Positions 1 to 32,836 of a DNA stretch of 32,836 nucleotides are shown piece by piece. A model generated the notes under the pieces. The model ran no database searches, was not told the DNA's origin, and worked only from the letters and a program-made list of their open reading frames with translations. A program made the translations under genes and the position numbers. The DNA comes from Giardia intestinalis. Its lineage: Eukaryota. The number at the start of each line of letters is the position of its first letter. Positions within the stretch are counted from its first letter, which is position 1. The stretch is from assembly GCA_000002435.2 (NCBI GenBank), contig AACB03000007.1. The stretch is one strand, 5' to 3'.

Positions 1-2677
1 TTTGTACATTTTCCTCCCTGCACTGTAGTACACACTTGCTTGCCAGGCTGTCATCTGTCTGATAGCAACCGCCATCTTTGAGGAGAGTATTTTCACATTG
101 AGTGCATGCTCCATTACTCACCGTAGTGCAAAATCGTGTTCGCGTATTGGCCGCACAGTTGCCATCCAGTGGTGCCTGTTGAGTGTTCTTGCACTTTGAG
201 CAGTATGCAGTTCCTCCTATCTGAGCCCCCACTCTGCGCATCCATCGTTTGTAGAACTCACGCTGCACTGGTTCATGCACGTGCCCCATTGGCAGGAGTA
301 TCAGCATCTGTATACTGAAGCATCCTCCAGCAGGACAAGCCGTACACTTATCAGCGCCCTCACCCTTGCACTCTACGCACGCATCGTTGCACTTCTTGCA
401 CTTTCTGTCAGTGTCATTTCCGTAGTAGCCCTTGAGGGTCGTGCAGTCAGATACGCATTGACTGGTTGGGGTGAGGTAGTACTCAGACAGACACTTTGTA
501 CAGACCTCCTTATCGGCACCTTCACTGGTGCACTCCAAACAGTGCTCTGTGTTACAGTTACTGATTGGTTGGCATTCAGTCGATTCAGTATTAGGTTGGA
601 GTCCTTCGTTGCACTCGCACACTTGGCTATCCTGTCCGGTGGCCTTGGGGGTAGAGTTAGCAGGGCAACTAGCAACGCACGACTTTCTGTTGAGACCAAA
701 GATGGTCTTCGTATCAGTCGTACACGTCTTACAAACCACTCCGTTGGCGCCTTTCTCACAAGTGGTGCAGTCAGTTGTTCCAGCCGACACACATGTATTG
801 CACTCCTTTGCTTCTTCATCAACGTAGTGGGTTGCCGGACAACCAGCTGTGTCAACGCACGTGCCGGTTGTGGACTCGCCATCCTTCTTCAGGTACTTCT
901 TGGTCCCAGACGTTTTACACAGGCTGCACTTCTGTTGCTCCTTGGCCACGCACACAGCGCAATTATCATCTGCACACGCGGTGCACTTCTTCTCGGTAGC
1001 GTCGATGAAGAAGCCCTCCTCATTAGTACACGCCTCTGCGCTAACACAGCTGGGTGCATCGCCAGCTTTAAAGTAGAATCCATCAACACACTCCCCACAT
1101 ATATTGTCCACCACACAGCTCTTGCAATCACCCACAGAGCATGTCACACACCCACTACCACCCTTGTTGGGCTTCTTACCACTGTCACAGGCAGTACACA
1201 CAGCGACAGTCATACCAGCTGTTGTTAGAGCTGTCGGGGCTGTGCACTGAGAGCAGCCATCTACTCCCACGTATGCCTTAGCGGTACCTTGAGGATCTAC
1301 TAGTGTGCCTAGGGGGTTACTACATGCCAACACGGACTGCTGAGCATTGGATGCCCCTGGTACCAGGAAGTACTTATTATTCTCATTAACAGCGGTACAG
1401 ACACCGTTGGCTGCTGTCTTGCACATGGACTTACCCGGCTGAGTTGACACACTATAACAACCACCCATGTATAGGAAGTATCCCGTAGTACATGATGTAC
1501 ATATATGATTATCACAAGTATTCCCATTCTTTTGACCACTATCAACACACTTCCCATCAATTGGTATCTTATTGGTCTCTCCACAGTAGGAACAGTAGTG
1601 CTTTGTGGTGCCCTGATCATCAATTATCATGGCATCACAAGCACCAGAGGTACCCCCGCAGGCAGTATCATCCTCACAGGTTTTGGTACATGTAACAGGA
1701 CTGGTACCGCTCTGCTTGTAGTTCGCTTTACAGCCAGTACACTTGAAAGTACTGGCCTCCTTTGTACACTCAGCACACCCATCGATGCCCCCATTGTTTG
1801 TGTCACTACATGAGATGCACTTTCCTGCCGGTTTTGCAACCTCAACGAGGAAGAACCCTGCCTTACAGGTCAGGCACTTATCCTCAGCAGTTTCAGCTGA
1901 GCATGTGGCACAGTTGGCGTGACAGGGGGTGCATGTTACTGAACCAACTCCGGTACTTTTGTATCCCTCCAGGCATTCTGTGCAAGTTGGATTAGCACTC
2001 GCTGTCTTCATGCAAGCCTTACAGCCAGCAATGCCTTTGTTCTTTTGTTCTGGATCCGACGCTGCGGGATCACTGCACAAACGACACACGTTGTCTTCGG
2101 TCATAAAGAGACCGTTATCAGCTCCTTGACACCCGGCGTAGTTCTTCGCCACGCAGGTCGAGGTTCCATCAAGGGTCGTCCTGGGGATCTTACTGTTATC
2201 ACAAGCTGTGCACTTCGGCTTCTTGGTAGTCGAATCAACTTCACACTGGGTACATGCTTGATCTATCGTGTTGCAGTCCCTACAAGTTCCCGACTCTGGG
2301 TCAGCATAAGTGTTTCCAGTGCACTCATTACTATTCACGCATGCATTATCCTTCAGGAACGTATTTCCCTTACAAGAGGTACACTGGGTCGCCGACGTCT
2401 CACAGGTCAGGCAAGAGTCGTTGCACTTCTCACATGCGCCGTTACTATTTAGAAAGTATCCCTCTGTGCATGCAGTACACGTGGCAGCCCCCTTGTTACT
2501 GTCTGGCGCTGTGCATGTGGCGCAGCTCTCCACTCCCTTATATCCATTCGCTCCTGTGGCATCATGACAGAGTATGCACTCCCCACCAGGGGTCACCTTG
2601 TCTGCCCCATTCTGGAATATGTACTGACTATCTGTATTACAAGCAGTGCACAGTCCTCCCTCAGCCTTTGTGCATAT
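1..2677 (-). CDS. Unit 1: partial long-type VSP. Its 3' end runs off the window start and its 5' end is at 2677. It is the paralog of the 1022-aa unit at 10272..13340.
   Basis: Nucleotides 1..2677 align almost base-for-base with 10654..13337. The start is the same ICTKAEGGLCTAC (ATA TGC ACA AAG GCT GAG.. on the minus strand, plus 2669-2677). Relative to both other long copies there is a 3-nt deletion near 88-95 and a 1-nt deletion near 52 (gtcatctg versus gtctatctg). This gives a frameshift in the last ~50 nt of the window. The second GGCY module (KDGGCYQTDRQPG) is encoded near 60-100. Confidence 0.7.
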   Translation of the reverse strand, partial: MCTKAEGGLCTACNTDSQYIFQNGADKVTPGGECILCHDATGANGYKGVESCATCTAPDSNKGAATCTACTEGYFLNSNGACEKCNDSCLTCETSATQCTSCKGNTFLKDNACVNSNECTGNTYADPESGTCRDCNTIDQACTQCEVDSTTKKPKCTACDNSKIPRTTLDGTSTCVAKNYAGCQGADNGLFMTEDNVCRLCSDPAASDPEQKNKGIAGCKACMKTASANPTCTECLEGYKSTGVGSVTCTPCHANCATCSAETAEDKCLTCKAGFFLVEVAKPAGKCISCSDTNNGGIDGCAECTKEASTFKCTGCKANYKQSGTSPVTCTKTCEDDTACGGTSGACDAMIIDDQGTTKHYCSYCGETNKIPIDGKCVDSGQKNGNTCDNHICTSCTTGYFLYMGGCYSVSTQPGKSMCKTAANGVCTAVNENNKYFLVPGASNAQQSVLACSNPLGTLVDPQGTAKAYVGVDGCSQCTAPTALTTAGMTVAVCTACDSGKKPNKGGSGCVTCSVGDCKSCVVDNICGECVDGFYFKAGDAPSCVSAEACTNEEGFFIDATEKKCTACADDNCAVCVAKEQQKCSLCKTSGTKKYLKKDGESTTGTCVDTAGCPATHYVDEEAKECNTCVSAGTTDCTTCEKGANGVVCKTCTTDTKTIFGLNRKSCVASCPANSTPKATGQDSQVCECNEGLQPNTESTECQPISNCNTEHCLECTSEGADKEVCTKCLSEYYLTPTSQCVSDCTTLKGYYGNDTDRKCKKCNDACVECKGEGADKCTACPAGGCFSIQMLILLPMGHVHEPVQREFYKRWMRRVGAQIGGTAYCSKCKNTQQAPLDGNCAANTRTRFCTTVSNGACTQCENTLLKDGGCYQTDDSLASKCVLQCREENVQ

Positions 2678-2737
2678 CTCACTCCACTATCATACTATCA
2701 CCCTCTATCACACATTGTACAGCATTCACTACCCAAG
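2678..2737 (-). promoter_or_regulatory. Inter-VSP spacer (60 nt) with a poly(A) signal AGTGAAT at 2724..2730 and a CACTATCA-type tract.
   Basis: The minus strand reads TGA CTTGGGT AGTGAAT GCTGTACAATGTGTGATAGAGGGTGATAGTATGATAGTGGAGTGAG then ATA TGC. AGTGAAT matches the Giardia AGTRAAY poly(A) signal 7 nt after the stop. Confidence 0.7.
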
Positions 2738-4585
2738 TCACGCCTTCCCCCTGCACACGAACCACCAGCAGAGGAAGCCCACGAGGCCCCCCACGACAGC
2801 GATGACAGCGACGGAGATCCCTGCTATGGCACCAGTACTGAGGCCGCTTCTGTTGCCCCCGCTGGGCTTGGTGGACACGCACGCCTCACCCTCCAGCCTG
2901 TAGTCGTCCCCACACTGGCCGCACTTGTTCTCCTCGCTGCACCTGACGCACCCGTCGATATTGCAGGCGATGCACTTCGTTCCGTCTGTGTTCGGCCTCT
3001 GGTCTTTACTGGTACAGGCCTCGCACTTATCGCCTGCTCCACAGTGCGAGCATCCGTCAACGGTACATGCGAAGCACCCGCTCCCAGCCAGGTTGGGCTT
3101 GTTGTTGTTGGTACACGCTGTACACACAGCAGCAGTCATACCAGTCTCAGATGGAGCTGCTGGGGCCGTACATGCCGAACAGCCATCTACCCCCACATAT
3201 GCCTTAGAGGTATCACCAGTGCCTACTAGTGTGCCAAGGGAGTTGCTACATGCTAATACAGACTGATTCTGATTGGTTGCCCCAGGGACTATGAAGTACC
3301 TATTGTTGGCATTAACAGCAGTACAGACACCGTTGGCTGCTGTCTTGCACATATGTTGTCCAGGTACTGTATCAACCTTGTAACAACCTCCCATATACAA
3401 GAAGTAGTTGTTAGTGCATTGTGTACATACACCTTGATCACATTGATTATTTGCTTTAGCACTATTACACTTCCCATCTATAGGATACGTATTAGCTTCT
3501 CCACAGTATGAGCAATAATGATGCTCTACACCCTTATCATCAATCACTATTGCATCGCAGGCACCAGAAGTTCCTCCACAGGCAGTATCATCTTCACAGA
3601 TCTTGGTGCATGTGACAGAGCCAGTACTGCCCTCCTTGCGATAGTTAGGCTTACAGTCAGTGCACTTGAAAGCACCGTTGTTAGAGCAGACACTGCAGCC
3701 TTCGCGACCCTTATCGTCTACGCTATCGCATGGGACGCACTTCTTCCCCTGTTGATCTGTAGTAGTTACTAAGAAGTATCCAGTCTTGCAGGTTTCACAC
3801 TTATTTGGATCACCAGCAACAGAGCATGTGGCACAGTTATCACCACACTTGTCTGTACATGTACTAGTACCACTATCAAAGAAGTATCCATCGAGACAGG
3901 CTGAGCAGGTTGGATTGTCACTTCCTGTTTTCGTACATGTCTTGCAGTTGGCCTTTCCTTCGTTACCAAGAGTTGAATCTGTCACATCACTACAAAGAGC
4001 ACACGTTTTGTCCTCCTTCATAAATAAGGCCTCGTCAGCGCCCTCGCATCCTTCAAGCGTCTTCGCCACGCAGGTCGATGTCCCGTCGAGGGCCGTCCTG
4101 GGGGTCTTATTGGTCCCGCAGTTAGTGCACTTTGGCTTCCCCGTGGCCTTGTCGAAGGAGCATGCCGTGCACTCTGCGTGTATCGTACTACATGCCTTGC
4201 ATGTTCCCGACTCCGGGTCAGCATACTTATCATTACCACAGCTATCAGTACATTGATTCCCATTGAGGTACTTCCCCTCTGGACACGATGTGCACTGGGT
4301 CGCCGATGTCTCACAGGTGGCACAGTTCCCCTCGCATGGCTTACAAAGCTTGTTGTTTAGGAAGTACCCCTCTTGACAGGTATTACACGTGGCAGGTCCT
4401 GCATTCCCTGGTGCCGTACACTTGAGACAGTTGGCCACTCCCGTATATCCATTCGCTCCCTTGATATCAGAGCACAGGATGCACTCACTACCAGGGGTCA
4501 CCTTGTCTGCCCTGTTCTGGAATATGTACTTGTTATCTGTCTTACAAGCAGTGCACAGTCCATTACTGGCCTTTGTACATATCAC
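2738..4585 (-). CDS. Unit 2: VSP paralog (615 codons, type a). The frame is intact, but there is no ATG and no signal peptide.
   Basis: ORF 2738..4585 ends in ..[17 protein letters not shown] then TGA. It contains a YMGGCY motif and many CXXC pairs. Its first codon is GTG (plus 4583-4585 is cac). An in-frame TAG lies 3 codons upstream. The N-terminus is ICTKASNGLCTACK. Confidence 0.85.
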   Translation of the reverse strand: MICTKASNGLCTACKTDNKYIFQNRADKVTPGSECILCSDIKGANGYTGVANCLKCTAPGNAGPATCNTCQEGYFLNNKLCKPCEGNCATCETSATQCTSCPEGKYLNGNQCTDSCGNDKYADPESGTCKACSTIHAECTACSFDKATGKPKCTNCGTNKTPRTALDGTSTCVAKTLEGCEGADEALFMKEDKTCALCSDVTDSTLGNEGKANCKTCTKTGSDNPTCSACLDGYFFDSGTSTCTDKCGDNCATCSVAGDPNKCETCKTGYFLVTTTDQQGKKCVPCDSVDDKGREGCSVCSNNGAFKCTDCKPNYRKEGSTGSVTCTKICEDDTACGGTSGACDAIVIDDKGVEHHYCSYCGEANTYPIDGKCNSAKANNQCDQGVCTQCTNNYFLYMGGCYKVDTVPGQHMCKTAANGVCTAVNANNRYFIVPGATNQNQSVLACSNSLGTLVGTGDTSKAYVGVDGCSACTAPAAPSETGMTAAVCTACTNNNKPNLAGSGCFACTVDGCSHCGAGDKCEACTSKDQRPNTDGTKCIACNIDGCVRCSEENKCGQCGDDYRLEGEACVSTKPSGGNRSGLSTGAIAGISVAVIAVVGGLVGFLCWWFVCRGKA

Positions 4586-4642
4586 ACTCCACTATCATAC
4601 TATCACCCTCTATCACACATTGTACAGCATTCACTACCCAAG
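4586..4642 (-). promoter_or_regulatory. Inter-VSP spacer (57 nt) with a poly(A) signal at 4629..4635.
   Basis: It has the same architecture. The plus strand is atcacactccactatcatactatcaccctctatcacacattgtacagcattcactacccaag. Confidence 0.7.
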
Positions 4643-6508
4643 TCACGCCTTCCCTCTACATATGAACCACCAGCAGAGGAAGCCCACGAGGCCCCCCACG
4701 ACAGCGACCACAGCGACGGAGATCCCCGCGATGGCCCCCGTGGAGAGCCCGCTCCTGTTGGTGCCAGAGGACACACACATGCCATCCCTCGGGACATAGC
4801 CCTCCTCGCACTCCCCGCAGACGCCCTCTGCGCTGCACCGCATGCACCTCTCTATGTCACAGACAATGCACTGGGTGCCGTCCAGGCTGGGTCTCTGGTC
4901 TTTATTGGTACATGCCTCACACTTGTTGTCTGCGCTGCAGTGAGAGCAGCCCTGGGCCGGACACACATAGCAGGTGCTTCCAGCCATGTTGGGCTTCTTA
5001 TTGTCCTCAGCACACACCTCGCACATCCCGTCGATGGCGCAGCTCTTGCACCCGCCGACCGCACACAGGGTGCACCCGCTGCCATCCTTGTTGGGCTTCT
5101 TCGTCTTGTCGCACGCACTACAGACCGCCGCGGCCATCGCATTGGCGGCTGGCGCCTGCGGGGCCGCGCACGCCGTGCAGTCTAGCACGCCGACGTACGC
5201 CTTGTCGCCCGCGGTCGCTCCCACAGGGTTGCCACAGGCAAGCACGGACTGCTGAGCAGCAGAGTCCCCGGGAATCTTGAAGTAGCGCCCGACCGGTGTG
5301 GTGCAGAACCCACTTGGAGCCGCAGAGCACATGAGGTTGCCAGGAGCCTTCGACACATCATAGCAACCACCCATATAGAGGAAGTAGTTGTTGGTGCACC
5401 GCGTACATACGCCATCGGCGCAGGTATTACCTGCAAGTGCATTGGTGCACTTCCCATTAATAGGGCCATAGCCGGCGCCAACACACTTTGAACAGTAAGA
5501 GAGCATGCTGCCGTCGTTGCCGACCACGATGGCGTCGCAGGCCCCTGCTGTCCCTCCACATGCAGTCTCATCTTCACAGGTCTTTGTACATGTGAGGTCG
5601 CTAGGTTCTCCGCTGGGTCTGTAGTTGGGCTTACATTCAGTGCATTTGAGGGACCCCACGCCGCCTGTGCACTCGGCACAGCCTGGAATCCCACTTGTCT
5701 CGTCATCACAGAGAACGCATGTCTTAGGCGGGCCATCCTTAAGGAAGTACCCCGGCATGCATCTTGTACATGTGTTGATTTGACCCGCTGTTCCGCACTC
5801 TGCGCAGTTTCCTGTGCAGGCCTCGCAGGCGTTTCCGTTGACTTTATACCCGTCGACACAAGCCTCGCAGGTGCCTTTTGCGGTGCACAGCTTGCAGTTC
5901 TGGACTCCGCCCTTACCATTGTCGCCGCACTGCACGCACTTCGAGGCGTCGTAGAAGTGCGTCTTGCCCACTTTGCACTCGGCCTCATCAACACAGGTCG
6001 TTGTCCCATCCAGCTCGTCTCTGACCGTCTTACTACCGCAGTCGGTGCACTTCGGCTTTCCCGTGGCGTCGTCGTATGCACACGCGGTGCATCCTTGTAT
6101 CTCACTGCAGGCCTTACAGGTCCAGGTCTTCTTGTCCGCATAGTTACCATTGTCACATCCACCAGCATCTACACAAGTGTTACCATCCTTCAGGTACTTC
6201 CCCTCAACGCAGGCGGTACACTGAGTCGGAGTATCAGCTGAGCAAGCAGAGCAGCCGTCTCCGCACTTCACACATGCACTGTCCTTCGTAACGAACCCTG
6301 CTTGACACTCTGTACACGTGGCCGGTCCGCTAGTGCCCGTGTGGGAGCATTCTGAGCATCCAGCGACTCCCATGACCCCGTTTCTATCTGTCGTATCAGA
6401 GCACAGTATGCACTCACTACCCTTCTCTGGTGTTGCAGCCGGGTTCTTGAACAGGCCGTTATCTGCCTTACAAGCAGTGCACAGTCCTCCCTCAGCCTTT
6501 GTGCATAT
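4643..6508 (-). CDS. Unit 3: VSP paralog (type b, about 621 codons measured from ICTKAEGG). It has an in-frame ATG at 6371-6373 (MGVAGCSECSH) 45 codons into the unit.
   Basis: ORF 4643..6373 ends in ..WWFICRGKA then stop. The frame stays open upstream to 6508 (ICTKAEGGLCTACKADNGLFKNPAATPEKGSECILCSDTTDRNGV-MGVAG..). It contains a GGCY motif. The C-terminal module is ..CDKTKKPNKDGSGCTLCAVGGCKSC... Confidence 0.85.
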   Translation of the reverse strand: MCTKAEGGLCTACKADNGLFKNPAATPEKGSECILCSDTTDRNGVMGVAGCSECSHTGTSGPATCTECQAGFVTKDSACVKCGDGCSACSADTPTQCTACVEGKYLKDGNTCVDAGGCDNGNYADKKTWTCKACSEIQGCTACAYDDATGKPKCTDCGSKTVRDELDGTTTCVDEAECKVGKTHFYDASKCVQCGDNGKGGVQNCKLCTAKGTCEACVDGYKVNGNACEACTGNCAECGTAGQINTCTRCMPGYFLKDGPPKTCVLCDDETSGIPGCAECTGGVGSLKCTECKPNYRPSGEPSDLTCTKTCEDETACGGTAGACDAIVVGNDGSMLSYCSKCVGAGYGPINGKCTNALAGNTCADGVCTRCTNNYFLYMGGCYDVSKAPGNLMCSAAPSGFCTTPVGRYFKIPGDSAAQQSVLACGNPVGATAGDKAYVGVLDCTACAAPQAPAANAMAAAVCSACDKTKKPNKDGSGCTLCAVGGCKSCAIDGMCEVCAEDNKKPNMAGSTCYVCPAQGCSHCSADNKCEACTNKDQRPSLDGTQCIVCDIERCMRCSAEGVCGECEEGYVPRDGMCVSSGTNRSGLSTGAIAGISVAVVAVVGGLVGFLCWWFICRGKA

Positions 6509-6568
6509 CTCACTCCACTATCATACTATCACCCTCTATCACACATTGTACAGCATTCACTACCCAAG
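6509..6568 (-). promoter_or_regulatory. Inter-VSP spacer (60 nt) with a poly(A) signal at 6555..6561.
   Basis: Same conserved spacer. Confidence 0.7.
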
Positions 6569-8320
6569 TCACGCCTTCCCCCTGCACACGAACCACCAGC
6601 AGAGGAAGCCCACGAGGCCCCCCACGACAGCGATGACAGCGACGGAGATCCCCGCGATGGCCCCCGTGGAGAGCCCGCCCCTGTTGGTACTCATAGACAC
6701 ACAGGAGGTCCCACTGCTGTCTAGACTGTACCCATCAACACACTCCCCACACACATCATCCACCACACAGCTCTTGCAGTCACTCACAGAGCACAGCACA
6801 CACCCACTACCATCCCTGTTGGGCTTCTTACTACTGTCACAAGAGGTACACACAGCGACAGTCATACCAGCCCCAGTCAGAGCTGCTGGGGCTGTACACT
6901 GCGAACAGCCATCCACCCCCACATATGCCTTAGAGGTATCACCAGTGCCTACTAGTGTGCCAAGGGAGTTGCTACATGCCAATACAGACTGATTCTGATT
7001 GGTTGCCCCAGGGACTATGAAGTACCTATTGTTGGCATTAACAGCGGTACAGACACCGTTGGCTGCTGTCTTGCACATATGTTGTCCAGGTACTGTATCA
7101 ACCTTGTAACAACCTCCCATATACAAGAAGTAGTTGTTAGTGCATTGTGTACATACACCTTGATCACATTGATTATTTGCTTTAGCACTATTACACTTCC
7201 CATCTATAGGATACGTATTAGCTTCTCCACAGTATGAGCAATAATGATGCTCTACACCCTTATCATCAATCACTATTGCATCGCAGGCACCAGAAGTTCC
7301 TCCACAGGCAGTATCATCTTCACAGATCTTGGTGCATGTGACAGAGCCAGTACTGCCCTCCTTGCGATAGTTAGGCTTACAGTCAGTGCACTTGAAAGCA
7401 CCGTTGTTAGAGCAGACACTGCAGCCTTCGCGACCCTTATCGTCTACGCTATCGCATGGGACGCACTTCTTCCCCTGTTGATCTGTAGTAGTTACTAAGA
7501 AGTATCCAGTCTTGCAGGTTTCACACTTATTTGGATCACCAGCAACAGAGCATGTGGCACAGTTATCACCACACTTGTCTGTACATGTACTAGTACCACT
7601 ATCAAAGAAGTATCCATCGAGACAGGCTGAGCAGGTTGGATTGTCACTTCCTGTTTTCGTACATGTCTTGCAGTTGGCCTTTCCTTCGTTACCAAGAGTT
7701 GAATCTGTCACATCACTACAAAGAGCACACGTTTTGTCCTCCTTCATAAATAAGGCCTCGTCAGCGCCCTCGCATCCTTCAAGCGTCTTCGCCACGCAGG
7801 TCGATGTCCCGTCGAGGGCCGTCCTGGGGGTCTTATTGGTCCCGCAGTTAGTGCACTTCGGCTTCCCCGTGGCCTTGTCGAAGGAGCATGCCGTGCACTC
7901 TGCGTGTATCGTACTACATGCCTTGCATGTTCCCGACTCCGGGTCAGCATAAGTGTTTCCATCGCATCCAGTATCTTGTACACATTGATTACTCTTCAGG
8001 TACTTCCCCTCTGGGCACGATGTACAATGATTCTGACCACTTCCATCGCAGGTCAGACAAGCTTCATTACATTTGACACATGTCTGAGAGTTCTTGTAGT
8101 ATCCATCTTGGCACTCTGTACACGTGGCAGGTCCTGGACTACTGTCTGACTTGGTACACTGTGCGCAGTTAGCCACCCCTGTATATCCATCTGCCCCATT
8201 GACATCATGACAGAGGATGCACTCACTACCAGGCTTCTGAGGTGTAACTGGGTTCTTGAACAGGCCGTTAGCTGTCTTACAAGCAGTGCACACTCCATCA
8301 CTGGCTGCTGTGCATATCAC
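6569..8320 (-). CDS. Unit 4: VSP paralog (583 codons, type c). It is intact and has no ATG.
   Basis: The ORF ends CRGKA then stop. Its start is GTG (8318-8320 cac) preceded by an in-frame TAG. The N-terminus is ICTAASDGVCTACKTANGLFKNPVTPQKPGSECILCHDVNG. The central ~430 aa are identical to unit 2. The C-terminal module is CDSSKKPNRDGSGCVLCSVSDCKSCVVDDVCGECVDGYSLDSSGTSCVSMSTNRGG. Confidence 0.85.
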   Translation of the reverse strand: MICTAASDGVCTACKTANGLFKNPVTPQKPGSECILCHDVNGADGYTGVANCAQCTKSDSSPGPATCTECQDGYYKNSQTCVKCNEACLTCDGSGQNHCTSCPEGKYLKSNQCVQDTGCDGNTYADPESGTCKACSTIHAECTACSFDKATGKPKCTNCGTNKTPRTALDGTSTCVAKTLEGCEGADEALFMKEDKTCALCSDVTDSTLGNEGKANCKTCTKTGSDNPTCSACLDGYFFDSGTSTCTDKCGDNCATCSVAGDPNKCETCKTGYFLVTTTDQQGKKCVPCDSVDDKGREGCSVCSNNGAFKCTDCKPNYRKEGSTGSVTCTKICEDDTACGGTSGACDAIVIDDKGVEHHYCSYCGEANTYPIDGKCNSAKANNQCDQGVCTQCTNNYFLYMGGCYKVDTVPGQHMCKTAANGVCTAVNANNRYFIVPGATNQNQSVLACSNSLGTLVGTGDTSKAYVGVDGCSQCTAPAALTGAGMTVAVCTSCDSSKKPNRDGSGCVLCSVSDCKSCVVDDVCGECVDGYSLDSSGTSCVSMSTNRGGLSTGAIAGISVAVIAVVGGLVGFLCWWFVCRGKA

Positions 8321-8387
8321 ACTCCACTATCACACATTATCACACTATCACCTTCTATCACACATTGTACAGCATTCACTACCTAAG
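8321..8387 (-). promoter_or_regulatory. Inter-VSP spacer (67 nt) with a poly(A) signal at 8374..8380. It carries an extra cacacattat insertion.
   Basis: The minus strand reads TGA CTTAGGT AGTGAAT. This is an exact match to the extended VSP 3' motif remembered as ACTYAGRTAGTRAAY. The CACTATCA tract is longer here. Confidence 0.7.
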
Positions 8388-10211
8388 TCACGCCTTCCCC
8401 CTGCACACGAACCACCAGCAGAGGAAGCCCACGAGGCCCCCCACGACAGCGATGACAGCCACGGAGATCCCTGCTATGGCACCAGTACTGAGGCCGCTTC
8501 TGTTGCCCCCGCTGGGCTTGGTGGACACGCACGCCTCACCCTCCAGCCTGTAGTCGTCCCCGCACTGGCCGCACTTGTTCTCCTCGCTGCACCTGACGCA
8601 CCCGTCGATATTGCAGGCGATGCACTTCGTTCCGTCTGTGTTCGGCCTCTGGTCTTTACTGGTACAGGCCTCGCACTTATCGCCTGCTCCACAGTGCGAG
8701 CATCCGTCAACGGTACATGCGAAGCACCCGCTCCCAGCCAGGTTGGGCTTGTTGTTGTTGGTACACGCTGTACACACAGCAGCAGTCATGCCACCATCAG
8801 ATGGAGCTGCTGGGGCTGTACACTGTGAACAGTTGAGTACCCCCACGTATGCCTTAGCAGTATCACCAGTGCCTACTAGTGTGCCTAGGGGGTTCTCGCA
8901 GGCCAGGACAGACTGATCAGTATTGGATGCCCCCGGGACCAGGAAGTACCGGCCGTTCTCGCTGGGGGCGGTGCACCTCCCTCCCTCGGCAGTCTTGCAC
9001 ATGTGGCTGCCAGGAGCCTTCGACACATCATAGCAGCCGCCCATGTACAGGAAGAACCCGGCAGCACACCGGGTGCAGACGCCATTGGCACAGGTGTTGT
9101 CACCCTTAGTTCCTGTGCAGATCCCATCGATGGGGAACGTGGCGGGGTCTCCGCACAGCGAGCAGTACTGGGAGAACGCCCCGGCGCTGTCAACGACGAC
9201 CGCCCCGCAGGCCCCAGACGTCCCCCCGCAGGCCGTGGGGTCCTCGCAGGCCTTTGTGCACTTCACCGGATTGGTTCCCTCCTTGCGATAGTTGGACTTG
9301 CAATCGGTGCATGTAGGGGTTAGGCCGCTGTTACATTGGGAGCACCCCTCGATGCCATTGTCGGCTTTACTGTCGCAGGCGAAGCACTTACCAGCAGAGC
9401 CGGGTTGTTTCATGAAGAATCCAGGCTTGCATTTAGTGCACTGATCATTGCCAGCAGCAGAGCATGTAGCACAGTTGGCACCGCAAGCTGTGCATGTATC
9501 AGAACCAAAGTATCCGTCGAGGCAAGCTGAGCAGGTCGGCTTGGCTCCGTTCTTCTTACACGTTTTACAATTAGCAATCCCCTTGTCGTTTGCTTCTGTT
9601 CCTGTTGTTGTATCACTGCATAATATGCACTTGGTGCTATCATCACTCAGAAAGTGGGATCCGTCGACGTTATCTGTTGCGCACCCAGCATCATCGACGC
9701 AAGTGGTTGTCCCATCCAGCTCTGTCTTCACCTTCTTATTGTTACAGGCGGTGCACTGGGGCTTGCTGACAGTCGTGTTGTACTCACACGCGGTGCAATC
9801 TGCTATACCAGACTCCTTGCATGTCATTGTCATAGGGTCAGCATAAGTGTTTCCAGTGCATCCATCACTATTCACGCATGCATTATCCTTCAGGAACGTA
9901 TTTCCCTTACAAGAGGTACACTGGGTCGCCGATGTCTCACAGGTCAGACAAGTACCATCACATTTGGTACATGCCTGAGAGTCCATGTAGTACCCATCTT
10001 GACACTCGGTGCACGTGGCCGCTCCTGTATTGCCACCAGGTGCCGTGCACTTGAGACAGTTGGCCACTCCCTTGTTCTCATTCGCTCCTGTGGCATCATG
10101 ACAGAGGATGCACTCCCCACCAGGGGTCACCTTGTCTGCCCCATTCTGGAATATGTACTGACTATCTGTATTACAAGCAGTGCACAGTCCTCCCTCAGCC
10201 TTTGTGCATAT
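8388..10211 (-). CDS. Unit 5: VSP paralog (about 607 codons, type d). It is intact and has no ATG.
   Basis: ORF 8388..10130 starts at a GTG (reading VTPGGE). The frame is open upstream to 10211 with ICTKAEGGLCTACNTDSQYIFQNGADKVTPGGECILCHD. It ends in ..WWFVCRGKA then stop. The C-terminal module is identical to unit 2 ([90 protein letters not shown]). Confidence 0.85.
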   Translation of the reverse strand: MCTKAEGGLCTACNTDSQYIFQNGADKVTPGGECILCHDATGANENKGVANCLKCTAPGGNTGAATCTECQDGYYMDSQACTKCDGTCLTCETSATQCTSCKGNTFLKDNACVNSDGCTGNTYADPMTMTCKESGIADCTACEYNTTVSKPQCTACNNKKVKTELDGTTTCVDDAGCATDNVDGSHFLSDDSTKCILCSDTTTGTEANDKGIANCKTCKKNGAKPTCSACLDGYFGSDTCTACGANCATCSAAGNDQCTKCKPGFFMKQPGSAGKCFACDSKADNGIEGCSQCNSGLTPTCTDCKSNYRKEGTNPVKCTKACEDPTACGGTSGACGAVVVDSAGAFSQYCSLCGDPATFPIDGICTGTKGDNTCANGVCTRCAAGFFLYMGGCYDVSKAPGSHMCKTAEGGRCTAPSENGRYFLVPGASNTDQSVLACENPLGTLVGTGDTAKAYVGVLNCSQCTAPAAPSDGGMTAAVCTACTNNNKPNLAGSGCFACTVDGCSHCGAGDKCEACTSKDQRPNTDGTKCIACNIDGCVRCSEENKCGQCGDDYRLEGEACVSTKPSGGNRSGLSTGAIAGISVAVIAVVGGLVGFLCWWFVCRGKA

Positions 10212-10271
10212 CTCACTCCACTATCATACTATCACCCTCTATCACACATTGTACAGCATTCACTACCTAAG
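10212..10271 (-). promoter_or_regulatory. Inter-VSP spacer (60 nt) with a poly(A) signal at 10258..10264.
   Basis: TGA CTTAGGT AGTGAAT variant. Same tract. Confidence 0.7.
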
Positions 10272-13200
10272 TCACGCCTTCCCCCTGCACACGAACCACC
10301 AACACAAGAAGCCCACGAGGCCCCCCACGACAGCGATGACAGCCACGGAGATCCCTGCTATGGCACCAGTACTGAGGCCGCTCTTGTTGACGCTTCCGCC
10401 GGTGTTGTCGCCAGTGCCGTCGCCCATCACGAAGCACATGAACGCACCGGTGGATGACACCGTGCACTGCCTGCACCCAGCGAGCCCCTCAGAGCACGGA
10501 TTACACTTTGTCCCAGCACTCTGCGGTTTGTAATATCCAGTGCTGCATGTAGCACAGGCGTTAGCGTCGTTAGCAGCCGTGCATGTCTCGCAGCTAAGAT
10601 GGCACCTTTTATTGGAACAATCGCCATTATCAGCCGTTAGACCACTGGCACATTTTGTACATTTTCCTCCCTGCACTGTAGTACACACTTGCTTGCCAGG
10701 CTGTCTATCTGTCTGATAGCAACCGCCATCTTTGAGGAAGTAGTTATTTTCACATTGAGTGCATGCTCCATTACTCACCGTAGTGCAAAATCGTGTTCGC
10801 GTATTGGCCGCACAGTTGCCATCCAGTGGTGCCTGTTGAGTGTTCTTGCACTTTGAGCAGTATGCAGTTCCTCCTATCTGAGCCCCACACTCTGCGCATC
10901 CATCGTTTGTAGAACTCACGCTGCACTGGTTCATGCACGTGCCCCCATTGGCAGGAGTATCAGCATCTGTATACTGAAGCATCCTCCCAGCAGGACAAGC
11001 CGTACACTTATCAGCGCCCTCACCCTTGCACTCTACGCACGCATCGTTGCACTTCTTGCACTTTCTGTCAGTGTCATTTCCGTAGTAGCCCTTGAGGGTC
11101 GTGCAGTCAGATACGCATTGACTGGTTGGGGTGAGGTAGTACTCAGACAGACACTTTGTACAGACCTCCTTATCGGCACCTTCACTGGTGCACTCCAAAC
11201 AGTGCTCTGTGTTACAGTTACTGATTGGTTGGCATTCAGTCGATTCAGTATTAGGTTGGAGTCCTTCGTTGCACTCGCACACTTGGCTATCCTGTCCGGT
11301 GGCCTTGGGGGTAGAGTTAGCAGGGCAACTAGCAACGCACGACTTTCTGTTGAGACCAAAGATGGTCTTCGTATCAGTCGTACACGTCTTACAAACCACT
11401 CCGTTGGCGCCTTTCTCACAAGTGGTGCAGTCAGTTGTTCCAGCCGACACACATGTATTGCACTCCTTTGCTTCTTCATCAACGTAGTGGGTTGCCGGAC
11501 AACCAGCTGTGTCAACGCACGTGCCGGTTGTGGACTCGCCATCCTTCTTCAGGTACTTCTTGGTCCCAGACGTTTTACACAGGCTGCACTTCTGTTGCTC
11601 CTTGGCCACGCACACAGCGCAATTATCATCTGCACACGCGGTGCACTTCTTCTCGGTAGCGTCGATGAAGAAGCCCTCCTCATTAGTACACGCCTCTGCG
11701 CTAACACAGCTGGGTGCATCGCCAGCTTTAAAGTAGAATCCATCAACACACTCCCCACATATATTGTCCACCACACAGCTCTTGCAATCACCCACAGAGC
11801 ATGTCACACACCCACTACCACCCTTGTTGGGCTTCTTACCACTGTCACAGGCAGTACACACAGCGGCAGCCATACCAACTGTTGTTAGAGCTGCTGGGGC
11901 TGTACACTGGGAGCAGCCATGTACCCCCACATATGCCTTAGCGGTACCTTGAGGATCTACTAGTGTGCCTAGGGGGTTACTACATGCCAACACGGACTGC
12001 TGAGCATTGGATGCCCCTGGTACCAGGAAGTACTTATTATTCTCATTAACAGCGGTACAGACACCGTTGGCTGCTGTCTTGCACATGGACTTACCCGGCT
12101 GAGTTGACACACTATAACAACCACCCATGTATAGGAAGTATCCCGTAGTACATGATGTACATATATGATTATCACAAGTATTCCCATTCTTTTGACCACT
12201 ATCAACACACTTCCCATCAATTGGTATCTTATTGGTCTCTCCACAGTAGGAACAGTAGTGCTTTGTGGTGCCCTGATCATCAATTATCATGGCATCACAA
12301 GCACCAGAGGTACCCCCGCAGGCAGTATCATCCTCACAGGTTTTGGTACATGTAACAGGACTGGTACCGCTCTGCTTGTAGTTCGCTTTACAGCCAGTAC
12401 ACTTGAAAGTACTGGCCTCCTTTGTACACTCAGCACACCCATCGATGCCCCCATTGTTTGTGTCACTACATGAGATGCACTTTCCTGCCGGTTTTGCAAC
12501 CTCAACGAGGAAGAACCCTGCCTTACAGGTCAGGCACTTATCCTCAGCAGTTTCAGCTGAGCATGTGGCACAGTTGGCGTGACAGGGGGTGCATGTTACT
12601 GAACCAACTCCGGTACTTTTGTATCCCTCCAGGCATTCTGTGCAAGTTGGATTAGCACTCGCTGTCTTCATGCAAGCCTTACAGCCAGCAATGCCTTTGT
12701 TCTTTTGTTCTGGATCCGACGCTGCGGGATCACTGCACAAACGACACACGTTGTCTTCGGTCATAAAGAGACCGTTATCAGCTCCTTGACACCCGGCGTA
12801 GTTCTTCGCCACGCAGGTCGAGGTTCCATCAAGGGTCGTCCTGGGGATCTTACTGCTATCACAAGCTGTGCACTTCGGCTTCTTGGTAGTCGAATCAACT
12901 TCACACTGGGTACATGCTTGATCTATCGTGTTGCAGTCCCTACAAGTTCCCGACTCTGGGTCAGCATAAGTGTTTCCAGTGCACTCATTACTATTCACGC
13001 ATGCATTATCCTTCAGGAACGTATTTCCCTTACAAGAGGTACACTGGGTCGCCGACGTCTCACAGGTCAGGCAAGAGTCGTTGCACTTCTCACATGCGCC
13101 GTTACTATTTAGAAAGTATCCCTCTGTGCATGCAGTACACGTGGCAGCCCCCTTGTTACTGTCTGGCGCTGTGCATGTGGCGCAGCTCTCCACTCCCTTA

Positions 13201-13340
13201 TATCCATTCGCTCCTGTGGCATCATGACAGAGTATGCACTCCCCACCAGGGGTCACCTTGTCTGCCCCATTCTGGAATATGTACTGACTATCTGTATTAC
13301 AAGCAGTGCACAGTCCTCCCTCAGCCTTTGTGCATATCAC
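10272..13340 (-). CDS. Unit 6: long double-core VSP (1022 codons). It is intact and has no ATG.
   Basis: A single ORF runs from a GTG start (13338-13340) to the CRGKA stop. It has two GGCY modules: YMGGCYSVSTQPG encoded near 12100-12140, and KDGGCYQTDRQPG encoded near 10700-10740. About 440 extra Cys-rich residues are inserted between the usual C-terminal module and the TM/CRGKA tail. Confidence 0.85.
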   Translation of the reverse strand: MICTKAEGGLCTACNTDSQYIFQNGADKVTPGGECILCHDATGANGYKGVESCATCTAPDSNKGAATCTACTEGYFLNSNGACEKCNDSCLTCETSATQCTSCKGNTFLKDNACVNSNECTGNTYADPESGTCRDCNTIDQACTQCEVDSTTKKPKCTACDSSKIPRTTLDGTSTCVAKNYAGCQGADNGLFMTEDNVCRLCSDPAASDPEQKNKGIAGCKACMKTASANPTCTECLEGYKSTGVGSVTCTPCHANCATCSAETAEDKCLTCKAGFFLVEVAKPAGKCISCSDTNNGGIDGCAECTKEASTFKCTGCKANYKQSGTSPVTCTKTCEDDTACGGTSGACDAMIIDDQGTTKHYCSYCGETNKIPIDGKCVDSGQKNGNTCDNHICTSCTTGYFLYMGGCYSVSTQPGKSMCKTAANGVCTAVNENNKYFLVPGASNAQQSVLACSNPLGTLVDPQGTAKAYVGVHGCSQCTAPAALTTVGMAAAVCTACDSGKKPNKGGSGCVTCSVGDCKSCVVDNICGECVDGFYFKAGDAPSCVSAEACTNEEGFFIDATEKKCTACADDNCAVCVAKEQQKCSLCKTSGTKKYLKKDGESTTGTCVDTAGCPATHYVDEEAKECNTCVSAGTTDCTTCEKGANGVVCKTCTTDTKTIFGLNRKSCVASCPANSTPKATGQDSQVCECNEGLQPNTESTECQPISNCNTEHCLECTSEGADKEVCTKCLSEYYLTPTSQCVSDCTTLKGYYGNDTDRKCKKCNDACVECKGEGADKCTACPAGRMLQYTDADTPANGGTCMNQCSVSSTNDGCAECGAQIGGTAYCSKCKNTQQAPLDGNCAANTRTRFCTTVSNGACTQCENNYFLKDGGCYQTDRQPGKQVCTTVQGGKCTKCASGLTADNGDCSNKRCHLSCETCTAANDANACATCSTGYYKPQSAGTKCNPCSEGLAGCRQCTVSSTGAFMCFVMGDGTGDNTGGSVNKSGLSTGAIAGISVAVIAVVGGLVGFLCWWFVCRGKA

Positions 13341-13397
13341 ACTCCACTATCATACTATCACCCTCTATCACACATTGTACAGCATTCACTACCCAAG
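13341..13397 (-). promoter_or_regulatory. Inter-VSP spacer (57 nt) with a poly(A) signal at 13384..13390.
   Basis: Same conserved spacer. Confidence 0.7.
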
Positions 13398-15146
13398 TCA
13401 CGCCTTCCCCCTGCACACGAACCACCAGCAGAGGAAGCCCACGAGGCCCCCCACGACGACGACCACGGCCACGGAGATCCCCGCGATGGCCCCCGTGGAG
13501 AGCCCGCCCCTGTTGGTACTCATAGACACACAGGAGGTCCCACTGCTGTCTAGACTGTACCCATCAACACACTCCCCACACACATCATCCACCACACAGC
13601 TCTTGCAGTCACTCACAGAGCACAGCACACACCCACTACCATCCCTGTTGGGCTTCTTACTACTGTCACAAGAGGTACACACAGCGACAGTCATACCAGC
13701 CCCAGTCAGAGCTGCTGGGGCTGTACACTGCGAACAGCCATCCACCCCCACATATGCCTTAGAGGTATCACCAGTGCCTACTAGTGTGCCAAGGGAGTTG
13801 CTACATGCCAATACAGACTGATTCTGATTGGTTGCCCCAGGGACTATGAAGTACCTATTGTTGGCATTAACAGCGGTACAGACACCGTTGGCTGCTGTCT
13901 TGCACATATGTTGTCCAGGTACTGTATCAACCTTGTAACAACCTCCCATATACAAGAAGTAGTTGTTAGTGCATTGTGTACATACACCTTGATCACATTG
14001 ATTATTTGCTTTAGCACTATTACACTTCCCATCTATAGGATACGTATTAGCTTCTCCACAGTATGAGCAATAATGATGCTCTACACCCTTATCATCAATC
14101 ACTATTGCATCGCAGGCACCAGAAGTTCCTCCACAGGCAGTATCATCTTCACAGATCTTGGTGCATGTGACAGAGCCAGTACTGCCCTCCTTGCGATAGT
14201 TAGGCTTACAGTCAGTGCACTTGAAAGCACCGTTGTTAGAGCAGACACTGCAGCCTTCGCGACCCTTATCGTCTACGCTATCGCATGGGACGCACTTCTT
14301 CCCCTGTTGATCTGTAGTAGTTACTAAGAAGTATCCAGTCTTGCAGGTTTCACACTTATTTGGATCACCAGCAACAGAGCATGTGGCACAGTTATCACCA
14401 CACTTGTCTGTACATGTACTAGTACCACTATCAAAGAAGTATCCATCGAGACAGGCTGAGCAGGTTGGATTGTCACTTCCTGTTTTCGTACATGTCTTGC
14501 AGTTGGCCTTTCCTTCGTTACCAAGAGTTGAATCTGTCACATCACTACAAAGAGCACACGTTTTGTCCTCCTTCATAAATAAGGCCTCGTCAGCGCCCTC
14601 GCATCCTTCAAGCGTCTTCGCCACGCAGGTCGATGTCCCGTCGAGGGCCGTCCTGGGGGTCTTATTGGTCCCGCAGTTAGTGCACTTCGGCTTCCCCGTG
14701 GCCTTGTCGAAGGAGCATGCCGTGCACTCTGCGTGTATCGTACTACATGCCTTGCATGTTCCCGACTCCGGGTCAGCATAAGTGTTTCCATCGCATCCAG
14801 TATCTTGTACACATTGATTACTCTTCAGGTACTTCCCCTCTGGGCACGATGTACAATGATTCTGACCACTTCCATCGCAGGTCAGACAAGCGTCATTACA
14901 TTTGACACATGTCTGAGAGTTCTTGTAGTATCCATCTTGGCACTCTGTACACGTGGCAGGTCCTGGACTACTGTCTGACTTGGTACACTGTGCGCAGTTA
15001 GCCACCCCTGTATATCCATCTGCCCCATTGACATCATGACAGAGGATGCACTCACTACCAGGCTTCTGAGGTGTAACTGGGTTCTTGAACAGGCCGTTAG
15101 CTGTCTTACAAGCAGTGCACAGTCCTCCCTCAGCCTTTGTGCATAT
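13398..15146 (-). CDS. Unit 7: VSP paralog (about 582 codons, type c). It is intact and has no ATG.
   Basis: ORF 13398..15005 starts at a GTG (..GVANCAQC). The frame is open upstream to 15146 (ICTKAEGGLCTACKTANGLFKNPVTPQKPGSECILCHDVNGADGYTG). It is almost identical to unit 4. The TM region is slightly different (AVVVVVGG). It ends CRGKA then stop. Confidence 0.85.
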   Translation of the reverse strand: MCTKAEGGLCTACKTANGLFKNPVTPQKPGSECILCHDVNGADGYTGVANCAQCTKSDSSPGPATCTECQDGYYKNSQTCVKCNDACLTCDGSGQNHCTSCPEGKYLKSNQCVQDTGCDGNTYADPESGTCKACSTIHAECTACSFDKATGKPKCTNCGTNKTPRTALDGTSTCVAKTLEGCEGADEALFMKEDKTCALCSDVTDSTLGNEGKANCKTCTKTGSDNPTCSACLDGYFFDSGTSTCTDKCGDNCATCSVAGDPNKCETCKTGYFLVTTTDQQGKKCVPCDSVDDKGREGCSVCSNNGAFKCTDCKPNYRKEGSTGSVTCTKICEDDTACGGTSGACDAIVIDDKGVEHHYCSYCGEANTYPIDGKCNSAKANNQCDQGVCTQCTNNYFLYMGGCYKVDTVPGQHMCKTAANGVCTAVNANNRYFIVPGATNQNQSVLACSNSLGTLVGTGDTSKAYVGVDGCSQCTAPAALTGAGMTVAVCTSCDSSKKPNRDGSGCVLCSVSDCKSCVVDDVCGECVDGYSLDSSGTSCVSMSTNRGGLSTGAIAGISVAVVVVVGGLVGFLCWWFVCRGKA

Positions 15147-15206
15147 CTCACTCCACTATCATACTATCACCCTCTATCACACATTGTACAGCATTCACTA
15201 CCCAAG
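15147..15206 (-). promoter_or_regulatory. Inter-VSP spacer (60 nt) with a poly(A) signal at 15193..15199.
   Basis: Same conserved spacer. Confidence 0.7.
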
Positions 15207-17072
15207 TCACGCCTTCCCTCTACATATGAACCACCAGCAGAGGAAGCCCACGAGGCCCCCCACGACAGCGATGACAGCCACGGAGATCCCCGCGATGGCC
15301 CCCGTGGAGAGCCCGCTCCTGTTGGTGCCAGAGGACACACACATGCCATCCCTCGGGACATAGCCCTCCTCGCACTCCCCGCAGACGCCCTCTGCGCTGC
15401 ACCGCATGCACCTCTCTATGTCACAGACAATGCACTGGGTGCCGTCCAGGCTGGGTCTCTGGTCTTTATTGGTACATGCCTCACACTTGTTGTCTGCGCT
15501 GCAGTGAGAGCAGCCCTGGGCCGGACACACATAGCAGGTGCTTCCAGCCATGTTGGGCTTCTTATTGTCCTCAGCACACACCTCGCACATCCCGTCGATG
15601 GCGCAGCTCTTGCACCCGCCGACCGCACACAGGGTGCACCCGCTGCCATCCTTGTTGGGCTTCTTCGTCTTGTCGCACGCACTACAGACCGCCGCGGCCA
15701 TCGCATTGGCGGCTGGCGCCTGCGGGGCCGCGCACGCCGTGCAGTCTAGCACGCCGACGTACGCCTTGTCGCCCGCGGTCGCTCCCACAGGGTTGCCACA
15801 GGCAAGCACGGACTGCTGAGCAGCAGAGTCCCCAGGAATCTTGAAGTAGCGCCCGACCGGTGTGGTGCAGAACCCACTTGGAGCCGCAGAGCACATGAGG
15901 TTGCCAGGAGCCTTCGACACATCATAGCAACCACCCATATAGAGGAAGTAGTTGTTGGTGCACCGCGTACATACGCCATCGGCGCAGGTATTACCTGCAA
16001 GTGCATTGGTGCACTTCCCATTAATAGGGCCATAGCCGGCGCCAACACACTTTGAACAGTAAGAGAGCATGCTGCCGTCGTTGCCGACCACGATGGCGTC
16101 GCAGGCCCCTGCTGTCCCTCCACATGCAGTCTCATCTTCACAGGTCTTTGTACATGTGAGGTCGCTAGGTTCTCCGCTGGGTCTGTAGTTGGGCTTACAT
16201 TCAGTGCATTTGAGGGACCCCACGCCGCCTGTGCACTCGGCACAGCCTGGAATCCCACTTGTCTCGTCATCACAGAGAACGCATGTCTTAGGCGGGCCAT
16301 CCTTAAGGAAGTACCCCGGCATGCATCTTGTACATGTGTTGATTTGACCCGCTGTTCCGCACTCTGCGCAGTTTCCTGTGCAGGCCTCGCAGGCGTTTCC
16401 GTTGACTTTATACCCGTCGACACAAGCCTCGCAGGTGCCTTTTGCGGTGCACAGCTTGCAGTTCTGGACTCCGCCCTTACCATTGTCGCCGCACTGCACG
16501 CACTTCGAGGCGTCGTAGAAGTGCGTCTTGCCCACTTTGCACTCGGCCTCATCAACACAGGTCGTTGTCCCATCCAGCTCGTCTCTGACCGTCTTACTAC
16601 CGCAGTCGGTGCACTTCGGCTTTCCCGTGGCGTCGTCGTATGCACACGCGGTGCATCCTTGTATCTCACTGCAGGCCTTACAGGTCCAGGTCTTCTTGTC
16701 CGCATAGTTACCATTGTCACATCCACCAGCATCTACACAAGTGTTACCATCCTTCAGGTACTTCCCCTCAACGCAGGCGGTACACTGAGTCGGAGTATCA
16801 GCTGAGCAAGCAGAGCAGCCGTCTCCGCACTTCACACATGCACTGTCCTTCGTAACGAACCCTGCTTGACACTCTGTACACGTGGCCGGTCCGCTAGTGC
16901 CCGTGTGGGAGCATTCTGAGCATCCAGCGACTCCCATGACCCCGTTTCTATTTATAGTATCGGAGCACAGTATGCACTCACTACCCTTCTCTGGTGTTGC
17001 AGCCGGGTTCTTGAACAGGCCGTTAGCTGCCTTACAAGCAGTGCACAGTCCTCCCTCAGCCTTTGTGCATAT
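15207..17072 (-). CDS. Unit 8: VSP paralog (type b, about 621 codons). Its protein is essentially identical to unit 3, and it has the internal ATG at 16935-16937.
   Basis: ORF 15207..16937 matches the unit 3 ORF except for one V/I in the TM. The frame is open upstream to 17072 (..CSDTINRNGVMGVAG). It ends WWFICRGKA then stop. Confidence 0.85.
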   Translation of the reverse strand: MCTKAEGGLCTACKAANGLFKNPAATPEKGSECILCSDTINRNGVMGVAGCSECSHTGTSGPATCTECQAGFVTKDSACVKCGDGCSACSADTPTQCTACVEGKYLKDGNTCVDAGGCDNGNYADKKTWTCKACSEIQGCTACAYDDATGKPKCTDCGSKTVRDELDGTTTCVDEAECKVGKTHFYDASKCVQCGDNGKGGVQNCKLCTAKGTCEACVDGYKVNGNACEACTGNCAECGTAGQINTCTRCMPGYFLKDGPPKTCVLCDDETSGIPGCAECTGGVGSLKCTECKPNYRPSGEPSDLTCTKTCEDETACGGTAGACDAIVVGNDGSMLSYCSKCVGAGYGPINGKCTNALAGNTCADGVCTRCTNNYFLYMGGCYDVSKAPGNLMCSAAPSGFCTTPVGRYFKIPGDSAAQQSVLACGNPVGATAGDKAYVGVLDCTACAAPQAPAANAMAAAVCSACDKTKKPNKDGSGCTLCAVGGCKSCAIDGMCEVCAEDNKKPNMAGSTCYVCPAQGCSHCSADNKCEACTNKDQRPSLDGTQCIVCDIERCMRCSAEGVCGECEEGYVPRDGMCVSSGTNRSGLSTGAIAGISVAVIAVVGGLVGFLCWWFICRGKA

Positions 17073-17132
17073 CTCACTCCACTATCATACTATCACCCTC
17101 TATCACACATTGTACAGCATTCACTACCCAAG
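17073..17132 (-). promoter_or_regulatory. Inter-VSP spacer (60 nt) with a poly(A) signal at 17119..17125.
   Basis: Same conserved spacer. Confidence 0.7.
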
Positions 17133-18941
17133 TCACGCCTTCCCCCTGCACACGAACCACCAGCAGAGGAAGCCCACGAGGCCCCCCACGACAGCGATGA
17201 CAGCGACGGAGATCCCTGCTATGGCACCAGTACTGAGGCCGCTCTTGTTGGTGCCAGAGGACGCACAGGAGGTCCCACTGCTGTCAGGGCTGTATCCATC
17301 GTTGCACACACAGACAGAGTCGGTGTCAGTGGAGTTGCTGGGGCAGCTATCCACGCATGACTTCCTTCCAGGGCTCACCTTCTTACCACTACTGCATGCC
17401 TCGCACATGTTGTCCATATCACAGTGCGAGCATCCACTAACGGTACATGGGAAGCACCCGCTCCCAGCCAGGTTGGGCTTGTTGTTGTTGGTACACGCTG
17501 TGCACGTGGCGGCAGTCATGCCACCATCAGATGGAGCTGCTGGGGCCGTACATGCCGAACAGCCATCTACCCCCACATATGCCTTAGAGGTATCACCAGT
17601 GCCTACTAGTGTGCCTAGGGGGTTCTCGCAGGCCAGGACAGACTGATCAGTATTGGATGCCCCCGGGACCAGGAAGTACCGGCCGTTCTCGCTGGGGGCG
17701 GTGCACCTCCCTCCCTCGGCAGTCTTGCACATGTGGCTGCCAGGAGCCTTCGACACATCATAGCAGCCGCCCATGTACAGGAAGAACCCGGCAGCACACC
17801 GGGTGCAGACGCCATTGGCACAGGTGTTGTCACCCTTAGTTCCTGTGCAGATCCCATCGATGGGGAACGTGGCGGGGTCTCCGCACAGCGAGCAGTACTG
17901 GGAGAACGCCCCGGCGCTGTCAACGACGACCGCCCCGCAGGCCCCAGACGTCCCCCCGCAGGCCGTGGGGTCCTCGCAGGCCTTTGTGCACTTCACCGGA
18001 TTGGTTCCCTCCTTGCGATAGTTGGACTTGCAATCGGTGCATGTAGGGGTTAGGCCGCTGTTACATTGGGAGCACCCCTCGATGCCATTGTCGGCTTTAC
18101 TGTCGCAGGCGAAGCACTTACCAGCAGAGCCGGGTTGTTTCATGAAGAATCCAGGCTTGCATTTAGTGCACTGATCATTGCCAGCAGCAGAGCATGTAGC
18201 ACAGTTGGCACCGCAAGCTGTGCATGTATCAGAACCAAAGTATCCGTCGAGGCAAGCTGAGCAGGTCGGCTTGGCTCCGTTCTTCTTACACGTTTTACAA
18301 TTAGCAATCCCCTTGTCGTTTGCTTCTGTTCCTGTTGTTGTATCACTGCATAATATGCACTTGGTGCTATCATCACTCAGAAAGTGGGATCCGTCGACGT
18401 TATCTGTTGCGCACCCAGCATCATCGACGCAAGTGGTTGTCCCATCCAGCTCTGTCTTCACCTTCTTATTGTTACAGGCGGTGCACTGGGGCTTGCTGAC
18501 AGTCGTGTTGTACTCACACGCGGTGCAATCTGCTATACCAGACTCCTTGCATGTCATTGTCATAGGGTCAGCATAAGTGTTTCCAGTGCATCCATCACTA
18601 TTCACGCATGCATTATCCTTCAGGAACGTATTTCCCTTACAAGAGGTACACTGGGTCGCCGATGTCTCACAGGTCAGACAAGTACCATCACATTTGGTAC
18701 ATGCCTGAGAGTCCATGTAGTACCCATCTTGACACTCGGTGCACGTGGCCGCTCCTGTATTGCCACCAGGTGCCGTGCACTTGAGACAGTTGGCCACTCC
18801 CTTGTTCTCATTCGCTCCTGTGGCATCATGACAGAGGATGCACTCCCCACCAGGGGTCACCTTGTCTGCCCCATTCTGGAATATGTACTTGTTATCTGCC
18901 TTACAAGCAGTGCACAGTCCTCCCTCAGCCTTTGTGCATAT
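17133..18941 (-). CDS. Unit 9: VSP paralog (about 602 codons). It combines a type d N-terminus and centre with a unique C-terminal module.
   Basis: ORF 17133..18860 is extended in frame to 18941 (ICTKAEGGLCTACKADNKYIFQNGADKVTPGGE..). The C-terminal module [73 protein letters not shown] is not seen in any other unit. It ends CRGKA then stop. Confidence 0.85.
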   Translation of the reverse strand: MCTKAEGGLCTACKADNKYIFQNGADKVTPGGECILCHDATGANENKGVANCLKCTAPGGNTGAATCTECQDGYYMDSQACTKCDGTCLTCETSATQCTSCKGNTFLKDNACVNSDGCTGNTYADPMTMTCKESGIADCTACEYNTTVSKPQCTACNNKKVKTELDGTTTCVDDAGCATDNVDGSHFLSDDSTKCILCSDTTTGTEANDKGIANCKTCKKNGAKPTCSACLDGYFGSDTCTACGANCATCSAAGNDQCTKCKPGFFMKQPGSAGKCFACDSKADNGIEGCSQCNSGLTPTCTDCKSNYRKEGTNPVKCTKACEDPTACGGTSGACGAVVVDSAGAFSQYCSLCGDPATFPIDGICTGTKGDNTCANGVCTRCAAGFFLYMGGCYDVSKAPGSHMCKTAEGGRCTAPSENGRYFLVPGASNTDQSVLACENPLGTLVGTGDTSKAYVGVDGCSACTAPAAPSDGGMTAATCTACTNNNKPNLAGSGCFPCTVSGCSHCDMDNMCEACSSGKKVSPGRKSCVDSCPSNSTDTDSVCVCNDGYSPDSSGTSCASSGTNKSGLSTGAIAGISVAVIAVVGGLVGFLCWWFVCRGKA

Positions 18942-19001
18942 CTCACTCCACTATCATACTATCACCCTCTATCACACATTGTACAGCATTCACTACCCAA
19001 G
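18942..19001 (-). promoter_or_regulatory. Inter-VSP spacer (60 nt) with a poly(A) signal at 18988..18994.
   Basis: Same conserved spacer. Confidence 0.7.
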
Positions 19002-20744
19002 TCACGCCTTCCCCCTGCACACGAACCACCAGCAGAGGAAGCCCACGAGGCCCCCCACGACGACGACCACAGCGACGGAGATCCCCGCGATGGCCCCCGT
19101 GGAGAGCCCGCTCCTGTTGGTACTCATAGACACACAGGAGGTCCCACTGCTGTCTAGACTGTACCCATCAACACACTCCCCACACACATCATCCACCACA
19201 CAGCTCTTGCAATCACCCACAGAGCACAGCACACACCCGGTGCCATCCTTGTTGGGCTTCTTATCACTGTCACAGGAGGTGCATGTAGCGGCAGTCATAC
19301 CACCATCAGACAGAGCTGTTGGGGCCGTGCATGCTGAGCAGTTGAGTACCCCAACGTATGCCTTAGAGGTATCACCAGTGCCTACTAGTGTGCCAAGGGA
19401 GTTGCTACATGCTAATACAGACTGATTCTGATTGGTTGCCCCAGGGACTACGAAGTACCTATTGTTGGCATTAACAGCGGTACAGACACCGTTGGCTGCT
19501 GTCTTGCACATATGTTGTCCAGGTACTGTATCAACCTTGTAACAACCTCCCATATACAAGAAGTAGTTGTTAGTGCATTGTGTACATACACCTTGATCAC
19601 ATTGATTATTTGCTTTAGCACTATTACACTTCCCATCTATAGGATACGTATTAGCTTCTCCACAGTATGAGCAATAATGATGCTCTACACCCTTATCATC
19701 AATCACTATTGCATCGCAGGCACCAGAAGTTCCTCCACAGGCAGTATCATCTTCACAGATCTTGGTGCATGTGACAGAGCCAGTACTGCCCTCCTTGCGA
19801 TAGTTAGGCTTACAGTCAGTGCACTTGAAAGCACCGTTGTTAGAGCAGACACTGCAGCCTTCGCGACCCTTATCGTCTACGCTATCGCATGGGACGCACT
19901 TCTTCCCCTGTTGATCTGTAGTAGTTACTAAGAAGTATCCAGTCTTGCAGGTTTCACACTTATTTGGATCACCAGCAACAGAGCATGTGGCACAGTTATC
20001 ACCACACTTGTCTGTACATGTACTAGTACCACTATCAAAGAAGTATCCATCGAGACAGGCTGAGCAGGTTGGATTGTCACTTCCTGTTTTCGTACATGTC
20101 TTGCAGTTGGCCTTTCCTTCGTTACCAAGAGTTGAATCTGTCACATCACTACAAAGAGCACACGTTTTGTCCTCCTTCATAAATAAGGCCTCGTCAGCGC
20201 CCTCGCATCCTTCAAGCGTCTTCGCCACGCAGGTCGATGTCCCGTCGAGGGCCGTCCTGGGGGTCTTATTGGTCCCGCAGTTAGTGCACTTCGGCTTCCC
20301 CGTGGCCTTGTCGAAGGAGCATGCCGTGCACTCTGCGTGTATCGTACTACATGCCTTGCATGTTCCCGACTCCGGGTCAGCATACTTATCATTACCACAG
20401 CTATCAGTACATTGATTCCCATTGAGGTACTTCCCCTCTGGACACGATGTGCACTGGGTCGCCGATGTCTCACAGGTGGCACAGTTCCCCTCGCATGGCT
20501 TACAAAGCTTGTTGTTTAGGAAGTACCCCTCTTGACAGGTATTACACGTGGCAGGTCCTGCATTCCCTGGTGCCGTACACTTGAGACAGTTGGCCACTCC
20601 CGTATATCCATTCGCTCCCTTGATATCAGAGCACAAGATGCACTCCCCACCAGGAGTCACCTTGTCTGCCCTGTTCTGGAATATGTACTGACTATCTGTA
20701 TTACAAGCAGTGCACACTCCACTACTGGCCTTTGTGCATATCAC
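19002..20744 (-). CDS. Unit 10: VSP paralog (580 codons). It combines a type a N-terminus with a type c-like C-terminus.
   Basis: The start is GTG (20742-20744) preceded by TAG. The N-terminus is ICTKASSGVCTACNTDSQYIFQNRADKVTPGGECILCSDIKG. The C-terminal module is CDSDKKPNKDGTGCVLCSVGDCKSCVVDDVCGECVDGYSLDSSGTSCVSMSTNRSG. It ends CRGKA then stop. Confidence 0.85.
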   Translation of the reverse strand: MICTKASSGVCTACNTDSQYIFQNRADKVTPGGECILCSDIKGANGYTGVANCLKCTAPGNAGPATCNTCQEGYFLNNKLCKPCEGNCATCETSATQCTSCPEGKYLNGNQCTDSCGNDKYADPESGTCKACSTIHAECTACSFDKATGKPKCTNCGTNKTPRTALDGTSTCVAKTLEGCEGADEALFMKEDKTCALCSDVTDSTLGNEGKANCKTCTKTGSDNPTCSACLDGYFFDSGTSTCTDKCGDNCATCSVAGDPNKCETCKTGYFLVTTTDQQGKKCVPCDSVDDKGREGCSVCSNNGAFKCTDCKPNYRKEGSTGSVTCTKICEDDTACGGTSGACDAIVIDDKGVEHHYCSYCGEANTYPIDGKCNSAKANNQCDQGVCTQCTNNYFLYMGGCYKVDTVPGQHMCKTAANGVCTAVNANNRYFVVPGATNQNQSVLACSNSLGTLVGTGDTSKAYVGVLNCSACTAPTALSDGGMTAATCTSCDSDKKPNKDGTGCVLCSVGDCKSCVVDDVCGECVDGYSLDSSGTSCVSMSTNRSGLSTGAIAGISVAVVVVVGGLVGFLCWWFVCRGKA

Positions 20745-20822
20745 ACTCCACTATCACACTATCATCACACTATCACCCTCTATCACACACTATCACCCAT
20801 TGTACAGCATTCACTACCCAAG
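20745..20822 (-). promoter_or_regulatory. Inter-VSP spacer (78 nt, the longest) with a poly(A) signal at 20809..20815.
   Basis: The plus strand is actccactatcacactatcatcacactatcaccctctatcacacactatcacccattgtacagcattcact. It carries extra CACTATCA-like repeat units. Confidence 0.7.
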
Positions 20823-23800
20823 TCACGCCTTCCCCCTGCACACGAACCACCAGCAGAGGAAGCCCACGAGGCCCCCCACGACAGCGATGACAGCCACGGA
20901 GATCCCTGCTATGGCACCAGTACTGAGGCCGCTCTTGTTGACGCTTCCGCCGGTGTTGTCGCCAGTGCCGTCGCCCATCACGAAGCACATGAACGCACCG
21001 GTGGATGACACCGTGCACTGCCTGCACCCAGCGAGCCCCTCAGAGCACGGATTACACTTTGTCCCAGCACTCTGCGGTTTGTAATATCCAGTGCTGCATG
21101 TAGCACAGGCGTTAGCGTCGTTAGCAGCCGTGCATGTCTCGCAGCTAAGATGGCACCTTTTATTGGAACAATCGCCATTATCAGCCGTTAGACCACTGGC
21201 ACATTTTGTACATTTTCCTCCCTGCACTGTAGTACACACTTGCTTGCCAGGCTGTCTATCTGTCTGATAGCAACCGCCATCTTTGAGGAAGTAGTTATTT
21301 TCACATTGAGTGCATGCTCCATTACTCACCGTAGTGCAAAATCGTGTTCGCGTATTGGCCGCACAGTTGCCATCCAGTGGTGCCTGTTGAGTGTTCTTGC
21401 ACTTTGAGCAGTATGCAGTTCCTCCTATCTGAGCCCCACACTCTGCGCATCCATCGTTTGTAGAACTCACGCTGCACTGGTTCATGCACGTGCCCCCATT
21501 GGCAGGAGTATCAGCATCTGTATACTGAAGCATCCTCCCAGCAGGACAAGCCGTACACTTATCAGCGCCCTCACCCTTGCACTCTACGCACGCATCGTTG
21601 CACTTCTTGCACTTTCTGTCAGTGTCATTTCCGTAGTAGCCCTTGAGGGTCGTGCAGTCAGATACGCATTGACTGGTTGGGGTGAGGTAGTACTCAGACA
21701 GACACTTTGTACAGACCTCCTTATCGGCACCTTCACTGGTGCACTCCAAACAGTGCTCTGTGTTACAGTTACTGATTGGTTGGCATTCAGTCGATTCAGT
21801 ATTAGGTTGGAGTCCTTCGTTGCACTCGCACACTTGGCTATCCTGTCCGGTGGCCTTGGGGGTAGAGTTAGCAGGGCAACTAGCAACGCACGACTTTCTG
21901 TTGAGACCAAAGATGGTCTTCGTATCAGTCGTACACGTCTTACAAACCACTCCGTTGGCGCCTTTCTCACAAGTGGTGCAGTCAGTTGTTCCAGCCGACA
22001 CACATGTATTGCACTCCTTTGCTTCTTCATCAACGTAGTGGGTTGCCGGACAACCAGCTGTGTCAACGCACGTGCCGGTTGTGGACTCGCCATCCTTCTT
22101 CAGGTACTTCTTGGTCCCAGACGTTTTACACAGGCTGCACTTCTGTTGCTCCTTGGCCACGCACACAGCGCAATTATCATCTGCACACGCGGTGCACTTC
22201 TTCTCGGTAGCGTCGATGAAGAAGCCCTCCTCATTAGTACACGCCTCTGCGCTAACACAGCTGGGTGCATCGCCAGCTTTAAAGTAGAATCCATCAACAC
22301 ACTCCCCACATATATTGTCCACCACACAGCTCTTGCAATCACCCACAGAGCATGTCACACACCCACTACCACCCTTGTTGGGCTTCTTACCACTGTCACA
22401 GGCAGTACACACAGCGGCAGTCATACCAGCTGTTGTTAGAGCTGCGGGGCTGTACACTGGGAGCAGCCATGTACCCCCACATATGCCTTAGCGGTACCTT
22501 GAGGATCTACTAGTGTGCCTAGGGGGTTACTACATGCCAACACGGACTGCTGAGCATTGGATGCCCCTGGTACCAGGAAGTACTTATTATTCTCATTAAC
22601 AGCGGTACAGACACCGTTGGCTGCTGTCTTGCACATATGTTGTCCAGGTGGACTCTGAGTGCTATAACAACCACCCATATATAAGAAATATCCTGTAGTA
22701 CAAGACTCACAGACATGGTTGTTACAAGTATTACTTTGAGCCTCACTAGCACAGAGACCATCTATAGGATACTTACTGCTATCCCCACAGTATGAACAGT
22801 AGTGCTTTGTGGTGCCCTGATCATCTATTATCATGGCATCACAAGCACCAGAGGTACCCCCACAGGCAGTATCATCTTCACATACCTTTGTACATGTAAC
22901 AGGACTGGTACCACTCTGCTTGCGATAGTTCACCTTACAGTCAGTACACTTGAAAGTACTGGCCTCCATTGTGCATTGGGAGCACCCCTCGATGCCCCCA
23001 TTGTTTGTGTCATCGCAGGCGAAGCATTCTCCAGGAGTGCTACTGACCTTCAGGAAGAACCCGGTCTTGCAGGTTTGGCATTTGGTCTTGTCAGCTTTTT
23101 CAGAACATGTGGCACAGTTAGCACCACAGGCCTCACACGTGGCGGCAGGGCCATTTCCTTCTTTGATATACCCTTCGAGGCATTCTATGCATTCTGGTTT
23201 CTGACTTTGCTGCTTAGTACATGTCTTGCAGCCGGCAATGCCTTTGTTCTTTGGTTCTGAATCCGACGCTGCGGGATCACTGCACAAACGACACACGTTG
23301 TCTTCGGTCATAAAGAGACCGTTATCAGCTCCTTGACACCCGGCGTAGTCTTTTGTCACACAGGTCGAGGTCCCATCAAGGGTCGTCCTGGGGGTCTTAT
23401 TGGTCCCGCAGTTGGTGCACCTTGGCTTTCCCGTGGCATCATTATATTCACATGCGGTGCACCCAGCTATGTCGGGATCACATGCCTTGCAGGTCCAGGT
23501 CTTCTTGTCTGCGTACTGGGTTGCCTCGCATCCACTAGCATCTACACATTGATTATTCTTCAGGTACTTCCCCTCAACGCAGGCGGTACACTGAGTCGGA
23601 GTATCAGCTGAGCAAGCAGAGCAGCCGTCTCCGCACTTCACACATGCACTGTCCTTCGTAACGAACCCTGCTTGACACTCTGTACACGTGGCCGGTCCGC
23701 TAGTGCCCGTGTGGGAGCATTCTGAGCATCCAGCGACTCCCATGACCCCGTTTCTATCTATAGTATCGGAGCACAAGATGCACTCACTACCAGGCTTCTG

Positions 23801-23878
23801 AGGTGTAACTGGGTTCTTGAACAGGCCGTTAGCTGTCTTACAAGCAGTGCACAGTCCTCCCTCAGCCTTTGTGCATAT
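20823..23878 (-). pseudogene. Unit 11: long-type VSP with a 1-nt deletion frameshift near 22447. It is split into two ORFs and has a type b N-terminus.
   Basis: ORF 22436..23776 (..HGCSQCTAPQL then stop) and ORF 20823..22457 (MYSPAALTTAGMTAAVCTAC.. to CRGKA) together are colinear with unit 6. Plus 22441-22452 reads gctgcggggctg, where unit 6 has gctgctggggctg at about 11891. The N-terminal part is open to 23878 and is of the MGVAGCSECSH type. Confidence 0.75.
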
Positions 23879-23938
23879 CTCACTCCACTATCATACTATC
23901 ACCCTCTATCACACATTGTACAGCATTCACTACCCAAG
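23879..23938 (-). promoter_or_regulatory. Inter-VSP spacer (60 nt) with a poly(A) signal at 23925..23931.
   Basis: Same conserved spacer. Confidence 0.7.
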
Positions 23939-25779
23939 TCACGCCTTCCCCCTGCACACGAACCACCAGCAGAGGAAGCCCACGAGGCCCCCCACGACAG
24001 CGATGACAGCCACGGAGATCCCTGCTATGGCACCAGTACTGAGGCCGCTTCTGTTGCCCCCGCTGGGCTTGGTGGACACGCACGCCTCACCCTCCAGCCT
24101 GTAGTCGTCCCCGCACTGGCCGCACTTGTTCTCCTCGCTGCACCTGACGCACCCGTCGATATTGCAGGCGATGCACTTCGTTCCGTCTGTGTTCGGCCTC
24201 TGGTCTTTACTGGTACAGGCCTCGCACTTATCGCCTGCTCCACAGTGCGAGCATCCACTAACGGTACATGGGAAGCACCCGCTCCCAGCCAGGTTGGGCT
24301 TGTTGTTGTTGGTACACGCTGTGCACGTGGCGGCAGTCATGCCACCATCAGATGGAGCTGCTGGGGCTGTACACTGTGAACAGTTGATACCCCCACGTAT
24401 GCCTTAGCAGTATCACCAGTGCCTACTAGTGTGCCTAGGGGGTTCTCGCAGGCCAGGACAGACTGATCAGTATTGGATGCCCCCGGGACCAGGAAGTACC
24501 GGCCGTTCTCGCTGGGGGCGGTGCACCTCCCTCCCTCGGCAGTCTTGCACATGTGGCTGCCAGGAGCCTTCGACACATCATAGCAGCCGCCCATGTACAG
24601 GAAGAACCCGGCAGCACACCGGGTGCAGACGCCATTGGCACAGGTGTTGTCACCCTTAGTTCCTGTGCAGATCCCATCGATGGGGAACGTGGCGGGGTCT
24701 CCGCACAGCGAGCAGTACTGGGAGAACGCCCCGGCGCTGTCAACGACGACCGCCCCGCAGGCCCCAGACGTCCCCCCGCAGGCCGTGGGGTCCTCGCAGG
24801 CCTTTGTGCACTTCACCGGATTGGTTCCCTCCTTGCGATAGTTGAGCTTACAGGAGTTGCAGGTCAACGAGCCAGCGAAGGTGCACGTTGCACACCCATC
24901 GACTCCATCTGTCGGGTTATCACAGGGGACGCATGTGCCGGGGGAAGTGCCCCCTCTCAAGAAGAACCCGGTCTTGCAGGTTTGGCATTTGGTCTTGTCA
25001 GCTTTCTCAGAGCAGGTTGCGCAGTTCTCGCCACAGGCGTCACATGTGAAGCCGCTGTTGGTGTTCTTGATGTACCCCTCCAGGCACTCTGTGCAGGTCG
25101 GCGGTGTGGCGCCAGTCCTCGAGCACTTCTTACAGCCGACGATGCCCTGGTTCTTCTTCTCTTGCTCTGTCACTGCGTCGCTGCATAGAATACACGCTGT
25201 TGCGTCGTCTTTCATGAATAGCCCACTATCGGTGGCTTTGCAGCCGTCGTCTGTCTTTTCCACGCACGTCGTCGTCCCGTCGGCAGCAGTTCTTACCAGC
25301 TTCCCGTTACAATCGGTGCACCTCGGCTTTCCCGTGGCATCATTATATTCACATGCGGTGCACCCAGCTATGTCGGGATCACATGCCTTGCAGGTCCAGG
25401 TCTTCTTGTCTGCGTACTGGGTTGCCTCGCATCCACTAGCATCTACACATTGATTATTCTTCAGGTACTTCCCCTCAACGCAGGCGGTACACTGAGTCGG
25501 AGTATCAGCTGAGCAAGCAGAGCAGCCGTCTCCGCACTTCACACATGCACTGTCCTTCGTAACGAACCCTGCTTGACACTCTGTACACGTGGCCGGTCCG
25601 CTAGTGCCCGTGTGGGAGCATTCTGAGCATCCAGCGACTCCCATGACCCCGTTTCTATTTATAGTATCGGAGCACAGTATGCACTCACTACCCTTCTCTG
25701 GTGTTGCAGCCGGGTTCTTGAACAGGCCGTTATCTGCCTTACAAGCAGTGCACAGTCCTCCCTCAGCCTTTGTGCATAT
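23939..25779 (-). pseudogene. Unit 12: VSP with a 1-nt deletion frameshift near 24388. It has a type b N-terminus, a type d centre and a type a C-terminus.
   Basis: ORF 24337..25644 ends ..[23 protein letters not shown] then stop, out of frame. ORF 23939..24340 carries the normal [20 protein letters not shown]-terminus. Plus 24383-24392 reads cagttgatac, where the paralog at 8831 has cagttgagtac. The frame is open 5' to 25779. Confidence 0.75.
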
Positions 25780-25839
25780 CTCACTCCACTATCATACTAT
25801 CACCCTCTATCACACATTGTACAGCATTCACTACCCAAG
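25780..25839 (-). promoter_or_regulatory. Inter-VSP spacer (60 nt) with a poly(A) signal at 25826..25832.
   Basis: Same conserved spacer. Confidence 0.7.
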
Positions 25840-27687
25840 TCACGCCTTCCCCCTGCACACGAACCACCAGCAGAGGAAGCCCACGAGGCCCCCCACGACA
25901 GCGATGACAGCCACGGAGATCCCTGCTATGGCACCAGTACTGAGGCCGCTTCTGTTGCCCCCGCTGGGCTTGGTGGACACGCACGCCTCACCCTCCAGCC
26001 TGTAGTCGTCCCCGCACTGGCCGCACTTGTTCTCCTCGCTGCACCTGACGCACCCGTCGATATTGCAGGCGATGCACTTCGTTCCGTCTGTGTTCGGCCT
26101 CTGGTCTTTACTGGTACAGGCCTCGCACTTATCGCCTGCTCCACAGTGCGAGCATCCGTCAACGGTACATGCGAAGCACCCGCTCCCAGCCAGGTTGGGC
26201 TTGTTGTTGTTGGTACACGCTGTACACACAGCAGCAGTCATGCCACCATCAGATGGAGCTGCTGGGGCTGTACACTGTGAACAGTTGAGTACCCCCACGT
26301 ATGCCTTAGCAGTATCACCAGTGCCTACTAGTGTGCCAAGGGGGTTACCACATGCTAATACAGACTGATTCTGATTGGTTGCCCCAGGGACTACGAAGTA
26401 CCTATTGTTGGCATTAACAGCGGTACAGACACCGTTGGCTGCTGTCTTGCACATATGTTGTCCAGGTACTGTATCAACCTTGTAACAACCTCCCATATAC
26501 AAGAAGTAGTTGTTAGTGCATTGTGTACATACACCTTGATCACATTGATTATTTGCTTTAGCACTATTACACTTCCCATCTATAGGATACGTATTAGCTT
26601 CTCCACAGTATGAGCAATAATGATGCTCTACACCCTTATCATCAATCACTATTGCATCGCAGGCACCAGAAGTTCCTCCACAGGCAGTATCATCTTCACA
26701 GATCTTGGTGCATGTGACAGAGCCAGTACTGCCCTCCTTGCGATAGTTAGGCTTACAGTCAGTGCACTTGAAAGCACCGTTGTTAGAGCAGACACTGCAG
26801 CCTTCGCGACCCTTATCGTCTACGCTATCGCATGGGACGCACTTCTTCCCCTGTTGATCTGTAGTAGTTACTAAGAAGTATCCAGTCTTGCAGGTTTCAC
26901 ACTTATTTGGATCACCAGCAACAGAGCATGTGGCACAGTTATCACCACACTTGTCTGTACATGTACTAGTACCACTATCAAAGAAGTATCCATCGAGACA
27001 GGCTGAGCAGGTTGGATTGTCACTTCCTGTTTTCGTACATGTCTTGCAGTTGGCCTTTCCTTCGTTACCAAGAGTTGAATCTGTCACATCACTACAAAGA
27101 GCACACGTTTTGTCCTCCTTCATAAATAAGGCCTCGTCAGCGCCCTCGCATCCTTCAAGCGTCTTCGCCACGCAGGTCGATGTCCCGTCGAGGGCCGTCC
27201 TGGGGGTCTTATTGGTCCCGCAGTTAGTGCACTTCGGCTTCCCCGTGGCCTTGTCGAAGGAGCATGCCGTGCACTCTGCGTGTATCGTACTACATGCCTT
27301 GCATGTTCCCGACTCCGGGTCAGCATACTTATCATTACCACAGCTATCAGTACATTGATTCCCATTGAGGTACTTCCCCTCTGGACACGATGTGCACTGG
27401 GTCGCCGATGTCTCACAGGTGGCACAGTTCCCCTCGCATGGCTTACAAAGCTTGTTGTTTAGGAAGTACCCCTCTTGACAGGTATTACACGTGGCAGGTC
27501 CTGCATTCCCTGGTGCCGTACACTTGAGACAGTTGGCCACTCCCGTATATCCATTCGCTCCCTTGATATCAGAGCACAAGATGCACTCCCCACCAGGAGT
27601 CACCTTGTCTGCCCTGTTCTGGAATATGTACTGACTATCTGTATTACAAGCAGTGCACACTCCACTACTGGCCTTTGTGCATATCAC
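25840..27687 (-). CDS. Unit 13: VSP paralog (615 codons, type a, close to unit 2). It is intact and has no ATG.
   Basis: The start is GTG (27685-27687) preceded by TAG. The N-terminus is ICTKASSGVCTACNTDSQYIFQNRADKV. It ends CRGKA then stop. The central and C-terminal modules are as in unit 2. Confidence 0.85.
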   Translation of the reverse strand: MICTKASSGVCTACNTDSQYIFQNRADKVTPGGECILCSDIKGANGYTGVANCLKCTAPGNAGPATCNTCQEGYFLNNKLCKPCEGNCATCETSATQCTSCPEGKYLNGNQCTDSCGNDKYADPESGTCKACSTIHAECTACSFDKATGKPKCTNCGTNKTPRTALDGTSTCVAKTLEGCEGADEALFMKEDKTCALCSDVTDSTLGNEGKANCKTCTKTGSDNPTCSACLDGYFFDSGTSTCTDKCGDNCATCSVAGDPNKCETCKTGYFLVTTTDQQGKKCVPCDSVDDKGREGCSVCSNNGAFKCTDCKPNYRKEGSTGSVTCTKICEDDTACGGTSGACDAIVIDDKGVEHHYCSYCGEANTYPIDGKCNSAKANNQCDQGVCTQCTNNYFLYMGGCYKVDTVPGQHMCKTAANGVCTAVNANNRYFVVPGATNQNQSVLACGNPLGTLVGTGDTAKAYVGVLNCSQCTAPAAPSDGGMTAAVCTACTNNNKPNLAGSGCFACTVDGCSHCGAGDKCEACTSKDQRPNTDGTKCIACNIDGCVRCSEENKCGQCGDDYRLEGEACVSTKPSGGNRSGLSTGAIAGISVAVIAVVGGLVGFLCWWFVCRGKA

Positions 27688-27755
27688 ACTCCACTATCAC
27701 ACTATCATCACACTATCACCCTCTATCACACATTGTACAGCATTCACTACCCAAG
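27688..27755 (-). promoter_or_regulatory. Inter-VSP spacer (68 nt) with a poly(A) signal at 27742..27748.
   Basis: It has an expanded tract (cactatcacactatcatcacactatcaccctctatcacacattg). Confidence 0.7.
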
Positions 27756-29502
27756 TCACGCCTTCCCCCTGCACACGAACCACCAGCAGAGGAAGCCCAC
27801 GAGGCCCCCCACGACAGCGATGACAGCGACGGAGATCCCCGCGATGGCCCCCGTGGAGAGCCCGCTCCTGTTGGTACTCATAGACACACAGGAGGTCCCA
27901 CTGCTGTCTAGACTGTATCCATCAACACACTCCCCACACACATCATCCACCACACAGCTCTTGCAATCACCCACAGAGCACAGCACACACCCAGTACCAT
28001 CCTTGTTGGGCTTCTTATCACTGTCACAGGAGGTGCATGTAGCGGCAGCCATACCAGCTGTTGTTAGAGCTGCTGGGGCCGTACATGCCGAACAGCCATC
28101 TACCCCCACATATGCCTTAGAGGTATCACCAGTGCCTACTAGTGTGCCAAGGGGGTTACCACATGCTAATACAGACTGATTCTGATTGGTTGCCCCAGGG
28201 ACTATGAAGTACCTATTGTTGGCATTAACAGCGGTACAGACACCGTTGGCTGCTGTCTTGCACATATGTTGTCCAGGTACTGTATCAACCTTGTAACAAC
28301 CTCCCATATACAAGAAGTAGTTGTTAGTGCATTGTGTACATACACCTTGATCACATTGATTATTTGCTTTAGCACTATTACACTTCCCATCTATAGGATA
28401 CGTATTAGCTTCTCCACAGTATGAGCAATAATGATGCTCTACACCCTTATCATCAATCACTATTGCATCGCAGGCACCAGAAGTTCCTCCACAGGCAGTA
28501 TCATCTTCACAGATCTTGGTGCATGTGACAGAGCCAGTACTGCCCTCCTTGCGATAGTTAGGCTTACAGTCAGTGCACTTGAAAGCACCGTTGTTAGAGC
28601 AGACACTGCAGCCTTCGCGACCCTTATCGTCTACGCTATCGCATGGGACGCACTTCTTCCCCTGTTGATCTGTAGTAGTTACTAAGAAGTATCCAGTCTT
28701 GCAGGTTTCACACTTATTTGGATCACCAGCAACAGAGCATGTGGCACAGTTATCACCACACTTGTCTGTACATGTACTAGTACCACTATCAAAGAAGTAT
28801 CCATCGAGACAGGCTGAGCAGGTTGGATTGTCACTTCCTGTTTTCGTACATGTCTTGCAGTTGGCCTTTCCTTCGTTACCAAGAGTTGAATCTGTCACAT
28901 CACTACAAAGAGCACACGTTTTGTCCTCCTTCATAAATAAGGCCTCGTCAGCGCCCTCGCATCCTTCAAGCGTCTTCGCCACGCAGGTCGATGTCCCGTC
29001 GAGGGCCGTCCTGGGGGTCTTATTGGTCCCGCAGTTAGTGCACTTCGGCTTCCCCGTGGCCTTGTCGAAGGAGCATGCCGTGCACTCTGCGTGTATCGTA
29101 CTACATGCCTTGCATGTTCCCGACTCCGGGTCAGCATAAGTGTTTCCATCGCATCCAGTATCTTGTACACATTGATTACTCTTCAGGTACTTCCCCTCTG
29201 GGCACGATGTACAATGATTCTGACCACTTCCATCGCAGGTCAGACAAGCTTCATTACATTTGACACATGTCTGAGCGTTCTTATAGTATCCATCTTGGCA
29301 CTCTGTACACGTGGCAGGTCCTGGACTACTGTCTGACTTGGTACACTGTGCGCAGTTAGCCACCCCTGTATATCCATCTGCCCCATTGACATCATGACAG
29401 AGGATGCACTCACTACCAGGCTTCTGAGGTGTAACTGGGTTCTTGAACAGGCCGTTATCTGCTTACAAGCAGTGCACACTCCATCACTGGCCTTGTGCAT
29501 AT
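27756..29502 (-). pseudogene. Unit 14: VSP paralog (type c). Its 5' ~120 nt are degraded by several 1-nt deletions.
   Basis: ORF 27756..29363 is intact from the internal GTG through to CRGKA. At 29455-29502 the 5' end is gccgttatctgcttacaag..ctggccttgtgcatatc, versus gccgttagctgtcttacaag..ctggctgctgtgcatatc in unit 4. The frame is lost here, and minus ORF 29240..29518 drifts into another frame. Confidence 0.7.
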
Positions 29503-29576
29503 CACACTCCACTATCACACATTATCACACTATCACCTCTATCACACCATCACCATTGTAAGCATTCACTACCAAG
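29503..29576 (-). promoter_or_regulatory. Inter-VSP spacer (74 nt, degraded) with a poly(A) signal at 29564..29570.
   Basis: Relative to the spacer at 8321..8387 it has several indels (tgtaagcattcactaccaagtca versus tgtacagcattcactacctaagtca). Confidence 0.6.
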
Positions 29577-31427
29577 TCACGCCTTCCCCCTGCACACGAA
29601 CCACCAGCAGAGGAAGCCCACGAGGCCCCCCACGACAGCGATGACAGCCACGGAGATCCCTGCTATGGCACCAGTACTGAGGCCGCTTCTGTTGCCCCCG
29701 CTGGGCTTGGTGGACACGCACGCCTCACCCTCCAGCCTGTAGTCGTCCCCACACTGGCCGCACTTGTTCTCCTCGCTGCACCTGACGCACCCGTCGATAT
29801 TGCAGGCGATGCACTTCGTTCCGTCTGTGTTCGGCCTCTGGTCTTTACTGGTACAGGCCTCGCACTTACCGCCTGCTCCACAGTGCGAGCATCCGTCAAC
29901 GGTACATGCGAAGCACCCGCTCCCAGCCAGGTTGGGCTTGTTGTTGTTGGTACACGCTGTACACACAGCAGCAGTCATACCAGTCTCAGATGGAGCTGCT
30001 GGGGCCGTACATGCCGAACAGCCATCTACCCCCACATATGCCTTAGAGGTATCACCAGTGCCTACTAGTGTGCCAAGGGAGTTGCTACATGCCAATACAG
30101 ACTGATTCTGATTGGTTGCCCCAGGGACTATGAAGTACCTATTGTTGGCATTAACAGCGGTACAGACACCGTTGGCTGCTGTCTTGCACATGGACTTACC
30201 CGGCTGAGTTGACACACTATAGCAGCCTCCCATGTACAAGAAGTATCCTGTAGTACATGATGTACATGTATGATTGTTACAGTTATTCCCCTCTTTCTTT
30301 TCATTCCCAACACATAGTCCATTAATGGGGAACTCACTGTCCTTTCCACAGTATGAACAGTAGTGATGCTCCTTCCCTGTGTTGTCGATCACTATTGCAT
30401 CGCAGGCTCCAGAAGTACCACCACAAGCCGTGGGGTCTTCACAAGTCTTCTCACACGTGACCGCTCCTCCAGCCCCTACCTTCTTTTGGTAGTTCACCTT
30501 ACAAGAGTCACAAGTAAACGAGCCAGAGAGGGTGCACGTTGCACAGCCGGGCACTCCATCTGTCGGATCGTCGCATGGGACGCACTTCTTGGCCCCGTCA
30601 TTCTTTAAGAAAAACCCTGGCTTGCACTTTTCACAGGTATCTATAGCGCCTCCTGGCCCGCACTTTCCGCAATCGCCAGCGCACGCAACGCATACGGCGG
30701 GGTTACCGTTCCCGCTGTCGTAGTAGCCATCGAGGCACGTCTTGCATTCTGGCTTAGCGCCGTTCTTGCTGCAGGTCCCGCAACCGGGGCTTCCCTTGTT
30801 ATTATCTGTCTTGCTGCTATCGTTGCTACATAGTATGCATTCGGCATCTCCGTCGCTCAAGAAGTTCTCACCAGTTGCTCCGCTTTGAGTGCAGGTGCCG
30901 GCGTCTATACACGTAGTCGTCCCGTCGGCCTCTTCCTTGACTATCTTAGCTCCATTACATGCCGTGCACTTTGGGCCCCCAGTTGCCGGGTTGTACTCAC
31001 ACGTGGTGCAATCAGTTATTGCAGACGCCTTGCAGGTCATTGTCACAGGGTCAGCATAAGTGTTTCCAGTGCATCCATCACTATTCACGCATGCATTATC
31101 CTTCAGGAACGTATTTCCCTTACAAGAGGTACACTGGGTCGCCGATGTCTCACAGGTCAGACAAGTACCATCACATTTGGTACATGCCTGAGAGTCCATG
31201 TAGTACCCATCTTGACACTCGGTGCACGTGGCCGCTCCTGTATTGCCACCAGGTGCCGTGCACTTGAGACAGTTGGCCACTCCCTTGTTCTCATTCGCTC
31301 CTGTGGCATCATGACAGAGGATGCACTCCCCACCAGGGGTCACCTTGTCTGCCCCATTCTGGAATATGTACTGACTATCTGTATTACAAGCAGTGCATAC
31401 TCCATTACTGGCCTGTGTGCATATCAC
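29577..31427 (-). CDS. Unit 15: VSP paralog (616 codons, variant of type d). It is intact and has no ATG.
   Basis: The start is GTG (31425-31427) preceded by TAG. The N-terminus is ICTQASNGVCTACNTDSQYIFQNGADKVTPGGECILCHDATGANENKG. The centre diverges from other units (..CEYNPATGGPKCTACNGAKIVKEEADG..). The C-terminal module is as in unit 2. It ends CRGKA then stop. Confidence 0.85.
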   Translation of the reverse strand: MICTQASNGVCTACNTDSQYIFQNGADKVTPGGECILCHDATGANENKGVANCLKCTAPGGNTGAATCTECQDGYYMDSQACTKCDGTCLTCETSATQCTSCKGNTFLKDNACVNSDGCTGNTYADPVTMTCKASAITDCTTCEYNPATGGPKCTACNGAKIVKEEADGTTTCIDAGTCTQSGATGENFLSDGDAECILCSNDSSKTDNNKGSPGCGTCSKNGAKPECKTCLDGYYDSGNGNPAVCVACAGDCGKCGPGGAIDTCEKCKPGFFLKNDGAKKCVPCDDPTDGVPGCATCTLSGSFTCDSCKVNYQKKVGAGGAVTCEKTCEDPTACGGTSGACDAIVIDNTGKEHHYCSYCGKDSEFPINGLCVGNEKKEGNNCNNHTCTSCTTGYFLYMGGCYSVSTQPGKSMCKTAANGVCTAVNANNRYFIVPGATNQNQSVLACSNSLGTLVGTGDTSKAYVGVDGCSACTAPAAPSETGMTAAVCTACTNNNKPNLAGSGCFACTVDGCSHCGAGGKCEACTSKDQRPNTDGTKCIACNIDGCVRCSEENKCGQCGDDYRLEGEACVSTKPSGGNRSGLSTGAIAGISVAVIAVVGGLVGFLCWWFVCRGKA

Positions 31428-31484
31428 ACTCCACTATCATACTATCACCCTCTATCACACATTGTACAGCATTCACTACCCAAG
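31428..31484 (-). promoter_or_regulatory. Inter-VSP spacer (57 nt) with a poly(A) signal at 31471..31477.
   Basis: Same conserved spacer. Confidence 0.7.
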
Positions 31485-32836
31485 TCACGCCTTCCCCCTG
31501 CACACGAACCACCAGCAGAGGAAGCCCACGAGGCCCCCCACGACAGCGATGACAGCCACGGAGATCCCTGCTATGGCACCAGTACTGAGGCCGCTTCTGT
31601 TGCCCCCGCTGGGCTTGGTGGACACGCACGCCTCACCCTCCAGCCTGTAGTCGTCCCCGCACTGGCCGCACTTGTTCTCCTCGCTGCACCTGACGCACCC
31701 GTCGATATTGCAGGCGATGCACTTCGTTCCGTCTGTGTTCGGCCTCTGGTCTTTACTGGTACAGGCCTCGCACTTATCGCCTGCTCCACAGTGCGAGCAT
31801 CCGTCAACGGTACATGCGAAGCACCCGCTCCCAGCCAGGTTGGGCTTGTTGTTGTTGGTACACGCTGTACACACAGCAGCAGTCATACCAGTCTCAGATG
31901 GAGCTGCTGGGGCCGTACATGCCGAACAGCCATCTACCCCCACATATGCCTTAGAGGTATCACCAGTGCCTACTAGTGTGCCAAGGGAGTTGCTACATGC
32001 TAATACAGACTGATTCTGATTGGTTGCCCCAGGGACTACGAAGTACCTATTGTTGGCATTAACAGCAGTACAGACACCGTTGGCTGCTGTCTTGCACATA
32101 TGTTGTCCAGGTACTGTATCAACCTTGTAACAACCTCCCATATACAAGAAGTAGTTGTTAGTGCATTGTGTACATACACCTTGATCACATTGATTATTTG
32201 CTTTAGCACTATTACACTTCCCATCTATAGGATACGTATTAGCTTCTCCACAGTATGAGCAATAATGATGCTCTACACCCTTATCATCAATCACTATTGC
32301 ATCGCAGGCACCAGAAGTTCCTCCACAGGCAGTATCATCTTCACAGATCTTGGTGCATGTGACAGAGCCAGTACTGCCCTCCTTGCGATAGTTAGGCTTA
32401 CAGTCAGTGCACTTGAAAGCACCGTTGTTAGAGCAGACACTGCAGCCTTCGCGACCCTTATCGTCTACGCTATCGCATGGGACGCACTTCTTCCCCTGTT
32501 GATCTGTAGTAGTTACTAAGAAGTATCCAGTCTTGCAGGTTTCACACTTATTTGGATCACCAGCAACAGAGCATGTGGCACAGTTATCACCACACTTGTC
32601 TGTACATGTACTAGTACCACTATCAAAGAAGTATCCATCGAGACAGGCTGAGCAGGTTGGATTGTCACTTCCTGTTTTCGTACATGTCTTGCAGTTGGCC
32701 TTTCCTTCGTTACCAAGAGTTGAATCTGTCACATCACTACAAAGAGCACACGTTTTGTCCTCCTTCATAAATAAGGCCCTCGTCAGCGCCCCTCGCATCC
32801 TTCAAGCGTCTTCGCCACGCAGGTCGATGTCCCGTC
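31485..32836 (-). CDS. Unit 16: partial VSP paralog (type a). Its 5' end runs off the window, and it has two 1-nt homopolymer insertions near 32780-32800.
   Basis: ORF 31485..32798 ends CRGKA then stop. It is colinear with units 2 and 13 until 32775-32795, where it reads ggccct..gcccct versus ggcct..gccct in the other copies. These give the spurious reading MRGALTRALFMKEDK. Confidence 0.75.

Follow-up and report, generated by a model that had tools for sequence, protein, structure and literature searches.

The window analyzed here, a single stretch of 32,836 nucleotides, very probably represents a recombining 'linear array' of assemblage A pseudo-VSPs (variant-specific surface proteins) that would be silent and would serve as a sequence reservoir. 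The anatomy of the array, the absence of expression signals, its mosaicism, and the tracts that it has in common with intact genes were all observed directly. In the mechanism that we propose, each unit would be a VSP copy that has lost its 5' part (the promoter/initiator, the ATG, the signal peptide, and the first cysteine module) and has kept everything from the rest of the ectodomain, through TM segment and CRGKA tail, to the VSP poly(A) signal. The array would have grown as a block of five units (~10.6 kb) was duplicated in tandem, and unequal crossing-over and segmental gene conversion would continue to reshuffle the units. Exchange would also involve intact VSP or HCMP genes elsewhere and, over evolutionary time, blocks of the array would be copied into expression-competent VSPs. 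The head of the array, which lies outside the window, may be an intact VSP with an Inr.

All 32,836 bases of the window belong to a single head-to-tail array of 16 VSP-family units on the minus strand. This bears out the arrangement described in the initial annotation: 15 CRGKA ends with their stop codons were identified on the minus strand and none on the plus strand, and VSP-type ORFs were confined to the minus strand. The corresponding TGA codons are at positions 31485, 29577, 27756, 25840, 23939, 20823, 19002, 17133, 15207, 13398, 10272, 8388, 6569, 4643, and 2738. The 16 units have 15 visible tails, with U16 cut at base 1 and U01 at base 32836; the claim that every unit ends in CRGKA, TGA, and a poly(A) signal thus holds at 15 of 15 visible ends, with the 16th outside the window. 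Ordinary units span 1809-1926 nt and three units are long (U06, 3116 nt; U11, 3126 nt; U16, at least 2737 nt). The three long units had been recognized previously, with lengths then given as 1.75-1.87 kb for ordinary and ~3.06 kb for long units; the values obtained here are 1.81-1.93 kb and ~3.1 kb. No other genes, tRNA, Rfam RNA (including rRNA), or (TAGGG)3+ runs were detected in the window, which the array fills from edge to edge and which may correspond to a complete unplaced contig built from long reads.

The units belong to the Giardia VSP family, as indicated by CRGKA, TM, CXXC/GGCY, PF03302, the VSP poly(A) signal, and matches to WB proteins. A scan with Pfam VSP model PF03302 of one representative for each of four unit types returned E-values of 4e-37 to 1e-80 (cutoff 31.4 bits). 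Among the 12 units with translated ORFs (U02-U04, U07-U15), cysteine content is 11.8-13.1%, with 24-45 CXXC, 0-1 CXC, and 1-2 GGCY motifs per unit, and each encodes a hydrophobic TM segment (mean KD ~2.04-2.12). A C-terminal TM segment followed by [V/I]CRGKA and TGA is present at 15/15 visible 3' ends. The comparison with protein databases that the initial annotation had suggested yielded G. intestinalis assemblage A (WB) VSPs as best matches, with up to 100% identity over 375 aa. Specifically, U09 from Met48 onward matches KAE8304682.1 at 375/375 residues, and U15 from its first Met is 99.5% identical over 427 aa to XP_001705784.1 from an old WB annotation. The source is therefore probably G. 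intestinalis assemblage A, either WB or a very close relative. The earlier family call, made from CRGKA, GGCY, and CXXC, was exposed to refutation by non-VSP best matches or by missing CRGKA 3' ends, and it withstood both; PF03302, the TM segment, and the VSP poly(A) signal now add to it. HCMPs/CRMPs resemble the units in their cysteine-rich ectodomain with CXXC motifs and in their one C-terminal TM segment, but CXC is frequent in them and they lack CRGKA and the extended PAS. That identity was rejected on the basis of 0-1 CXC per unit and the presence of both CRGKA and the extended PAS. An origin in G. muris was also rejected, since all visible tails are CRGKA whereas the G. muris tail is GCRGK (PMC7641422).

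Counted from the TGA up to the first sense codon, the spacers measure 51-72 nt, except in U03 (114 nt) owing to 1-nt indels. These are the same features that had been put at 57-78 bp, a count that ran ~6 nt further into the units. The spacers are rich in GTGATAG rather than in AT (e.g., the 72-nt spacer of U07 at 20751-20822, with GTGATAG-type repeats), and each contains stops in all three frames. Immediately after the spacer the units open within the mature cysteine-rich domain (WS[E/V]ICTKAEGGLCTAC), at a point that aligns with residue ~106 in P0001, an intact VSP. The earliest in-frame ATG of each stop-to-stop frame falls at codon 48-194, with none before codon 78 in U02 and the first in-frame Met of U11 at codon 194. 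Sites matching the PyAATGTT initiator were absent from both strands of the 32.8 kb, whereas a complete VSP used as a control (L003) has TAATGTT at its ATG along with a hydrophobic leader; this initiator is reported for 135/136 complete WB VSPs (bioRxiv 10.1101/2022.03.07.483299). A simple hydropathy check revealed no signal peptide in the units, with a maximum mean KD after any Met of 0.56 versus 1.93 for the P0001 leader.

The 3' signals, by comparison, are present. Downstream of every visible TGA comes CTT[G/A]GGTAGTGAATGC, which includes the Giardia AGTRAAY signal, and AGTGAAT is located 7-8 nt past the TGA in 15/15 cases. The VSP extended PAS ACTTAGRTAGTRAAYRY (ACUUAGRUAGURAAYRY) was identified with 0-1 mismatch after 14 stops, the 15th being a 1-nt deletion variant; the PAS upstream of U12 is a perfect match to the consensus (ACTTAGGTAGTGAATGC). 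The array comprises more than three units on one strand with ~60 bp spacers and without Inr, start codon, or signal peptide, in agreement with the description of psiVSP/pVSP arrays. Because the start codon, the signal peptide, and the PyAATGTT initiator are all absent from every unit, a point overlooked when the units were termed VSP paralogs, they correspond to pseudo-VSPs (psiVSP/pVSP) as defined in PMC7000408 and bioRxiv 10.1101/2022.03.07.483299 and are not complete VSP genes. Since all three frames are closed in the spacers, no unit is expected to yield a surface protein, whether by itself or via read-through. From the absent signals, together with the literature on other arrays, we infer that the array is transcriptionally silent.

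Five units (~10.6 kb) together form a higher-order repeat that is present three times in the array, each time on the minus strand: copy a (U02-U06) at 20823..31484 (10,662 nt), copy b (U07-U11) at 10272..20822 (10,551 nt), and copy c (U12-U16) at 1..10271 (10,271 nt or more, as the window edge truncates it). Self-matches occur at offsets of 10.5-10.65 kb and 21.2 kb, and no inverted self-matches were detected in the window. The 5-unit blocks are a patchwork of 100% identity, in which units that are only 66-88% identical overall have perfectly identical tracts of 200-1562 nt in common (log10P of -21 to -84 by a crude chance estimate). These patterns show that the array units do not decay independently and instead swap perfectly identical kb blocks.

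The mosaic structure can be followed through the individual units, each given here with its minus-strand coordinates. Type-A units comprise U01 (31485..32836, with its 5' part beyond the window edge and its CRGKA and TGA end at 31485), U03 (27756..29576; 1821 nt), U04 (25840..27755; 1916 nt, open frame of 617 codons), U07 (19002..20822; 1821 nt, 582-codon open frame), U10 (13398..15206; 1809 nt, 585 codons), U13 (6569..8387; 1819 nt, 585 codons), and U15 (2738..4642; 1905 nt, 617 codons). U10 and U13 are 98.8% identical, while U04 is identical to U07 over its 5' 1383 nt and to the type-C unit U12 over a 498-nt tract in its 3' part. Type-C units comprise U08 (17133..19001; 1869 nt, 605-codon open frame), U12 (8388..10271; 1884 nt, 610 codons), and the mosaic U02 (29577..31484; 1908 nt), which has a spacer at 31434-31484 and an open frame of 618 codons at 29577-31433. 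U02 is identical at the 5' end to U08/U12 and at the 3' end to U15/U01, and its middle is without a close match in the array. The type-B units U09 (15207..17132) and U14 (4643..6568), each 1926 nt and 624 codons, are 99.5% identical, and U05 (23939..25839) joins a B-type head to a TKPS-type tail. Among the long units, U06 (20823..23938) combines a B-like head with a D-type 3' half, and U11 (10272..13397) is type D and has a single 1024-codon open frame that encodes 45 CXXC and 2 GGCY; these two have an identical tract of 1562 nt. The third, U16 (1..2737), is also type D, with its 3' end beyond the window edge, and is 99.45% identical to U11.

Considered as coding sequence, the array is not uninterrupted as had been claimed, given that frame-breaking 1-nt indels occur in 5/16 units. 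In comparison with six identical paralogs, U01 contains two 1-nt insertions in G-runs near 32780-32800, and 1-nt indels clustered in the first ~115 nt of U03 (29461-29576) postpone the opening of its frame to 114 nt past the upstream TGA. In U05, 1-nt indels at ~24362-24386 shift the frame to yield ORFs at 24337-25788 and 23939-24403; the frame of U06 is broken by a 1-nt deletion in a C-run at ~22445; and U16 has four 1-nt deletions (~52, 229, 287, and 328), three of them in G-runs. With one exception, the frameshift indels are in or adjoining short runs of G or C, and they are concentrated toward the window edges. Some may therefore be assembly errors associated with homopolymers and window ends, although 5/16 frameshifted units would also fit simple decay. 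The remaining 11 units keep an uninterrupted frame from the spacer to CRGKA. Between diverged units, coding indels come in multiples of 3 (e.g., 6/6, 8/8, and 14/15), including all of those of at least 3 nt. Values of dN/dS across 11 unit pairs are 0.22-0.64, and isolated private mutations amount to only 6 events (4 synonymous and 2 nonsynonymous). The dN/dS values below 1 and the in-frame indels may be a legacy of a past as functional genes and not of selection on the array.

Several tracts of the array are also found in intact genes. The C-terminal 311 aa of U14 are the same as those of the signal-peptide-bearing WB VSP P0001 (KAE8304683.1) with one mismatch, and the longest exact tract is 296 aa. 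The N-terminal two-thirds are much more divergent, with 73% identity overall and a junction near U14 residue 313. Other exact tracts link the array to P0025 (125 aa, in U08; a WB 'HCMP group 1' protein), P0004 (88 aa), and P0012 (69 aa), such that long exact tracts match four different intact, signal-peptide-bearing genes. Sequence thus moves between the array and functional loci. The tracts could equally stem from intact genes that were copied into the array. The earlier description of the locus as a hot-spot for repertoire generation is thus upheld with respect to recombination, which is evident in the mosaic tracts and in those common to intact genes; its role as a functional reservoir is what we infer from them.

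These data bear on several other explanations for the array. It is scarcely credible that the units are 16 ordinary VSP genes, each expressible from an ATG within its frame or from some unconventional start, with the array enlarging the expressed repertoire. Eleven unbroken frames, a proper VSP poly(A) signal after each visible stop, and older WB annotations that named such ORFs 'VSP' from the first ATG (e.g., XP_001705784.1) are in keeping with such genes, yet none of the first in-frame ATGs at codons 48-194 precedes a signal-peptide-like segment, the initiator typical of complete WB VSPs is lacking window-wide, the spacers are short and not AT-rich, and a protein without a signal peptide would miss the surface. 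It is very improbable that read-through or antisense transcription across the 15 near-identical VSP 3' regions makes the array a template for dsRNA or small RNAs feeding VSP-silencing RNAi/miRNA. An RNAi model of VSP control was reportedly put forward by Prucca et al. in 2008, antisense transcription is common in Giardia (PMC1885649), and the 15 copies of a conserved 3' coding region and PAS on one strand would provide the context for it. However, the window lacks any promoter-like element, inverted repeat, or known RNA family, none of its sequence features specifically demands such a role, and the psiVSP arrays of G. muris are essentially untranscribed (PMC7641422).

A role for the array as inert debris, namely a recent block formed by unequal crossing-over that is passively homogenized and decaying without any part in antigen diversification, is doubtful but has a real chance of being correct. 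Five of the 16 units are already broken by 1-nt indels, and the scarcity of private point mutations points to copies that are young or freshly homogenized, in which case open frames could last without selection. Moreover, 'remains of discarded vsp genes' were offered as an alternative by Adam et al. (PMC2996952). Against this, exact tracts are common to four intact, signal-peptide-bearing genes, coding indels of at least 3 nt are all in frame with dN/dS below 1, and several of the frameshifts resemble homopolymer assembly errors at the window ends. The opposite possibility, that the array is a selected donor archive in which frames are kept open and kb tracts are actively copied to and from intact VSPs such as P0001, we consider unlikely; selection on the frames is suggested by the in-frame-only indels, the dN/dS of 0.22-0.64, and the few private mutations.

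The reading that we favor, a silent and recombining pseudo-VSP array, places the window among structures of a known kind, given that linear arrays have been described previously (Adam 2010; Xu 2020). WB 'linear arrays' resemble this one in their head-to-tail arrangement, ~60 bp spacers, lack of an Inr in downstream members, lack of a signal peptide and of a proper start codon, 3' ends with conserved CRGKA and extended PAS, traces of duplication and recombination, and assembly breakage (PMC2996952; PMC7000408; Rodriguez-Walker et al. 2022). WB arrays were further hypothesized to be silent (PMC2996952), and only VSP pseudogenes were reported on unassembled contigs (bioRxiv 10.1101/2022.03.07.483299). 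The longest array given in 2010 had 10 members (PMC2996952), as compared to 16 units here in a window that ends inside a unit on both sides. In the accessible VSP-array literature, we found no description of a higher-order repeat of 5 units (~10.6 kb) or of kb-scale perfect tracts between different unit types in linear arrays, nor of in-frame-only indels with dN/dS of 0.2-0.6 among units or a 296-aa exact tract in common with an intact VSP.

Comparable arrangements are known from other organisms. The psiVSP arrays of G. muris are also tandem signal-peptide-less VSP copies (5-23 per array), are adjacent to telomeres, and are non-transcribed; their relaxed phylogenetic clustering suggests gene conversion with intact VSPs, and a reservoir role was proposed (PMC7641422). 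They differ from the present array in their GCRGK tail. Our window holds no telomere repeat or other clue to chromosomal position. Subtelomeric VSG pseudogene arrays and mosaic VSGs of T. brucei, Pneumocystis MSG, Borrelia vls, and Neisseria pilS likewise involve promoter-less, 5'-truncated or defective tandem copies that have block-wise identity with expression-competent genes, following a logic of a silent archive combined with segmental gene conversion. The proteins are unrelated and the analogy is functional only. In contrast to those systems, switching in Giardia is thought to be epigenetic or post-transcriptional. To our knowledge, neither a dedicated expression site nor within-infection conversion has been demonstrated in Giardia.

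Antigenic variation in Giardia is usually described as switching among ~136 intact VSP genes with no rearrangement of DNA, and silent pseudo-VSP arrays hold an amount of sequence comparable to that of the intact VSP genes. Annotations should leave these 16 ORFs out of any tally of VSP genes. Array-to-gene conversion, if it occurs on laboratory time scales, could be tracked with the U14/P0001 junction and the identical-tract breakpoints as markers. Collectively, the exchange of blocks among units and the tracts common to intact genes constitute the behavior that a sequence reservoir needs. If the array were indeed a selected archive, new mosaic antigens would arise through DNA recombination, in a manner resembling that of trypanosomes, on top of epigenetic/RNAi switching.

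A standard-code scan of the window recovered 15 minus-strand frames that end in [V/I]CRGKA, the cytoplasmic tail of variant-specific surface proteins (VSPs), followed by TGA; 0 such frames were recovered on the plus strand across the whole window. The stop codons of these frames (TGA at 31485, 29577, 27756, 25840, 23939, 20823, 19002, 17133, 15207, 13398, 10272, 8388, 6569, 4643, and 2738, all minus) mark off 16 units arranged head to tail over the window (U01–U16, numbered in the direction of reading), which bears out the one-strand array proposed in the initial annotation. Both edge units are partial, as the window boundary truncates U01 (at base 32836) and U16 (at base 1), and the CRGKA and TGA ending that had been attributed to all 16 units holds for the 15 visible tails, the sixteenth lying outside the window. 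Ordinary units measure 1809–1926 nt, and the long units, previously given as three of ~3.06 kb, measure 3116 nt (U06), 3126 nt (U11), and at least 2737 nt (U16, cut). After every TGA comes CTT[G/A]GGTAGTGAATGC, with the AGTRAAY Giardia signal inside, and this post-stop sequence shows 0–1 mismatch to the VSP-specific extended poly(A) signal (PAS), ACTTAGRTAGTRAAYRY, as defined in bioRxiv 10.1101/2022.03.07.483299; the claim of a Giardia-type poly(A) signal behind each unit is thus confirmed. GC skew is uniformly negative along the window, which fits a single coding strand.

One representative per unit type (n = 4) matched the Pfam VSP family (PF03302; E 4e-37 to 1e-80), and 12 translated units (U02–U04, U07–U15) comprise ~12–13% Cys with 24–45 CXXC, 0–1 CXC, and 1–2 GGCY motifs. 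Neither outcome that had been named as speaking against a VSP array, membership in a non-VSP family such as the high cysteine membrane proteins (HCMPs) or missing CRGKA ends, occurred: the units carry both CRGKA and the PAS and almost no CXC, which rules out an HCMP identity. The best database matches are all from Giardia intestinalis, the leading ones from WB, assemblage A, in answer to the species and assemblage check that had been proposed. Among these, KAE8304682.1 matches U09 and U14 at 375/375, XP_001705784.1 is 99.5% identical to U15, and the head of U06 shares 97.7% identity with ‘VSP S7’. An origin in G. muris, considered for its pseudo-VSP (psiVSP) arrays, is ruled out by tails that are all CRGKA in the window, whereas G. 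muris VSPs are reported to end in GCRGK (PMC7641422).

Four unit types are distinguishable from sequence in the 5′ half: type A (U01, U03, U04, U07, U10, U13, U15), type B (U09, U14, and the heads of U05 and U06), type C (U02, U08, U12), and the long type D (U11, U16, and the 3′ half of U06). In a self-comparison of the window, long matches fell at offsets of 10.53–10.65 kb and 21.2 kb, and none was inverted. From these offsets, the array is therefore a five-unit higher-order repeat in three copies, comprising U02–U06 (10,662 nt), U07–U11 (10,551 nt), and U12–U16 (at least 10,271 nt, cut by the window edge). Identity between the copies is patchy, with blocks of 95–100% beside blocks that are barely alignable.

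Nothing besides VSP units is encoded in the window. An Rfam search of the window gave 0 matches, Tandem Repeats Finder returned only short GTGATAG-type repeats in two spacers, and no telomere repeats occur within the window, which holds the array only. Antisense and alternate-frame ORFs of 169–363 aa are present (plus-strand ones of up to 363 aa), with 0 Pfam matches. They include a recurrent 172-codon ORF in every D-type unit (373–888, 11033–11548, and 21584–22099, minus) and a recurrent 329-codon ORF in every B-type unit (5182–6168 and 15746–16732, minus). Such alternate-frame and plus-strand ORFs most likely arise as a side effect of VSP coding sequence being biased and poor in stops. The CRGKA-stop-PAS junction and the WWF.CRGKA-stop tail had 0 matches in two metagenome DNA scans.

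The description of the units as 16 VSP paralogs is correct as to family (PF03302, CRGKA, PAS, and CXXC/GGCY) and fails as to genes, since ATG, signal peptide, and the PyAATGTT initiator element (Inr) are lacking. The long frame of every unit opens right behind a stop codon with WS[E/V]ICTKAEGGLCTAC..., and the first in-frame Met lies at codon 48–194. The spacers are short, as had been noted, with lengths corrected from 57–78 to 51–72 nt, and to 114 nt in U03. They are composed of GTGATAG-type repeats that set TGA and TAG in two frames (e.g., 6518–6568, minus), and the remaining frame is shut by an upstream TGA and a TAG within CTTGGGTAG; each spacer carries stops in all three frames. Two conserved spacer ATGs were rejected as starts, being out of the VSP frame: AGTGAATGCTG... 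shuts after 5 codons and GATATGCAC after 4. In other WB arrays the frame from the first spacer ATG remains open, which accounts for old annotations beginning ‘MLYSDSDSDS...’ (matched proteins P0121, P0020, P0008, and P0048).

A hydropathy check detected no signal-peptide-like stretch after any Met (maximum mean hydropathy 0.56, compared to 1.93 for the leader of KAE8304683.1, an intact WB VSP, and ~2.0 for the TM segment of the units themselves). PyAATGTT, which is reported for 135/136 complete WB VSPs (bioRxiv 10.1101/2022.03.07.483299), has 0 sites on both strands of the entire window. The retrieved loci of P0022, P0003, and P0094 (L001–L003) are solitary VSPs without arrays and served as positive controls for the Inr and signal peptide; in L003, an ENA contig, the control VSP carries TAATGTT at the start codon, is preceded by A/T-rich sequence, and encodes the leader MLLAIYFAMGALAIEC. 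Unit starts align to residue ~106 of KAE8304683.1, immediately past its first GGCY module, and the units are therefore 5′-truncated VSP cassettes, termed psiVSPs or pVSPs in current nomenclature. Collectively, these observations show that the units on their own cannot be expressed as surface proteins.

KAE8304682.1, a WB ‘High cysteine protein’ of 378 aa, is identical to the type-B units over 375 aa and then ends in KRG-stop, where the type-B copies in the window run on in frame to CRGKA. Its accession number adjoins that of KAE8304683.1, and both are on one 4.02-Mb record. Given this truncation and the open copies in the window, another type-B copy, frameshifted, is present in the reference next to KAE8304683.1 and could be the head of the window array or of a sister array.

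An identical core of ~750–930 nt is common to all type-A units, with 5′ and 3′ flanks that swap partners. U04 equals U07 over 1383 nt and then equals the type-C unit U12 over 498 nt (100% identity), and U06 and U11 are 88% identical overall, yet have 1562 identical bases in common. Along U02, a U08/U12-like 5′ end is followed by a unique middle, U11/U16-like and U10/U13-like segments, and a U15/U01-like 3′ end. By a crude chance estimate, log10P of the identical tracts given overall divergence is -21 to -84, which together with the tracts themselves shows recent unequal crossing-over or gene conversion inside the array. These data show that the units recombine with each other. The central ~500 nt of U02 (~30480–31000, minus) is without a close match in other units of the window, with flanks 99–100% identical to other units; it was presumably acquired from a VSP lying beyond the window.

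Long exact tracts, which may have moved in either direction, are also shared by array units and intact genes. The last 311 residues of U14 differ from KAE8304683.1 by one mismatch, while divergence is much higher over its first two-thirds (73% identity overall), and the breakpoint is sharp, near U14 residue 313. U08 (17133–19001) has an exact tract of 125 aa in common with the leader-bearing WB protein P0025; exact tracts with other leader-bearing WB proteins span 88 aa (P0004) and 69 aa (P0012). P0025 is annotated ‘High cysteine membrane protein Group 1’ and has the tail YRGRK and a signal peptide, and its tract in U08 suggests that exchange reaches beyond bona fide VSPs.

Coding indels between diverged paralogs are nearly all multiples of three (U15 and U10, 6/6; U12 and U02, 8/8; U05 and U14, 14/15), and dN/dS is 0.22–0.64 in 11 pairs (dS 0.01 to 1.7). 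Indel phase and dN/dS show protein-level shaping of the variation, an imprint that may come from functional ancestors or donors and not from selection on the array itself; isolated private substitutions comprise six events only (4 synonymous, 2 nonsynonymous), too few to decide selection.

As coding sequence, the array is interrupted, contrary to the earlier description. Frame-breaking changes, all 1-nt indels and all but one in or beside short G or C runs, occur in U16 (four, ~52–328), U01 (two, near 32780–32800), U03 (five, 29461–29576), U05 (~24362–24386), and U06 (~22445). Xu et al. (PMC7000408) acknowledged that the PacBio draft contains frameshift errors at homopolymers, and some of the window indels may therefore be artefacts. 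The 1-nt G-run indels are concentrated at both edges of the window, a few hundred bases deep at most (1–330; 32780–32836), a pattern that resembles long-read contig ends left unpolished more than a biological signal. The edge indels, the length of 32,836 bp, the mid-unit ends on both sides, and reports of leftover contigs suggest that the window may be an entire unplaced contig: the reports describe 33 leftover contigs in the WB long-read assembly, all <33 kb and gene-family-rich (Xu et al., 2020; PMC7000408), and leftover WB contigs holding only VSP pseudogenes (bioRxiv 10.1101/2022.03.07.483299).

The array is real and of an already known kind, and what it contains are pseudogene cassettes, not genes. 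It has the same organization as the WB ‘linear array’ of Adam et al. (2010; PMC2996952), described as having ~60 bp spacers, downstream members without Inr, and ≤10 members, and annotated since as psiVSP arrays (Xu et al., 2020; PMC7000408) and further analyzed by Rodriguez-Walker et al. (2022; bioRxiv 10.1101/2022.03.07.483299); the organization of G. muris arrays (PMC7641422) is parallel. A length of 16 units, a five-unit higher-order repeat, and kilobase tracts of perfect identity were not found in the available text of published WB array accounts. These features refine the known picture and do not constitute a new kind of element.

That the units are ordinary expressed genes is scarcely credible, as the absent ATG, signal peptide, and Inr contradict it, and the array as a template for silencing RNAs is only marginally less improbable. 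Inert debris is a more serious alternative that we nevertheless consider unlikely; Adam et al. (2010; PMC2996952) posed reservoir or remnant as the hypothesis for such arrays. Silence has been reported for G. muris arrays (PMC7641422) and hypothesized for WB arrays (PMC2996952), and the array studied here is probably silent as well. Rather than debris, it may be a reservoir, from which segmental conversion would feed into complete VSPs over evolutionary time.

Follow-up and report, generated by a model that had tools for sequence, protein, structure and literature searches.

What kind of locus is the 32,836-bp stretch of Giardia intestinalis DNA analyzed here (hereafter, the window), and how did the order of its repeated units come about? 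A sequence-only reading of the window had proposed a higher-order repeat of about 10.6 kb, in which one long unit is followed by short units of four types (a-d) that are kept in every period and are permuted as whole units by unequal crossing-over or segmental conversion. In our analysis the units are pseudo-VSP cassettes, each without start codon, signal peptide and initiator. VSPs are the antigens that Giardia varies in order to persist in the gut, and pseudo-VSP arrays make up a sizeable and poorly assembled portion of its genome. We consider that the window is very probably a linear pseudo-VSP array of G. intestinalis assemblage A (WB or a very close relative), which has been reshaped by recombination and may serve as a putative reservoir.

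Identity and anatomy of the units

The whole window is a minus-strand, head-to-tail array of 16 VSP units, 3 of them long (about 3.1 kb) and 13 short (about 1.8-1.9 kb), with spacers of 51-114 nt between them (Table 1). The units are delimited by 15 CRGKA-stop sites on the minus strand. The spacing of these sites gives successive unit lengths of 1905, 1926, 1819, 1884, 3126, 1809 and 1926 bp for U01 to U07, and of 1869, 1821, 3116, 1901, 1916, 1821 and 1908 bp for U08 to U14. Both window ends fall inside units.

Table 1. Units of the array and a representative spacer
Feature	Class	Coordinates	Strand	Remarks
U00	Long pseudo-VSP cassette	1..2737	-	3' end cut by window start; open from 2686 to 2, 895 codons
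U01	Short, type a	2738..4642	-	ORF 2738..4591, 617 aa, no start codon; Pfam VSP E=3.5e-38; XP_001705784.1 (P0121, WB) 99.5% identical, from internal Met
U02	Short, type b	4643..6568	-	ORF 4643..6517, 624 aa; 99.5% identical to U07
U03	Short, type c	6569..8387	-	ORF 6569..8326, 585 aa; 98.5% identical to U06; spacer with 3 GTGATAG
U04	Short, type d	8388..10271	-	ORF 8388..10220, 610 aa; 1,300-bp exact tract with U08; 3' zone identical to that of U12
U05	Complete long cassette	10272..13397	-	ORF 10272..13346, 1024 aa, 45 CXXC; Pfam VSP E=1.1e-80
U06	Short, type c	13398..15206	-	1,421-bp exact tract with U03
U07	Short, type b	15207..17132	-	In register with U02, offset 10,564
U08	Short	17133..19001	-	Type d in 5' zone and core, own 3' zone; 93.7% identical to U04
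U09	Chimera	19002..20822	-	5' zone and core type a, 3' zone c-like (89.9% identity to U03); 1,383-bp exact tract with U12, 0/329 differences in 5' zone; spacer with 4 GTGATAG
U10	Third long unit, chimera	20823..23938	-	5' ~1.4 kb like VSP 'S7' or type b; 3' 1.56 kb exact to U05; frame shifted by 1-bp deletion near 22445; P0122 97.7% identical over 22445-23743
U11	Chimera	23939..25839	-	5' zone b-like (first ~350 bp only), middle unique, 3' zone d-like; frame shifted by 1-bp deletion near 24387
U12	Chimera	25840..27755	-	Type-a 5' zone and core joined to exact d-type 3' zone
U13	Short, type c	27756..29576	-	Five single-base deletions in first ~120 nt (29458-29576)
U14	Chimera	29577..31484	-	5' d-like (98.8% to U04), unique core, 3' a-like (99.6% to U01)
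U15	Short, a-type core	31485..32836	-	5' end cut by window end
Spacer	Representative inter-cassette spacer	4592..4643	-	VSP extended polyadenylation motif overlapping upstream TGA (ACTTGGGTAGTGAATGC), then 2-4 GTGATAG copies

The Pfam family PF03302 (VSP) is matched by the units with E values from 1e-38 to 1e-80. Their Cys content is 11.6-13.1%; the number of CXXC motifs is 24-32 in short cassettes that are complete and open, and 45 in the long cassette. All 15 unit ends read ...GFLCWWF[VI]CRGKA-TGA, which comprises the transmembrane helix, the CRGKA tail and the stop. The closest database proteins are those of G. lamblia ATCC 50803 (WB); no 2007 WB protein matches any unit of the window at 100% identity from end to end. 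A structured RNA or other non-coding element was ruled out by the lack of Rfam hits at the gathering threshold, and an inverted-repeat or palindromic organization by zero minus-strand self matches in the whole-window BLAST. A solitary VSP locus from an ENA metagenome was unrelated and is not an array.

Each unit is a VSP gene minus roughly its first 100 codons, and with them the start codon with its initiator, the signal peptide and the N-terminal module. The CXXC-rich ectodomain is kept as an open frame, followed by the transmembrane helix and the CRGKA tail and then by the stop codon with the VSP polyadenylation motif. It was found that no unit has an in-frame ATG near its 5' end, and that the PyAATGTT initiator occurs nowhere in the window (0 compared with 5 expected). 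The frames of intact units open 51-72 nt past the upstream stop and begin WSEICT..., with no Met, and alignments of complete VSPs with the cassettes begin only at about aa 103-106 of the VSP. Because initiator, start codon and signal peptide are missing and the frames have no Met, we classify the units as pseudo-VSPs rather than VSPs. With the units identified as VSP pseudogene cassettes, the finding falls in a class already published (PMC2996952, PMC7000408, PMC7641422); start-less VSP arrays are known for Giardia, and the window is no new kind of element.

Spacers equivalent to the one in Table 1 occur at every unit boundary; they measure 51-72 nt in the twelve units that are complete and intact, and 114 nt at the damaged U13. 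The extended polyadenylation motif ACTTAGRTAGTRAAYRY lies beside the stop at 14 of the 15 unit ends (with at most 1 mismatch; 0 expected), and the sole end without it lies in a stretch with 1-bp deletions. GTGATAG occurs 36 times in comparison with 5.6 expected, and 35 of these copies are inside spacers, where they put stops in the cassette frame. The ATG within the spacer hits a stop after 5 codons. The tandem repeats that TRF reports in the window are merely these short GTGATAG repeats.

Mosaic structure of the units

Whole-window BLAST missed some pairs (e.g. U02/U07), and unit relations were taken from unit-by-unit and multiple alignments. From the resulting three-zone segment map, we found that the units are built from combinations of 5', core and 3' segments, and that at least 5 of the 16 units are chimeras (U09, U10, U11, U12 and U14). 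In types a and c, the core of about 0.8-0.9 kb is base-for-base identical while the flanks are only 67-77% identical; there are 0/798 differences in the core and 108/326 in the contrasting zone (Fisher p=3e-65). Across the array, exact tracts of 0.8-1.56 kb adjoin flanks of 55-77% identity, with Fisher p values from 1e-65 to 1e-89. The longest exact tract has 1,562 bp (U05/U10), and an exact core of 812-933 bp is common to seven units.

The boundaries of exchange lie mostly inside units and form two clusters, one at alignment columns ~450-650 and the other at ~1400-1550, where the conserved AKAYVGV..CTAP block lies. It is well supported that recombination or segmental conversion acted on the tandem array, and in this general form the mechanism of the sequence-only reading agrees with the exact tracts beside diverged flanks. 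On the other hand, sub-unit recombination accounts for the pattern better than a permutation of whole units.

We propose that the array may have grown by tandem duplication, in which a five-unit block of ~10.6 kb was perhaps copied once, and that it would later have been reshaped by homologous recombination between units, via gene conversion or unequal crossing-over. The crossovers would have taken place in blocks common to all units, namely the spacer/5' boundary, columns 450-650, the AKAYVGV..CTAP block and the transmembrane/3' end, and each unit would thereby have drawn its 5', core and 3' segments from a small set of alternatives. What looks like a permutation of four types would then be a by-product of segment assortment. 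Gene-conversion tracts in assemblage AI are known to be enriched for VSPs (PMC12669663).

Links to complete VSPs and retention of frames

The complete WB VSP P0029 (KAE8304683.1), which has a signal peptide, matches cassette b at the protein level in 315 of 316 aa (aa 433-748), whereas upstream (aa 106-432) the two proteins have only ~49% identity. In U02 the matching segment is the C-terminal 316 aa. Likewise at the protein level, a stretch of 125 aa in P0075 recurs exactly in U04 and U08. Mosaic tracts are therefore common to cassettes and expression-competent genes, a statement that applies to the protein level only.

Open frames were found in 13 of the 16 units, and the other 3 (U10, U11 and U13) carry 1-bp deletions. 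Between cassette types dN/dS is 0.18-0.35 with dS >1, and 125 of the 135 Cys columns are invariant. The low dN/dS might be a legacy of functional ancestors or have been brought in by conversion, instead of reflecting selection on the cassettes. From the unit anatomy and the data on G. muris, we infer that the cassettes are not themselves expressed. The retained frames, together with a hypothesis from the literature, suggest that they form a recombination reservoir which exchanges segments with complete VSP genes, and any donor role would probably act on evolutionary time scales.

The cassettes may alternatively be decaying relics of tandem duplication without a role, whose frames are open owing to recent duplication and homogenization. 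We regard this as possible, albeit doubtful. The lack of start codon, signal peptide and initiator would be expected of relics, as would the three units already disrupted. Nevertheless, types separated by dS >1 keep their frames, their invariant Cys columns and a dN/dS of 0.2-0.3 despite a common truncated 5' boundary, and relics would not readily account for the 315/316-aa segment common to a complete VSP.

The 10.6-kb periodicity

The long unit does recur as proposed: positions 1-2855 match 10654-13515 (U00 and U05) at 98.8% identity with an offset of 10,653 bp, and the 1,562-bp exact tract of U05 and U10 gives the second offset of 10,551 bp. As a long type, however, only U00 and U05 agree, since U10 resembles them only in its 3' 1.6 kb. 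The coordinates on which the periods had been based (2738, 13398, ~10211 and ~20744) coincide with boundaries of units or ORFs, and the order a-b-c-d of the first period is reproduced by overall identity. For the second period, proposed as c-b-d-a, the identities in Table 1 bear out U06 as c, U07 as b and U08 as d, but the supposed a (U09) is an a/c-like chimera. For the third, proposed as b-a-c-d-a, U13 is of type c; U11 is b-like over a short 5' stretch only, U12 carries a d-type 3' zone and U14 is mixed. Four short units lie between successive long units as claimed, but at least five follow the third long unit, some of them chimeric, and neither the number nor the composition of units per period is constant.

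In a self dot-plot of 30-mers, the strongest diagonal is at 10.5-10.7 kb and contains 16% of the shared 30-mer pairs, but nearly as many pairs lie at offsets of 8.7, 5.6 and 6.8 kb, which argues against a period that is kept. The mean identity at a lag of 5 units is 0.69, the highest of lags 1-8, with p=0.04 when compared to random orders and p=0.32 when corrected for the choice of lag. No high-identity tract spanning two whole adjacent units was found in the whole-window BLAST, and register is kept at just 2 of 5 positions, those of the long unit and of type b. With five chimeras and an identical core in a and c, the four types are not discrete, and exchange boundaries inside units disagree with a permutation of whole units.

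The 10.6-kb higher-order repeat is consequently weakly supported, its support being derived from the three long units and a single pair of type-b units in register. We consider it unlikely that the window is a true higher-order repeat of ~10.6 kb, with one long and four short units, in which four fixed types were permuted whole by unequal crossing-over or whole-unit conversion. The long units at unit positions 0, 5 and 10, type b in register in periods 1 and 2, the strongest 30-mer diagonal, the lag-5 identity before correction and the many high-identity tracts that terminate near unit boundaries speak for such a repeat. Against these stand the corrected p value, the extra short units of the third period, the lack of a tract across two adjacent whole units, the intra-unit chimeras and a third long unit that is of the long type in its 3' half only. 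When compared to satellite higher-order repeats (e.g. alpha-satellite), the window is similar in that a multi-unit period (5 units, ~10.6 kb) forms the strongest self-similarity diagonal. It differs in having 2 of 5 positions in register and only two complete periods, in an inter-period identity not consistently higher than the intra-period identity, and in units that are protein-coding pseudogenes and not satellite monomers.

Silent archives, assembly and expression

Silent antigen-cassette archives for gene conversion are known in Trypanosoma brucei (VSG pseudogene arrays and mosaic VSGs), Borrelia (vls) and Anaplasma (msp2 pseudogenes). The window resembles them in its promoter-less, 5'-truncated and largely open tandem cassettes, in the conserved blocks that flank variable segments, and in its mosaic ties to expressed genes. 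We know of no dedicated expression site in Giardia, and none was seen in the window; antigen switching in Giardia is held to be epigenetic or post-transcriptional. It is quite unlikely, in our estimate, that the array is an active donor archive, from which assemblage A builds expressible VSPs by copying cassette segments via the conserved blocks on a time scale relevant to infection. If it were, the half-gene identity between cassette b and KAE8304683.1 would be a recent example, and a layer of DNA recombination would be added to a system regarded as purely epigenetic/RNAi-controlled.

Returning to the recombination-reshaped array, its unit order or some of its chimeras could be artefacts of long-read assembly, in which nearly identical cassettes of a single array or of several were wrongly joined or collapsed. 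Assembly is difficult across exact repeats of 0.8-1.5 kb, and the five 1-bp deletions in 29458-29576, with the single ones in U10 and U11, resemble residual long-read consensus errors. The WB PacBio assembly left 33 small contigs of <33 kbp, from reads unmapped to chromosomes (PMC7000408); the length of the window and its two mid-unit ends may tie it to those contigs. Also, neither P0121 nor P0147 of the 2007 WB proteins has an exact match among the window units. On the other hand, each unit has its own mix of diverged segments and its own spacer variant, and these give the assembly many anchoring differences. The mean read of ~8.7 kb, computed from Table 1 of PMC7000408, corresponds to 4-5 units, and mosaic VSP genes have been documented independently (PMC2996952). 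We therefore judge an assembly artefact very unlikely.

That the cassettes are expressed genes, starting at internal ATGs as in the 2007 annotation (e.g. XP_001705784.1) or at an ATG in the upstream polyadenylation motif, as in members of other arrays that are translated from a spacer ATG and begin MLYSDSDS..., is extremely improbable, since the spacer ATG here soon meets a stop, products from internal Mets would be without signal peptide, such genes were reclassified as pseudo-VSPs in the 2020 re-annotation, and the pseudo-VSPs of G. muris are essentially untranscribed (PMC7641422).

Comparison with published Giardia arrays

Linear vsp arrays of G. lamblia WB, with ~60-bp spacers and downstream members without initiator, were described and proposed to be recombination cassettes by Adam 2010 (PMC2996952), where the longest linear array had 10 units. 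Pseudo-VSP arrays of WB were also published by Xu 2020 (PMC7000408) and in the preprint of Rodriguez-Walker et al. 2022. Such arrays comprise 3 or more vsp units arranged head to tail on one strand, and their first member is often a complete VSP preceded by non-coding sequence. The window shares with the WB arrays the head-to-tail arrangement, the spacers of ~60 bp, the downstream members without initiator, proper start codon and signal peptide, the retained CRGKA tail and extended polyadenylation motif, and the closeness of the members, with 'long regions of 100% identity'. It differs from them in no way of kind. The details that we did not find in the WB-array papers (PMC2996952, PMC7000408 and the 2022 preprint) are 16 units in one stretch, a long unit at every fifth position, the explicit three-zone mosaic map and a spacer closed by stops, in contrast to the open MLYSDSDS... 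spacer in some other arrays.

The value of the window is descriptive: the construction of such an array can be followed base by base, in the crossover blocks that the units share, the three zones that assort and the exact tracts of >1 kb. The new detail is that one cassette (b) can be tied concretely to a complete VSP (KAE8304683.1). Our results support the published proposal that the arrays may be recombination reservoirs.

In G. muris, telomere-adjacent arrays of 5-23 VSP pseudogenes without signal peptides are transcriptionally silent (Xu et al. 2020, PMC7641422), and there is phylogenetic evidence of recombination or gene conversion between these arrays and intact VSPs (PMC7641422). Like the window, they are tandem arrays of VSP pseudogenes without signal peptide. 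G. muris was nevertheless rejected as the source of the window, since its VSPs end in GCRGK (PMC7641422), whereas the units of the window end in CRGKA, the G. intestinalis form.

Layout of the array and anatomy of its units

The window is a Giardia pseudo-VSP linear array (VSP, variant-specific surface protein) of the class described by Adam et al. 2010, in which one gene-sized, minus-strand unit is repeated over the whole length. Searching the reverse strand, we found 15 sites at which C-R-G-K-A is followed by a stop codon, spaced 1905, 1926, 1819, 1884, 3126, 1809, 1926, 1869, 1821, 3116, 1901, 1916, 1821 and 1908 bp apart. Both window ends fall within units, and with these two truncated members the array holds 16 units, numbered consecutively U00 to U15, of which three are long (U00, U05 and U10) and 13 short. 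The unit translations matched Pfam PF03302 ('Giardia variant-specific surface protein') with E=1e-38 to 1e-80 and contain 12-13% cysteine. CXXC motifs number 24-32 per short unit, where complete and open, and 45 for the long one; the C-termini consist of a hydrophobic helix and then CRGKA. Of the 15 unit ends, 14 (0 expected) have a stop codon overlapped by the extended polyadenylation motif ACTTAGRTAGTRAAYRY, published as VSP-specific (Rodriguez-Walker preprint). C exceeds G throughout the window, and G+C ranges from 47 to 61%. What sets the long units apart from the short ones is an additional CXXC-rich coding stretch of ~1.2 kb (alignment columns ~1800-2700), inserted after the AKAYVGV..CTAP block and before the transmembrane region. 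Opposite the cassettes, antisense ORFs of up to 363 aa were found at matching positions in several units, most likely a by-product of cassette codon composition.

Features of the array and their positions
Feature	Position (nt)	Strand	Description
Long unit (example)	10272-13397		with extra ~1.2 kb
Antisense ORFs (examples)	30885-31976; 275-1228	plus	opposite cassettes
U10 deletion	~22445	minus	1 bp; CCCCAGCAGC to CCCCGCAGC
U11 deletion	~24387	minus	1 bp; GTACTCAAC to GTATCAAC
U13 5' end and spacer	29458-29576		five single-base deletions in ~120 bp compared with all other units
GTGATAG-bearing spacers (examples)	4592-4642; 8327-8387; 20751-20822		
Spacer ATG (example)	4623-4629	minus	AGTGAATGC; overlaps upstream unit's AGTGAAT polyadenylation hexamer
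Type a			U01, U12; 97.5% overall identity
Type b			U02, U07; 99.5% overall identity
Type c			U03, U06, U13; 97-98.5% overall identity
Type d			U04, U08; 93.7% overall identity
U09 mosaic			5' zone and core type a (exact with U12 over 1,383 bp); 3' end c-like
U10 mosaic			5' ~1.4 kb S7-like or b-like; 3' 1.56 kb of long unit
U11 mosaic			5' zone b-like; middle unique; 3' zone d-like
U12 mosaic			5' zone and core type a; 3' zone exact d-type (0/490 differences vs U04)
U14 mosaic			5' zone d-like; core unique; 3' zone a-like

Missing 5' ends and spacers

Every unit is a pseudo-VSP cassette, that is, an incomplete gene. The long open frame opens 51-72 nt past the stop codon of the preceding unit (114 nt at the damaged U13) and starts ...WSEICTKA... 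without a methionine, the first in-frame ATG lying 50-230 codons downstream. The VSP initiator PyAATGTT has no occurrence in the entire window against 5 expected, and the alignment of two complete VSPs with signal peptides (P0029, which is KAE8304683.1/XP_001705078.1, and P0045) to the units begins only at their own residue ~103-106. Therefore, the units are without the start codon, the signal peptide and the first ~100 codons.

The frame is open in 13 of the 16 units. The single-base deletions of U10 and U11, which may be real mutations or sequencing errors, are situated inside or beside the conserved AKAYVGV..CTAP block, and in U10 this block doubles as the junction between a 5' part like the previously cloned VSP S7 and a long-type 3' part. 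The deletions in U13 also abolish the local polyadenylation motif match, and the patch looks like unpolished long-read consensus rather than biology.

GTGATAG occurs 36 times (5.6 expected), with 2-4 copies per spacer at a ~10-nt period and a copy number that differs between units. In this array the T-containing version in the spacers gives rise to stop codons, whereas in other WB array members (P0149, P0012, P0018 and P0004) the homologous spacer, judged from the protein sequences, is apparently open and read as MLYSDSDS.... An ATG overlapping the upstream polyadenylation hexamer was also seen; its frame here is only five codons (MLYNV and stop), whereas the 2007 annotation took the equivalent ATG of other arrays for the start of a downstream 'VSP'.

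Mosaic structure of the units

When the multiple alignment of the units was painted by local haplotype, each unit proved to be composed of segment alternatives in three or more zones. The four short-unit types a to d, taken as fixed kinds in the sequence-only reading, do not stand as such: the cores of types a and c show 0 differences in 798 positions (exact in seven units over 812-933 bp), but the 5' zones of the two types are only 67% identical and their 3' zones 77% (zone contrast Fisher p=3e-65), and U09-U12 and U14 are mixed. The ends of exact tracts concentrate at alignment columns ~450-650 and ~1400-1550, the latter cluster being the conserved AKAYVGV..C..CTAP block, and we therefore place exchange mainly within units, at conserved blocks. 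The reported whole-unit permutation is for the most part only apparent, a product of sub-unit assortment.

The proposed 10.6-kb periodicity

That reading had also described a higher-order repeat of about 10.6 kb, a long unit followed by the same short types reordered in each period. The observation is real but was partly over-read. Its offset of 10,653 bp is correct, with 98.8% identity between 1-2855 and 10654-13515, and so is that of 10,551 bp, at which U05 and U10 have a 1,562-bp exact tract in common. By overall identity the unit order roughly holds, being a-b-c-d in period 1 and c-b-d-(a-like) in period 2, though not as discrete types. The top diagonal of a 30-mer self dot-plot is at 10.5-10.7 kb (16% of shared 30-mer pairs), but offsets of 8.7, 5.6, 6.8 and 12.4 kb are little weaker. 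Mean identity peaks at a lag of 5 units (0.69), with p=0.04 against random unit orders and p=0.32 after correction for the choice of lag. Only the long unit and type b keep register, period 3 has at least five short units, and self-comparison of the window gave no high-identity tract across two whole neighbouring units. The higher-order repeat is therefore possible, perhaps through duplication of one ancestral five-unit block, but weak, and a genuine one with whole-unit permutation is doubtful.

Coding constraint and probable exchange with complete genes

Comparisons of different cassette types give a dS above 1 and a dN/dS of 0.18-0.35, and all types have the same 5' truncation boundary and spacer; this implies that divergence accumulated under protein-level constraint. 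Invariant cysteine columns number 125 of 135. This constraint could date from functional genes whose sequence subsequently entered the array by copying, or else the cassettes themselves could be under selection for coding capacity.

Segments are shared with proteins that have a signal peptide, one of them a complete VSP. In its C-terminal part (aa 433-748), this complete VSP, P0029 (WB, 748 aa, signal peptide MFQLIPLFVASALMAAC), agrees with cassette b at 315 positions out of 316, but over aa 106-432 the identity is only ~49%; the conserved CEDETACGG block marks the switch. In P0075, also with a signal peptide, 125 residues are exactly those of cassette d. At the protein level, these matches directly support exchange between cassettes and functional genes. 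Growth of the array would have come from tandem duplication, perhaps also of a five-unit block, and homologous recombination at conserved blocks would continually reshuffle it; the array is presumably silent and may act as a reservoir on the evolutionary time scale. We hold the anatomical and recombinational account as a whole to be very probable, whereas active donation to expressed VSPs on the infection time scale seems quite unlikely.

Related proteins and published arrays

The nearest proteins in the databases belong to G. lamblia ATCC 50803 (WB), and none is identical to a unit over its full length; the source is accordingly taken to be WB or a near-identical assemblage A isolate, while G. 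muris is ruled out by the different tail of its VSPs. XP_001705784.1 (P0121; 427 aa, annotated in 2007 from an internal Met) is 99.5% identical to U01. VSP S7 (AAN52102.1, P0122; 539 aa) matches U10 at 97.7% in the 5' part of that unit (22445-23743) but has a short-type C-terminus, and U10 appears to be a recombinant of an S7-like short unit with a long unit. The 2007 WB long VSP XP_001705785.1 (P0147) corresponds to no single window unit: its first half resembles the unique middle of U14 (29742-31040; 84% identity), and its second half the 3' part of U10 (20826-22451; 99% identity, and 99.1% for the 3' half of the unit). The accessions next to it are XP_001705784 (a-type) and XP_001705783 (of a type missing from the window), so that either related cassettes lie beyond the window or there is a difference between the two assemblies. 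For WB, the PacBio study (PMC7000408) describes 33 residual contigs of <33 kbp, rich in gene families and built from reads unmapped to chromosomes. A substantial assembly artefact is, in our judgement, very unlikely.

In WB, over half of the vsp genes are members of linear arrays, with a mean spacer of 60 bp, downstream members without initiator, a variable first-ATG position and long stretches of 100% identity between related members; the units were proposed to be possibly recombination cassettes or leftover discarded vsp genes (Adam et al. 2010, PMC2996952). Arrayed pVSPs carrying the extended polyadenylation motif (Rodriguez-Walker preprint), analogous arrays beside G. muris telomeres, untranscribed and bearing signs of gene conversion (PMC7641422), and enrichment of VSPs among assemblage AI gene-conversion tracts in a 2025 population study (PMC12669663) have also been reported. 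Features of this kind, their anatomy and the recombination reading are thus already published; for one array, the present analysis adds the 16-unit layout in which every fifth unit is long, a mosaic map in three zones, the blocks where breakpoints fall and the chimera of cassette b and a complete VSP. The tail of the G. muris VSPs is GCRGK (PMC7641422), whereas that of the window units is CRGKA.

Follow-up and report, generated by a model that had tools for sequence, protein, structure and literature searches.

Can VSP-like units that begin without a start codon or a signal peptide be expressed where they stand, and if not, what are they? This question is raised by positions 2678-2737 of a 32,836-nt stretch of Giardia intestinalis DNA (assembly GCA_000002435.2, contig AACB03000007.1), hereafter the window. 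We found that these 60 bases form a spacer, with 14 near-identical counterparts, in an array of VSP pseudogenes that lack a start codon and a signal peptide. An initial annotation, made from the letters alone, had regarded such leaderless units as notable for Giardia. The observation is correct and already published; it is not new because linear arrays of pseudo-VSPs and the reservoir idea were published in 2010, 2020, and 2022. Adam et al. 2010 (PMC2996952) described linear arrays with ~60-bp spacers and no Inr in the downstream members, and explicitly stated the hypothesis that these are cassettes for recombination. Xu et al. 2020 (PMC7000408) put forward the same array and reservoir hypothesis, and both the G. 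muris study of Xu et al. 2020 (PMC7641422) and Rodriguez-Walker et al. 2022 (bioRxiv 10.1101/2022.03.07.483299) regarded arrays as a gene-conversion reservoir. In a linear array, the unit that comes first often has a normal 5′ end, with Inr and upstream non-coding region (PMC2996952; PMC7000408). Added here are the anatomy of the decamer filler, the truncation point at aa ~95-108, a frame-specific substitution signature, and a tract in common with the intact VSP XP_001705078.1.

Organization of the array

Sixteen VSP-like units, all head to tail on the minus strand, filled the whole window (1..32836); 14 were complete (U1-U14) and two partial (U0p and U15p), and the array extended past both window ends. 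Units were 1809-1926 nt long, or ~3.1 kb for the long type. Pfam PF03302 (VSP) was matched in the window with E-values of 3.5e-38 and 1.1e-80. All 15 CRGKA-stop tails lay on the minus strand, and each consisted of a C-terminal transmembrane helix followed by (V/I)CRGKA and the stop. Linear arrays are taken to hold at least three same-strand, head-to-tail units with a mean spacer of ~60 bp, their downstream members having no Inr, start codon, or signal peptide; the 16 units found here were separated by spacers of 60-81 nt and lacked all three elements.

In 11 of the 14 complete units, an uninterrupted frame of 582-1024 codons, without an ATG start, linked the junction TAG with the CRGKA stop; the first in-frame Met was found at variable positions, from codon 49 to codon 195. 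Frameshifts or stops were present in U2, U4, U5, and the partial U0p and U15p (5/16 units); U15p was open for ~800 codons, then frameshifted and left the window. Near-full-length units contained 11.8-13.1% Cys and 23-45 CXXC motifs. Of the two sisters of the long unit U10, U15p was 99.3% identical to it, and U5, which has decayed, 88%. The last 427 residues of U14 were 99.5% identical to XP_001705784.1 of the 2007 WB annotation.

The 'M' starts in the list of open reading frames, which the initial annotation had distrusted, proved to be GTG and TTG codons from a bacterial ORF finder. Array-unit ORFs called from GTG, TTG, or an internal ATG should not be counted as VSP proteins. Plus-strand ATG ORFs had no Pfam matches and were treated as antisense artefacts.

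Table 1 Coordinates of units, junctions, and elements of the flagged junction in the window.
Feature	Position	Strand	Description
U15p body	1..2686	-	starts W S E I C T K A E G G L C T A C
U14	2738..4591	-	617 codons open from TAG to CRGKA stop; first Met, codon 191
U10, long type	10272..13346	-	1024 codons, open; 45 CXXC motifs
U8	15207..17081	-	624 codons, open; sister copy U13 at 4643-6517
Junction U14/U15p (flagged)	2678..2737	-	60 nt
CRGKA codons and TGA stop of U14	2738..2755	-	
VSP extended polyadenylation signal	2722..2738	-	A CTTGGGTAGTGAATGC; 16/17 positions of ACUUAGRUAGURAAYRY
Poly(A) core, flagged junction	2725-2730		AGTGAA
Sole ATG in unit frame	2723..2725	-	M L Y N V, then TGA TAG
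Inr-like heptamer	2711..2717	-	CAATGTG; 6/7 match to VSP initiator CAatgTT
Array-specific filler	2687..2712	-	TGATAG-containing ~10-nt repeats; ends at in-frame TAG 2687-2689
Junction U13/U14	4583..4642	-	60 nt; Cys codon is TGT
Junction U12/U13	6509..6568	-	exact consensus
Junction U11/U12	8318..8387	-	70 nt; one extra decamer; CTTAGG poly(A) variant
Junction U10/U11	10212..10271	-	60 nt; CTTAGG variant
Junction U9/U10	13338..13397	-	exact consensus, GTG variant
Junction U8/U9	15147..15206	-	exact consensus
Junction U7/U8	17073..17132	-	exact consensus
Junction U6/U7	18942..19001	-	exact consensus
Junction U5/U6	20742..20822	-	81 nt; longest filler, five TGATA repeats
Junction U4/U5	23879..23938	-	exact consensus
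Junction U3/U4	25780..25839	-	exact consensus
Junction U2/U3	27685..27755	-	71 nt
Junction U1/U2	29503..29576	-	74 nt; several 1-nt deletions; frame disturbed
Junction U0p/U1	31425..31484	-	60 nt; body starts ICTQA

Structure of the junctions

On the minus strand, positions 2678-2740 read TGA CTTGGGTAGTGAATGCTGTACAATGTGTGATAGAGGGTGATAGTATGATAGTGGAGTGAG, then ATA TGC ACA AAG GCT, and the in-frame translation of the flagged junction was stop L G stop stop M L Y N V stop stop R V I V stop stop W S E I C T K A. The elements followed one another in the order CRGKA-stop, extended poly(A) signal, TGATAG-rich filler, in-frame TAG, and WS(E/V)ICTKA of the next body (Table 1). A common sequence had been claimed for all 15 junctions. 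Fifteen CRGKA-stop junctions were indeed present, and the first 27 nt of the spacer occurred in 14 copies at ≤1 mismatch (0 expected from shuffles), the 15th junction departing by small indels; the full junction consensus, however, was matched exactly at only 8 of the 15. The junction string given in the initial annotation had dropped one T (the real sequence is GTGGAG-T-GAG/GTG-ATA), although its translation was right; the single in-frame ATG opens M L Y N V and is then closed by TGA and TAG.

Junction spacing was 60 nt in 11 of 15 cases and 70, 71, 74, and 81 nt in the other four, which are 10-21 nt longer because of extra TGATAG decamers. The copy number of the filler repeat differed among junctions, tandem repeat rows of period 10 were reported by TRF at other junctions, and the 10- and 11-nt indels separating sister units fell within the filler. 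The poly(A) signal, A CTT(G/A)GGTAGTGAATGC, was present at 14/15 junctions and agreed at 16-17 of 17 positions with ACUUAGRUAGURAAYRY, a motif taken from Rodriguez-Walker et al. 2022 (bioRxiv 10.1101/2022.03.07.483299). The same 17-nt signal also followed the stop of solitary intact VSPs (loci L001 and L031), beyond which the sequence diverged.

The spacer added 6-7 stops in the unit frame. Its description as a universal three-frame stop cassette was rejected, being true at only 12/15 junctions. A search for an RNA gene or structure at the spacer gave no Rfam matches in the window and a fold of z=-1.4, which was not significant.

Absence of the 5′ end

No ATG-initiated hydrophobic peptide was found in any frame at any of the 15 junctions, and neither an exact PyAATGTT initiator nor a CTRAC branch/acceptor motif occurred in any spacer. 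Most ATGs in or just after the spacers reached a stop within 21 residues. Two spacer ATGs, at junctions 29577 and 8388, had longer frames, with no hydrophobic leader at either; a 1-nt deletion put the former briefly into the VSP frame, and the latter was out of frame. The heptamer CAATGTG was located at +20 in 13/15 spacers, its ATG being followed by four codons and a stop; at the flagged junction this ATG lay in the +1 frame and gave MCDRG before the stop.

Intact homologues (P0003, P0004, and P0007; DNA in L001, L030, and L031) carried a signal peptide and a Cys-rich module of ~80-95 residues upstream of the point corresponding to the start of the array bodies, which begin at aa 95-108 of these proteins. 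This comparison indicates that the units are 5′-truncated by ~100 codons (about 95-108), which is more than the leader alone. With start codon, initiator, and signal peptide all missing, no secreted or surface VSP can be made from the units in place. On this point the initial annotation was borne out: as it had stated, all 15 junctions were without a usable ATG and a signal peptide, and we found them to be without an exact initiator as well; no hydrophobic leader followed any ATG in any frame, and the bodies are inexpressible as secreted VSPs as they stand. Two of its details did not hold. It had placed the spacer where a signal peptide of ~21 codons would be, whereas the intact homologues show that ~95-108 N-terminal codons are absent; and it had seen no initiator-like element, whereas CAATGTG, matching CAatgTT at 6 of 7 positions, is present in 13/15 spacers, though without AT-rich context.

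We also considered the filler as a decayed initiator and signal peptide, in that CAATGTG-TGATAG bears a loose resemblance to CAATGTTGTTGATAG, a sequence that would encode MLLIA. This idea is speculative and was set aside: there was no convincing alignment to the intact 5′ ends in L030 and L031 (TTTTAATGTTGTTAGCAATC), and ~100 codons are gone rather than ~15. A spliced leader or cis-intron acceptor at the spacer was likewise rejected, CTRAC being absent from all spacers.

Recombination among units and with intact VSP genes

The units were fine-scale mosaics of six families that diverged from one another by 10-30%, together with block duplicates of 99.3-99.6% identity. These near-identical duplicates show that the array grows and is reshuffled by unequal crossing-over. 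Sister units differed in tightly clustered patches (in one case, 181 nt held 22 of 37 body differences), some patch versions occurred intact in otherwise distant units, and within the first 240 nt of the body two or three alleles per segment were reassorted among units. As the differences are clustered and the mosaics combinatorial, the comparison shows short-tract gene conversion among units.

Single-site codon differences in the true frame were 56% synonymous and none involved a stop, whereas shifted-frame controls gave 11-21% synonymous differences and 13-30 stop changes. This control replaced a nucleotide gap-length spectrum (multiple-of-3 indels), in which alignments slid or broke in non-homologous mosaic patches. 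The dN/dS between units was 0.14-0.67. Random substitution at 5% divergence was calculated to close a unit with P=0.93.

In a protein-level comparison, ~310 C-terminal residues of XP_001705078.1, an intact WB VSP with a signal peptide, were 100% identical to U8/U13, whereas its N-terminal half was only ~45% identical. P0003 and P0013 had 154-190 aa in common with U7/U11 at 95-96%. The 5′ block ATATGCACAAAGGCTGAGGGAGGAnTGTGCACTGCTTGTAA hardly differed between array units and the intact L001 gene, where it lies at aa 95, and the 3′ block (TM-CRGKA-poly(A)) was conserved family-wide. When other isolates were searched for orthologues of XP_001705078.1, no relative exceeded 60% identity. The mosaics, the clustered, synonymous-biased, stop-free differences, and the XP_001705078.1 tract make historical sequence exchange between the array and expressible VSPs look real. 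Transfer could, however, go only from intact genes to the array, making it a sink rather than a source.

Discussion

The site is a spacer in a pseudo-VSP array of G. intestinalis assemblage A1, from WB or a near-identical isolate, as the match of U14 to XP_001705784.1 of WB indicates. In each unit the 3′ five-sixths of a VSP gene are kept: the sequence starts near codon 100 and takes in the CXXC-rich ectodomain, the transmembrane helix, the CRGKA tail, and the stop codon, after which the 17-nt VSP poly(A) signal and ~35-55 nt of TGATAG-decamer filler lead to the next unit. The ATG, the initiator, the signal peptide, and the first Cys-rich module (~80-95 residues) are what the unit lacks relative to an intact gene. 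We consider it probable that these leaderless units, separated by the pseudo-VSP linear-array spacer, form a silent archive exchanging modules with expressible VSPs. Homologous recombination may swap the modules, and the putative homology arms would be ICTKAEGGxCTAC, the conserved block at the 5′ end, and the likewise conserved TM-CRGKA-poly(A) signal at the 3′ end. The repertoire would be diversified over evolutionary time, the exchange not being itself the switch mechanism. What counts against an archive is that antigenic switching in Giardia is reported to be epigenetic or post-transcriptional, without DNA rearrangement (review, PMC8957917). The array shows several features of silent cassettes, namely promoterless, leaderless arrayed copies, conserved flanking blocks, and tracts in common with expressible genes. 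The suggestion in the initial annotation of a silent archive or gene-conversion donor fits the mosaic structure and the tract in common with an intact VSP.

An unlikely alternative is that unequal crossing-over multiplied a 5′-truncated VSP fragment, and that the array is now decaying, its open frames reflecting youth and homogenisation, with no contribution to the repertoire. Such 'remains of discarded vsp genes' were listed as an alternative by Adam 2010 (PMC2996952). The very recent duplicates (99.3-99.6%) agree with it, and so do the frameshifts and stops in U0p, U2, U4, U5, and U15p against sisters that are 88-99.6% identical; closed frames in 5/16 units are what unselected DNA accumulates, and this speaks against an archive. 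However, the families are 10-30% apart and yet 11/14 complete units are open, when neutral divergence of 5% would leave 7% open. Decay also fails to account for synonymous bias and absence of stops in the true frame only, for a ~310-aa tract identical to an intact VSP, which indicates recent exchange with the functional pool, or for the same junction type in other isolates with different bodies. This last point bears equally on the chance, virtually nil, that a collapsed or mis-joined repeat replaced a real signal-peptide exon. Scattered 1-nt indels (in G runs and the U2 spacer) do resemble long-read consensus errors, and the initial annotation had itself named an artefactual spacer as what would overturn its reading. 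The poly(A)-signal/filler/body architecture, though, occurred twice in L002 and once in L003, two independent short-read metagenome assemblies from other samples, and is therefore no product of the assembly process; within the window, its 15 copies vary naturally in length in decamer steps, and arrays of this kind were also obtained in the 2007 Sanger assembly. A separate metagenome scan with the poly(A)-signal and filler 18-mer gave 26 loci, each of which was a chance match in an unrelated contig.

Could the units be used directly, as protein or as RNA? Expression through internal ATGs giving tail-anchored truncated proteins, read-through, polycistronic transcription, or a spliced leader is extremely unlikely. 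The poly(A) signal is intact in every unit, neighbouring units are in the same frame across 12/15 junctions, the 2007 annotation called ATG-initiated ORFs within units (e.g. XP_001705784.1), and GenBank 'VSP S6/S7' entries match array units; one study also reported 'VSPs' without a signal peptide at the membrane, which was disputed by Rodriguez-Walker 2022 (bioRxiv 10.1101/2022.03.07.483299). Against this, no spacer has an exact Inr, AT-rich initiator, or CTRAC-type motif, frame-sharing units are separated by 6-8 in-frame stops including the TGA of the upstream unit, and the first in-frame Met, whose codon varies from unit to unit, is followed by no hydrophobic leader. Without a signal peptide the Cys-rich domain would remain cytosolic, and pseudo-VSP arrays of G. 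muris are essentially untranscribed (PMC7641422). There is a slim chance that low-level sense or antisense transcripts of the units feed the Dicer/RdRP silencing of all but one VSP mRNA. VSP-homologous non-coding tandem repeats (Gireps) are transcribed from both strands, and siRNAs have been suggested to come from them (PMC2817412); a review covers RNAi-based control of VSPs (PMC8957917), and all units contain the 3′ region conserved family-wide. Such a role would leave the coding-type substitution pattern unexplained, however, and no feature of the sequence suggested it: the spacer had no promoter-like elements, no Rfam family, and a structure of only z=-1.4.

The silent archive that we favour has close counterparts. 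The linear arrays of G. intestinalis WB have the same head-to-tail ~60-bp spacing and leaderless members, keep the CRGKA tail and poly(A) signal, and share the recombination evidence and the reservoir hypothesis, so that the window is an instance of this class; although no array of the 2010 assembly exceeded 10 units and this one has at least 16, there is no difference in kind. Pseudo-VSP arrays of G. muris (PMC7641422) are similar in their tandem copies without a signal peptide (5-23 genes), their phylogenetic signal of exchange with intact VSPs, and the reservoir proposal. Their tail is GCRGK, in contrast to CRGKA here, they are telomere-adjacent, and intact VSPs are few in G. muris (26) compared with ~136 in WB.

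In Pneumocystis, tandem MSG donor genes lack the leader-encoding 5′ segment, a conserved junction element starts the variable body, and a single UCS expression site provides promoter and leader by recombination. The leaderless arrayed donors and the conserved junction are alike in the two organisms, whereas each intact VSP of Giardia has its own Inr and signal peptide. We know of no dedicated expression site of the Pneumocystis type in Giardia, nor of a demonstration of recombination-dependent switching there. Silent cassettes also act through gene conversion in the Anaplasma msp2 and Borrelia vls systems. In T. brucei, experiments have shown that antigens can be switched by conversion into a telomeric expression site (PMC8957917; PMC13233330). 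Its large, silent, often defective VSG arrays and the mosaics formed by segmental conversion are reminiscent of the present array; its 70-bp repeats would correspond to the TGATAG filler and conserved 5′ block as the upstream element, and both have a conserved 3′ end. In Giardia, however, only historical exchange is visible, and the filler measures ~35-55 nt, any recombinogenic role of it being putative.

A stronger proposal, which we regard as improbable, is that the units are maintained as functional donors and undergo segmental conversion into intact VSPs, via both conserved blocks, on the timescale of an infection or a clonal culture. The coding-type substitution pattern and the ~310-aa XP_001705078.1 tract are compatible with this proposal and do not show it. 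If it were true, Giardia would make new mosaic antigens by recombination besides epigenetic/RNAi switching, as T. brucei does with mosaic VSGs. The window is a well-resolved example of its class, with at least 16 units, a defined truncation point and homology blocks, and an array/intact pair in U8/U13 and XP_001705078.1. Whether the Giardia repertoire grows by recombination is a question already posed, and it bears on chronic giardiasis and on the design of VSP-based vaccines.

Junction sequence and array units

On the minus strand, positions 2678-2740 read TGA, CTTGGGTAGTGAATGCTGTACAATGTGTGATAGAGGGTGATAGTATGATAGTGGAGTGAG, and then ATA TGC ACA AAG GCT, which is translated in the flanking coding frame as stop L G stop stop M L Y N V stop stop R V I V stop stop W S E I C T K A. 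This matches the translation in the initial annotation, whose nucleotide string had omitted one T before GAG/GTG. Fifteen groups encoding CRGKA and a stop were found in the window, all on the minus strand, and each was followed by a similar spacer, the first 27 nt of which occurred 14 times with at most one mismatch (0 expected, 100 shuffles). The earlier statement that all 15 junctions are alike holds for the kind of spacer (15/15) and was slightly too strong in its wording, as only eight junctions matched the full 73-nt consensus exactly. The ATA codon lay 60 nt from the stop at 11 junctions and 70, 71, 74, and 81 nt from it at the other four. Neighbouring units shared a frame at 12 of the 15 junctions, with 6-8 in-frame stops between them (the TGA of the upstream unit counted).

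The array occupies the window throughout: U0p is incomplete, U1-U14 are 14 complete units, and the partial U15p runs off the low end. Complete units were 1809-1926 nt long, except for U5 and U10 (approximately 3.1 kb). Unit translations matched Pfam PF03302 (VSP; E = 3.5e-38 and 1.1e-80), near-full-length units contained 11.8-13.1% Cys and 23-45 CXXC motifs, and all units ended in (V/I)CRGKA. The frame was open from the junction TAG to the stop in 11 of the 14 complete units (582-1024 codons); none of these began with ATG, and the first in-frame Met appeared at codons 49-195. The leaderless units noticed earlier at the junctions were confirmed, and the GTG or TTG "starts" of the ORF track, regarded there as not credible, are the product of a bacterial ORF finder.

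The frame was disrupted in U2, U4, U5, and both partial units. Many of the single-base indels in U0p, U15p, U2, and U4 were located in G runs, and U2 carried five 1-nt deletions within 120 nt; such indels could be true decay or long-read consensus errors, a tandem array being hard to polish. EGF/HCMP-like Cys-rich modules form an additional block at the C-terminus of the long-type units. Despite its length, U10 is wholly open, and its sister U5 (88% identical) contains stops and frameshifts. A Pfam search of the plus-strand antisense ORFs gave no match. These ORFs most probably arise as by-products of the codon composition of VSPs and are comparable to the overlapping ORFs deleted from the WB annotation in 2020.

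Positions of features in the array
Feature	Position	Strand
Single-base indels against sister units (97-99.6% identical), U0p	~32780-32795	
Same, U15p	~45-330	
Same, U2 5' end	29460-29577	
Same, U4	~24410	
Long-type unit (~1024 codons), U10	10272-13346	minus
Long-type unit, U5	20823-23878	minus
Long-type unit, U15p	1-2686	minus
Duplicated block, U8-U9-U10	10272-17081	minus
Duplicated block, U13-U14-U15p	1-6517	minus
U5 region matching AAN52102	22445-23743	
Long antisense ATG ORFs (up to 317 aa), some across spacers	275-1228, 15036-15749, 2564-3229, and similar	plus

The best database match was XP_001705784.1, annotated in 2007 as a "VSP" of G. lamblia ATCC 50803 (WB). This 427-aa ORF, whose called start is the first internal ATG, was 99.5% identical to U14. 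G. muris was ruled out as the source by the CRGKA tail (GCRGK in G. muris). The GenBank entry AAN52102, "variant-specific surface protein S7", was 97.7% identical to U5 over 434 aa, and AAN52101, "S6", was similar to U10 and U15p. If cDNA was the origin of these 2002 entries, transcription of array units occurs at least occasionally.

Spacer anatomy

The A of the stop codon and the following 16 nt (A CTTGGGTAGTGAATGC) fit the extended poly(A) signal ACUUAGRUAGURAAYRY, linked to VSPs and pVSPs (Rodriguez-Walker et al. 2022, bioRxiv 10.1101/2022.03.07.483299), at 16 of 17 positions, and at all 17 in the two junctions bearing CTTAGG. Exactly this stretch is common to solitary intact VSPs, beyond which the sequences diverge. 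It is followed by GTACAATGTG, in which CAATGTG agrees with the VSP initiator CAatgTT at six of seven positions. The reported lack of an initiator-like element does not hold for this motif, whose ATG encodes MCDRG and then a stop; the AT-rich context of true starts (GAATTTTAATGTT in the intact VSP loci L030 and L031) is absent. Most ATGs within or just past the spacers gave peptides of at most 21 residues; those at junctions 29577 and 8388 opened longer frames, neither with a hydrophobic leader. No Giardia-type CTRAC branch/acceptor motif was found across all spacers. The last 25-45 nt consist of approximately 10-nt repeats containing TGATAG (TRF period 10 at longer junctions). Sister units differ within this filler by indels of 10 or 11 nt, so that it acts as a small repeat prone to slippage.

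The missing 5' end

At the N-terminus, the intact VSP homologues P0003, P0004, and P0007 carry a signal peptide (MLLIALHLVTSILA..., MFQLIPLFVASALMA...), followed by a Cys-rich module, CQPDG...CGDGYFLFMGGCYKTSQ. The array bodies start past this module with WSEICTAADKGVCTTC..., at aa 95-108 of intact genes in DNA from other assemblies, and ATATGCACAAAGGCTGAGGGAGGAGTGTGCACTGCTTGTAA of the intact gene in locus L001 is nearly base-identical to the array units. By this comparison, the units lack approximately 100 codons, more than a leader, rather than the 21-codon signal peptide proposed before; the spacing of roughly 17-21 codons from the spacer ATG is fortuitous.

Other arrays are truncated differently. 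WB array members in the old annotation (P0006, P0019, and P0029) have a (GTGATA)n hexamer variant of the filler with an in-frame MLYSDSDS... (MLYSDSDSAMWCGGDSDS...); the join to the body, at LFMGGCY, lies 12 codons further upstream. Assemblage-B-type entries (P0010, P0048, P0051, and others) start with VNDPAGVSIDSLCRP, approximately 45 codons into a full-length VSP. As truncation points and filler versions differ, leaderless arrays apparently arose, or were remodelled, on more than one occasion. The VSP at 8001-10142 of L001 (ENA ERZ28528424, a 131.9-kb Giardia contig) is solitary amid housekeeping genes; upstream of its called start, the frame extends through FLLIPLFVASALMAAC, which is signal-peptide-like with no visible ATG, and the gene may be a case of start-codon loss outside an array.

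Array evolution and probable exchange with intact genes

All-against-all comparison gave about six families with mosaics: U4 resembled U8/U13 over nt 1-530 and was 98.6% identical to U11 over nt 988-1901, and U6 tracked U3 for 1589 nt and thereafter U2. A three-unit block, U8-U9-U10, is duplicated as U13-U14-U15p; the outer units were 99.3-99.5% identical, whereas U9 and U14 were only approximately 90% identical, and the middle unit was apparently replaced once the block had been copied. Differences between sister units were patchy (22 in 181 nt between U3 and U14), some patch versions reappeared intact in otherwise distant units, and over the initial 240 nt of the unit bodies, 2-3 alleles per short segment were reassorted. 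Mosaics and clustered differences are the pattern of short-tract gene conversion plus unequal crossing-over.

Single-site codon differences in seven sister pairs were 56% synonymous in the true frame, with none involving a stop, against 11-21% synonymous and 13-30 involving a stop in shifted frames; dN/dS (NG86) of the units was 0.14-0.67. In simulation, 2.9% of random substitutions created a stop, and the probability that a unit stays open was 0.07 at 5% divergence and 0.005 at 10%. Judged from this coding signature and stop rate, neutral mutation in place after leader loss could not explain the unit diversity, which would have arisen under protein-level selection and been moved later.

XP_001705078.1 (KAE8304683.1), an intact WB VSP with a signal peptide on a 4.02-Mb chromosome contig, was approximately 45% identical to U8/U13 across the first ~330 aligned residues and then, in this protein-level comparison, shifted abruptly to 100% for ~310 residues up to the tail, except for two residues in the transmembrane helix. 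P0003 and P0013 shared 190 aa (95%) and 154 aa (96%), respectively, with U7/U11. No orthologue of XP_001705078.1, sought to set the direction of transfer, was present in the sequence collection searched.

Interpretation of the array

Could the spacer be an assembly artefact? Three more junctions of the same architecture occurred in two independent ENA gut-metagenome assemblies, two in L002 (ERZ28595607) and one in L003 (ERZ27316335), with a stop, CTCAGGTAGTGAATGCT(G/A)TACAATGTG, three GTGATAnnGG decamers, GTG ATA TGC ACA, and an in-frame TAG four codons upstream of the Cys codon; an artefact is practically excluded by this recurrence. The array as an RNA source is improbable, as the window contained no Rfam family and the RNA fold of the spacer gave no significant structure. 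Unconventional expression of the units is more improbable still, and a pure graveyard of VSP fragments, the least unlikely of these alternatives, is doubtful.

Linear arrays with spacers of ~60 bp hold more than half of WB vsp genes, and their downstream members have no Inr and in some cases no ATG (Adam et al. 2010, PMC2996952); pseudo-VSP arrays have been described as a gene-conversion reservoir in G. muris (Xu et al. 2020, PMC7641422) and by Rodriguez-Walker et al. (2022). The initial annotation's reading of leaderless, putatively silent cassettes stands, and since arrays and reservoir were already published, its observation and main interpretation restate published knowledge and its claim of novelty for Giardia does not hold. 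Only the spacer anatomy, 5' truncation, artefact check, array evolution, and exchange details go beyond the literature, and all are confirmatory. The most likely reading of these sequence comparisons is a pseudo-VSP linear array that evolves through unequal crossing-over and short-tract conversion and swaps tracts with intact VSP genes, and it is probably an evolutionary reservoir.

Follow-up and report, generated by a model that had tools for sequence, protein, structure and literature searches.

Segmental recombination in a linear array of silent pseudo-VSP cassettes of Giardia lamblia

Giardia persists in the gut by varying its variant-specific surface proteins (VSPs), antigens that are also vaccine candidates. 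The locus analysed here, a window of 32,836 bp, is filled with VSP-like units that share near-identical segments, and the question it raises is how these units came to be mosaics of one another and whether, as an earlier note on the sequence had proposed, they amount to a combinatorial source of surface-protein diversity.

Array layout and state of the units

We resolve 16 units, arranged head to tail on the minus strand and all consisting of Giardia lamblia (WB-like) VSP sequence, together with 15 CRGKA ends followed by a stop, every one on that strand. All of the units named in the earlier note exist. The span to which it had assigned the pattern (8388-20744) takes in only units 5-10, and the pattern extends well past it over the whole window; U1 and U16 are cut by the window ends, and the head of the array lies outside.

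U1, 1..2737, minus strand: long-type pseudo-VSP cassette, 3' end lost at the window start
U2, 2738..4642, minus strand: a-type N-terminus, a-type centre and a-type C module; 617-aa ORF, open from the spacer to CRGKA and the stop
U3, 4643..6568, minus strand: b-type cassette, 624-aa ORF
U4, 6569..8387, minus strand: c-type N-terminus, a-type centre (starting at alignment column 459, window position 7951) and c-type C module
U5, 8388..10271, minus strand: d-type N-terminus and centre, a-type C module, breakpoint at ~8885/8886
U6, 10272..13397, minus strand: long-type cassette, 1024-aa ORF, with an extra ~440-aa ectodomain that carries a second GGCY motif
U7, 13398..15206, minus strand: c-type N-terminus, a-type centre and c-type C module
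U8, 15207..17132, minus strand: b-type cassette, near-copy of U3
U9, 17133..19001, minus strand: d-type N-terminus and centre, C module unique within the window
U10, 19002..20822, minus strand: a-type N-terminus and centre, c-like C module, breakpoint at ~19302/19303
U11, 20823..23938, minus strand: U7-like start, b-type N-terminus, own centre and long-type body, 1-nt frameshift
U12, 23939..25839, minus strand: b-type N-terminus, own centre, d-type centre and a-type C module, 1-nt frameshift
U13, 25840..27755, minus strand: a-type N-terminus, centre and C module, breakpoint at ~26349/26350
U14, 27756..29576, minus strand: c-type N-terminus, a-type centre, c-like C module; 5' end with five 1-nt deletions
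U15, 29577..31484, minus strand: d-like N-terminus, own centre and a-type C module, the latter joined at column 1361, window position 30191
U16, 31485..32836, minus strand: a-type centre and a-type C module, 5' end lost at the window end

Membership in the VSP family is seen in Pfam matches to VSP (PF03302; E = 5e-38 and 7e-81), in a GGCY motif in every unit tested, and in a C-terminal transmembrane segment that is followed by CRGKA and a stop; U2 (617 aa) contains 28 CXXC motifs and 76 Cys. Among known proteins, XP_001705784.1 (ATCC 50803) is ~99.5% identical to U2, XP_001707661.1 is 94% identical to the C part of U6, and VSP S7 (AAN52102.1) is 97.7% identical to the centre of U11 across 434 aa, while a stand-alone VSP of isolate DH shares 92.3% nucleotide identity with U12 across 1434 nt.

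The units are separated by 15 spacers of 60-81 nt.

Representative 60-nt spacer, 10212..10271, minus strand: VSP extended polyadenylation signal (CTTAGGTAGTGAATGC), then GTGATAG-type repeats
Spacers 1-5: 2678-2737, 4583-4642, 6509-6568, 8318-8387, 10212-10271
Spacers 6-10: 13338-13397, 15147-15206, 17073-17132, 18942-19001, 20742-20822
Spacers 11-15: 23879-23938, 25780-25839, 27685-27755, 29503-29576, 31425-31484

The GTGATAG-type repeats put stop codons in all frames, and the median pairwise identity of the spacers is 98.3%, versus 54-65% in the centre of the units. In VSPs, the extended polyadenylation signal, ACUUAGRUAGURAAYRY, lies ~6 nt past the stop (preprint 10.1101/2022.03.07.483299). 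All 15 spacers carry TGA followed by CTT(G/A)GGTAGTGAATGC, which is exact in 2 and has one mismatch in 12, while in the spacer between U15 and U14 single-base deletions have degraded it; the 3' signal TGACTyrGGTAGTGAATGCT is common to the cassettes and an intact VSP.

Every ORF opens straight after this stop-rich spacer, at 'WS(E/V)ICT', a point that corresponds to residue ~105 of full-length VSPs, and when aligned to an intact VSP, the cassette begins ~290 nt downstream of that gene's ATG. In 11 of the 14 complete units, the ORF runs uninterrupted from the spacer to CRGKA (580-1024 codons) without an early Met, and four units have frameshifts or indels. The earliest in-frame Met lies at aa 48-194. 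A start codon, a signal peptide and the PyAatgTT initiator are absent in all units, and stop codons precede every ORF; the only ATG context in the spacer is CAATGTG, which leads to a 5-codon ORF, and no match was seen when the spacer was read by eye against the Giardia 3' splice-site consensus. Because the units lack an ATG, the initiator element and a signal peptide and start near residue 105, they are silent pseudo-VSP cassettes, none of which is able to make a surface protein alone. The idea of combinatorial surface-protein diversity goes further than the units themselves show, and any contribution to expressed diversity would need transfer into an intact VSP gene.

Recombination between units

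Within any segment, divergence between units is bimodal, at either 0-2.5% or 22-58%, and the groupings of units differ among the N-terminal, central and C-terminal segments. For example, divergence between U5 and U13 is 41.6% for the centre and 0.0% for the C segment, and U4 differs from U2 by 23.8% across the N segment and by 0.1% across the centre. Both PHI (z = -82, reached in 0/1000 permutations) and triplet breakpoint tests (p = 1e-27 to 1e-120) place the pattern far outside chance, and a cluster map and a copying model also show the mosaic structure.

The shared tracts are nearly identical, as had been claimed. U3 and U8 show 9 differences in 1926 nt, U1 and U6 show 15 in 2653 nt, and U2 and U16 show 5 in 1352 nt. 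From alignment column 106 on, a single difference in 1651 nt separates U4 and U7; the initial ~105 columns of U7 are of the common U1 type, and the triplet test resolves U7 into U1 and U4 (p = 7e-27). U5 matches U9 across 1408 nt (5 differences), a match that in U9 reaches as far as column 1503, and then U13 across 498 nt (0 differences; triplet p = 1e-119). U13 is in turn resolved into U10 and U5 (p = 6e-118), while U10 matches U13 across 1382 nt (0 differences) and then U14 across 226 nt (3 differences; p = 1.5e-47). Finally, U15 matches U5 across 351 nt (0 differences) and U2 across 615 nt (4 differences; p = 6e-48), and U12 matches U8 across 381 nt (1 difference) and U5 across 907 nt (10 differences).

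This mapping bears out the hybrid structures previously described for U9 (the U5 front with a different C module), U10 (an a-type front with a c-type end), U11 (a b-type N-terminus with the long body) and U12 (a b-type N-terminus, d-type centre and a-type C-terminus). The quoted C-terminal module is exact in U2, U5, U13 and U16 and has small changes in U12 and U15. The shared central block is an identical protein in U2, U4, U7, U10, U13 and U14, with U16 containing only its 3' part; its length, given as ~430 aa, is actually 306 aa between the quoted motifs (nucleotide tract of 971-1072 nt).

Differences between near-identical units are grouped in patches, double-breakpoint inserts occur, such as the a-type centre within c-type ends, and adjacent units are never co-linear between junctions. 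PHI, the incongruent groupings and the triplet tests give strong support to repeated segmental recombination, chiefly by gene conversion, and our analysis adds conversion patches of as little as 5-45 nt. We consider it very probable that the window as a whole represents a Giardia lamblia "linear array" (assemblage A, WB-like), made up of pseudo-VSP cassettes and built by segmental recombination.

The 22 tract boundaries that we mapped are sited in more conserved sequence (p = 2e-4), and 9 of them fall within a single 130-nt stretch (p = 1e-5), a conserved and cysteine-poor linker located in U5 as follows.

Recombination hot zone in U5, 8783..8913, minus strand: alignment columns 1450-1580

The zone encodes the conserved linker QSVLAC.NPLGTLVGTGDT.KAYVGV..CS.CTAP and is a patchwork of 5-45-nt patches. 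Boundaries had been said to coincide with conserved CXXC-rich stretches, yet just 1/22 lies inside a conserved CXXC and 5/22 lie within ±2 aa of one, versus 38% expected; there is no enrichment at CXXC motifs, and the boundaries cluster instead in the cysteine-poor linker.

Copies of the same module are 0-0.4% apart and are found in varying combinations. Between module types, in contrast, pS is 0.64-0.82 and pN ~0.3. The types are few and ancient: their synonymous sites are saturated and their cysteines conserved, whereas the spacer is ~98% identical across units. Since 35 of 37 Cys columns are conserved between types and dN/dS is below 0.25, the modules have been under constraint at the protein level.

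We propose that one truncated founder unit was amplified into the array, and that homologous recombination, chiefly non-reciprocal gene conversion, would then have shifted modules among the units and other VSP loci in tracts ranging between ~10 nt and ~1.8 kb. This process may also keep the spacer, 5' start and 3' tail homogeneous. Exchange would be preferred where all VSPs are alike, namely at the ~250-nt tail-spacer-head junction and, as a second site, at the 130-nt linker after the GGCY motif.

Debris, reservoir and the origin of the mosaics

Several cassettes have close counterparts in intact genes. The last 316 aa of U3 match aa 433-748 of KAE8304683.1, an intact WB VSP with a signal peptide, at 315/316 positions, and U5 matches XP_001707628.2 at 174/177 aa and KAE8305264.1 at 125/125 aa; the identity profiles of all three proteins against the cassettes are step-like. 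These near-identical tracts of 125-316 aa in signal-peptide-bearing VSPs suggest transfer between cassettes and genes, with the comparison being one of protein identity that gives neither the direction nor the date of transfer. The C module of U9 is 91% identical to the C-terminus of the intact VSP GL50803_00114674. The most amplified module, the a-type centre (7 copies), has a best intact match of 61%, i.e., no intact counterpart, which fits amplification inside a dead array equally well as it fits a reservoir.

It is a serious possibility, if short of an even chance, that the array is a graveyard of non-functional debris that gives nothing to expressed VSPs and whose mosaicism is a by-product of ectopic repeat recombination. 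Adam et al. offer the leftovers of abandoned vsp genes as an alternative (PMC2996952), and the missing start codons and signal peptides, the frameshifts in U11, U12 and U14, and the commonest module being without an intact counterpart are in keeping with this. However, debris accounts less readily for ORFs of 580-1024 codons that are still open in 11/14 complete units, for the conserved Cys positions and low dN/dS between module types, and for the near-identical tracts common to cassettes and signal-peptide-bearing genes.

Less certainly than for the recombination itself, we propose that the array serves as a silent reservoir, segments of which would now and then be transferred over evolutionary time into VSP genes that have a signal peptide, with routine antigen switching probably still epigenetic, as switching is held to be in PMC2996952. 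A bolder and more doubtful proposal, well short of an even chance, is that the array is an active donor archive, which would diversify expressible VSP genes by segmental gene conversion beside epigenetic switching. If this is true, the tail-spacer-head junction and the cysteine-poor linker would be the preferred exchange points, the 315/316-aa tract linking U3/U8 to KAE8304683.1 would be the footprint of one transfer, and the system would be functionally analogous to the way mosaic VSGs form in trypanosomes.

As for how the hybrid units were made, reciprocal unequal crossing-over between misaligned units is rather unlikely to have taken the place of gene conversion. Tandem arrays with universal ~250-nt junction homology are prone to unequal exchange, U5, U10 and U13 are among the simple two-part hybrids, and whole units look shuffled, with tracts ending at spacers. 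Unlike a recent unequal crossover, however, no junction pair has co-linear neighbours, many exchanges have two breakpoints, as where the a-type centre is flanked by c-type ends, and 5-45-nt patches lie within otherwise identical sequence. Gene conversion remains our preferred mechanism.

We judge it improbable that the mosaic is an assembly artefact, that is, the chimeric consensus of a collapsed repeat family. Further module combinations are found in old-assembly/GenBank proteins (XP_001707661.1, XP_001705627.1 and VSP S7), the junction of the a-type centre and a-type C module also occurs in the independent Sanger-era protein XP_001705784.1, the reading frame is kept across junctions, and step-like mosaicism is also seen against chromosomal, annotated VSPs. 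Nevertheless, the window could be a long-read contig that was left unplaced and is prone to error at its ends, and some junctions could then be assembly products: its 32,836 bp are compatible with the '<33 kbp' contigs left over from the WB PacBio assembly, single-base indels are concentrated at both window ends (U1 has several 1-nt indels close to the window end) and in U14, and identical stretches of 1-1.8 kb are difficult to assemble.

That the units are ordinary expressed VSP genes, displaying their diversity directly on the surface, is very improbable; their long intact ORFs with a transmembrane segment, CRGKA tail and polyadenylation signal are what such genes would have, but each ORF has a stop codon directly upstream and its first in-frame Met far inside, a signal peptide and PyAatgTT initiator are lacking, and the spacer is too short for a promoter. 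Simple vertical divergence with segment-specific rates and no recombination, favoured only by the generally higher conservation of VSP ends, is ruled out by the incongruent segment distances and groupings (U5/U13, U4/U2) and by the concordant PHI and triplet tests.

Comparison with known arrays

In WB, linear arrays of vsp genes with ~60-bp spacers and downstream members lacking the initiator have been described, along with a cassette hypothesis (Adam et al. 2010, PMC2996952), and the PacBio WB reference contains pseudo-VSP arrays (Xu et al. 2020, PMC7000408; pVSP in preprint 10.1101/2022.03.07.483299). The window shares with these arrays (PMC2996952, PMC7000408) the organism and family, the head-to-tail order and the ~60-bp spacers; in both, downstream members have no initiator, proper start codon or signal peptide but retain the extended polyadenylation signal and the CRGKA tail. 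Recombination was likewise detected in the published work, with GENECONV, and a cassette/reservoir role was proposed. A linear array has at least 3 head-to-tail VSP units with ~60-bp gaps, its downstream members lacking an initiator, ATG and signal peptide and its first member being an intact VSP with an initiator and an upstream region; the window, which does not include the head, has 16 units with gaps of 60-81 nt. We see no difference in kind; both the phenomenon in general and the idea of a reservoir have been published before, so our finding refines a known picture rather than presenting a new one. In the literature searched on Giardia arrays, we did not find a unit-by-unit module map of one 16-unit array, the bimodal divergence (0-2.5% vs 22-58%), the linker hot zone or 5-45-nt patches, or specific near-identical cassette tracts with named intact VSPs. 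For the ~200 silent pseudo-VSPs, the array gives testable handles on the junk-versus-reservoir question in its module types, 130-nt exchange hot zone, homogenised spacer, and named intact genes with near-identical tracts.

The pseudo-VSP arrays of Giardia muris comprise 5-23 signal-peptide-less, transcriptionally silent copies, and phylogenies point to exchange between these and intact VSPs (Xu et al. 2020, PMC7641422). They differ in that their units end in GCRGK, versus CRGKA in the window, and in that nearly all of them are telomere-adjacent (PMC7641422). The silent VSG arrays of Trypanosoma brucei, with promoter-less and often defective cassettes, are alike in outline (PMC13233330). VSG cassettes have upstream 70-bp repeats and a conserved 3' end, and segmental conversion yields mosaics; the two protein families are unrelated. 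Transfer into a single expression site has been demonstrated in T. brucei and drives switching. We know of no expression site in Giardia, where cassette-to-gene transfer is only inferred and switching is regarded as epigenetic. The msp2 pseudogenes of Anaplasma marginale and the vlsE/vmp cassettes of Borrelia are also 5'-truncated and silent, with conserved flanks and segmental recombination, although these systems are bacterial and have a single expression locus with unidirectional conversion that was shown experimentally. The feature typical of such archives, silent promoter-less cassettes lying between stretches of conserved homology, is also what we observe in the window.

Organization of the array

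All long ORFs in the window lie on the minus strand, and 15 reading frames end in ...CRGKA followed by a stop codon. Splitting the window at these CRGKA stops yields 16 head-to-tail units (U1 to U16, numbered from the left), with the window ends cutting through U1 and U16. The Pfam model "Giardia variant-specific surface protein" matches the units tested with E = 5e-38 and 7e-81, and protein database searches return variant-specific surface proteins (VSPs) of Giardia lamblia/intestinalis. U2 is ~99.5% identical to XP_001705784.1 of ATCC 50803 (WB), and the best full-length relatives in the search are only ~60% identical. The plus strand also contains many ORFs of 150-360 aa (e.g., 275-1228 and 30885-31976), which we reject as genes: they run opposite to the VSP units, Pfam gave no match for the one that was tested, and they are probably a by-product of biased coding-strand composition.

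On the coding strand, every unit is preceded by a near-invariant spacer. Of the 15 spacers, 11 measure 60 nt, and the following four measure 70-81 nt.

Longer spacers
8318-8387, minus strand, spacer with expanded GTGATAG-type repeat
20742-20822, minus strand, spacer with expanded GTGATAG-type repeat
27685-27755, minus strand, spacer with expanded GTGATAG-type repeat
29503-29576, minus strand, spacer with expanded GTGATAG-type repeat

The additional length comes from extra GTGATAG-type repeats with a period of about 10; this micro-repeat is the only part of the junction that varies in length, and Tandem Repeats Finder detects the spacer micro-repeats and nothing else in the window. Directly after the stop codon, the spacer begins with CTT(G/A)GGTAGTGAATGC, in agreement with ACUUAGRUAGURAAYRY, the VSP-specific extended polyadenylation signal (preprint 10.1101/2022.03.07.483299), and its remainder contains stop codons in every frame. 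The ORF then opens with "WS(E/V)ICT(K/A)A..G.CTAC" and is open through to CRGKA in 11 of the 14 complete units (582-1024 codons). No ATG is found at the unit ORF starts, the first in-frame Met being at residue 48-194. In full-length VSPs, the cassette-start sequence "SEICTAADKGVCTTC" occurs at about residue 105, downstream of both the signal peptide and the initial GGCY motif. For an intact VSP gene of a different assembly, nucleotide homology to the cassettes extends from ~290 nt past the start region to 20 nt past the stop. Because the spacer is closed by stops, the units do not start with ATG, and their opening is equivalent to residue ~105, the units are 5'-truncated pseudo-VSP cassettes that lack a promoter, start codon, and signal peptide.

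Two routes to expression were considered and rejected. An internal start would use a first in-frame Met that is not followed by a signal peptide, and for trans-splicing, inspection of the spacer by eye revealed no match to the Giardia 3' splice-site consensus. Each spacer does contain CAATGTG (e.g., in 10212-10271), one base off the VSP initiator PyAatgTT and opening a 5-codon ORF (MCDRG-stop); it may be the remnant of an initiator or have arisen by chance.

The window agrees with a pseudo-VSP linear array in every feature compared, whereas its units differ from complete VSPs in signal peptide and initiator. In WB, "linear arrays" whose intergenic regions measure ~60 bp contain over half of the vsp genes; downstream members lack the initiator, some members lack a start codon, and recombination is detectable (Adam et al. 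2010, PMC2996952). A 2022 preprint (10.1101/2022.03.07.483299) names such sequences pVSPs and describes them as a possible sequence reservoir, silent telomeric arrays in G. muris show evidence of exchange with intact VSPs (PMC7641422), and a 2025 population study finds VSPs over-represented among gene-conversion events. Neither this type of locus, nor its recombination, nor the idea of a reservoir is new.

Some reading frames are interrupted. U11 and U12 carry one 1-nt frameshift apiece, U14 has five 1-nt deletions within its first 125 nt, and U1 and U16 have indels close to the window ends. The clustering of single-base indels at about 1-450, 29450-29576, and 32690-32836, with almost none elsewhere in the array, suggests consensus errors or a low-quality consensus. 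The window may itself be an entire unplaced contig, its length being in keeping with the "<33 kbp" contigs of the WB PacBio assembly.

Mosaic structure of the units

The 16 units were aligned with MAFFT and examined by window-wise clustering, by a copying model in which each unit is described as a mosaic of other units, and by collecting maximal near-identity tracts for all pairs. All three bear out the module assignments of the earlier note, in which N-terminal, central, and C-terminal modules of a-, b-, c-, d-, and long-type are mixed differently among units.

Closest partners along individual units (minus strand; columns are alignment positions)
U3: U8 over the full length (9 differences in 1926 nt)
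U4: U7 from column 106 on (1 difference in 1651 nt)
U5: U9 over ~1400 nt (5-6 differences), then U13 over 498 nt (0 differences)
U10: U13 up to a c-type end
U11: begins like U7, followed by a b-type N-terminus, a centre of its own, and the U6 body (4 differences in 1779 nt)
U12: b-type N-terminus and a centre of its own, followed by U5 (10 differences in 907 nt)
U13: U10 over 1382 nt (0 differences), then U5 over 510 nt (3 differences)
U15: d-type N-terminus (351 nt with 0 differences), a centre of its own, and an a-type C-terminus

Within segments, pairwise distances are bimodal (0-2.5% or 22-58%), and the unit groupings differ from segment to segment. For example, divergence between U5 and U13 drops from 41.6% in the centre to 0.0% in the C segment, and that between U4 and U2 from 23.8% in the N segment to 0.1% in the centre. 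Permuted data have a pairwise homoplasy index of 0.423 +- 0.003, compared with 0.184 for the units (z = -82), and p-values of single-breakpoint triplet tests range from 1e-27 to 1e-120. Together, the incongruent segments, homoplasy index, and triplet tests exclude simple vertical divergence and strongly support segmental recombination among units as first proposed from the sequence. The Hudson-Kaplan Rmin of 163 is not an event count, as sites are saturated between module types and recurrent mutation inflates Rmin.

The mosaic pattern is real, and its statistical support is overwhelming; two details of the observation are wrong. The shared central block had been put at ~430 aa; between the quoted end motifs it measures 306 aa, without a difference among six complete units, and the nucleotide tracts span 971-1072 nt. 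The second detail, that boundaries coincide with CXXC-rich stretches, is rejected: the 22 distinct internal boundaries of tracts show no enrichment at CXXC motifs, a single one being located in a conserved CXXC and 5 within +-2 residues of one (38% expected). Boundaries do favour more conserved sequence, with an invariant-column fraction of 0.50 compared with 0.38 overall (p = 2e-4), an excess to be expected in part by construction, and 9 of the 22 fall in columns 1450-1580, representing 7% of the alignment (p = 1e-5). Both p-values are approximate because some boundaries do not represent separate events. This hot zone encodes a cysteine-poor linker, QSVLAC.NPLGTLVGTGDT.KAYVGV..CS.CTAP, past the GGCY motif. 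As for the proposal that the array generates surface-protein diversity combinatorially, recombination stands, and surface diversity is overstated because the units are silent cassettes.

Nature of the exchanges

Within the hot zone, alternative patches of 5-45 nt occur in many combinations among units. Outside it, near-identical units show few differences, and these are tightly clustered: between U3 and U8, one stretch of 11 nt holds 4 changes and another of 8 nt holds 3, with none between, and 5 changes separate U5 from U9 within 11 nt. This clustering is the trace of short conversion tracts, not of point mutation. Exchanges with two breakpoints are frequent, as where an a-type centre sits within c-type ends. 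A search for co-linear neighbouring units found none, with tracts stopping in or near the spacer. Since near-identity never extends into the neighbouring unit, we reject recent multi-unit segmental duplication of the unequal-crossover kind. We conclude that non-reciprocal conversion is dominant, together with whole-unit replacement or shuffling through a universal junction made up of the ~111-nt 3' tail, the spacer, and the opening ~45-100 nt of the ORF.

The modules and their flanks are unequally diverged. Comparisons between module types show saturation at synonymous sites (pS 0.64-0.82), a pN of ~0.3, dN/dS below 0.25 where estimable, and conservation of 35 of 37 cysteine columns. Given the saturated pS, the pN of ~0.3, and the retained cysteines, the module types are ancient, and selection on a folded ectodomain has shaped them. 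Median identity across units is 98.3% in the non-coding spacer and 95% in the 3' tail, versus 54-65% for centres of different types. A common truncation point and homogeneous spacer around anciently diverged centres cannot result from duplication and drift; either foreign modules were imported into an amplified scaffold, or the flanks are continually homogenised, or both.

Links to genes outside the array

By exact 10-mer matching and global alignment to retrieved Giardia proteins, annotated WB genes that encode signal peptides form step-like mosaics with the cassettes at the protein level. KAE8304683.1/XP_001705078.1 (748 aa, on a 4.02-Mb chromosome) is 30-67% identical to U3 over 430 residues and then matches it at 315 of 316 residues to the end, and XP_001707628.2 has 174 of 177 residues in common with U5/U9. 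KAE8305264.1 matches the U5/U9 centre (8388-10271 and 17133-19001, minus strand) at 125 of 125 residues. The latter protein carries the annotation "high cysteine membrane protein" and has YRGRK as its tail instead of CRGKA, which suggests exchange across the VSP/CRMP family boundary. GL50803_00114674 combines a b-type N module with the C module of U9, earlier described as unique, and further combinations of array modules occur in the old-assembly or GenBank entries XP_001707661.1, XP_001705627.1, and VSP S7; some such entries derive from arrays with a related spacer, translated as "MLYSDSDS...FMGGCY".

The most amplified module, the a-type centre, is present in seven copies and has no counterpart among the signal-peptide-bearing VSPs of the protein database (best identity 61%).

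Units with the a-type centre
2738-4642, minus strand
6569-8387, minus strand
13398-15206, minus strand
19002-20822, minus strand
25840-29576, minus strand (U13 and U14)
31485-32836, minus strand

In the assemblage A2 isolate DH (GCA_000498715.1), a stand-alone VSP gene with housekeeping genes on either side (L002:6300-8453) is 92.3% identical in nucleotide sequence, over 1434 nt, to the 3' three-quarters of U12 (23939-25374, minus strand). The U12 order of own centre, d centre, and a C module therefore also exists in one intact gene. At only 92% identity, this gene was rejected as a date for transfer. The near-identical tracts common to the array and intact genes support the tentative idea that the array may actively donate segments to expressible VSP genes, which we consider possible rather than probable.

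The long units U6 (10272-11800), U1 (1-1200), and U11 (20823-22350) carry an extra cysteine-rich ectodomain of ~440 aa before the transmembrane tail, with a second GGCY motif inside. This extra ectodomain shares 94% identity with the C part of the old-assembly entry XP_001707661.1, the N part of which resembles the U15 centre.

Follow-up and report, generated by a model that had tools for sequence, protein, structure and literature searches.

How did a VSP frame with two GGCY cores come to stand among the short units of a tandem array in Giardia intestinalis, and what is it? The window analysed here is a stretch of 32,836 nucleotides of contig AACB03000007.1 (assembly GCA_000002435.2). A sequence-only reading of this window had described one of its frames as a double-core VSP, apparently arisen by in-frame fusion or by internal duplication of two VSP ectodomains. 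The comparisons below lead to a different account. The long unit is very probably a silent, 5'-truncated pseudo-VSP cassette of a linear array; it belongs to a long VSP architecture of three GGCY modules and is a mosaic.

The long frame and its array

A single frame of 1022 codons and a stop is open on the minus strand (10272..13340), a strand that the earlier reading had not given, and both peptide strings quoted in that reading are present. The ORF program places the start of the frame at GTG, not ATG. GGCY occurs twice, at aa 406-409 (nt 12114-12125) and at aa 872-875 (nt 10716-10727). The translation contains 45 CXXC motifs and 12.5% Cys, and CRGKA (aa 1018-1022) follows a conserved C-terminal TM domain. 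The Pfam VSP family PF03302 matches at 272.6 bits (curated cut-off 31.4; E 6.6e-81). With this match, a CXXC-rich and Cys-rich ectodomain, a TM with CRGKA, and GGCY, the unit has the marks of a VSP. Its features are collected in Table 1. The extended poly(A) motif, ACUUAGRUAGURAAYRY just after the stop, is that of bioRxiv 10.1101/2022.03.07.483299, and 14 such sites occur in the window where 0.01 would be expected. At the other end, TGATAG repeats in the preceding spacer place stops in every frame.

Table 1. Features of the long unit and its copies in the window (positions of the whole window; aa numbering of the long unit).
Feature	Position	Strand	Basis or remark
Second long-unit copy, cut by the window start; ~99% identical to 10272..13397	1..2737	-	DNA comparison
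VSP-type extended poly(A) signal ACTTAGGTAGTGAATGC, overlaps the stop codon	10256..10272	-	Motif match
Long unit, probable pseudo-VSP; open frame without ATG start or signal peptide	10272..13340	-	ORF listing; PF03302
Conserved stalk, transmembrane helix and CRGKA tail, aa 985-1022	10275..10388	-	AF2 helix at 1001-1019
Tract aa 603-1022, ~96% (399/420) identical to P0002, ~97% to P0001	10275..11534	-	Protein comparison
Long-unit-specific segment, aa 535-984	10389..11738	-	Matches no short unit of the window at DNA level
GGCY module 2, class C, aa 820-900	10641..10883	-	AF2 pLDDT 86-94
5' junction: final codons common with short units, CGECVDG, aa 528-534	11739..11759	-	DNA comparison
GGCY module 1, class M, aa 355-432	12045..12278	-	AF2 pLDDT 90-97
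Spacer of 57 nt, 5' of the long unit	13341..13397	-	Previous unit's extended poly(A) signal; initiator-like CAATGTG; TGATAG repeats
Third long-unit copy	20823..23938	-	3' 1.74 kb ~100% identical to 10272..13397; 5' half of another lineage

The window holds ~16 head-to-tail units, and all of its 15 CRGKA tails lie on the same strand. The spacers between a stop and the next open VSP frame are typically ~51-62 nt long, with the exception of the unit at 27756..29576 (~114 nt). This head-to-tail order, the very short spacers and the lack of a leader in every unit are those of a pseudo-VSP linear array. One unit, at 4643..6373, starts with ATG and is 576 aa long. Outside the window there may be an upstream first member of the array whose 5' end is complete. 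The frame singled out as the long unit is real but it is not unique, because the window has three long copies (1..2737, partial; 10272..13397; 20823..23938). The third is split in its frame by a 1-nt deletion at 22445/22446; another 1-nt deletion in the window lies near 24386. One long and four short units make up a higher-order period of ~10.6 kb in the window; we did not find this period stated in the linear-array papers PMC2996952, PMC7000408 and PMC7641422.

When DNA is compared, the match of the short units to the long unit extends as far as CGECVDG (aa 528-534) and resumes only from the conserved TM and tail (aa ~985), and hence ~1350 nt (~10389..11738) are peculiar to the long unit. The second, divergent core with its extra CXXC repeats sits, as had been observed, exactly where some short units enter the TM/CRGKA tail.

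Comparison of the two cores

The two halves of the long unit are related. In BLASTP with composition correction, aa 1-560 and aa 561-990 align over 215 aa at 31% identity (E 4e-14); GGCY pairs with GGCY and both cores are in register. Smith-Waterman scoring gives 344, whereas shuffles that permute the second half but leave its Cys positions fixed give 195 +/- 15 (z 9.7, 0/300). For core 1 against core 2, shuffles that likewise keep Cys give z 12.2 (0/1000). With z at ~10-12 against such shuffles, the likeness of the halves far exceeds generic Cys spacing.

The nearest relatives of each core are found elsewhere. In module alignments, the cores score 350 and 445 with their best relatives outside the unit, versus 166 with each other. 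Core 1 is matched best by modules from the short-unit clade that are in the middle or last before the TM, and it clusters with the module nearest the membrane in the ~600-700 aa relatives of short units. Core 2 is matched best by the last-before-TM modules of VSPs of the P0002 type, and it clusters with the module nearest the membrane in another VSP subfamily (P0002, P0005, P0023 and others). The halves are not the mutual closest relatives of high identity that a recent duplication leaves. Internal duplication was rejected, since identity between the halves is ~31%, against ~96% for the second half with P0002 and ~97% with P0001. Core 1 and core 2 are members of two old module classes.

Three classes of GGCY module, designated N, M and C, have profiles that are homologous to one another (hhalign probability 99.7%, E ~1e-25 to 1e-26). 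Among the best 120 homologues and the long unit, the architecture N-M was found 54 times, N-C 11 times, N-M-C 4 times and M-C 3 times. Two GGCY modules are present in 95 of the best 120 matches, which are complete relatives of the short units, and the complete long relatives have three. For isolate WB, the complete VSPs with one, two and more than two GGCY are reported to number 49, 64 and 4, two being the commonest number (10.1101/2022.03.07.483299). The long VSP architecture is built of three homologous modules: N directly follows the signal peptide, M is central and C adjoins the membrane. Every unit of the array in the window starts just past the N module, so that the short ones display one core (M) and the long one displays two (M and C). 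The description as double-core is right in that two related GGCY modules exist, but they are doubled only relative to truncated neighbours, and complete relatives have two or three. It is clearer to read the GGCY modules as three homologous classes that are combined as N-M, N-C or N-M-C.

Relatives outside the window and mosaic composition

The long unit, of the CRGKA-tail type, is closest to assemblage A isolate WB. The WB protein P0001 (XP_001707661.1) agrees with it in the M and C pair of GGCY modules, in the junction sequence and in the tail. It is a model of 887 aa from the 2007 assembly and is truncated at its N-terminus. Its second half is ~97% identical to that of the long unit, and the whole alignment, which covers 87% of the query, has 79% identity. 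It differs in its first ~380 aa, which come from another unit type and resemble the window unit 29577..31427. From aa 530 on there are about 18 substitutions, which suggest a different isolate or a different array copy. P0003, a 1075-aa protein of G. intestinalis P15 (ACVC01000201.1), is colinear with all 1022 residues (46% identity, 100% coverage) and has the same M and C modules, TM and tail. Unlike the long unit, it carries a signal peptide, its initiator is CAATGTT, and an N module brings its GGCY modules to three; it stands alone beside NEK and ankyrin genes, ends in CRGRA and has a different junction region. P0066, a more distant Giardia-like sequence, is also a long VSP colinear with the long unit. 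P0002 is a complete WB VSP of 658 aa. Its last ~420 aa, the C-terminal two thirds including GGCY module 2, are ~96% identical to aa 603-1022 of the long unit, whereas its signal peptide and N-terminal GGCY module are its own and the whole M region is absent. Upstream of the common tract, its identity to the long unit falls to ~55-70% just before the tract and to ~20-40% farther upstream. P0001 and P0002 are ~99% identical in their last ~400 aa and about 25-45% identical upstream where alignable.

The best matches of the long unit, taken chunk by chunk, switch between units. Against P0002, identity per 40-aa block is <50% upstream of ~aa 550 and reaches 36-40/40 from about aa 625, the breakpoints being set at the protein level only. 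The second block thus occurs independently in P0002 and identity changes abruptly, as in a chimera of two subfamilies. The first ~530 aa are a patchwork related to the adjacent short units, and the last ~420 aa are a block that is near-identical in other VSP genes, one of them complete with a signal peptide. Exchange between VSP genes, by homologous recombination or by segmental gene conversion, probably gave rise to this block structure. More tentatively, the ~1.26-kb C-terminal block of P0002, P0001 and the long unit is a possible footprint of recent gene conversion between the array and an expression-competent gene. If so, the antigen repertoire of Giardia would grow by mosaics from silent long cassettes, in a trypanosome-like manner, besides epigenetic switching. 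Selection for their use as donors would then explain why the cassettes keep open frames and a low dN/dS. Concrete, testable candidates for gene-conversion tracts are marked out by the sharp steps in identity between the cassettes and a complete VSP.

As a layout, two ectodomain blocks joined in frame describe the long unit correctly. A one-off fusion within it is another matter. On that explanation, a recent in-frame deletion between two neighbouring array units took out the TM and tail of the first, the spacer and the 5' portion of the second, and left a double-ectodomain unit specific to this array. The long-specific segment does open exactly at the stalk/TM entry of the short units, the units are adjacent and equally oriented, and the second half is without a DNA counterpart in the short units, as expected of a consumed donor. 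However, the junction FYFKAG(D/E)(A/T)PSCVSAE(A/E)C recurs in the WB proteins P0001 and P0021, where the same sequence (…CVVDNIC.EC.DG.YFKAG..PSCVSAE.C…) leads into different C-terminal continuations. The complete P15 protein is colinear over its full length and has non-VSP genes on both sides, a 1079-aa homologue that is 36% identical has an identical layout, and the window itself already contains three copies with differing 5' halves. A recent local fusion is very improbable; the homologues from P15 and WB already refute it for the most part.

Missing 5' end and probable silent status

The long unit has neither an ATG start nor an N-terminal signal peptide, both of which belong to a functional VSP. 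Stops lie two codons upstream of its frame and the stop of the previous unit is 57 nt away. No in-frame Met followed by a hydrophobic leader was found in the unit. The canonical VSP initiator YAATGTT occurs 0 times in the whole window against 5.0 expected, and the window spacers carry only CAATGTG, then a stop. Because the P15 homologue aligns from its residue 107, ~106 aa (signal peptide and N module) are absent from the long unit. The missing ATG, signal peptide and initiator, the nearby previous stop and the ~16-unit array are the grounds for assigning it to the pseudo-VSP cassettes of a known kind of linear array. Such a cassette would not be expressed by itself, and any biological role would be that of a sequence reservoir. 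By the same signs, none of the ~16 units of the window should be a functional gene.

Between unit types dN/dS is 0.15-0.33, a figure that does not extend to the long-specific segment, across which the three long copies of the window are ~100% identical. Cys positions are conserved at 93-100%. An intact frame of 1022 codons, low dN/dS and conserved Cys are unlike the long-term neutral decay of dead genes, and to that extent they count against a silent cassette. They fit a recent origin from functional genes, ongoing exchange with such genes, or some expression that is undetectable from sequence.

On another explanation, the long unit would be an expression-competent long VSP that uses a non-ATG or downstream start, or gains a 5' end by recombination, and two GGCY domains would be carried on the surface. 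Its open frame, TM/CRGKA tail and perfect VSP poly(A) signal, the purifying-selection pattern of the unit types and the confident AF2 model of both halves are consistent with this. The absent ATG, signal peptide and initiator and the stops directly upstream argue against it. Such units are classed as pseudo-VSPs in the current Giardia genome annotation (PMC7000408), and the counterpart arrays of G. muris are essentially untranscribed (PMC7641422). We consider this highly unlikely. Least credible is a chimeric long unit made by repeat-induced mis-joining. In its favour, the array is highly repetitive, and sequencing errors may account for some positions, to judge by 1-nt deletions that cluster in the window's first ~330 nt and by single-base frameshifts in two units. 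We reject it because the identical junction is present in three window copies and recurs, together with the second half, in the independently sequenced WB model XP_001707661.1.

The silent cassette has a familiar setting. Linear arrays with ~60-bp spacers and downstream members without an initiator have been described and were proposed to be recombination cassettes (Adam et al., 2010; PMC2996952). The published VSP linear or pseudo-VSP arrays (PMC2996952; Xu et al., 2020, PMC7000408 and PMC7641422) are head-to-tail with ~60-bp spacers, their downstream members are without initiator, proper start codon and signal peptide, and they show signs of duplication and recombination; the window differs from them in nothing essential. 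VSPs with at least two GGCY, very long VSPs, recombination between VSP clades and arrays of pseudo-VSPs without a start have all been published before. The layout of the long unit is ordinary for the VSP family and already described, the annotation of the WB genome already includes a long cassette nearly identical to it, and the unit matters little as a discovery. A PDB sequence search with the long unit gave no match, and Foldseek with its full AF2 model gave none at E<1e-3. Only a local, generic likeness to furin-like repeats was seen (R-spondin Fu1-Fu2; TM 0.55-0.66 over ~100 residues), and no conclusion is drawn from it. Switching of Giardia VSPs is regarded as epigenetic or post-transcriptional, and they are not known to undergo conversion from donor to expression site; in this they differ from other antigenic-variation systems with arrays of silent donor cassettes, the trypanosome VSG pseudogenes and Pneumocystis MSG. 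As in the VSG pseudogene and MSG arrays (compared in PMC7641422), the copies in the window are arrayed, promoter-less and partly defective, and they have mosaic segments in common with expression-competent genes.

Array context and layout of the long unit

The VSP units lie head-to-tail across the window, all on the minus strand, with 15 CRGKA-stop tails and a cut unit at each end. The long unit contains 45 CXXC motifs and 12.5% Cys, carries GGCY at aa 406 and aa 872, and ends in a hydrophobic helix followed by CRGKA. Both peptide strings cited in the sequence-only reading are present in it. The Pfam VSP family (PF03302) matches it with 272.6 bits (E 6.6e-81). Its closest database matches are all Giardia intestinalis/duodenalis VSPs, and the best, XP_001707661.1 (P0001), is a near-identical long cassette already present in the isolate WB annotation. 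Linear arrays of VSPs were described in 2010, with spacers averaging 60 bp and downstream members lacking an initiator, which were proposed to be recombination cassettes or discarded genes (PMC2996952). Comparable arrays of G. muris are essentially untranscribed and bear signs of gene conversion (PMC7641422). The long unit belongs to an already known category, pseudo-VSP cassettes of the long type within linear arrays, and its layout is no novelty peculiar to it.

Coordinates of the long unit and associated features
Feature	Position	Strand	Remark
Long unit, open frame	10272..13340	minus	single open frame, 1022 codons + stop
Long unit, array unit	10272..13397	minus
First long copy	1..2737	minus
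Third long copy	20823..23938	minus	frame broken by a 1-nt deletion
Unit adjoining third long copy	23939..25839		frame broken by a 1-nt deletion
Short units matching the long unit (examples)	27756..29576; 6569..8387
CGECVDG codons	11739-11759		aa 528-534
Long-specific segment	~10389..11738		~1350 nt
Short unit whose ending resembles long-type sequence	17133..18860	minus
Spacers (examples)	13341..13397; 4586..4642
Antisense ORFs (examples)	11118..11888; 12914..13525	plus
Frame-breaking 1-nt deletions	22445/22446; about 24374..24399
Window start with deletions	1..330

Four short units separate each successive pair of the three long units. When the window is aligned with itself, matches with 91-99% identity recur at offsets of ~10.53-10.65 kb, and the array therefore contains a higher-order repeat of five units, with short-unit order and content varying from one period to the next. 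Many plus-strand ORFs of 150-360 aa lie antisense to the VSP units. No evidence was found that these ORFs in the window are genes, and they are most likely by-products of biased codon composition in the Cys-rich frame.

Relation between the two halves

Comparison of aa 1-560 with aa 561-990 by BLASTP with compositional adjustment gave a 215-aa alignment with 31% identity (E 4e-14). The halves align in register, with YCSYCGETNKIPIDGKC opposite YCSKCKNTQQAPLDGNC and YFLYMGGCYSVSTQPGK opposite YFLKDGGCYQTDRQPGK. Their Smith-Waterman score was 344, against 195 +/- 15 (z 9.7, 0/300) when the non-Cys residues of the second half only were permuted and Cys spacing was retained. The ~85-aa cores alone gave a z of 12.2 (0/1000). 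Because both BLASTP and the Cys-keeping shuffles find similarity beyond Cys spacing, the earlier observation of two related cores stands. An alignment of 40 sequences was used for an AF2 model (mean pLDDT 81), in which the GGCY cores are confident, with pLDDT of 90-97 and 86-94, and share around GGCY the local order strand, strand, strand, short helix, strand, strand; the inter-block stretch at aa ~590-700 is poorly defined. Solved structures gave neither a sequence match to the long unit nor a significant fold match, the sole local fold matches to the model being generic furin-like repeats.

All GGCY-centred modules were extracted from the 120 best homologues and the window units. They fall into class N, located just behind the signal peptide, and two other classes, M (core 1, aa 355-432) and C (core 2, aa 820-900). 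All pairs of N, M, and C profiles are homologous (hhalign probability 99.7%, E ~1e-25 to 1e-26). Among the 120 homologues and the long unit, 54 have the architecture N-M, 29 have M alone (the majority apparently truncated models), 11 have N-C, 4 have N-M-C, and 3 have M-C. The raw motif count is two in 95/120 homologues and three in 7/120. GGCY was reported in 83% of WB VSPs, with a mean of 1.4 per protein and a maximum of five, in a family where size varies widely and recombination crosses clades (Adam et al., 2010; PMC2996952). A 2022 preprint counted one motif in 49 WB VSPs, two in 64, and more in 4 (10.1101/2022.03.07.483299). Because the three classes are mutually homologous and occur in several combinations, the GGCY module is, judged from these comparisons, an old and recurrent building block present in the long unit in its M and C versions. 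Internal duplication, one of two origins proposed earlier for the similar halves, is rejected. Aligned with each other, the two cores reach a score of only 166, versus 290-350 for core 1 against its nearest relatives, the middle or last-before-membrane module of ~600-700-aa short-unit relatives. Core 2 is identical to the corresponding core of WB P0001 and P0002, of which P0002 is a complete 658-aa VSP that has a signal peptide and N module itself; its next nearest relatives are last-before-membrane modules from another group of VSPs, ~620-680 aa long (P0023, P0005, P0101, P0108, and others).

Occurrence of the long layout and mosaic structure

The other proposed origin, two ectodomains fused in frame, describes the layout acceptably, but is disfavoured as a recent event in this array. 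P0003, a complete 1075-aa VSP of isolate P15 (assemblage E), is colinear with all 1022 long-unit residues at 46% identity; the alignment starts at its residue 107, owing to the additional signal peptide and N module of P0003. The P0003 gene stands alone, with non-VSP genes on its flanks, and carries the canonical initiator CAATGTT. P0004 (P15), P0008, and P0014 likewise have the N-M-C architecture, and a 1079-aa sequence assembled from read-archive data shares the layout at 36% identity. The junction peptide …CVVDNICGECVDGFYFKAGDAPSCVSAEAC… is also found in WB P0001 and P0021, and P0021 runs into a different C region. These P15 and WB homologues argue against a recent fusion specific to the window array. 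In the block between M and C, P0003 and P0004 differ by ~85-100 aa. In P0003 this stretch has the direct repeat CVQIQP on either side, which suggests that a module was gained or lost through the repeat.

The DNA match between long and short units ends at the CGECVDG codons and does not return until aa ~985, where the stalk, TM and tail conserved in all units begin. The long-specific segment has no DNA match among the short units of the window, which carry ~16 codons in its place. One short unit ends in …GRKSCVDSCPSNSTDTDSVCVCNDGYSP…, by eye like …NRKSCVASCPANSTPKATGQDSQVCECNEGLQP… in the middle of the second half of the long unit, so small long-type pieces are present in short units too. Against P0002, 36-40 of 40 residues per block are identical from ~aa 625 to the end, falling to ~55-70% just upstream and ~20-40% farther upstream. 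Within WB, the array cassette P0001 and P0002 share ~99% identity over the final ~400 aa and about 25-45% upstream where alignable. The first long copy is ~99% identical to the long unit along its whole length, whereas the third is ~100% identical over the 3' 1.74 kb only and resembles other units in its 5' half. Over its first 1.7 kb the long unit is a patchwork, with the best match alternating among short units at 70-99% identity. Such sharp boundaries would be expected from homologous recombination or segmental gene conversion among family members.

Gene start, spacers and frame condition

The long-unit frame begins two codons past stop codons, and the stop of the preceding unit is just 57 nt upstream. 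It has no in-frame ATG at its start, nor does a hydrophobic leader come after any of its ten internal Met residues. The initiator YAATGTT is absent from the 32.8-kb window (5.0 +/- 2.2 expected); every spacer has only CAATGTG, then a stop. The VSP-specific extended poly(A) signal is on every unit (14 sites in the window, 0.01 expected). As read from its sequence, the long unit is not a functional gene. The inter-unit spacers are near-identical (TGACTTGGGTAGTGAATGCTGTACAATGTGTGATAGAGGGTGATAGTATGATAGTGGAGTG) and contain the extended poly(A) signal, an initiator-like CAATGTG that departs by one base from canonical CAATGTT, and TGATAG repeats, through which all three frames have stops. The complete P15 homologue starts with CAATGTTGTGTGTAGGAG, and a relic of such a VSP start might survive in the spacer, the match being too short to judge by.

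A single frame is open from spacer to CRGKA in 13/16 units, though 0/16 have a start codon. Between unit types dN/dS is 0.15-0.33, with dS near-saturated, and Cys positions are 93-100% conserved, so constraint at the protein level was acting when the unit differences arose. Either these differences predate entry into the array, or the array keeps trading sequence with functional genes. Open frames and constraint do not fit simple decay; a donor reservoir is compatible with them, not proved.

Two 1-nt deletions break the frames of the third long copy and its adjoining unit at a nearly equal protein position, just after AYVGV / in CSQCTAP. True pseudogenisation, a conversion tract common to both units, or errors in sequencing may account for them. 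Compared with the long unit, to which the first long copy is otherwise ~100% identical here, the first ~330 nt of the window lack four single nucleotides (two in G runs, a third next to a G run, the fourth in ATAGAC) and one stretch of 3 nt, which looks like the lower sequence quality of a contig end.

Follow-up and report, generated by a model that had tools for sequence, protein, structure and literature searches.

In Giardia intestinalis, the members of an array of pseudogenes for variant-specific surface proteins (VSPs) are separated by spacers of one common design, and on balance we regard this junction as a conserved scar that is held uniform by concerted evolution within a silent pseudo-VSP array. 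The stretch of DNA analyzed, referred to below as the window, covers 32,836 nucleotides of contig AACB03000007.1 (assembly GCA_000002435.2). Along its minus strand, VSP pseudogene cassettes of an assemblage A, WB-like G. intestinalis follow one another head to tail. Each junction contains an extended VSP polyadenylation signal, a short linker with an initiator-like motif and a tract of TGATAG-containing units, after which the next cassette opens.

Searching the window for the reverse complement of C-R-G-K-A-stop, we find 15 CRGKA-TGA ends on the minus strand and none in shuffled sequences; these ends define 15 junction spacers, the number counted in the preliminary description of this DNA. A stop-to-stop frame analysis shows that each CRGKA end closes an open frame of 550-1020 codons and that most of these frames open with W-S-[V/E]-I-C-T-K-A immediately after a TAG. 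With one cassette as the query, a database search matched only Giardia variant-specific surface proteins with Pfam domain PF03302, and the WB protein XP_001705784 is 99.5% identical to two cassettes of the window. Every unit ends in a transmembrane segment, CRGKA and a stop codon, as members of Giardia VSP linear arrays do. The first in-frame ATG of the cassettes lies at residue 48-194, with none earlier; the cassette that follows the flagged junction (19002-20750) has neither an in-frame ATG near its start nor a signal peptide.

The units are not all alike in size. The cassettes at both ends of the window are truncated, and two units are approximately 3.1 kb long compared to the usual 1.9 kb or so (10272-13346 and 20823-23887). 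One of these two is a 1024-codon open cassette, while the other, 88% identical to it, is interrupted so that two or more frames result (ORFs 20823-22457 and 22436-23776). At positions 1-2737 there is a third copy, which is truncated. The plus strand carries long ATG- or TTG-initiated ORFs of 237-363 codons that are antisense to the cassettes (e.g., 275-1228, 15036-15749, 30885-31976). GC skew is negative across the whole window, and these antisense ORFs are probably a by-product of the strongly skewed composition.

The features of the junctions are collected in Table 1. The junction flagged in the preliminary description (20745-20822, 78 nt) is the longest of the 15, and it comprises the spacer that follows the stop codon at 20823-20825 together with the first two codons of the next cassette. 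Its first 16 spacer nucleotides plus the A of the stop codon match the extended VSP poly(A) signal, ACUUAGRUAGURAAYRY (bioRxiv 10.1101/2022.03.07.483299), with one mismatch; two spacers have the exact CTTAGG form. The signal is followed by TGTACAATGTG, which contains CAATGTG, a 6/7 match to the VSP initiator PyAATGTT, whose ATG is the start codon (PMC2996952). This near-match is all that the cassettes have; they contain no perfect copy of PyAATGTT, no proper start codon and no signal peptide. The linker between the poly(A) signal and the tract measures 9-11 nt across junctions. The tract itself consists of three to five imperfect units per junction, each 8-11 nt long, ending in TGATAG or TGATAA and having the form NNGTGATAG/NNGTGATAA. 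At the flagged junction it closes with TGA TAG, in frame with the cassette, and the rows reported there by Tandem Repeats Finder span 20748-20799.

Table 1. Features of the cassette junctions (window coordinates unless a locus is named)
Feature	Position	Strand	Basis or remark
Extended VSP poly(A) signal ACTTGGGTAGTGAATGC, overlapping the stop codon by its A; core hexamer AGTGAA	20807..20823	-	
Linker TGTACAATG with initiator-like CAATG	20798..20806	-	Alignment to intact VSP starts
TGATAG tract, five units: GGTGATAG / TGTGTGATAG / AGGGTGATAG / TGTGATGATAG / TGTGATAG	20751..20797	-	
First two cassette codons, TGG AGT = W-S	20745..20750	-	Stop-to-stop frames; counted as spacer in the preliminary description
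Downstream VSP cassette, 582 codons + stop, starts W-S-V-I-C-T	19002..20750	-	Stop-to-stop frames
Upstream VSP cassette end, last codons C-R-G-K-A + TGA stop (20823-20825)	20823..20840	-	Pattern search
Spacer, common 51-nt form	2687..2737	-	
Spacer, common 51-nt form	4592..4642	-	
Spacer, common 51-nt form	6518..6568	-	
Spacer, 61 nt, extra TGTGATAATG unit	8327..8387	-	
Spacer, 51 nt, CTTAGG variant	10221..10271	-	
Spacer, common 51-nt form	13347..13397	-	
Spacer, common 51-nt form	15156..15206	-	Downstream unit 98.4% identical to the unit with the 61-nt spacer
Spacer, common 51-nt form	17082..17132	-	
Spacer, common 51-nt form	18951..19001	-	
Spacer, common 51-nt form	23888..23938	-	
Spacer, common 51-nt form	25789..25839	-	
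Spacer, 62 nt, extra TGTGATGATAG unit	27694..27755	-	
Spacer, 65 nt, extra units and three 1-nt deletions relative to the consensus	29512..29576	-	
Spacer, common 51-nt form	31434..31484	-	
Full-length VSPs with GC3 boundary	L004 9929-11974, L005 9722-11791		Compared with window cassette starts, e.g., 20750

The run of (G)TGATAG that was described at the spacer end on the coding strand is real. The window has 36 copies of GTGATAG, every one on the minus strand, and all but one (35) fall within the 15 spacers; shuffled sequences contain 5.6 +/- 2.1 copies and at most 10. A GTGATAG at 12856-12862, inside the long cassette, was considered as a buried junction and rejected, being ordinary coding sequence (TGT GAT AGC). 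The tract had been called microsatellite-like. A short repeat is indeed present, but it is degenerate, with a unit of 8-11 nt, and would not strictly be called a microsatellite: of the 15 tracts, Tandem Repeats Finder picks up the three longest and no others (period 10-20, 2-5 copies, 77-95% matches), and the common form has just three imperfect units of 8-10 nt. The tandem in-frame stops are found as described: 15/15 spacers close with TGA TAG in frame with the cassette that follows, partly as a consequence of how the edge of an ORF is defined. The 51-nt form of the spacer places successive cassettes in one frame with seven in-frame stops between them, and the longer spacers have stops in all three frames.

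We measured spacers from the stop codon to the last TAG; the rule used earlier, from the stop codon to the GTG codon, adds six bases. By our measure, 11 of the 15 spacers are 51 nt long and ten of these are identical base for base, while the others measure 61, 62, 65 and 72 nt. Such distances between a stop and the next open frame fit the published array spacing of approximately 60 bp. The length variability that had been emphasized is thus a property of four junctions. Of the lengths listed under the earlier rule, 57 (at eleven junctions), 67, 68 and 78 nt are recovered; 60 and 74 nt are absent, and a length of 71 nt is present. The 71-nt spacer (29512-29576) would become 74 nt if its three deletions were repaired. 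A multiple alignment of the 15 spacers, proposed at the outset as a check, resolves them into the common 51-nt form and four longer variants made by unit addition; the differences amount to whole units (TGTGATAATG, TGTGATGATAG and GGTGATAGTG), and variation by gain or loss of short units is borne out. The long spacers are tied to a single downstream 5' haplotype, CCAGTRRTGGAGTG, and because of this linkage we consider them inherited rather than recently slipped. With the common length dominant and the long variants linked in this way, the case for a slippage-prone tract is weak; the lengths compared are those of paralogous junctions and of unrelated assemblies. The common spacer, for its part, is paired with at least six upstream and at least six downstream haplotypes.

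Single-nucleotide deletions are concentrated in two places. The 115 nt at 29462-29576 contain six of them relative to a 97.5%-identical paralog, among them the three in the 65-nt spacer, and the cluster breaks the cassette frame at 29462. Another seven lie within positions 1-330 of the window, judged against paralogs of 97-99% identity, and the rest of those units is nearly free of indels. Both clusters probably reflect a poorly polished long-read consensus, in one case as an internal patch and in the other at the contig end.

The same junction is found outside this contig. Two unrelated short-read metagenome assemblies (L002 and L003) contain CRGKA-TGA-CT[T/C]AGGTAGTGAATGCT... followed by one to six TGATAR units, and these units are joined to differing points of the VSP body. 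At 1880-2147 of L003 there is a mini-cassette consisting only of the last 70 or so VSP codons (GCKSCVVDNICGEC...CRGKA), with the same type of junction on both sides; therefore units of very different length share the junction element. In addition, four WB gene models of 2007 (P0007, P0008, P0017 and P0021) start with tract-derived peptides of differing length, opening with MLYSDSDS(DS)AMWCGGDS... or MIVLCGVLCSVGDSDS... (also given as MLYSDSDSDSAMW...). The MLY of these models corresponds to ATGCTGTAC in the spacer, and, judged from the protein sequences, the SDSDS appears to be the tract read as AGT-GAT, in frame as Ser-Asp repeats. If this is correct, the tract is read through in other WB arrays and the supply of stops is not a constant property of it. 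Since the junction occurs in both metagenome assemblies and in the 2007 models, the tract is no artifact of this assembly, and the expectation that it would be present in independent assemblies holds. Pattern scans for the junction or for the CRGKA-poly(A) signal gave no match in JGI metagenome, bacterial/archaeal genome and viral collections.

Other 2007 models begin inside cassettes. The ATG-initiated ORFs at 31485-32798, 2738-4021 and 25840-27123 are WB VSP gene models of that year, and XP_001705784 is 98.1-99.5% identical to them. These internal-ORF models and the spacer-starting models (MLYSDSDS...) are annotation artifacts of the array, without signal peptide. Reading the junction as a scar explains why older WB models start with MLYSDSDS... 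and why such ORFs do not represent genuine VSPs.

The cassettes have lost considerably more than a leader. In nine full-length, signal-peptide-bearing VSPs, the counterpart of the cassette start WS[E/V]ICT is PGSEICT at residue 104-105 or so, which leaves the cassettes without about 104 N-terminal codons, i.e., the leader plus approximately 90 mature residues. At the DNA level, VSP coding homology resumes after the tract at (T)GGAGTGAGATATGCACA, matching CCTGGCAGTGACATATGCACA (P-G-S-D-I-C-T) of one full-length gene. In the two full-length genes with DNA, GC3 is 0.84 in the first 104 codons versus approximately 0.50 in the remainder; because of this drop, we conclude that the cassettes start at a real module boundary (PGSEICT). 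The truncation point is not arbitrary. Identity between VSPs in this 5' module is 67%, compared to 48.5% for the next 250 residues. It had been suggested that the stops stand exactly where the signal-peptide codons should be. The initiator-like CAATGTg and the alignment of the first 13-15 nt with a VSP start agree with this placement, but "exactly" is too narrow, since some 104 codons are gone and not just a leader of 14-17 residues. Nor does the tract destroy a leader frame, as was also proposed, because no leader frame remains. A different kind of defect is seen at 9931-10000 of L004 (an ENA assembly), where a stand-alone VSP has a leader-like AFLLIPLFAVSTIA with no ATG or initiator ahead of it; this may be another route by which a VSP becomes a pseudogene.

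Where might the tract come from? Intact VSP starts in two P15 genes (L005, L009) read CAATGTTGTTGATAGC, i.e., CAATG TTG TTG ATA GCx, encoding M-L-L-I-A. A VSP gene recovered from two human gut metagenomes (L007/L008) starts with TCAATGTTTTTAATAGTC...TTTGATAGC, in which TTTGATAGC lies inside the signal peptide. TGATAG is thus an out-of-frame reading of the Leu-Ile-Ala codons in the leader of intact VSPs. The spacer sequence that follows the poly(A) signal agrees with a VSP start at 13 of 15 positions (z = 3.0, shuffle p approximately 0.01), a comparison that covers 15 columns with two 1-nt gaps and very few intact genes, none of them from WB. The 5' edges of two truncated assemblage B VSP paralogs read ATGTTGATAGTGCGTGGTGG versus TAGGTGATAGTGCGTGGTGG, also given as ATGTTGATAGTGCGTGG versus TAGGTGATAGTGCGTGG; the assemblage B locus L001 is not an array of this type and yields one 5' relic. 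An origin of the tract from the normal VSP 3' flank was also considered. The assemblage B flank GATGAGGGTGTGGGTATTGTGGAG is superficially alike, but the alignments are no better than those with shuffled sequences (p = 0.17-0.94), and we rejected this candidate.

The preliminary description had asked whether the tract also stands 5' of expressed VSPs. We find none at the intact or stand-alone VSPs of L004, L005, L007/L008 and L009, a small sample without a WB gene, where the only trace is a single TTGATAG in the signal-peptide codons; nor does the tract follow the poly(A) signal at seven stand-alone VSP ends. Units such as AGGGTGATAG are a counterpoint to an origin from the gene start, for they have no counterpart in the signal peptide and amplification must therefore be assumed. 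Taken together, the alignments lend moderate support to an origin of the tract from a VSP gene start, of which it would be the decayed and slightly amplified scar, joined through a deletion to codon 105 or thereabouts.

We compared the 15 junctions pairwise. The differences amount to 1-3% at -60 to +60 around the stop codon and 10-18% further into the conserved 3' end, versus 35-45% in the cassette bodies. The non-coding spacer is as conserved as the CRGKA and transmembrane codons, and the junction is the most conserved part of the unit. Such conservation of the tract could equally mean selection for a function.

The window also contains a higher-order duplication with an offset of approximately 10.6 kb, in which several cassettes of 1-8400 recur at 10654-19000 with 98.8-99.5% identity. 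The duplication is interrupted by segments of much lower identity; therefore, cassettes or parts of cassettes have been replaced within an otherwise recent duplication. The ends of blocks with at least 97% identity, at 2794, 4576 and 6676, each lie no more than about 110 nt from a junction (2738, 4643 and 6569, respectively). These are three of five transitions, with junction neighborhoods making up approximately 10% of the sequence; the two copies were compared in a MAFFT pair alignment at 100-nt resolution, and the conservation of the junctions itself blurs the breakpoints. Exchange of unit-sized pieces that starts and stops within the conserved block would fit this pattern. Between the two 98.4%-identical units, the spacer (51 versus 61 nt) and the opening 35 nt of the cassette differ, a pattern suggestive of a conversion patch. 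The suggestion that the tract is a recombination or breakpoint site fits these data in part: near-identity blocks tend to end at junctions, but the conserved island is the whole block from -60 to +60 and not the tract alone.

These observations can be arranged into a simple history. An ancestral VSP gene would have lost codons 5 to 104 or so, leaving Inr-ATG-TTG-(TTG)-ATA-G (Met-Leu-Leu-Ile-Ala) fused to the body. A piece containing TGATAG might then have been duplicated a few times by slippage, and the whole unit would have spread by tandem duplication and unequal exchange. If unit-sized exchanges begin and end in the conserved block formed by the 3' coding end, the poly(A) signal and the tract, they would keep the junction near-identical, and its uniformity would reflect concerted evolution instead of selection on the tract. 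The cassettes could not be translated into a surface protein and would serve at most as sequence donors to complete VSP genes, a role already put forward by Adam et al. (2010). In this light, what was first observed at the junction is partly confirmed, and the interpretation placed on it is partly supported.

Among the alternatives, the one that survives best is that the junction is a dedicated recombination signal marking the 5' limit of each silent cassette, with a complete VSP gene supplying the initiator, the signal peptide and the GC-rich 104-codon module and the cassette supplying the body. We consider this unlikely. One copy of the junction does precede every cassette in the window (15/15), the element recurs in other arrays and in the two metagenome assemblies, and both its low divergence relative to the bodies and the tendency of near-identity blocks to end there would be expected of such a signal. 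The cassettes also start where full-length VSPs switch from the conserved GC3-rich 5' module to the variable body, and arrays of this kind have been published as proposed donors for recombination or gene conversion. However, the tract-free intact and stand-alone loci leave the recipients without matching homology, the tract is joined to different points of the VSP body in different arrays, and the one clear conversion patch ends approximately 35 nt inside a cassette and not in the tract. Antigenic switching in Giardia, moreover, proceeds without DNA rearrangement (background in PMC2996952).

A related and quite improbable reading would make the VSPs of this clade out of two exchangeable modules, a conserved GC3-rich 5' module (initiator, signal peptide and approximately 90 residues) and a variable body stored in arrays. 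The junction block (3' coding end, poly(A) signal and TGATAG tract) and PGSEICT would then act as recombination handles that move cassettes within arrays and occasionally join them to a 5' module.

It is very unlikely that the spacers are truly identical and their length variation is an assembly artifact of a collapsed or poorly polished repeat contig. Two groups of 1-nt deletions do exist, one at 29462-29576 and one close to the left end of the window, but the spacers differ in length by whole units (10, 11 or 21 nt) to which substitutions are linked, unlike homopolymer errors; other unit numbers appear in independent short-read assemblies, and the four 2007 WB models begin with tract-derived peptides that differ in length. 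We give equally little credence to the G/T-rich tract acting in cis in RNA processing or protein binding, whether as a downstream element for cleavage and polyadenylation or as a series of WGATAR-type binding sites that contribute to silencing the array. TGATAG fits WGATAR, and the tract is strongly conserved. It also begins approximately 13-15 nt past AGTGAA, the cleavage distance reported for Giardia (bioRxiv 10.1101/2022.03.07.483299). Against this, stand-alone VSPs, the ones that are transcribed and polyadenylated, do not have the tract; no structure is predicted for it (fold z = +0.4 and -0.6) and it has no Rfam match; and neither a GATA-type factor nor a downstream polyadenylation element is documented for Giardia in the literature we found. 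A structured RNA or a known RNA family was considered in its own right and rejected (no Rfam match; fold z-scores of +0.4, -0.6 and +1.0).

The least credible reading, a contingency (phase-variation) repeat in which changes of 8-11-nt units move an upstream ATG in and out of frame and so turn a cassette on or off, has in its favor unit lengths that are not multiples of three, ATGs just upstream and a tract that appears open and in frame with the cassette in other WB arrays (MLYSDSDS...), but the frame analysis largely refutes it (every junction has TGA-TAG in frame with its cassette, all three frames stopped in the longer spacers). The single length of most junctions and the linkage of length variants to flanking haplotypes also speak against it, as does the fact that even an in-frame ATG would yield a protein without signal peptide and without its 104 or so N-terminal residues.

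Much of the setting has been described before. Adam et al. (2010; PMC2996952) reported linear VSP arrays with intervening regions of approximately 60 bp on average, in which downstream members have no initiator, and hypothesized that these members might be cassettes that are not expressed, or genes that have been discarded. Xu et al. (2020; PMC7000408) noted that arrayed pseudo-VSPs have no start codons; the arrays are concentrated in small unplaced contigs, which in the PacBio assembly of WB measure less than 33 kb (PMC7000408). Given its length, its truncated end cassettes and the 1-nt deletion clusters near one end, the window is probably a contig of this sort. Pseudo-VSPs also keep the extended poly(A) signal (Rodriguez-Walker et al., bioRxiv 10.1101/2022.03.07.483299). 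The window resembles these linear or pseudo-VSP arrays in its head-to-tail order, its spacing of approximately 60 bp, its retention of the CRGKA end and the extended poly(A) signal and its lack of PyAATGTT, start codon and signal peptide. It goes beyond them in the TGATAG units, the CAATGTg, the extreme conservation of the spacer and the start of cassettes at the boundary of a GC3-rich module. In the Giardia literature we found no description of the TGATAG content of the VSP spacer, only primer sequences. Earlier work thus covers the arrays, their spacing, the absence of start codons and the idea of cassettes as donors. New detail lies in the tract's anatomy, and we add the structure of the junction, how conserved it is, where it probably came from and the module boundary.

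A debate of many years on Giardia asks if the pseudo-VSPs in arrays are junk or instead form a reservoir from which new surface antigens arise. The poly(A) signal, the gene-start relic, the TGATAG units and the cassette start at the GC3 boundary provide landmarks with which the reservoir idea can be tested in long reads. The TGATAG repeats look like the remnant of a gene start and not a new kind of switch, and if the junction is only a scar, which we judge most likely, it remains a useful annotation detail. If the two-module reading were true, Giardia would have a route to new expressible VSPs by diversification of the Pneumocystis-UCS or VSG type.

Similar arrangements are known in other organisms. 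In Giardia muris, telomere-adjacent pseudo-VSPs form tandem arrays that have no signal peptides and are untranscribed (PMC7641422), and phylogenetic signs of recombination or gene conversion with intact VSPs have been found there (PMC7641422). Those arrays differ from the present one in belonging to another species, in their tail motif (GCRGK) and in their position next to telomeres. A second parallel is the 70-bp repeats ahead of silent VSGs in Trypanosoma brucei, where a short imperfect repeat likewise marks the 5' edge of the cassette and the 3' end is conserved. The 70-bp repeats also occur at the expression site and are documented boundaries of gene conversion, whereas the intact Giardia VSP loci examined do not have the tract; to our knowledge, no rearrangement is associated with switching in Giardia. 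The MSG arrays of Pneumocystis are similar in that silent copies without start codon or leader are preceded by a conserved junction element (the CRJE) and the 5' module is separate. There, a single expression site, the UCS, supplies the leader by recombination at the CRJE. We know of no VSP expression site in Giardia, where, unlike in Pneumocystis, complete VSP genes number more than 130 and every one of them has a 5' module of its own.

Follow-up and report, generated by a model that had tools for sequence, protein, structure and literature searches.

Single-base indels in an unplaced Giardia lamblia scaffold of start-less pseudo-VSP units are probably, for the most part, consensus errors

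The window, that is the whole stretch of DNA that was analysed (32,836 nt), carries a head-to-tail array of 16 pseudo-VSP units (1..32836), which we numbered U1 to U16 by plus-strand coordinate and recognised by their CRGKA* ends, by the Pfam family PF03302 and by database matches. All the units lie on the same strand, the minus one. Fifteen ...CRGKA* ends were found, at positions 2738, 4643, 6569, 8388, 10272, 13398, 15207, 17133, 19002, 20823, 23939, 25840, 27756, 29577 and 31485, and the spacers separating a stop codon from the next open frame are about 50-80 nt long. The sequence ends truncate both U1 and U16. A long type of unit, with about 1020 codons, recurs at every fifth place (U1, U6 and U11). 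Of the 21-mers of the window only 10% are unique, and therefore the units are mosaics of shared modules.

We identified the window as the entire unplaced scaffold NW_024037078.1 of the Giardia lamblia WB reference (GL2.1/AACB03), because its last 38 nt and its length of 32,836 match the Table S7 entry 'GL50803_intergenic5049 NW_024037078.1 32798 32836' (ccttcaagcgtcttcgccacgcaggtcgatgtcccgtc; bioRxiv 10.1101/2022.03.07.483299). In that table, whose sequences cover the first ~400 nt of each pVSP only, the units are given as pVSP on an 'unplaced scaffold', each beginning with tggagtgagatatgcac, and in the same work a complete VSP was found in none of the 30 unplaced scaffolds. As for the source assembly, the part of Xu et al. 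2020 (PMC7000408) on which we rely describes Canu assembly of the PacBio reads left over after mapping to the five chromosomes, followed by polishing with Quiver; that part makes no mention of short-read polishing, and the term 'Pilon' is absent from it.

Translation of the units gives cysteine-rich CXXC proteins. PF03302 (VSP) scored 131 bits in U13 and 272 bits in U6, against a gathering cut-off of 31.4, with E-values of 5e-38 and 1e-80. The best database match was XP_001705784.1, a VSP of G. lamblia ATCC 50803, which is 99.5% identical to U2 and starts at the first internal ATG of that unit. Each of the 15 units that end within the window does so with a C-terminal transmembrane helix and a (V/I)CRGKA* tail, and just past the stop codon lies the extended polyadenylation signal (ACTYAGRTAGTRAAY). 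Precisely, ACTYRGRTAGTRAAY was matched 14 times, every match overlapping a stop codon, against a chance expectation of 0, and the form of the extended polyadenylation signal found in VSPs, ACTT(G/A)GGTAGTGAAT, occurs at 14 of the 15 stops. The fifteenth site reads ACTT-GGTAG, being broken by a 1-nt deletion in the patch of deletions between U14 and U15. Past the stop codon come the polyadenylation signal, TGATAG-type repeats of 10-11 nt with stops, and then the next frame; the minus-strand spacer at 20750..20822, with its stop codon, its polyadenylation signal ACTTGGGTAGTGAAT and its TGATAG-type repeats, is an example.

The 5' part of a VSP gene is missing from every unit. The open frame begins directly at WS(V/E)ICT(KA), right after in-frame TGA/TAG stops and without an ATG, and the unit starts align to residues 100-106 of complete VSPs of 708-748 aa. 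About 100 N-terminal codons, including the signal peptide, are absent from all the units, whose beginnings correspond to codon 103 or so of the full VSP; none of them has the ATG and the N-terminal signal peptide by which a complete VSP is defined. The initiator PyAATGTT has no match on either strand of the window, against 5.0 expected by chance. We also considered the units as complete genes starting within the spacer, and this was ruled out: the spacer ATGs are out of frame and meet a stop within a few codons. The coding part of each cassette runs from about codon 103 of a VSP as far as the CRGKA stop; the polyadenylation signal and a short spacer of TGATAG repeats come after it.

This organisation, with head-to-tail units about 60 bp apart and no proper start codons, is that of the pseudo-VSP linear arrays, a class which is already published and annotated in RefSeq and of which the array is a member. 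In the linear arrays of Adam et al. 2010, for which a role as recombination cassettes was suggested, the spacers are of ~60 bp and the downstream members lack an Inr (PMC2996952). The vsp linear arrays and pseudo-VSP arrays of G. lamblia WB (PMC2996952; the part of PMC7000408 mentioned above; Rodriguez-Walker et al. 2022 preprint) are, as here, head-to-tail with about 60 bp of intergenic sequence, with downstream members lacking an Inr or a proper start codon, a conserved CRGKA tail and polyadenylation signal, and a frequent location on short or unplaced contigs; there is no essential difference between them and the array in the window. Giardia muris is likewise reported to have long subtelomeric pVSP arrays of VSP fragments without signal peptide, proposed as a gene-conversion reservoir (Xu et al. 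2020, PMC7641422, as cited in the preprint above). These differ in belonging to another species, in their CRGK tail and in their telomeric location.

Apart from the indels described below, no nonsense codon or other sign of decay was found in any unit. The pairwise dN/dS between divergent intact units is 0.15-0.35, with synonymous sites near saturation, and therefore the modules diverged under protein-level constraint, without drift. The sequence-only reading had found the indels, should they be genuine, consistent with a non-expressed archive under relaxed selection; values of this size in the divergent units are not a signature of long-term relaxed selection.

Silent donor archives are known from other organisms, as the VSG pseudogene arrays of Trypanosoma brucei, the msp2 pseudogenes of Anaplasma and the vls cassettes of Borrelia. 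The array resembles them in that it is made of promoter-less, 5'-truncated, mosaic tandem cassettes which keep long open frames. Giardia is not known to use such cassettes as donors, and its VSP switching is regarded as epigenetic or post-transcriptional.

We then come to the breaks in the reading frames. The sequence-only reading had reported indels in five of the units, and in all five they are present in the sequence, at or adjoining the places it gave. Against about seven in that reading, we counted 19 pure single-base indels, 17 deletions and 2 insertions: seven deletions in U1, eight deletions in U14 and its spacer, two insertions in U16, and one deletion each in U11 and U12. The description of these events as homopolymer indels holds for 11 of the 19, in which the length of a homopolymer is altered; it does not hold for the other eight, including those of U11 and U12, which leave homopolymer length unchanged. 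Three patches, namely the first 329 nt, the last 58 nt and one interior stretch of 113 nt, contain 17 of the 19 events in 456 nt (1.4% of the scaffold), and two of these patches are the scaffold ends. The terminal 400+100 nt hold nine of the 19 events, a share with a chance probability of about 4e-12, and of the ten interior events eight are inside the single 113-nt patch (P < 1e-15). Within the patches hardly any substitutions accompany these pure indels. No single-base indel was found in the other 14 spacers, and the lower-case 'no-evidence' bases that Quiver can leave do not occur in the window.

At the left scaffold end, U1 (53..329, minus strand) has single-base deletions at 53, 85, 86, 89, 230, 288 and 329. 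A single deletion near 52 had been proposed for this unit; the deletion at 53 is there, and it is one of seven. Over positions 1-400 we counted seven deletions and no substitution with respect to U6 and U11. From 330 to 2737 there are no more pure indels, and the differences from U6 are substitutions only.

The interior patch (29462..29576, minus strand) takes in the U14/U15 spacer together with the 5' end of U14 on one side and the polyadenylation signal of U15 on the other, and the cluster of deletions described for U14 does extend into the adjacent spacer: the patch has eight single-base deletions, between 29462 and 29574, and only two of them (29462 and 29492-5) are in a reading frame. At the right scaffold end, U16 (32777..32792, minus strand) has the two insertions already read from the sequence, each of one C that lengthens a C-run, at 32779 and 32792, 45-58 nt from the scaffold end; six paralogs (U2, U4, U7, U10, U13 and U14) agree on the shorter C-runs. 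At 32798, an annotated boundary, there is an ATG (MRGALTRALFMKEDK...) which would be out of frame but for these two suspect insertions.

Outside the patches, the interior has about 6 isolated private substitutions and two indels, the isolated deletions of U11 and U12, whose surroundings are clean. A ratio of indels to substitutions of about 2:6 is somewhat indel-rich for real mutation, and this is not decisive; with about 6 private interior substitutions, one genuine indel would not be surprising.

U11 (20823..23887, minus strand) is a pseudo-VSP of the long type whose sole break is one deletion. The 1-nt deletion that had been placed at about 22447 was found by alignment to U6 and 13 other units: one T is missing between 22445 and 22446 (site 22436..22457, minus strand), so that U11 reads GCTGC-GGGG where U6 and 10 other units read GCTGCTGGGG. 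This site is the overlap of two half-ORFs, 20823..22457 and 22436..23776, and with the T re-inserted the open frame is of 1021 codons. On the gene strand its context, CCCC[A]G, is the same as that of the scaffold-end deletion at 230. The site varies among paralogs, with CT in most units, TC in U1 and TT in U10.

U12 (23939..25788, minus strand) is a pseudo-VSP which also has one deletion as its sole break. The alignment of paralogs placed it at 24388 (site 24380..24395, minus strand), as had been read from the sequence; one G is missing, and U12 reads TTGA-TACC where U5 and U13 read TTGAGTACC. On one flank of the site the sequence is identical to U5 over 457 nt; on the other it matches U5 and U13 over 55 nt. 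Its paralogs have either G or C there, and re-insertion of the G gives an open frame of 616 codons.

The deletions of U11 and U12 are about 25 homologous nt apart, in the stretch that varies most among paralogs within a segment common to all the units, and the units change their mosaic pattern inside that segment. With random placement, a pair of events as close as +/-25 homologous nt has a chance of about 0.03. The as-assembled 30-mers TGTTGTTAGAGCTGCGGGGCTGTACACTGG (U11) and ACTGTGAACAGTTGATACCCCCACGTATGC (U12) are each unique in the scaffold. The repaired U11 sequence, extended to CCAGCTGTTGTTAGAGCTGCTGGGGCTGTAC and including unit-specific variants, has no other occurrence in the scaffold.

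Searches for independent copies returned sequences from other places. The homologous U11 site is read through by the WB-2007 gene models P0129 (99%, C-terminal part) and P0127 (93%, N-terminal part). XP_001705785.1 is 99% identical to the C-terminal part of U11 and XP_001705627.1 is 93% identical to its N-terminal part; both read through the site and both are at other loci. The same applies to VSP S7 (97.7% identity to the N-terminal part of U11) and, in the search with repaired U12, to an 85%-identical VSP from another isolate. The nearest matches to repaired U11 and U12 were XP_001707661.1/XP_001705785.1, VSP S7 and that 85%-identical VSP, and a homology search with the two repaired units found no protein of the same module architecture. 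Exact-protein look-ups of the contigs encoding XP_001705784.1 and two versions of U13 returned no record. None of ten ATG-to-stop unit products, including both halves of U11 and of U12, was in the collection when looked up as exact sequences, and therefore the Sanger-era annotation neither confirms nor refutes the indels. Metagenome scans with the spacer and polyadenylation signal, and with both versions of the U11 site, the missing base absent or restored, gave no match, and a literature search on the origin of VSP S7 found nothing.

The scaffold, which belongs to a PacBio-only reference, consists of 16 start-less pseudo-VSP cassettes; this much is shown, as are the positions, types and clustering of the indels. 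We consider it quite probable, on the grounds of the sequence and its paralogs, that 17 of the 19 indels are consensus errors, and slightly more likely than not that the deletions of U11 and U12 are artefacts too. Residual errors of PacBio CLR/Canu assemblies polished with Quiver are single-base indels, mostly deletions and often homopolymeric, and occur at low-coverage contig ends and in ambiguous repeats. The indels of the scaffold resemble these errors, and differ in that eight of the 19 are not changes of homopolymer length. The events are gathered at the contig ends and in one patch of probably low support, as consensus errors would be; locally indels exceed substitutions (7 vs 0 in U1), and homopolymer-length change is limited to the 11 events that do not include U11 and U12.

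Long-read assembly error had already been put forward for the indels. It is the most likely origin of the events of U1, U16 and the U14 patch, as judged from the pattern of pure indels at the scaffold ends and in one patch of a scaffold which, according to the part of its description cited above, was polished with Quiver only. We took the clustered events as artefacts because independent mutations do not gather at scaffold ends, nor do they come as eight deletions without a substitution, and consensus errors fit the clusters because such errors arise where reads thin out or map badly. The seven deletions and two insertions at the scaffold ends would come from tapering read depth, and the eight deletions of the 113-nt interior patch from poor read support. 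In U11 and U12, reads of different units may have been cross-aligned in polishing, such that minority bases dropped at positions where the units disagree (CT/TC/TT in the first case, G/C in the second). For these two deletions we lean only slightly towards a consensus artefact.

That the deletions of U11 and U12 are genuine mutations is nearly as likely. They could have arisen in silent cassettes by neutral decay, or through faulty repair, in gene conversion or recombination, at a mosaic junction, with the events of the ends and of the patch still artefacts, and to this combined account we give somewhat less than an even chance. The two deletions are isolated, they lie outside homopolymers in an interior that looks well supported, and both are inside the junction segment where the mosaic switches, their proximity being improbable by chance (about 0.03). 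Moreover, frame-disrupted, or frame-split, pVSPs are already described in the WB genome, where they were ascribed to evolutionary indels (bioRxiv 10.1101/2022.03.07.483299). On the other hand, they are 1-nt deletions like the evident errors, with one of which U11 shares its context; the interior ratio of indels to substitutions exceeds what is usual for real mutation; positions that vary among paralogs are also those at which a consensus of mixed reads fails; and no unit has a nonsense codon or any other decay. It is a rather doubtful further step that the two deletions, if real, come from error-prone repair at a gene-conversion junction common to all the cassettes. If this were true, the start-less array would be actively recombining, as a donor archive for the antigenic variation of Giardia, and the signature of purifying selection in the cassettes (dN/dS 0.15-0.35) fits this reading.

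It is also conceivable, and on the sequence alone unlikely, that the patch at 29.46-29.58 kb is a false join of two segments of the array, in which case the order of the units around U14/U15 would be unreliable. A dense, deletion-only patch in a spacer with a variable number of TGATAG repeats is a place where reads of different units could be bridged, and the scaffold was built from leftover reads (PMC7000408, in the part cited above), but both sides of the patch run on normally into complete units.

Finally, that all 19 indels are genuine and the five units recently inactivated under relaxed selection is scarcely credible: the indels do stand in the deposited sequence, and selection against frameshifts could be weak in non-expressed pseudogene cassettes, but the clustering at both termini and in the 113-nt patch is incompatible with independent mutations, 7-8 single-base deletions per ~100-300 nt come with no substitutions, the units had no start codon to lose, and the inter-unit dN/dS given above speaks of constraint.

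Consensus error in the patches, the reading we prefer, leaves at most two interior units, U11 and U12, that could hold genuine frameshifts, and not the third of the array that would be freshly inactivated were all the indels real. Fresh inactivation is moreover inapplicable here, because all 16 units already lack an ATG, a signal peptide and an initiator; no unit was expressible beforehand.

The finding itself brings no new biology to a class of arrays that is already known. Its sole addition is a base-level audit, according to which most of the frameshifts on NW_024037078.1 are probably consensus errors, and this is a caveat on quality. Boundaries of annotated features can also be products of consensus error, as the ATG at 32798, with its dependence on two suspect insertions, exemplifies. 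For the pseudo-VSPs on the unplaced scaffolds of the WB genome, caution is needed in that consensus errors can create frameshift calls and 'ORF / no ORF' classes, and calls of this kind, unless supported by accurate reads, are not evidence for decay or relaxed selection.

The open frame of every unit in the array (pseudo-VSP units U1 to U16, on the minus strand and numbered by plus-strand coordinate) starts with WS(V/E)ICT, immediately 3′ of in-frame TGATAG stops, throughout the window (1-32836), for example at the unit 5′ ends at 4591, 6517, 8326, 10220 and 13346. This frame start aligns with residues 100-106 of complete variant-specific surface proteins (VSPs), and therefore all the units (16/16) are headless, with a truncation point that is the same to the codon across units.

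The long-type units, which run to about 1020 codons and carry an additional C-terminal module (about 1.2 kb), recur at every fifth position (U1, 1-2737; U6, 10272-13397; U11, 20823-23938), at offsets of 10,653 and 10,551 nt. Unit boundaries are spanned by blocks that are 97-99% identical (e.g., 1-2855 versus 10654-13515). Given this periodicity and these blocks, the array grew partly by multi-unit duplications.

As regards the spacers, those upstream of U4 (8327-8387), U10 (20751-20822), U13 (27694-27755) and U14 (29463-29576) contain one or two additional copies of the TGATAG-type 10-11-nt repeat relative to the other eleven. This length variation is clean and proceeds by whole repeat units, unlike the single-base events. 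The extended polyadenylation signal that follows the U15 stop codon (29562-29577) is the sole one of the 15 copies to depart from the consensus, the others being invariant; it lacks one G of GGG, at a position inside the deletion patch of U14 and its spacer.

At the right scaffold end, the last intergenic piece listed in Table S7 of the preprint (bioRxiv 10.1101/2022.03.07.483299), which was derived from the RefSeq annotation, begins at 32798 (window 32768-32836). This position is the ATG of the ORF 31485..32798 (MRGALTRALFMKEDK...), and the ATG shares the VSP frame solely through the two suspect C insertions in U16, at 32779 and 32792; hence, the annotated boundary seems to be based on probable errors.

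Sequences from outside the scaffold were also considered. VSP S7 (AAN52102.1 / Q8I8W2, 539 aa), a separate GenBank deposit whose source paper was not found in literature searches, is 97.7% identical to the N-terminal 434 residues of U11 (window 22445-23743) and, past this part, runs in frame into a short-type C-terminus, a junction with the U11 N-terminal module that was not found within the scaffold. The Sanger-era WB 2007 gene models XP_001705783-785, XP_001705627 and XP_001707661, which are numbered consecutively and are presumably neighbours in the genome, show module combinations absent from this scaffold, such as a U15-like N-terminus with a long C-terminal module 99% identical to that of U11. 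Closely related array segments must therefore lie elsewhere in the genome, or have been assembled differently.

Long ORFs (317-363 aa) antisense to the VSP frames or out of frame with them occur at 275-1228 (+), 30885-31976 (+) and 5182-6168 (-); every paralogous copy has its counterparts of them, and they seem to arise as by-products of the biased codon composition.

In pairwise comparisons of divergent intact units (among U2-U10, U13 and U15), dN/dS was 0.15-0.35, with dS from 0.7 to >2, and, frameshifts aside, in-frame stops are absent from all the units. These 'pseudogene' cassettes thus carry a signature of purifying selection, which fits either a recent origin from functional VSPs or their upkeep as donors.
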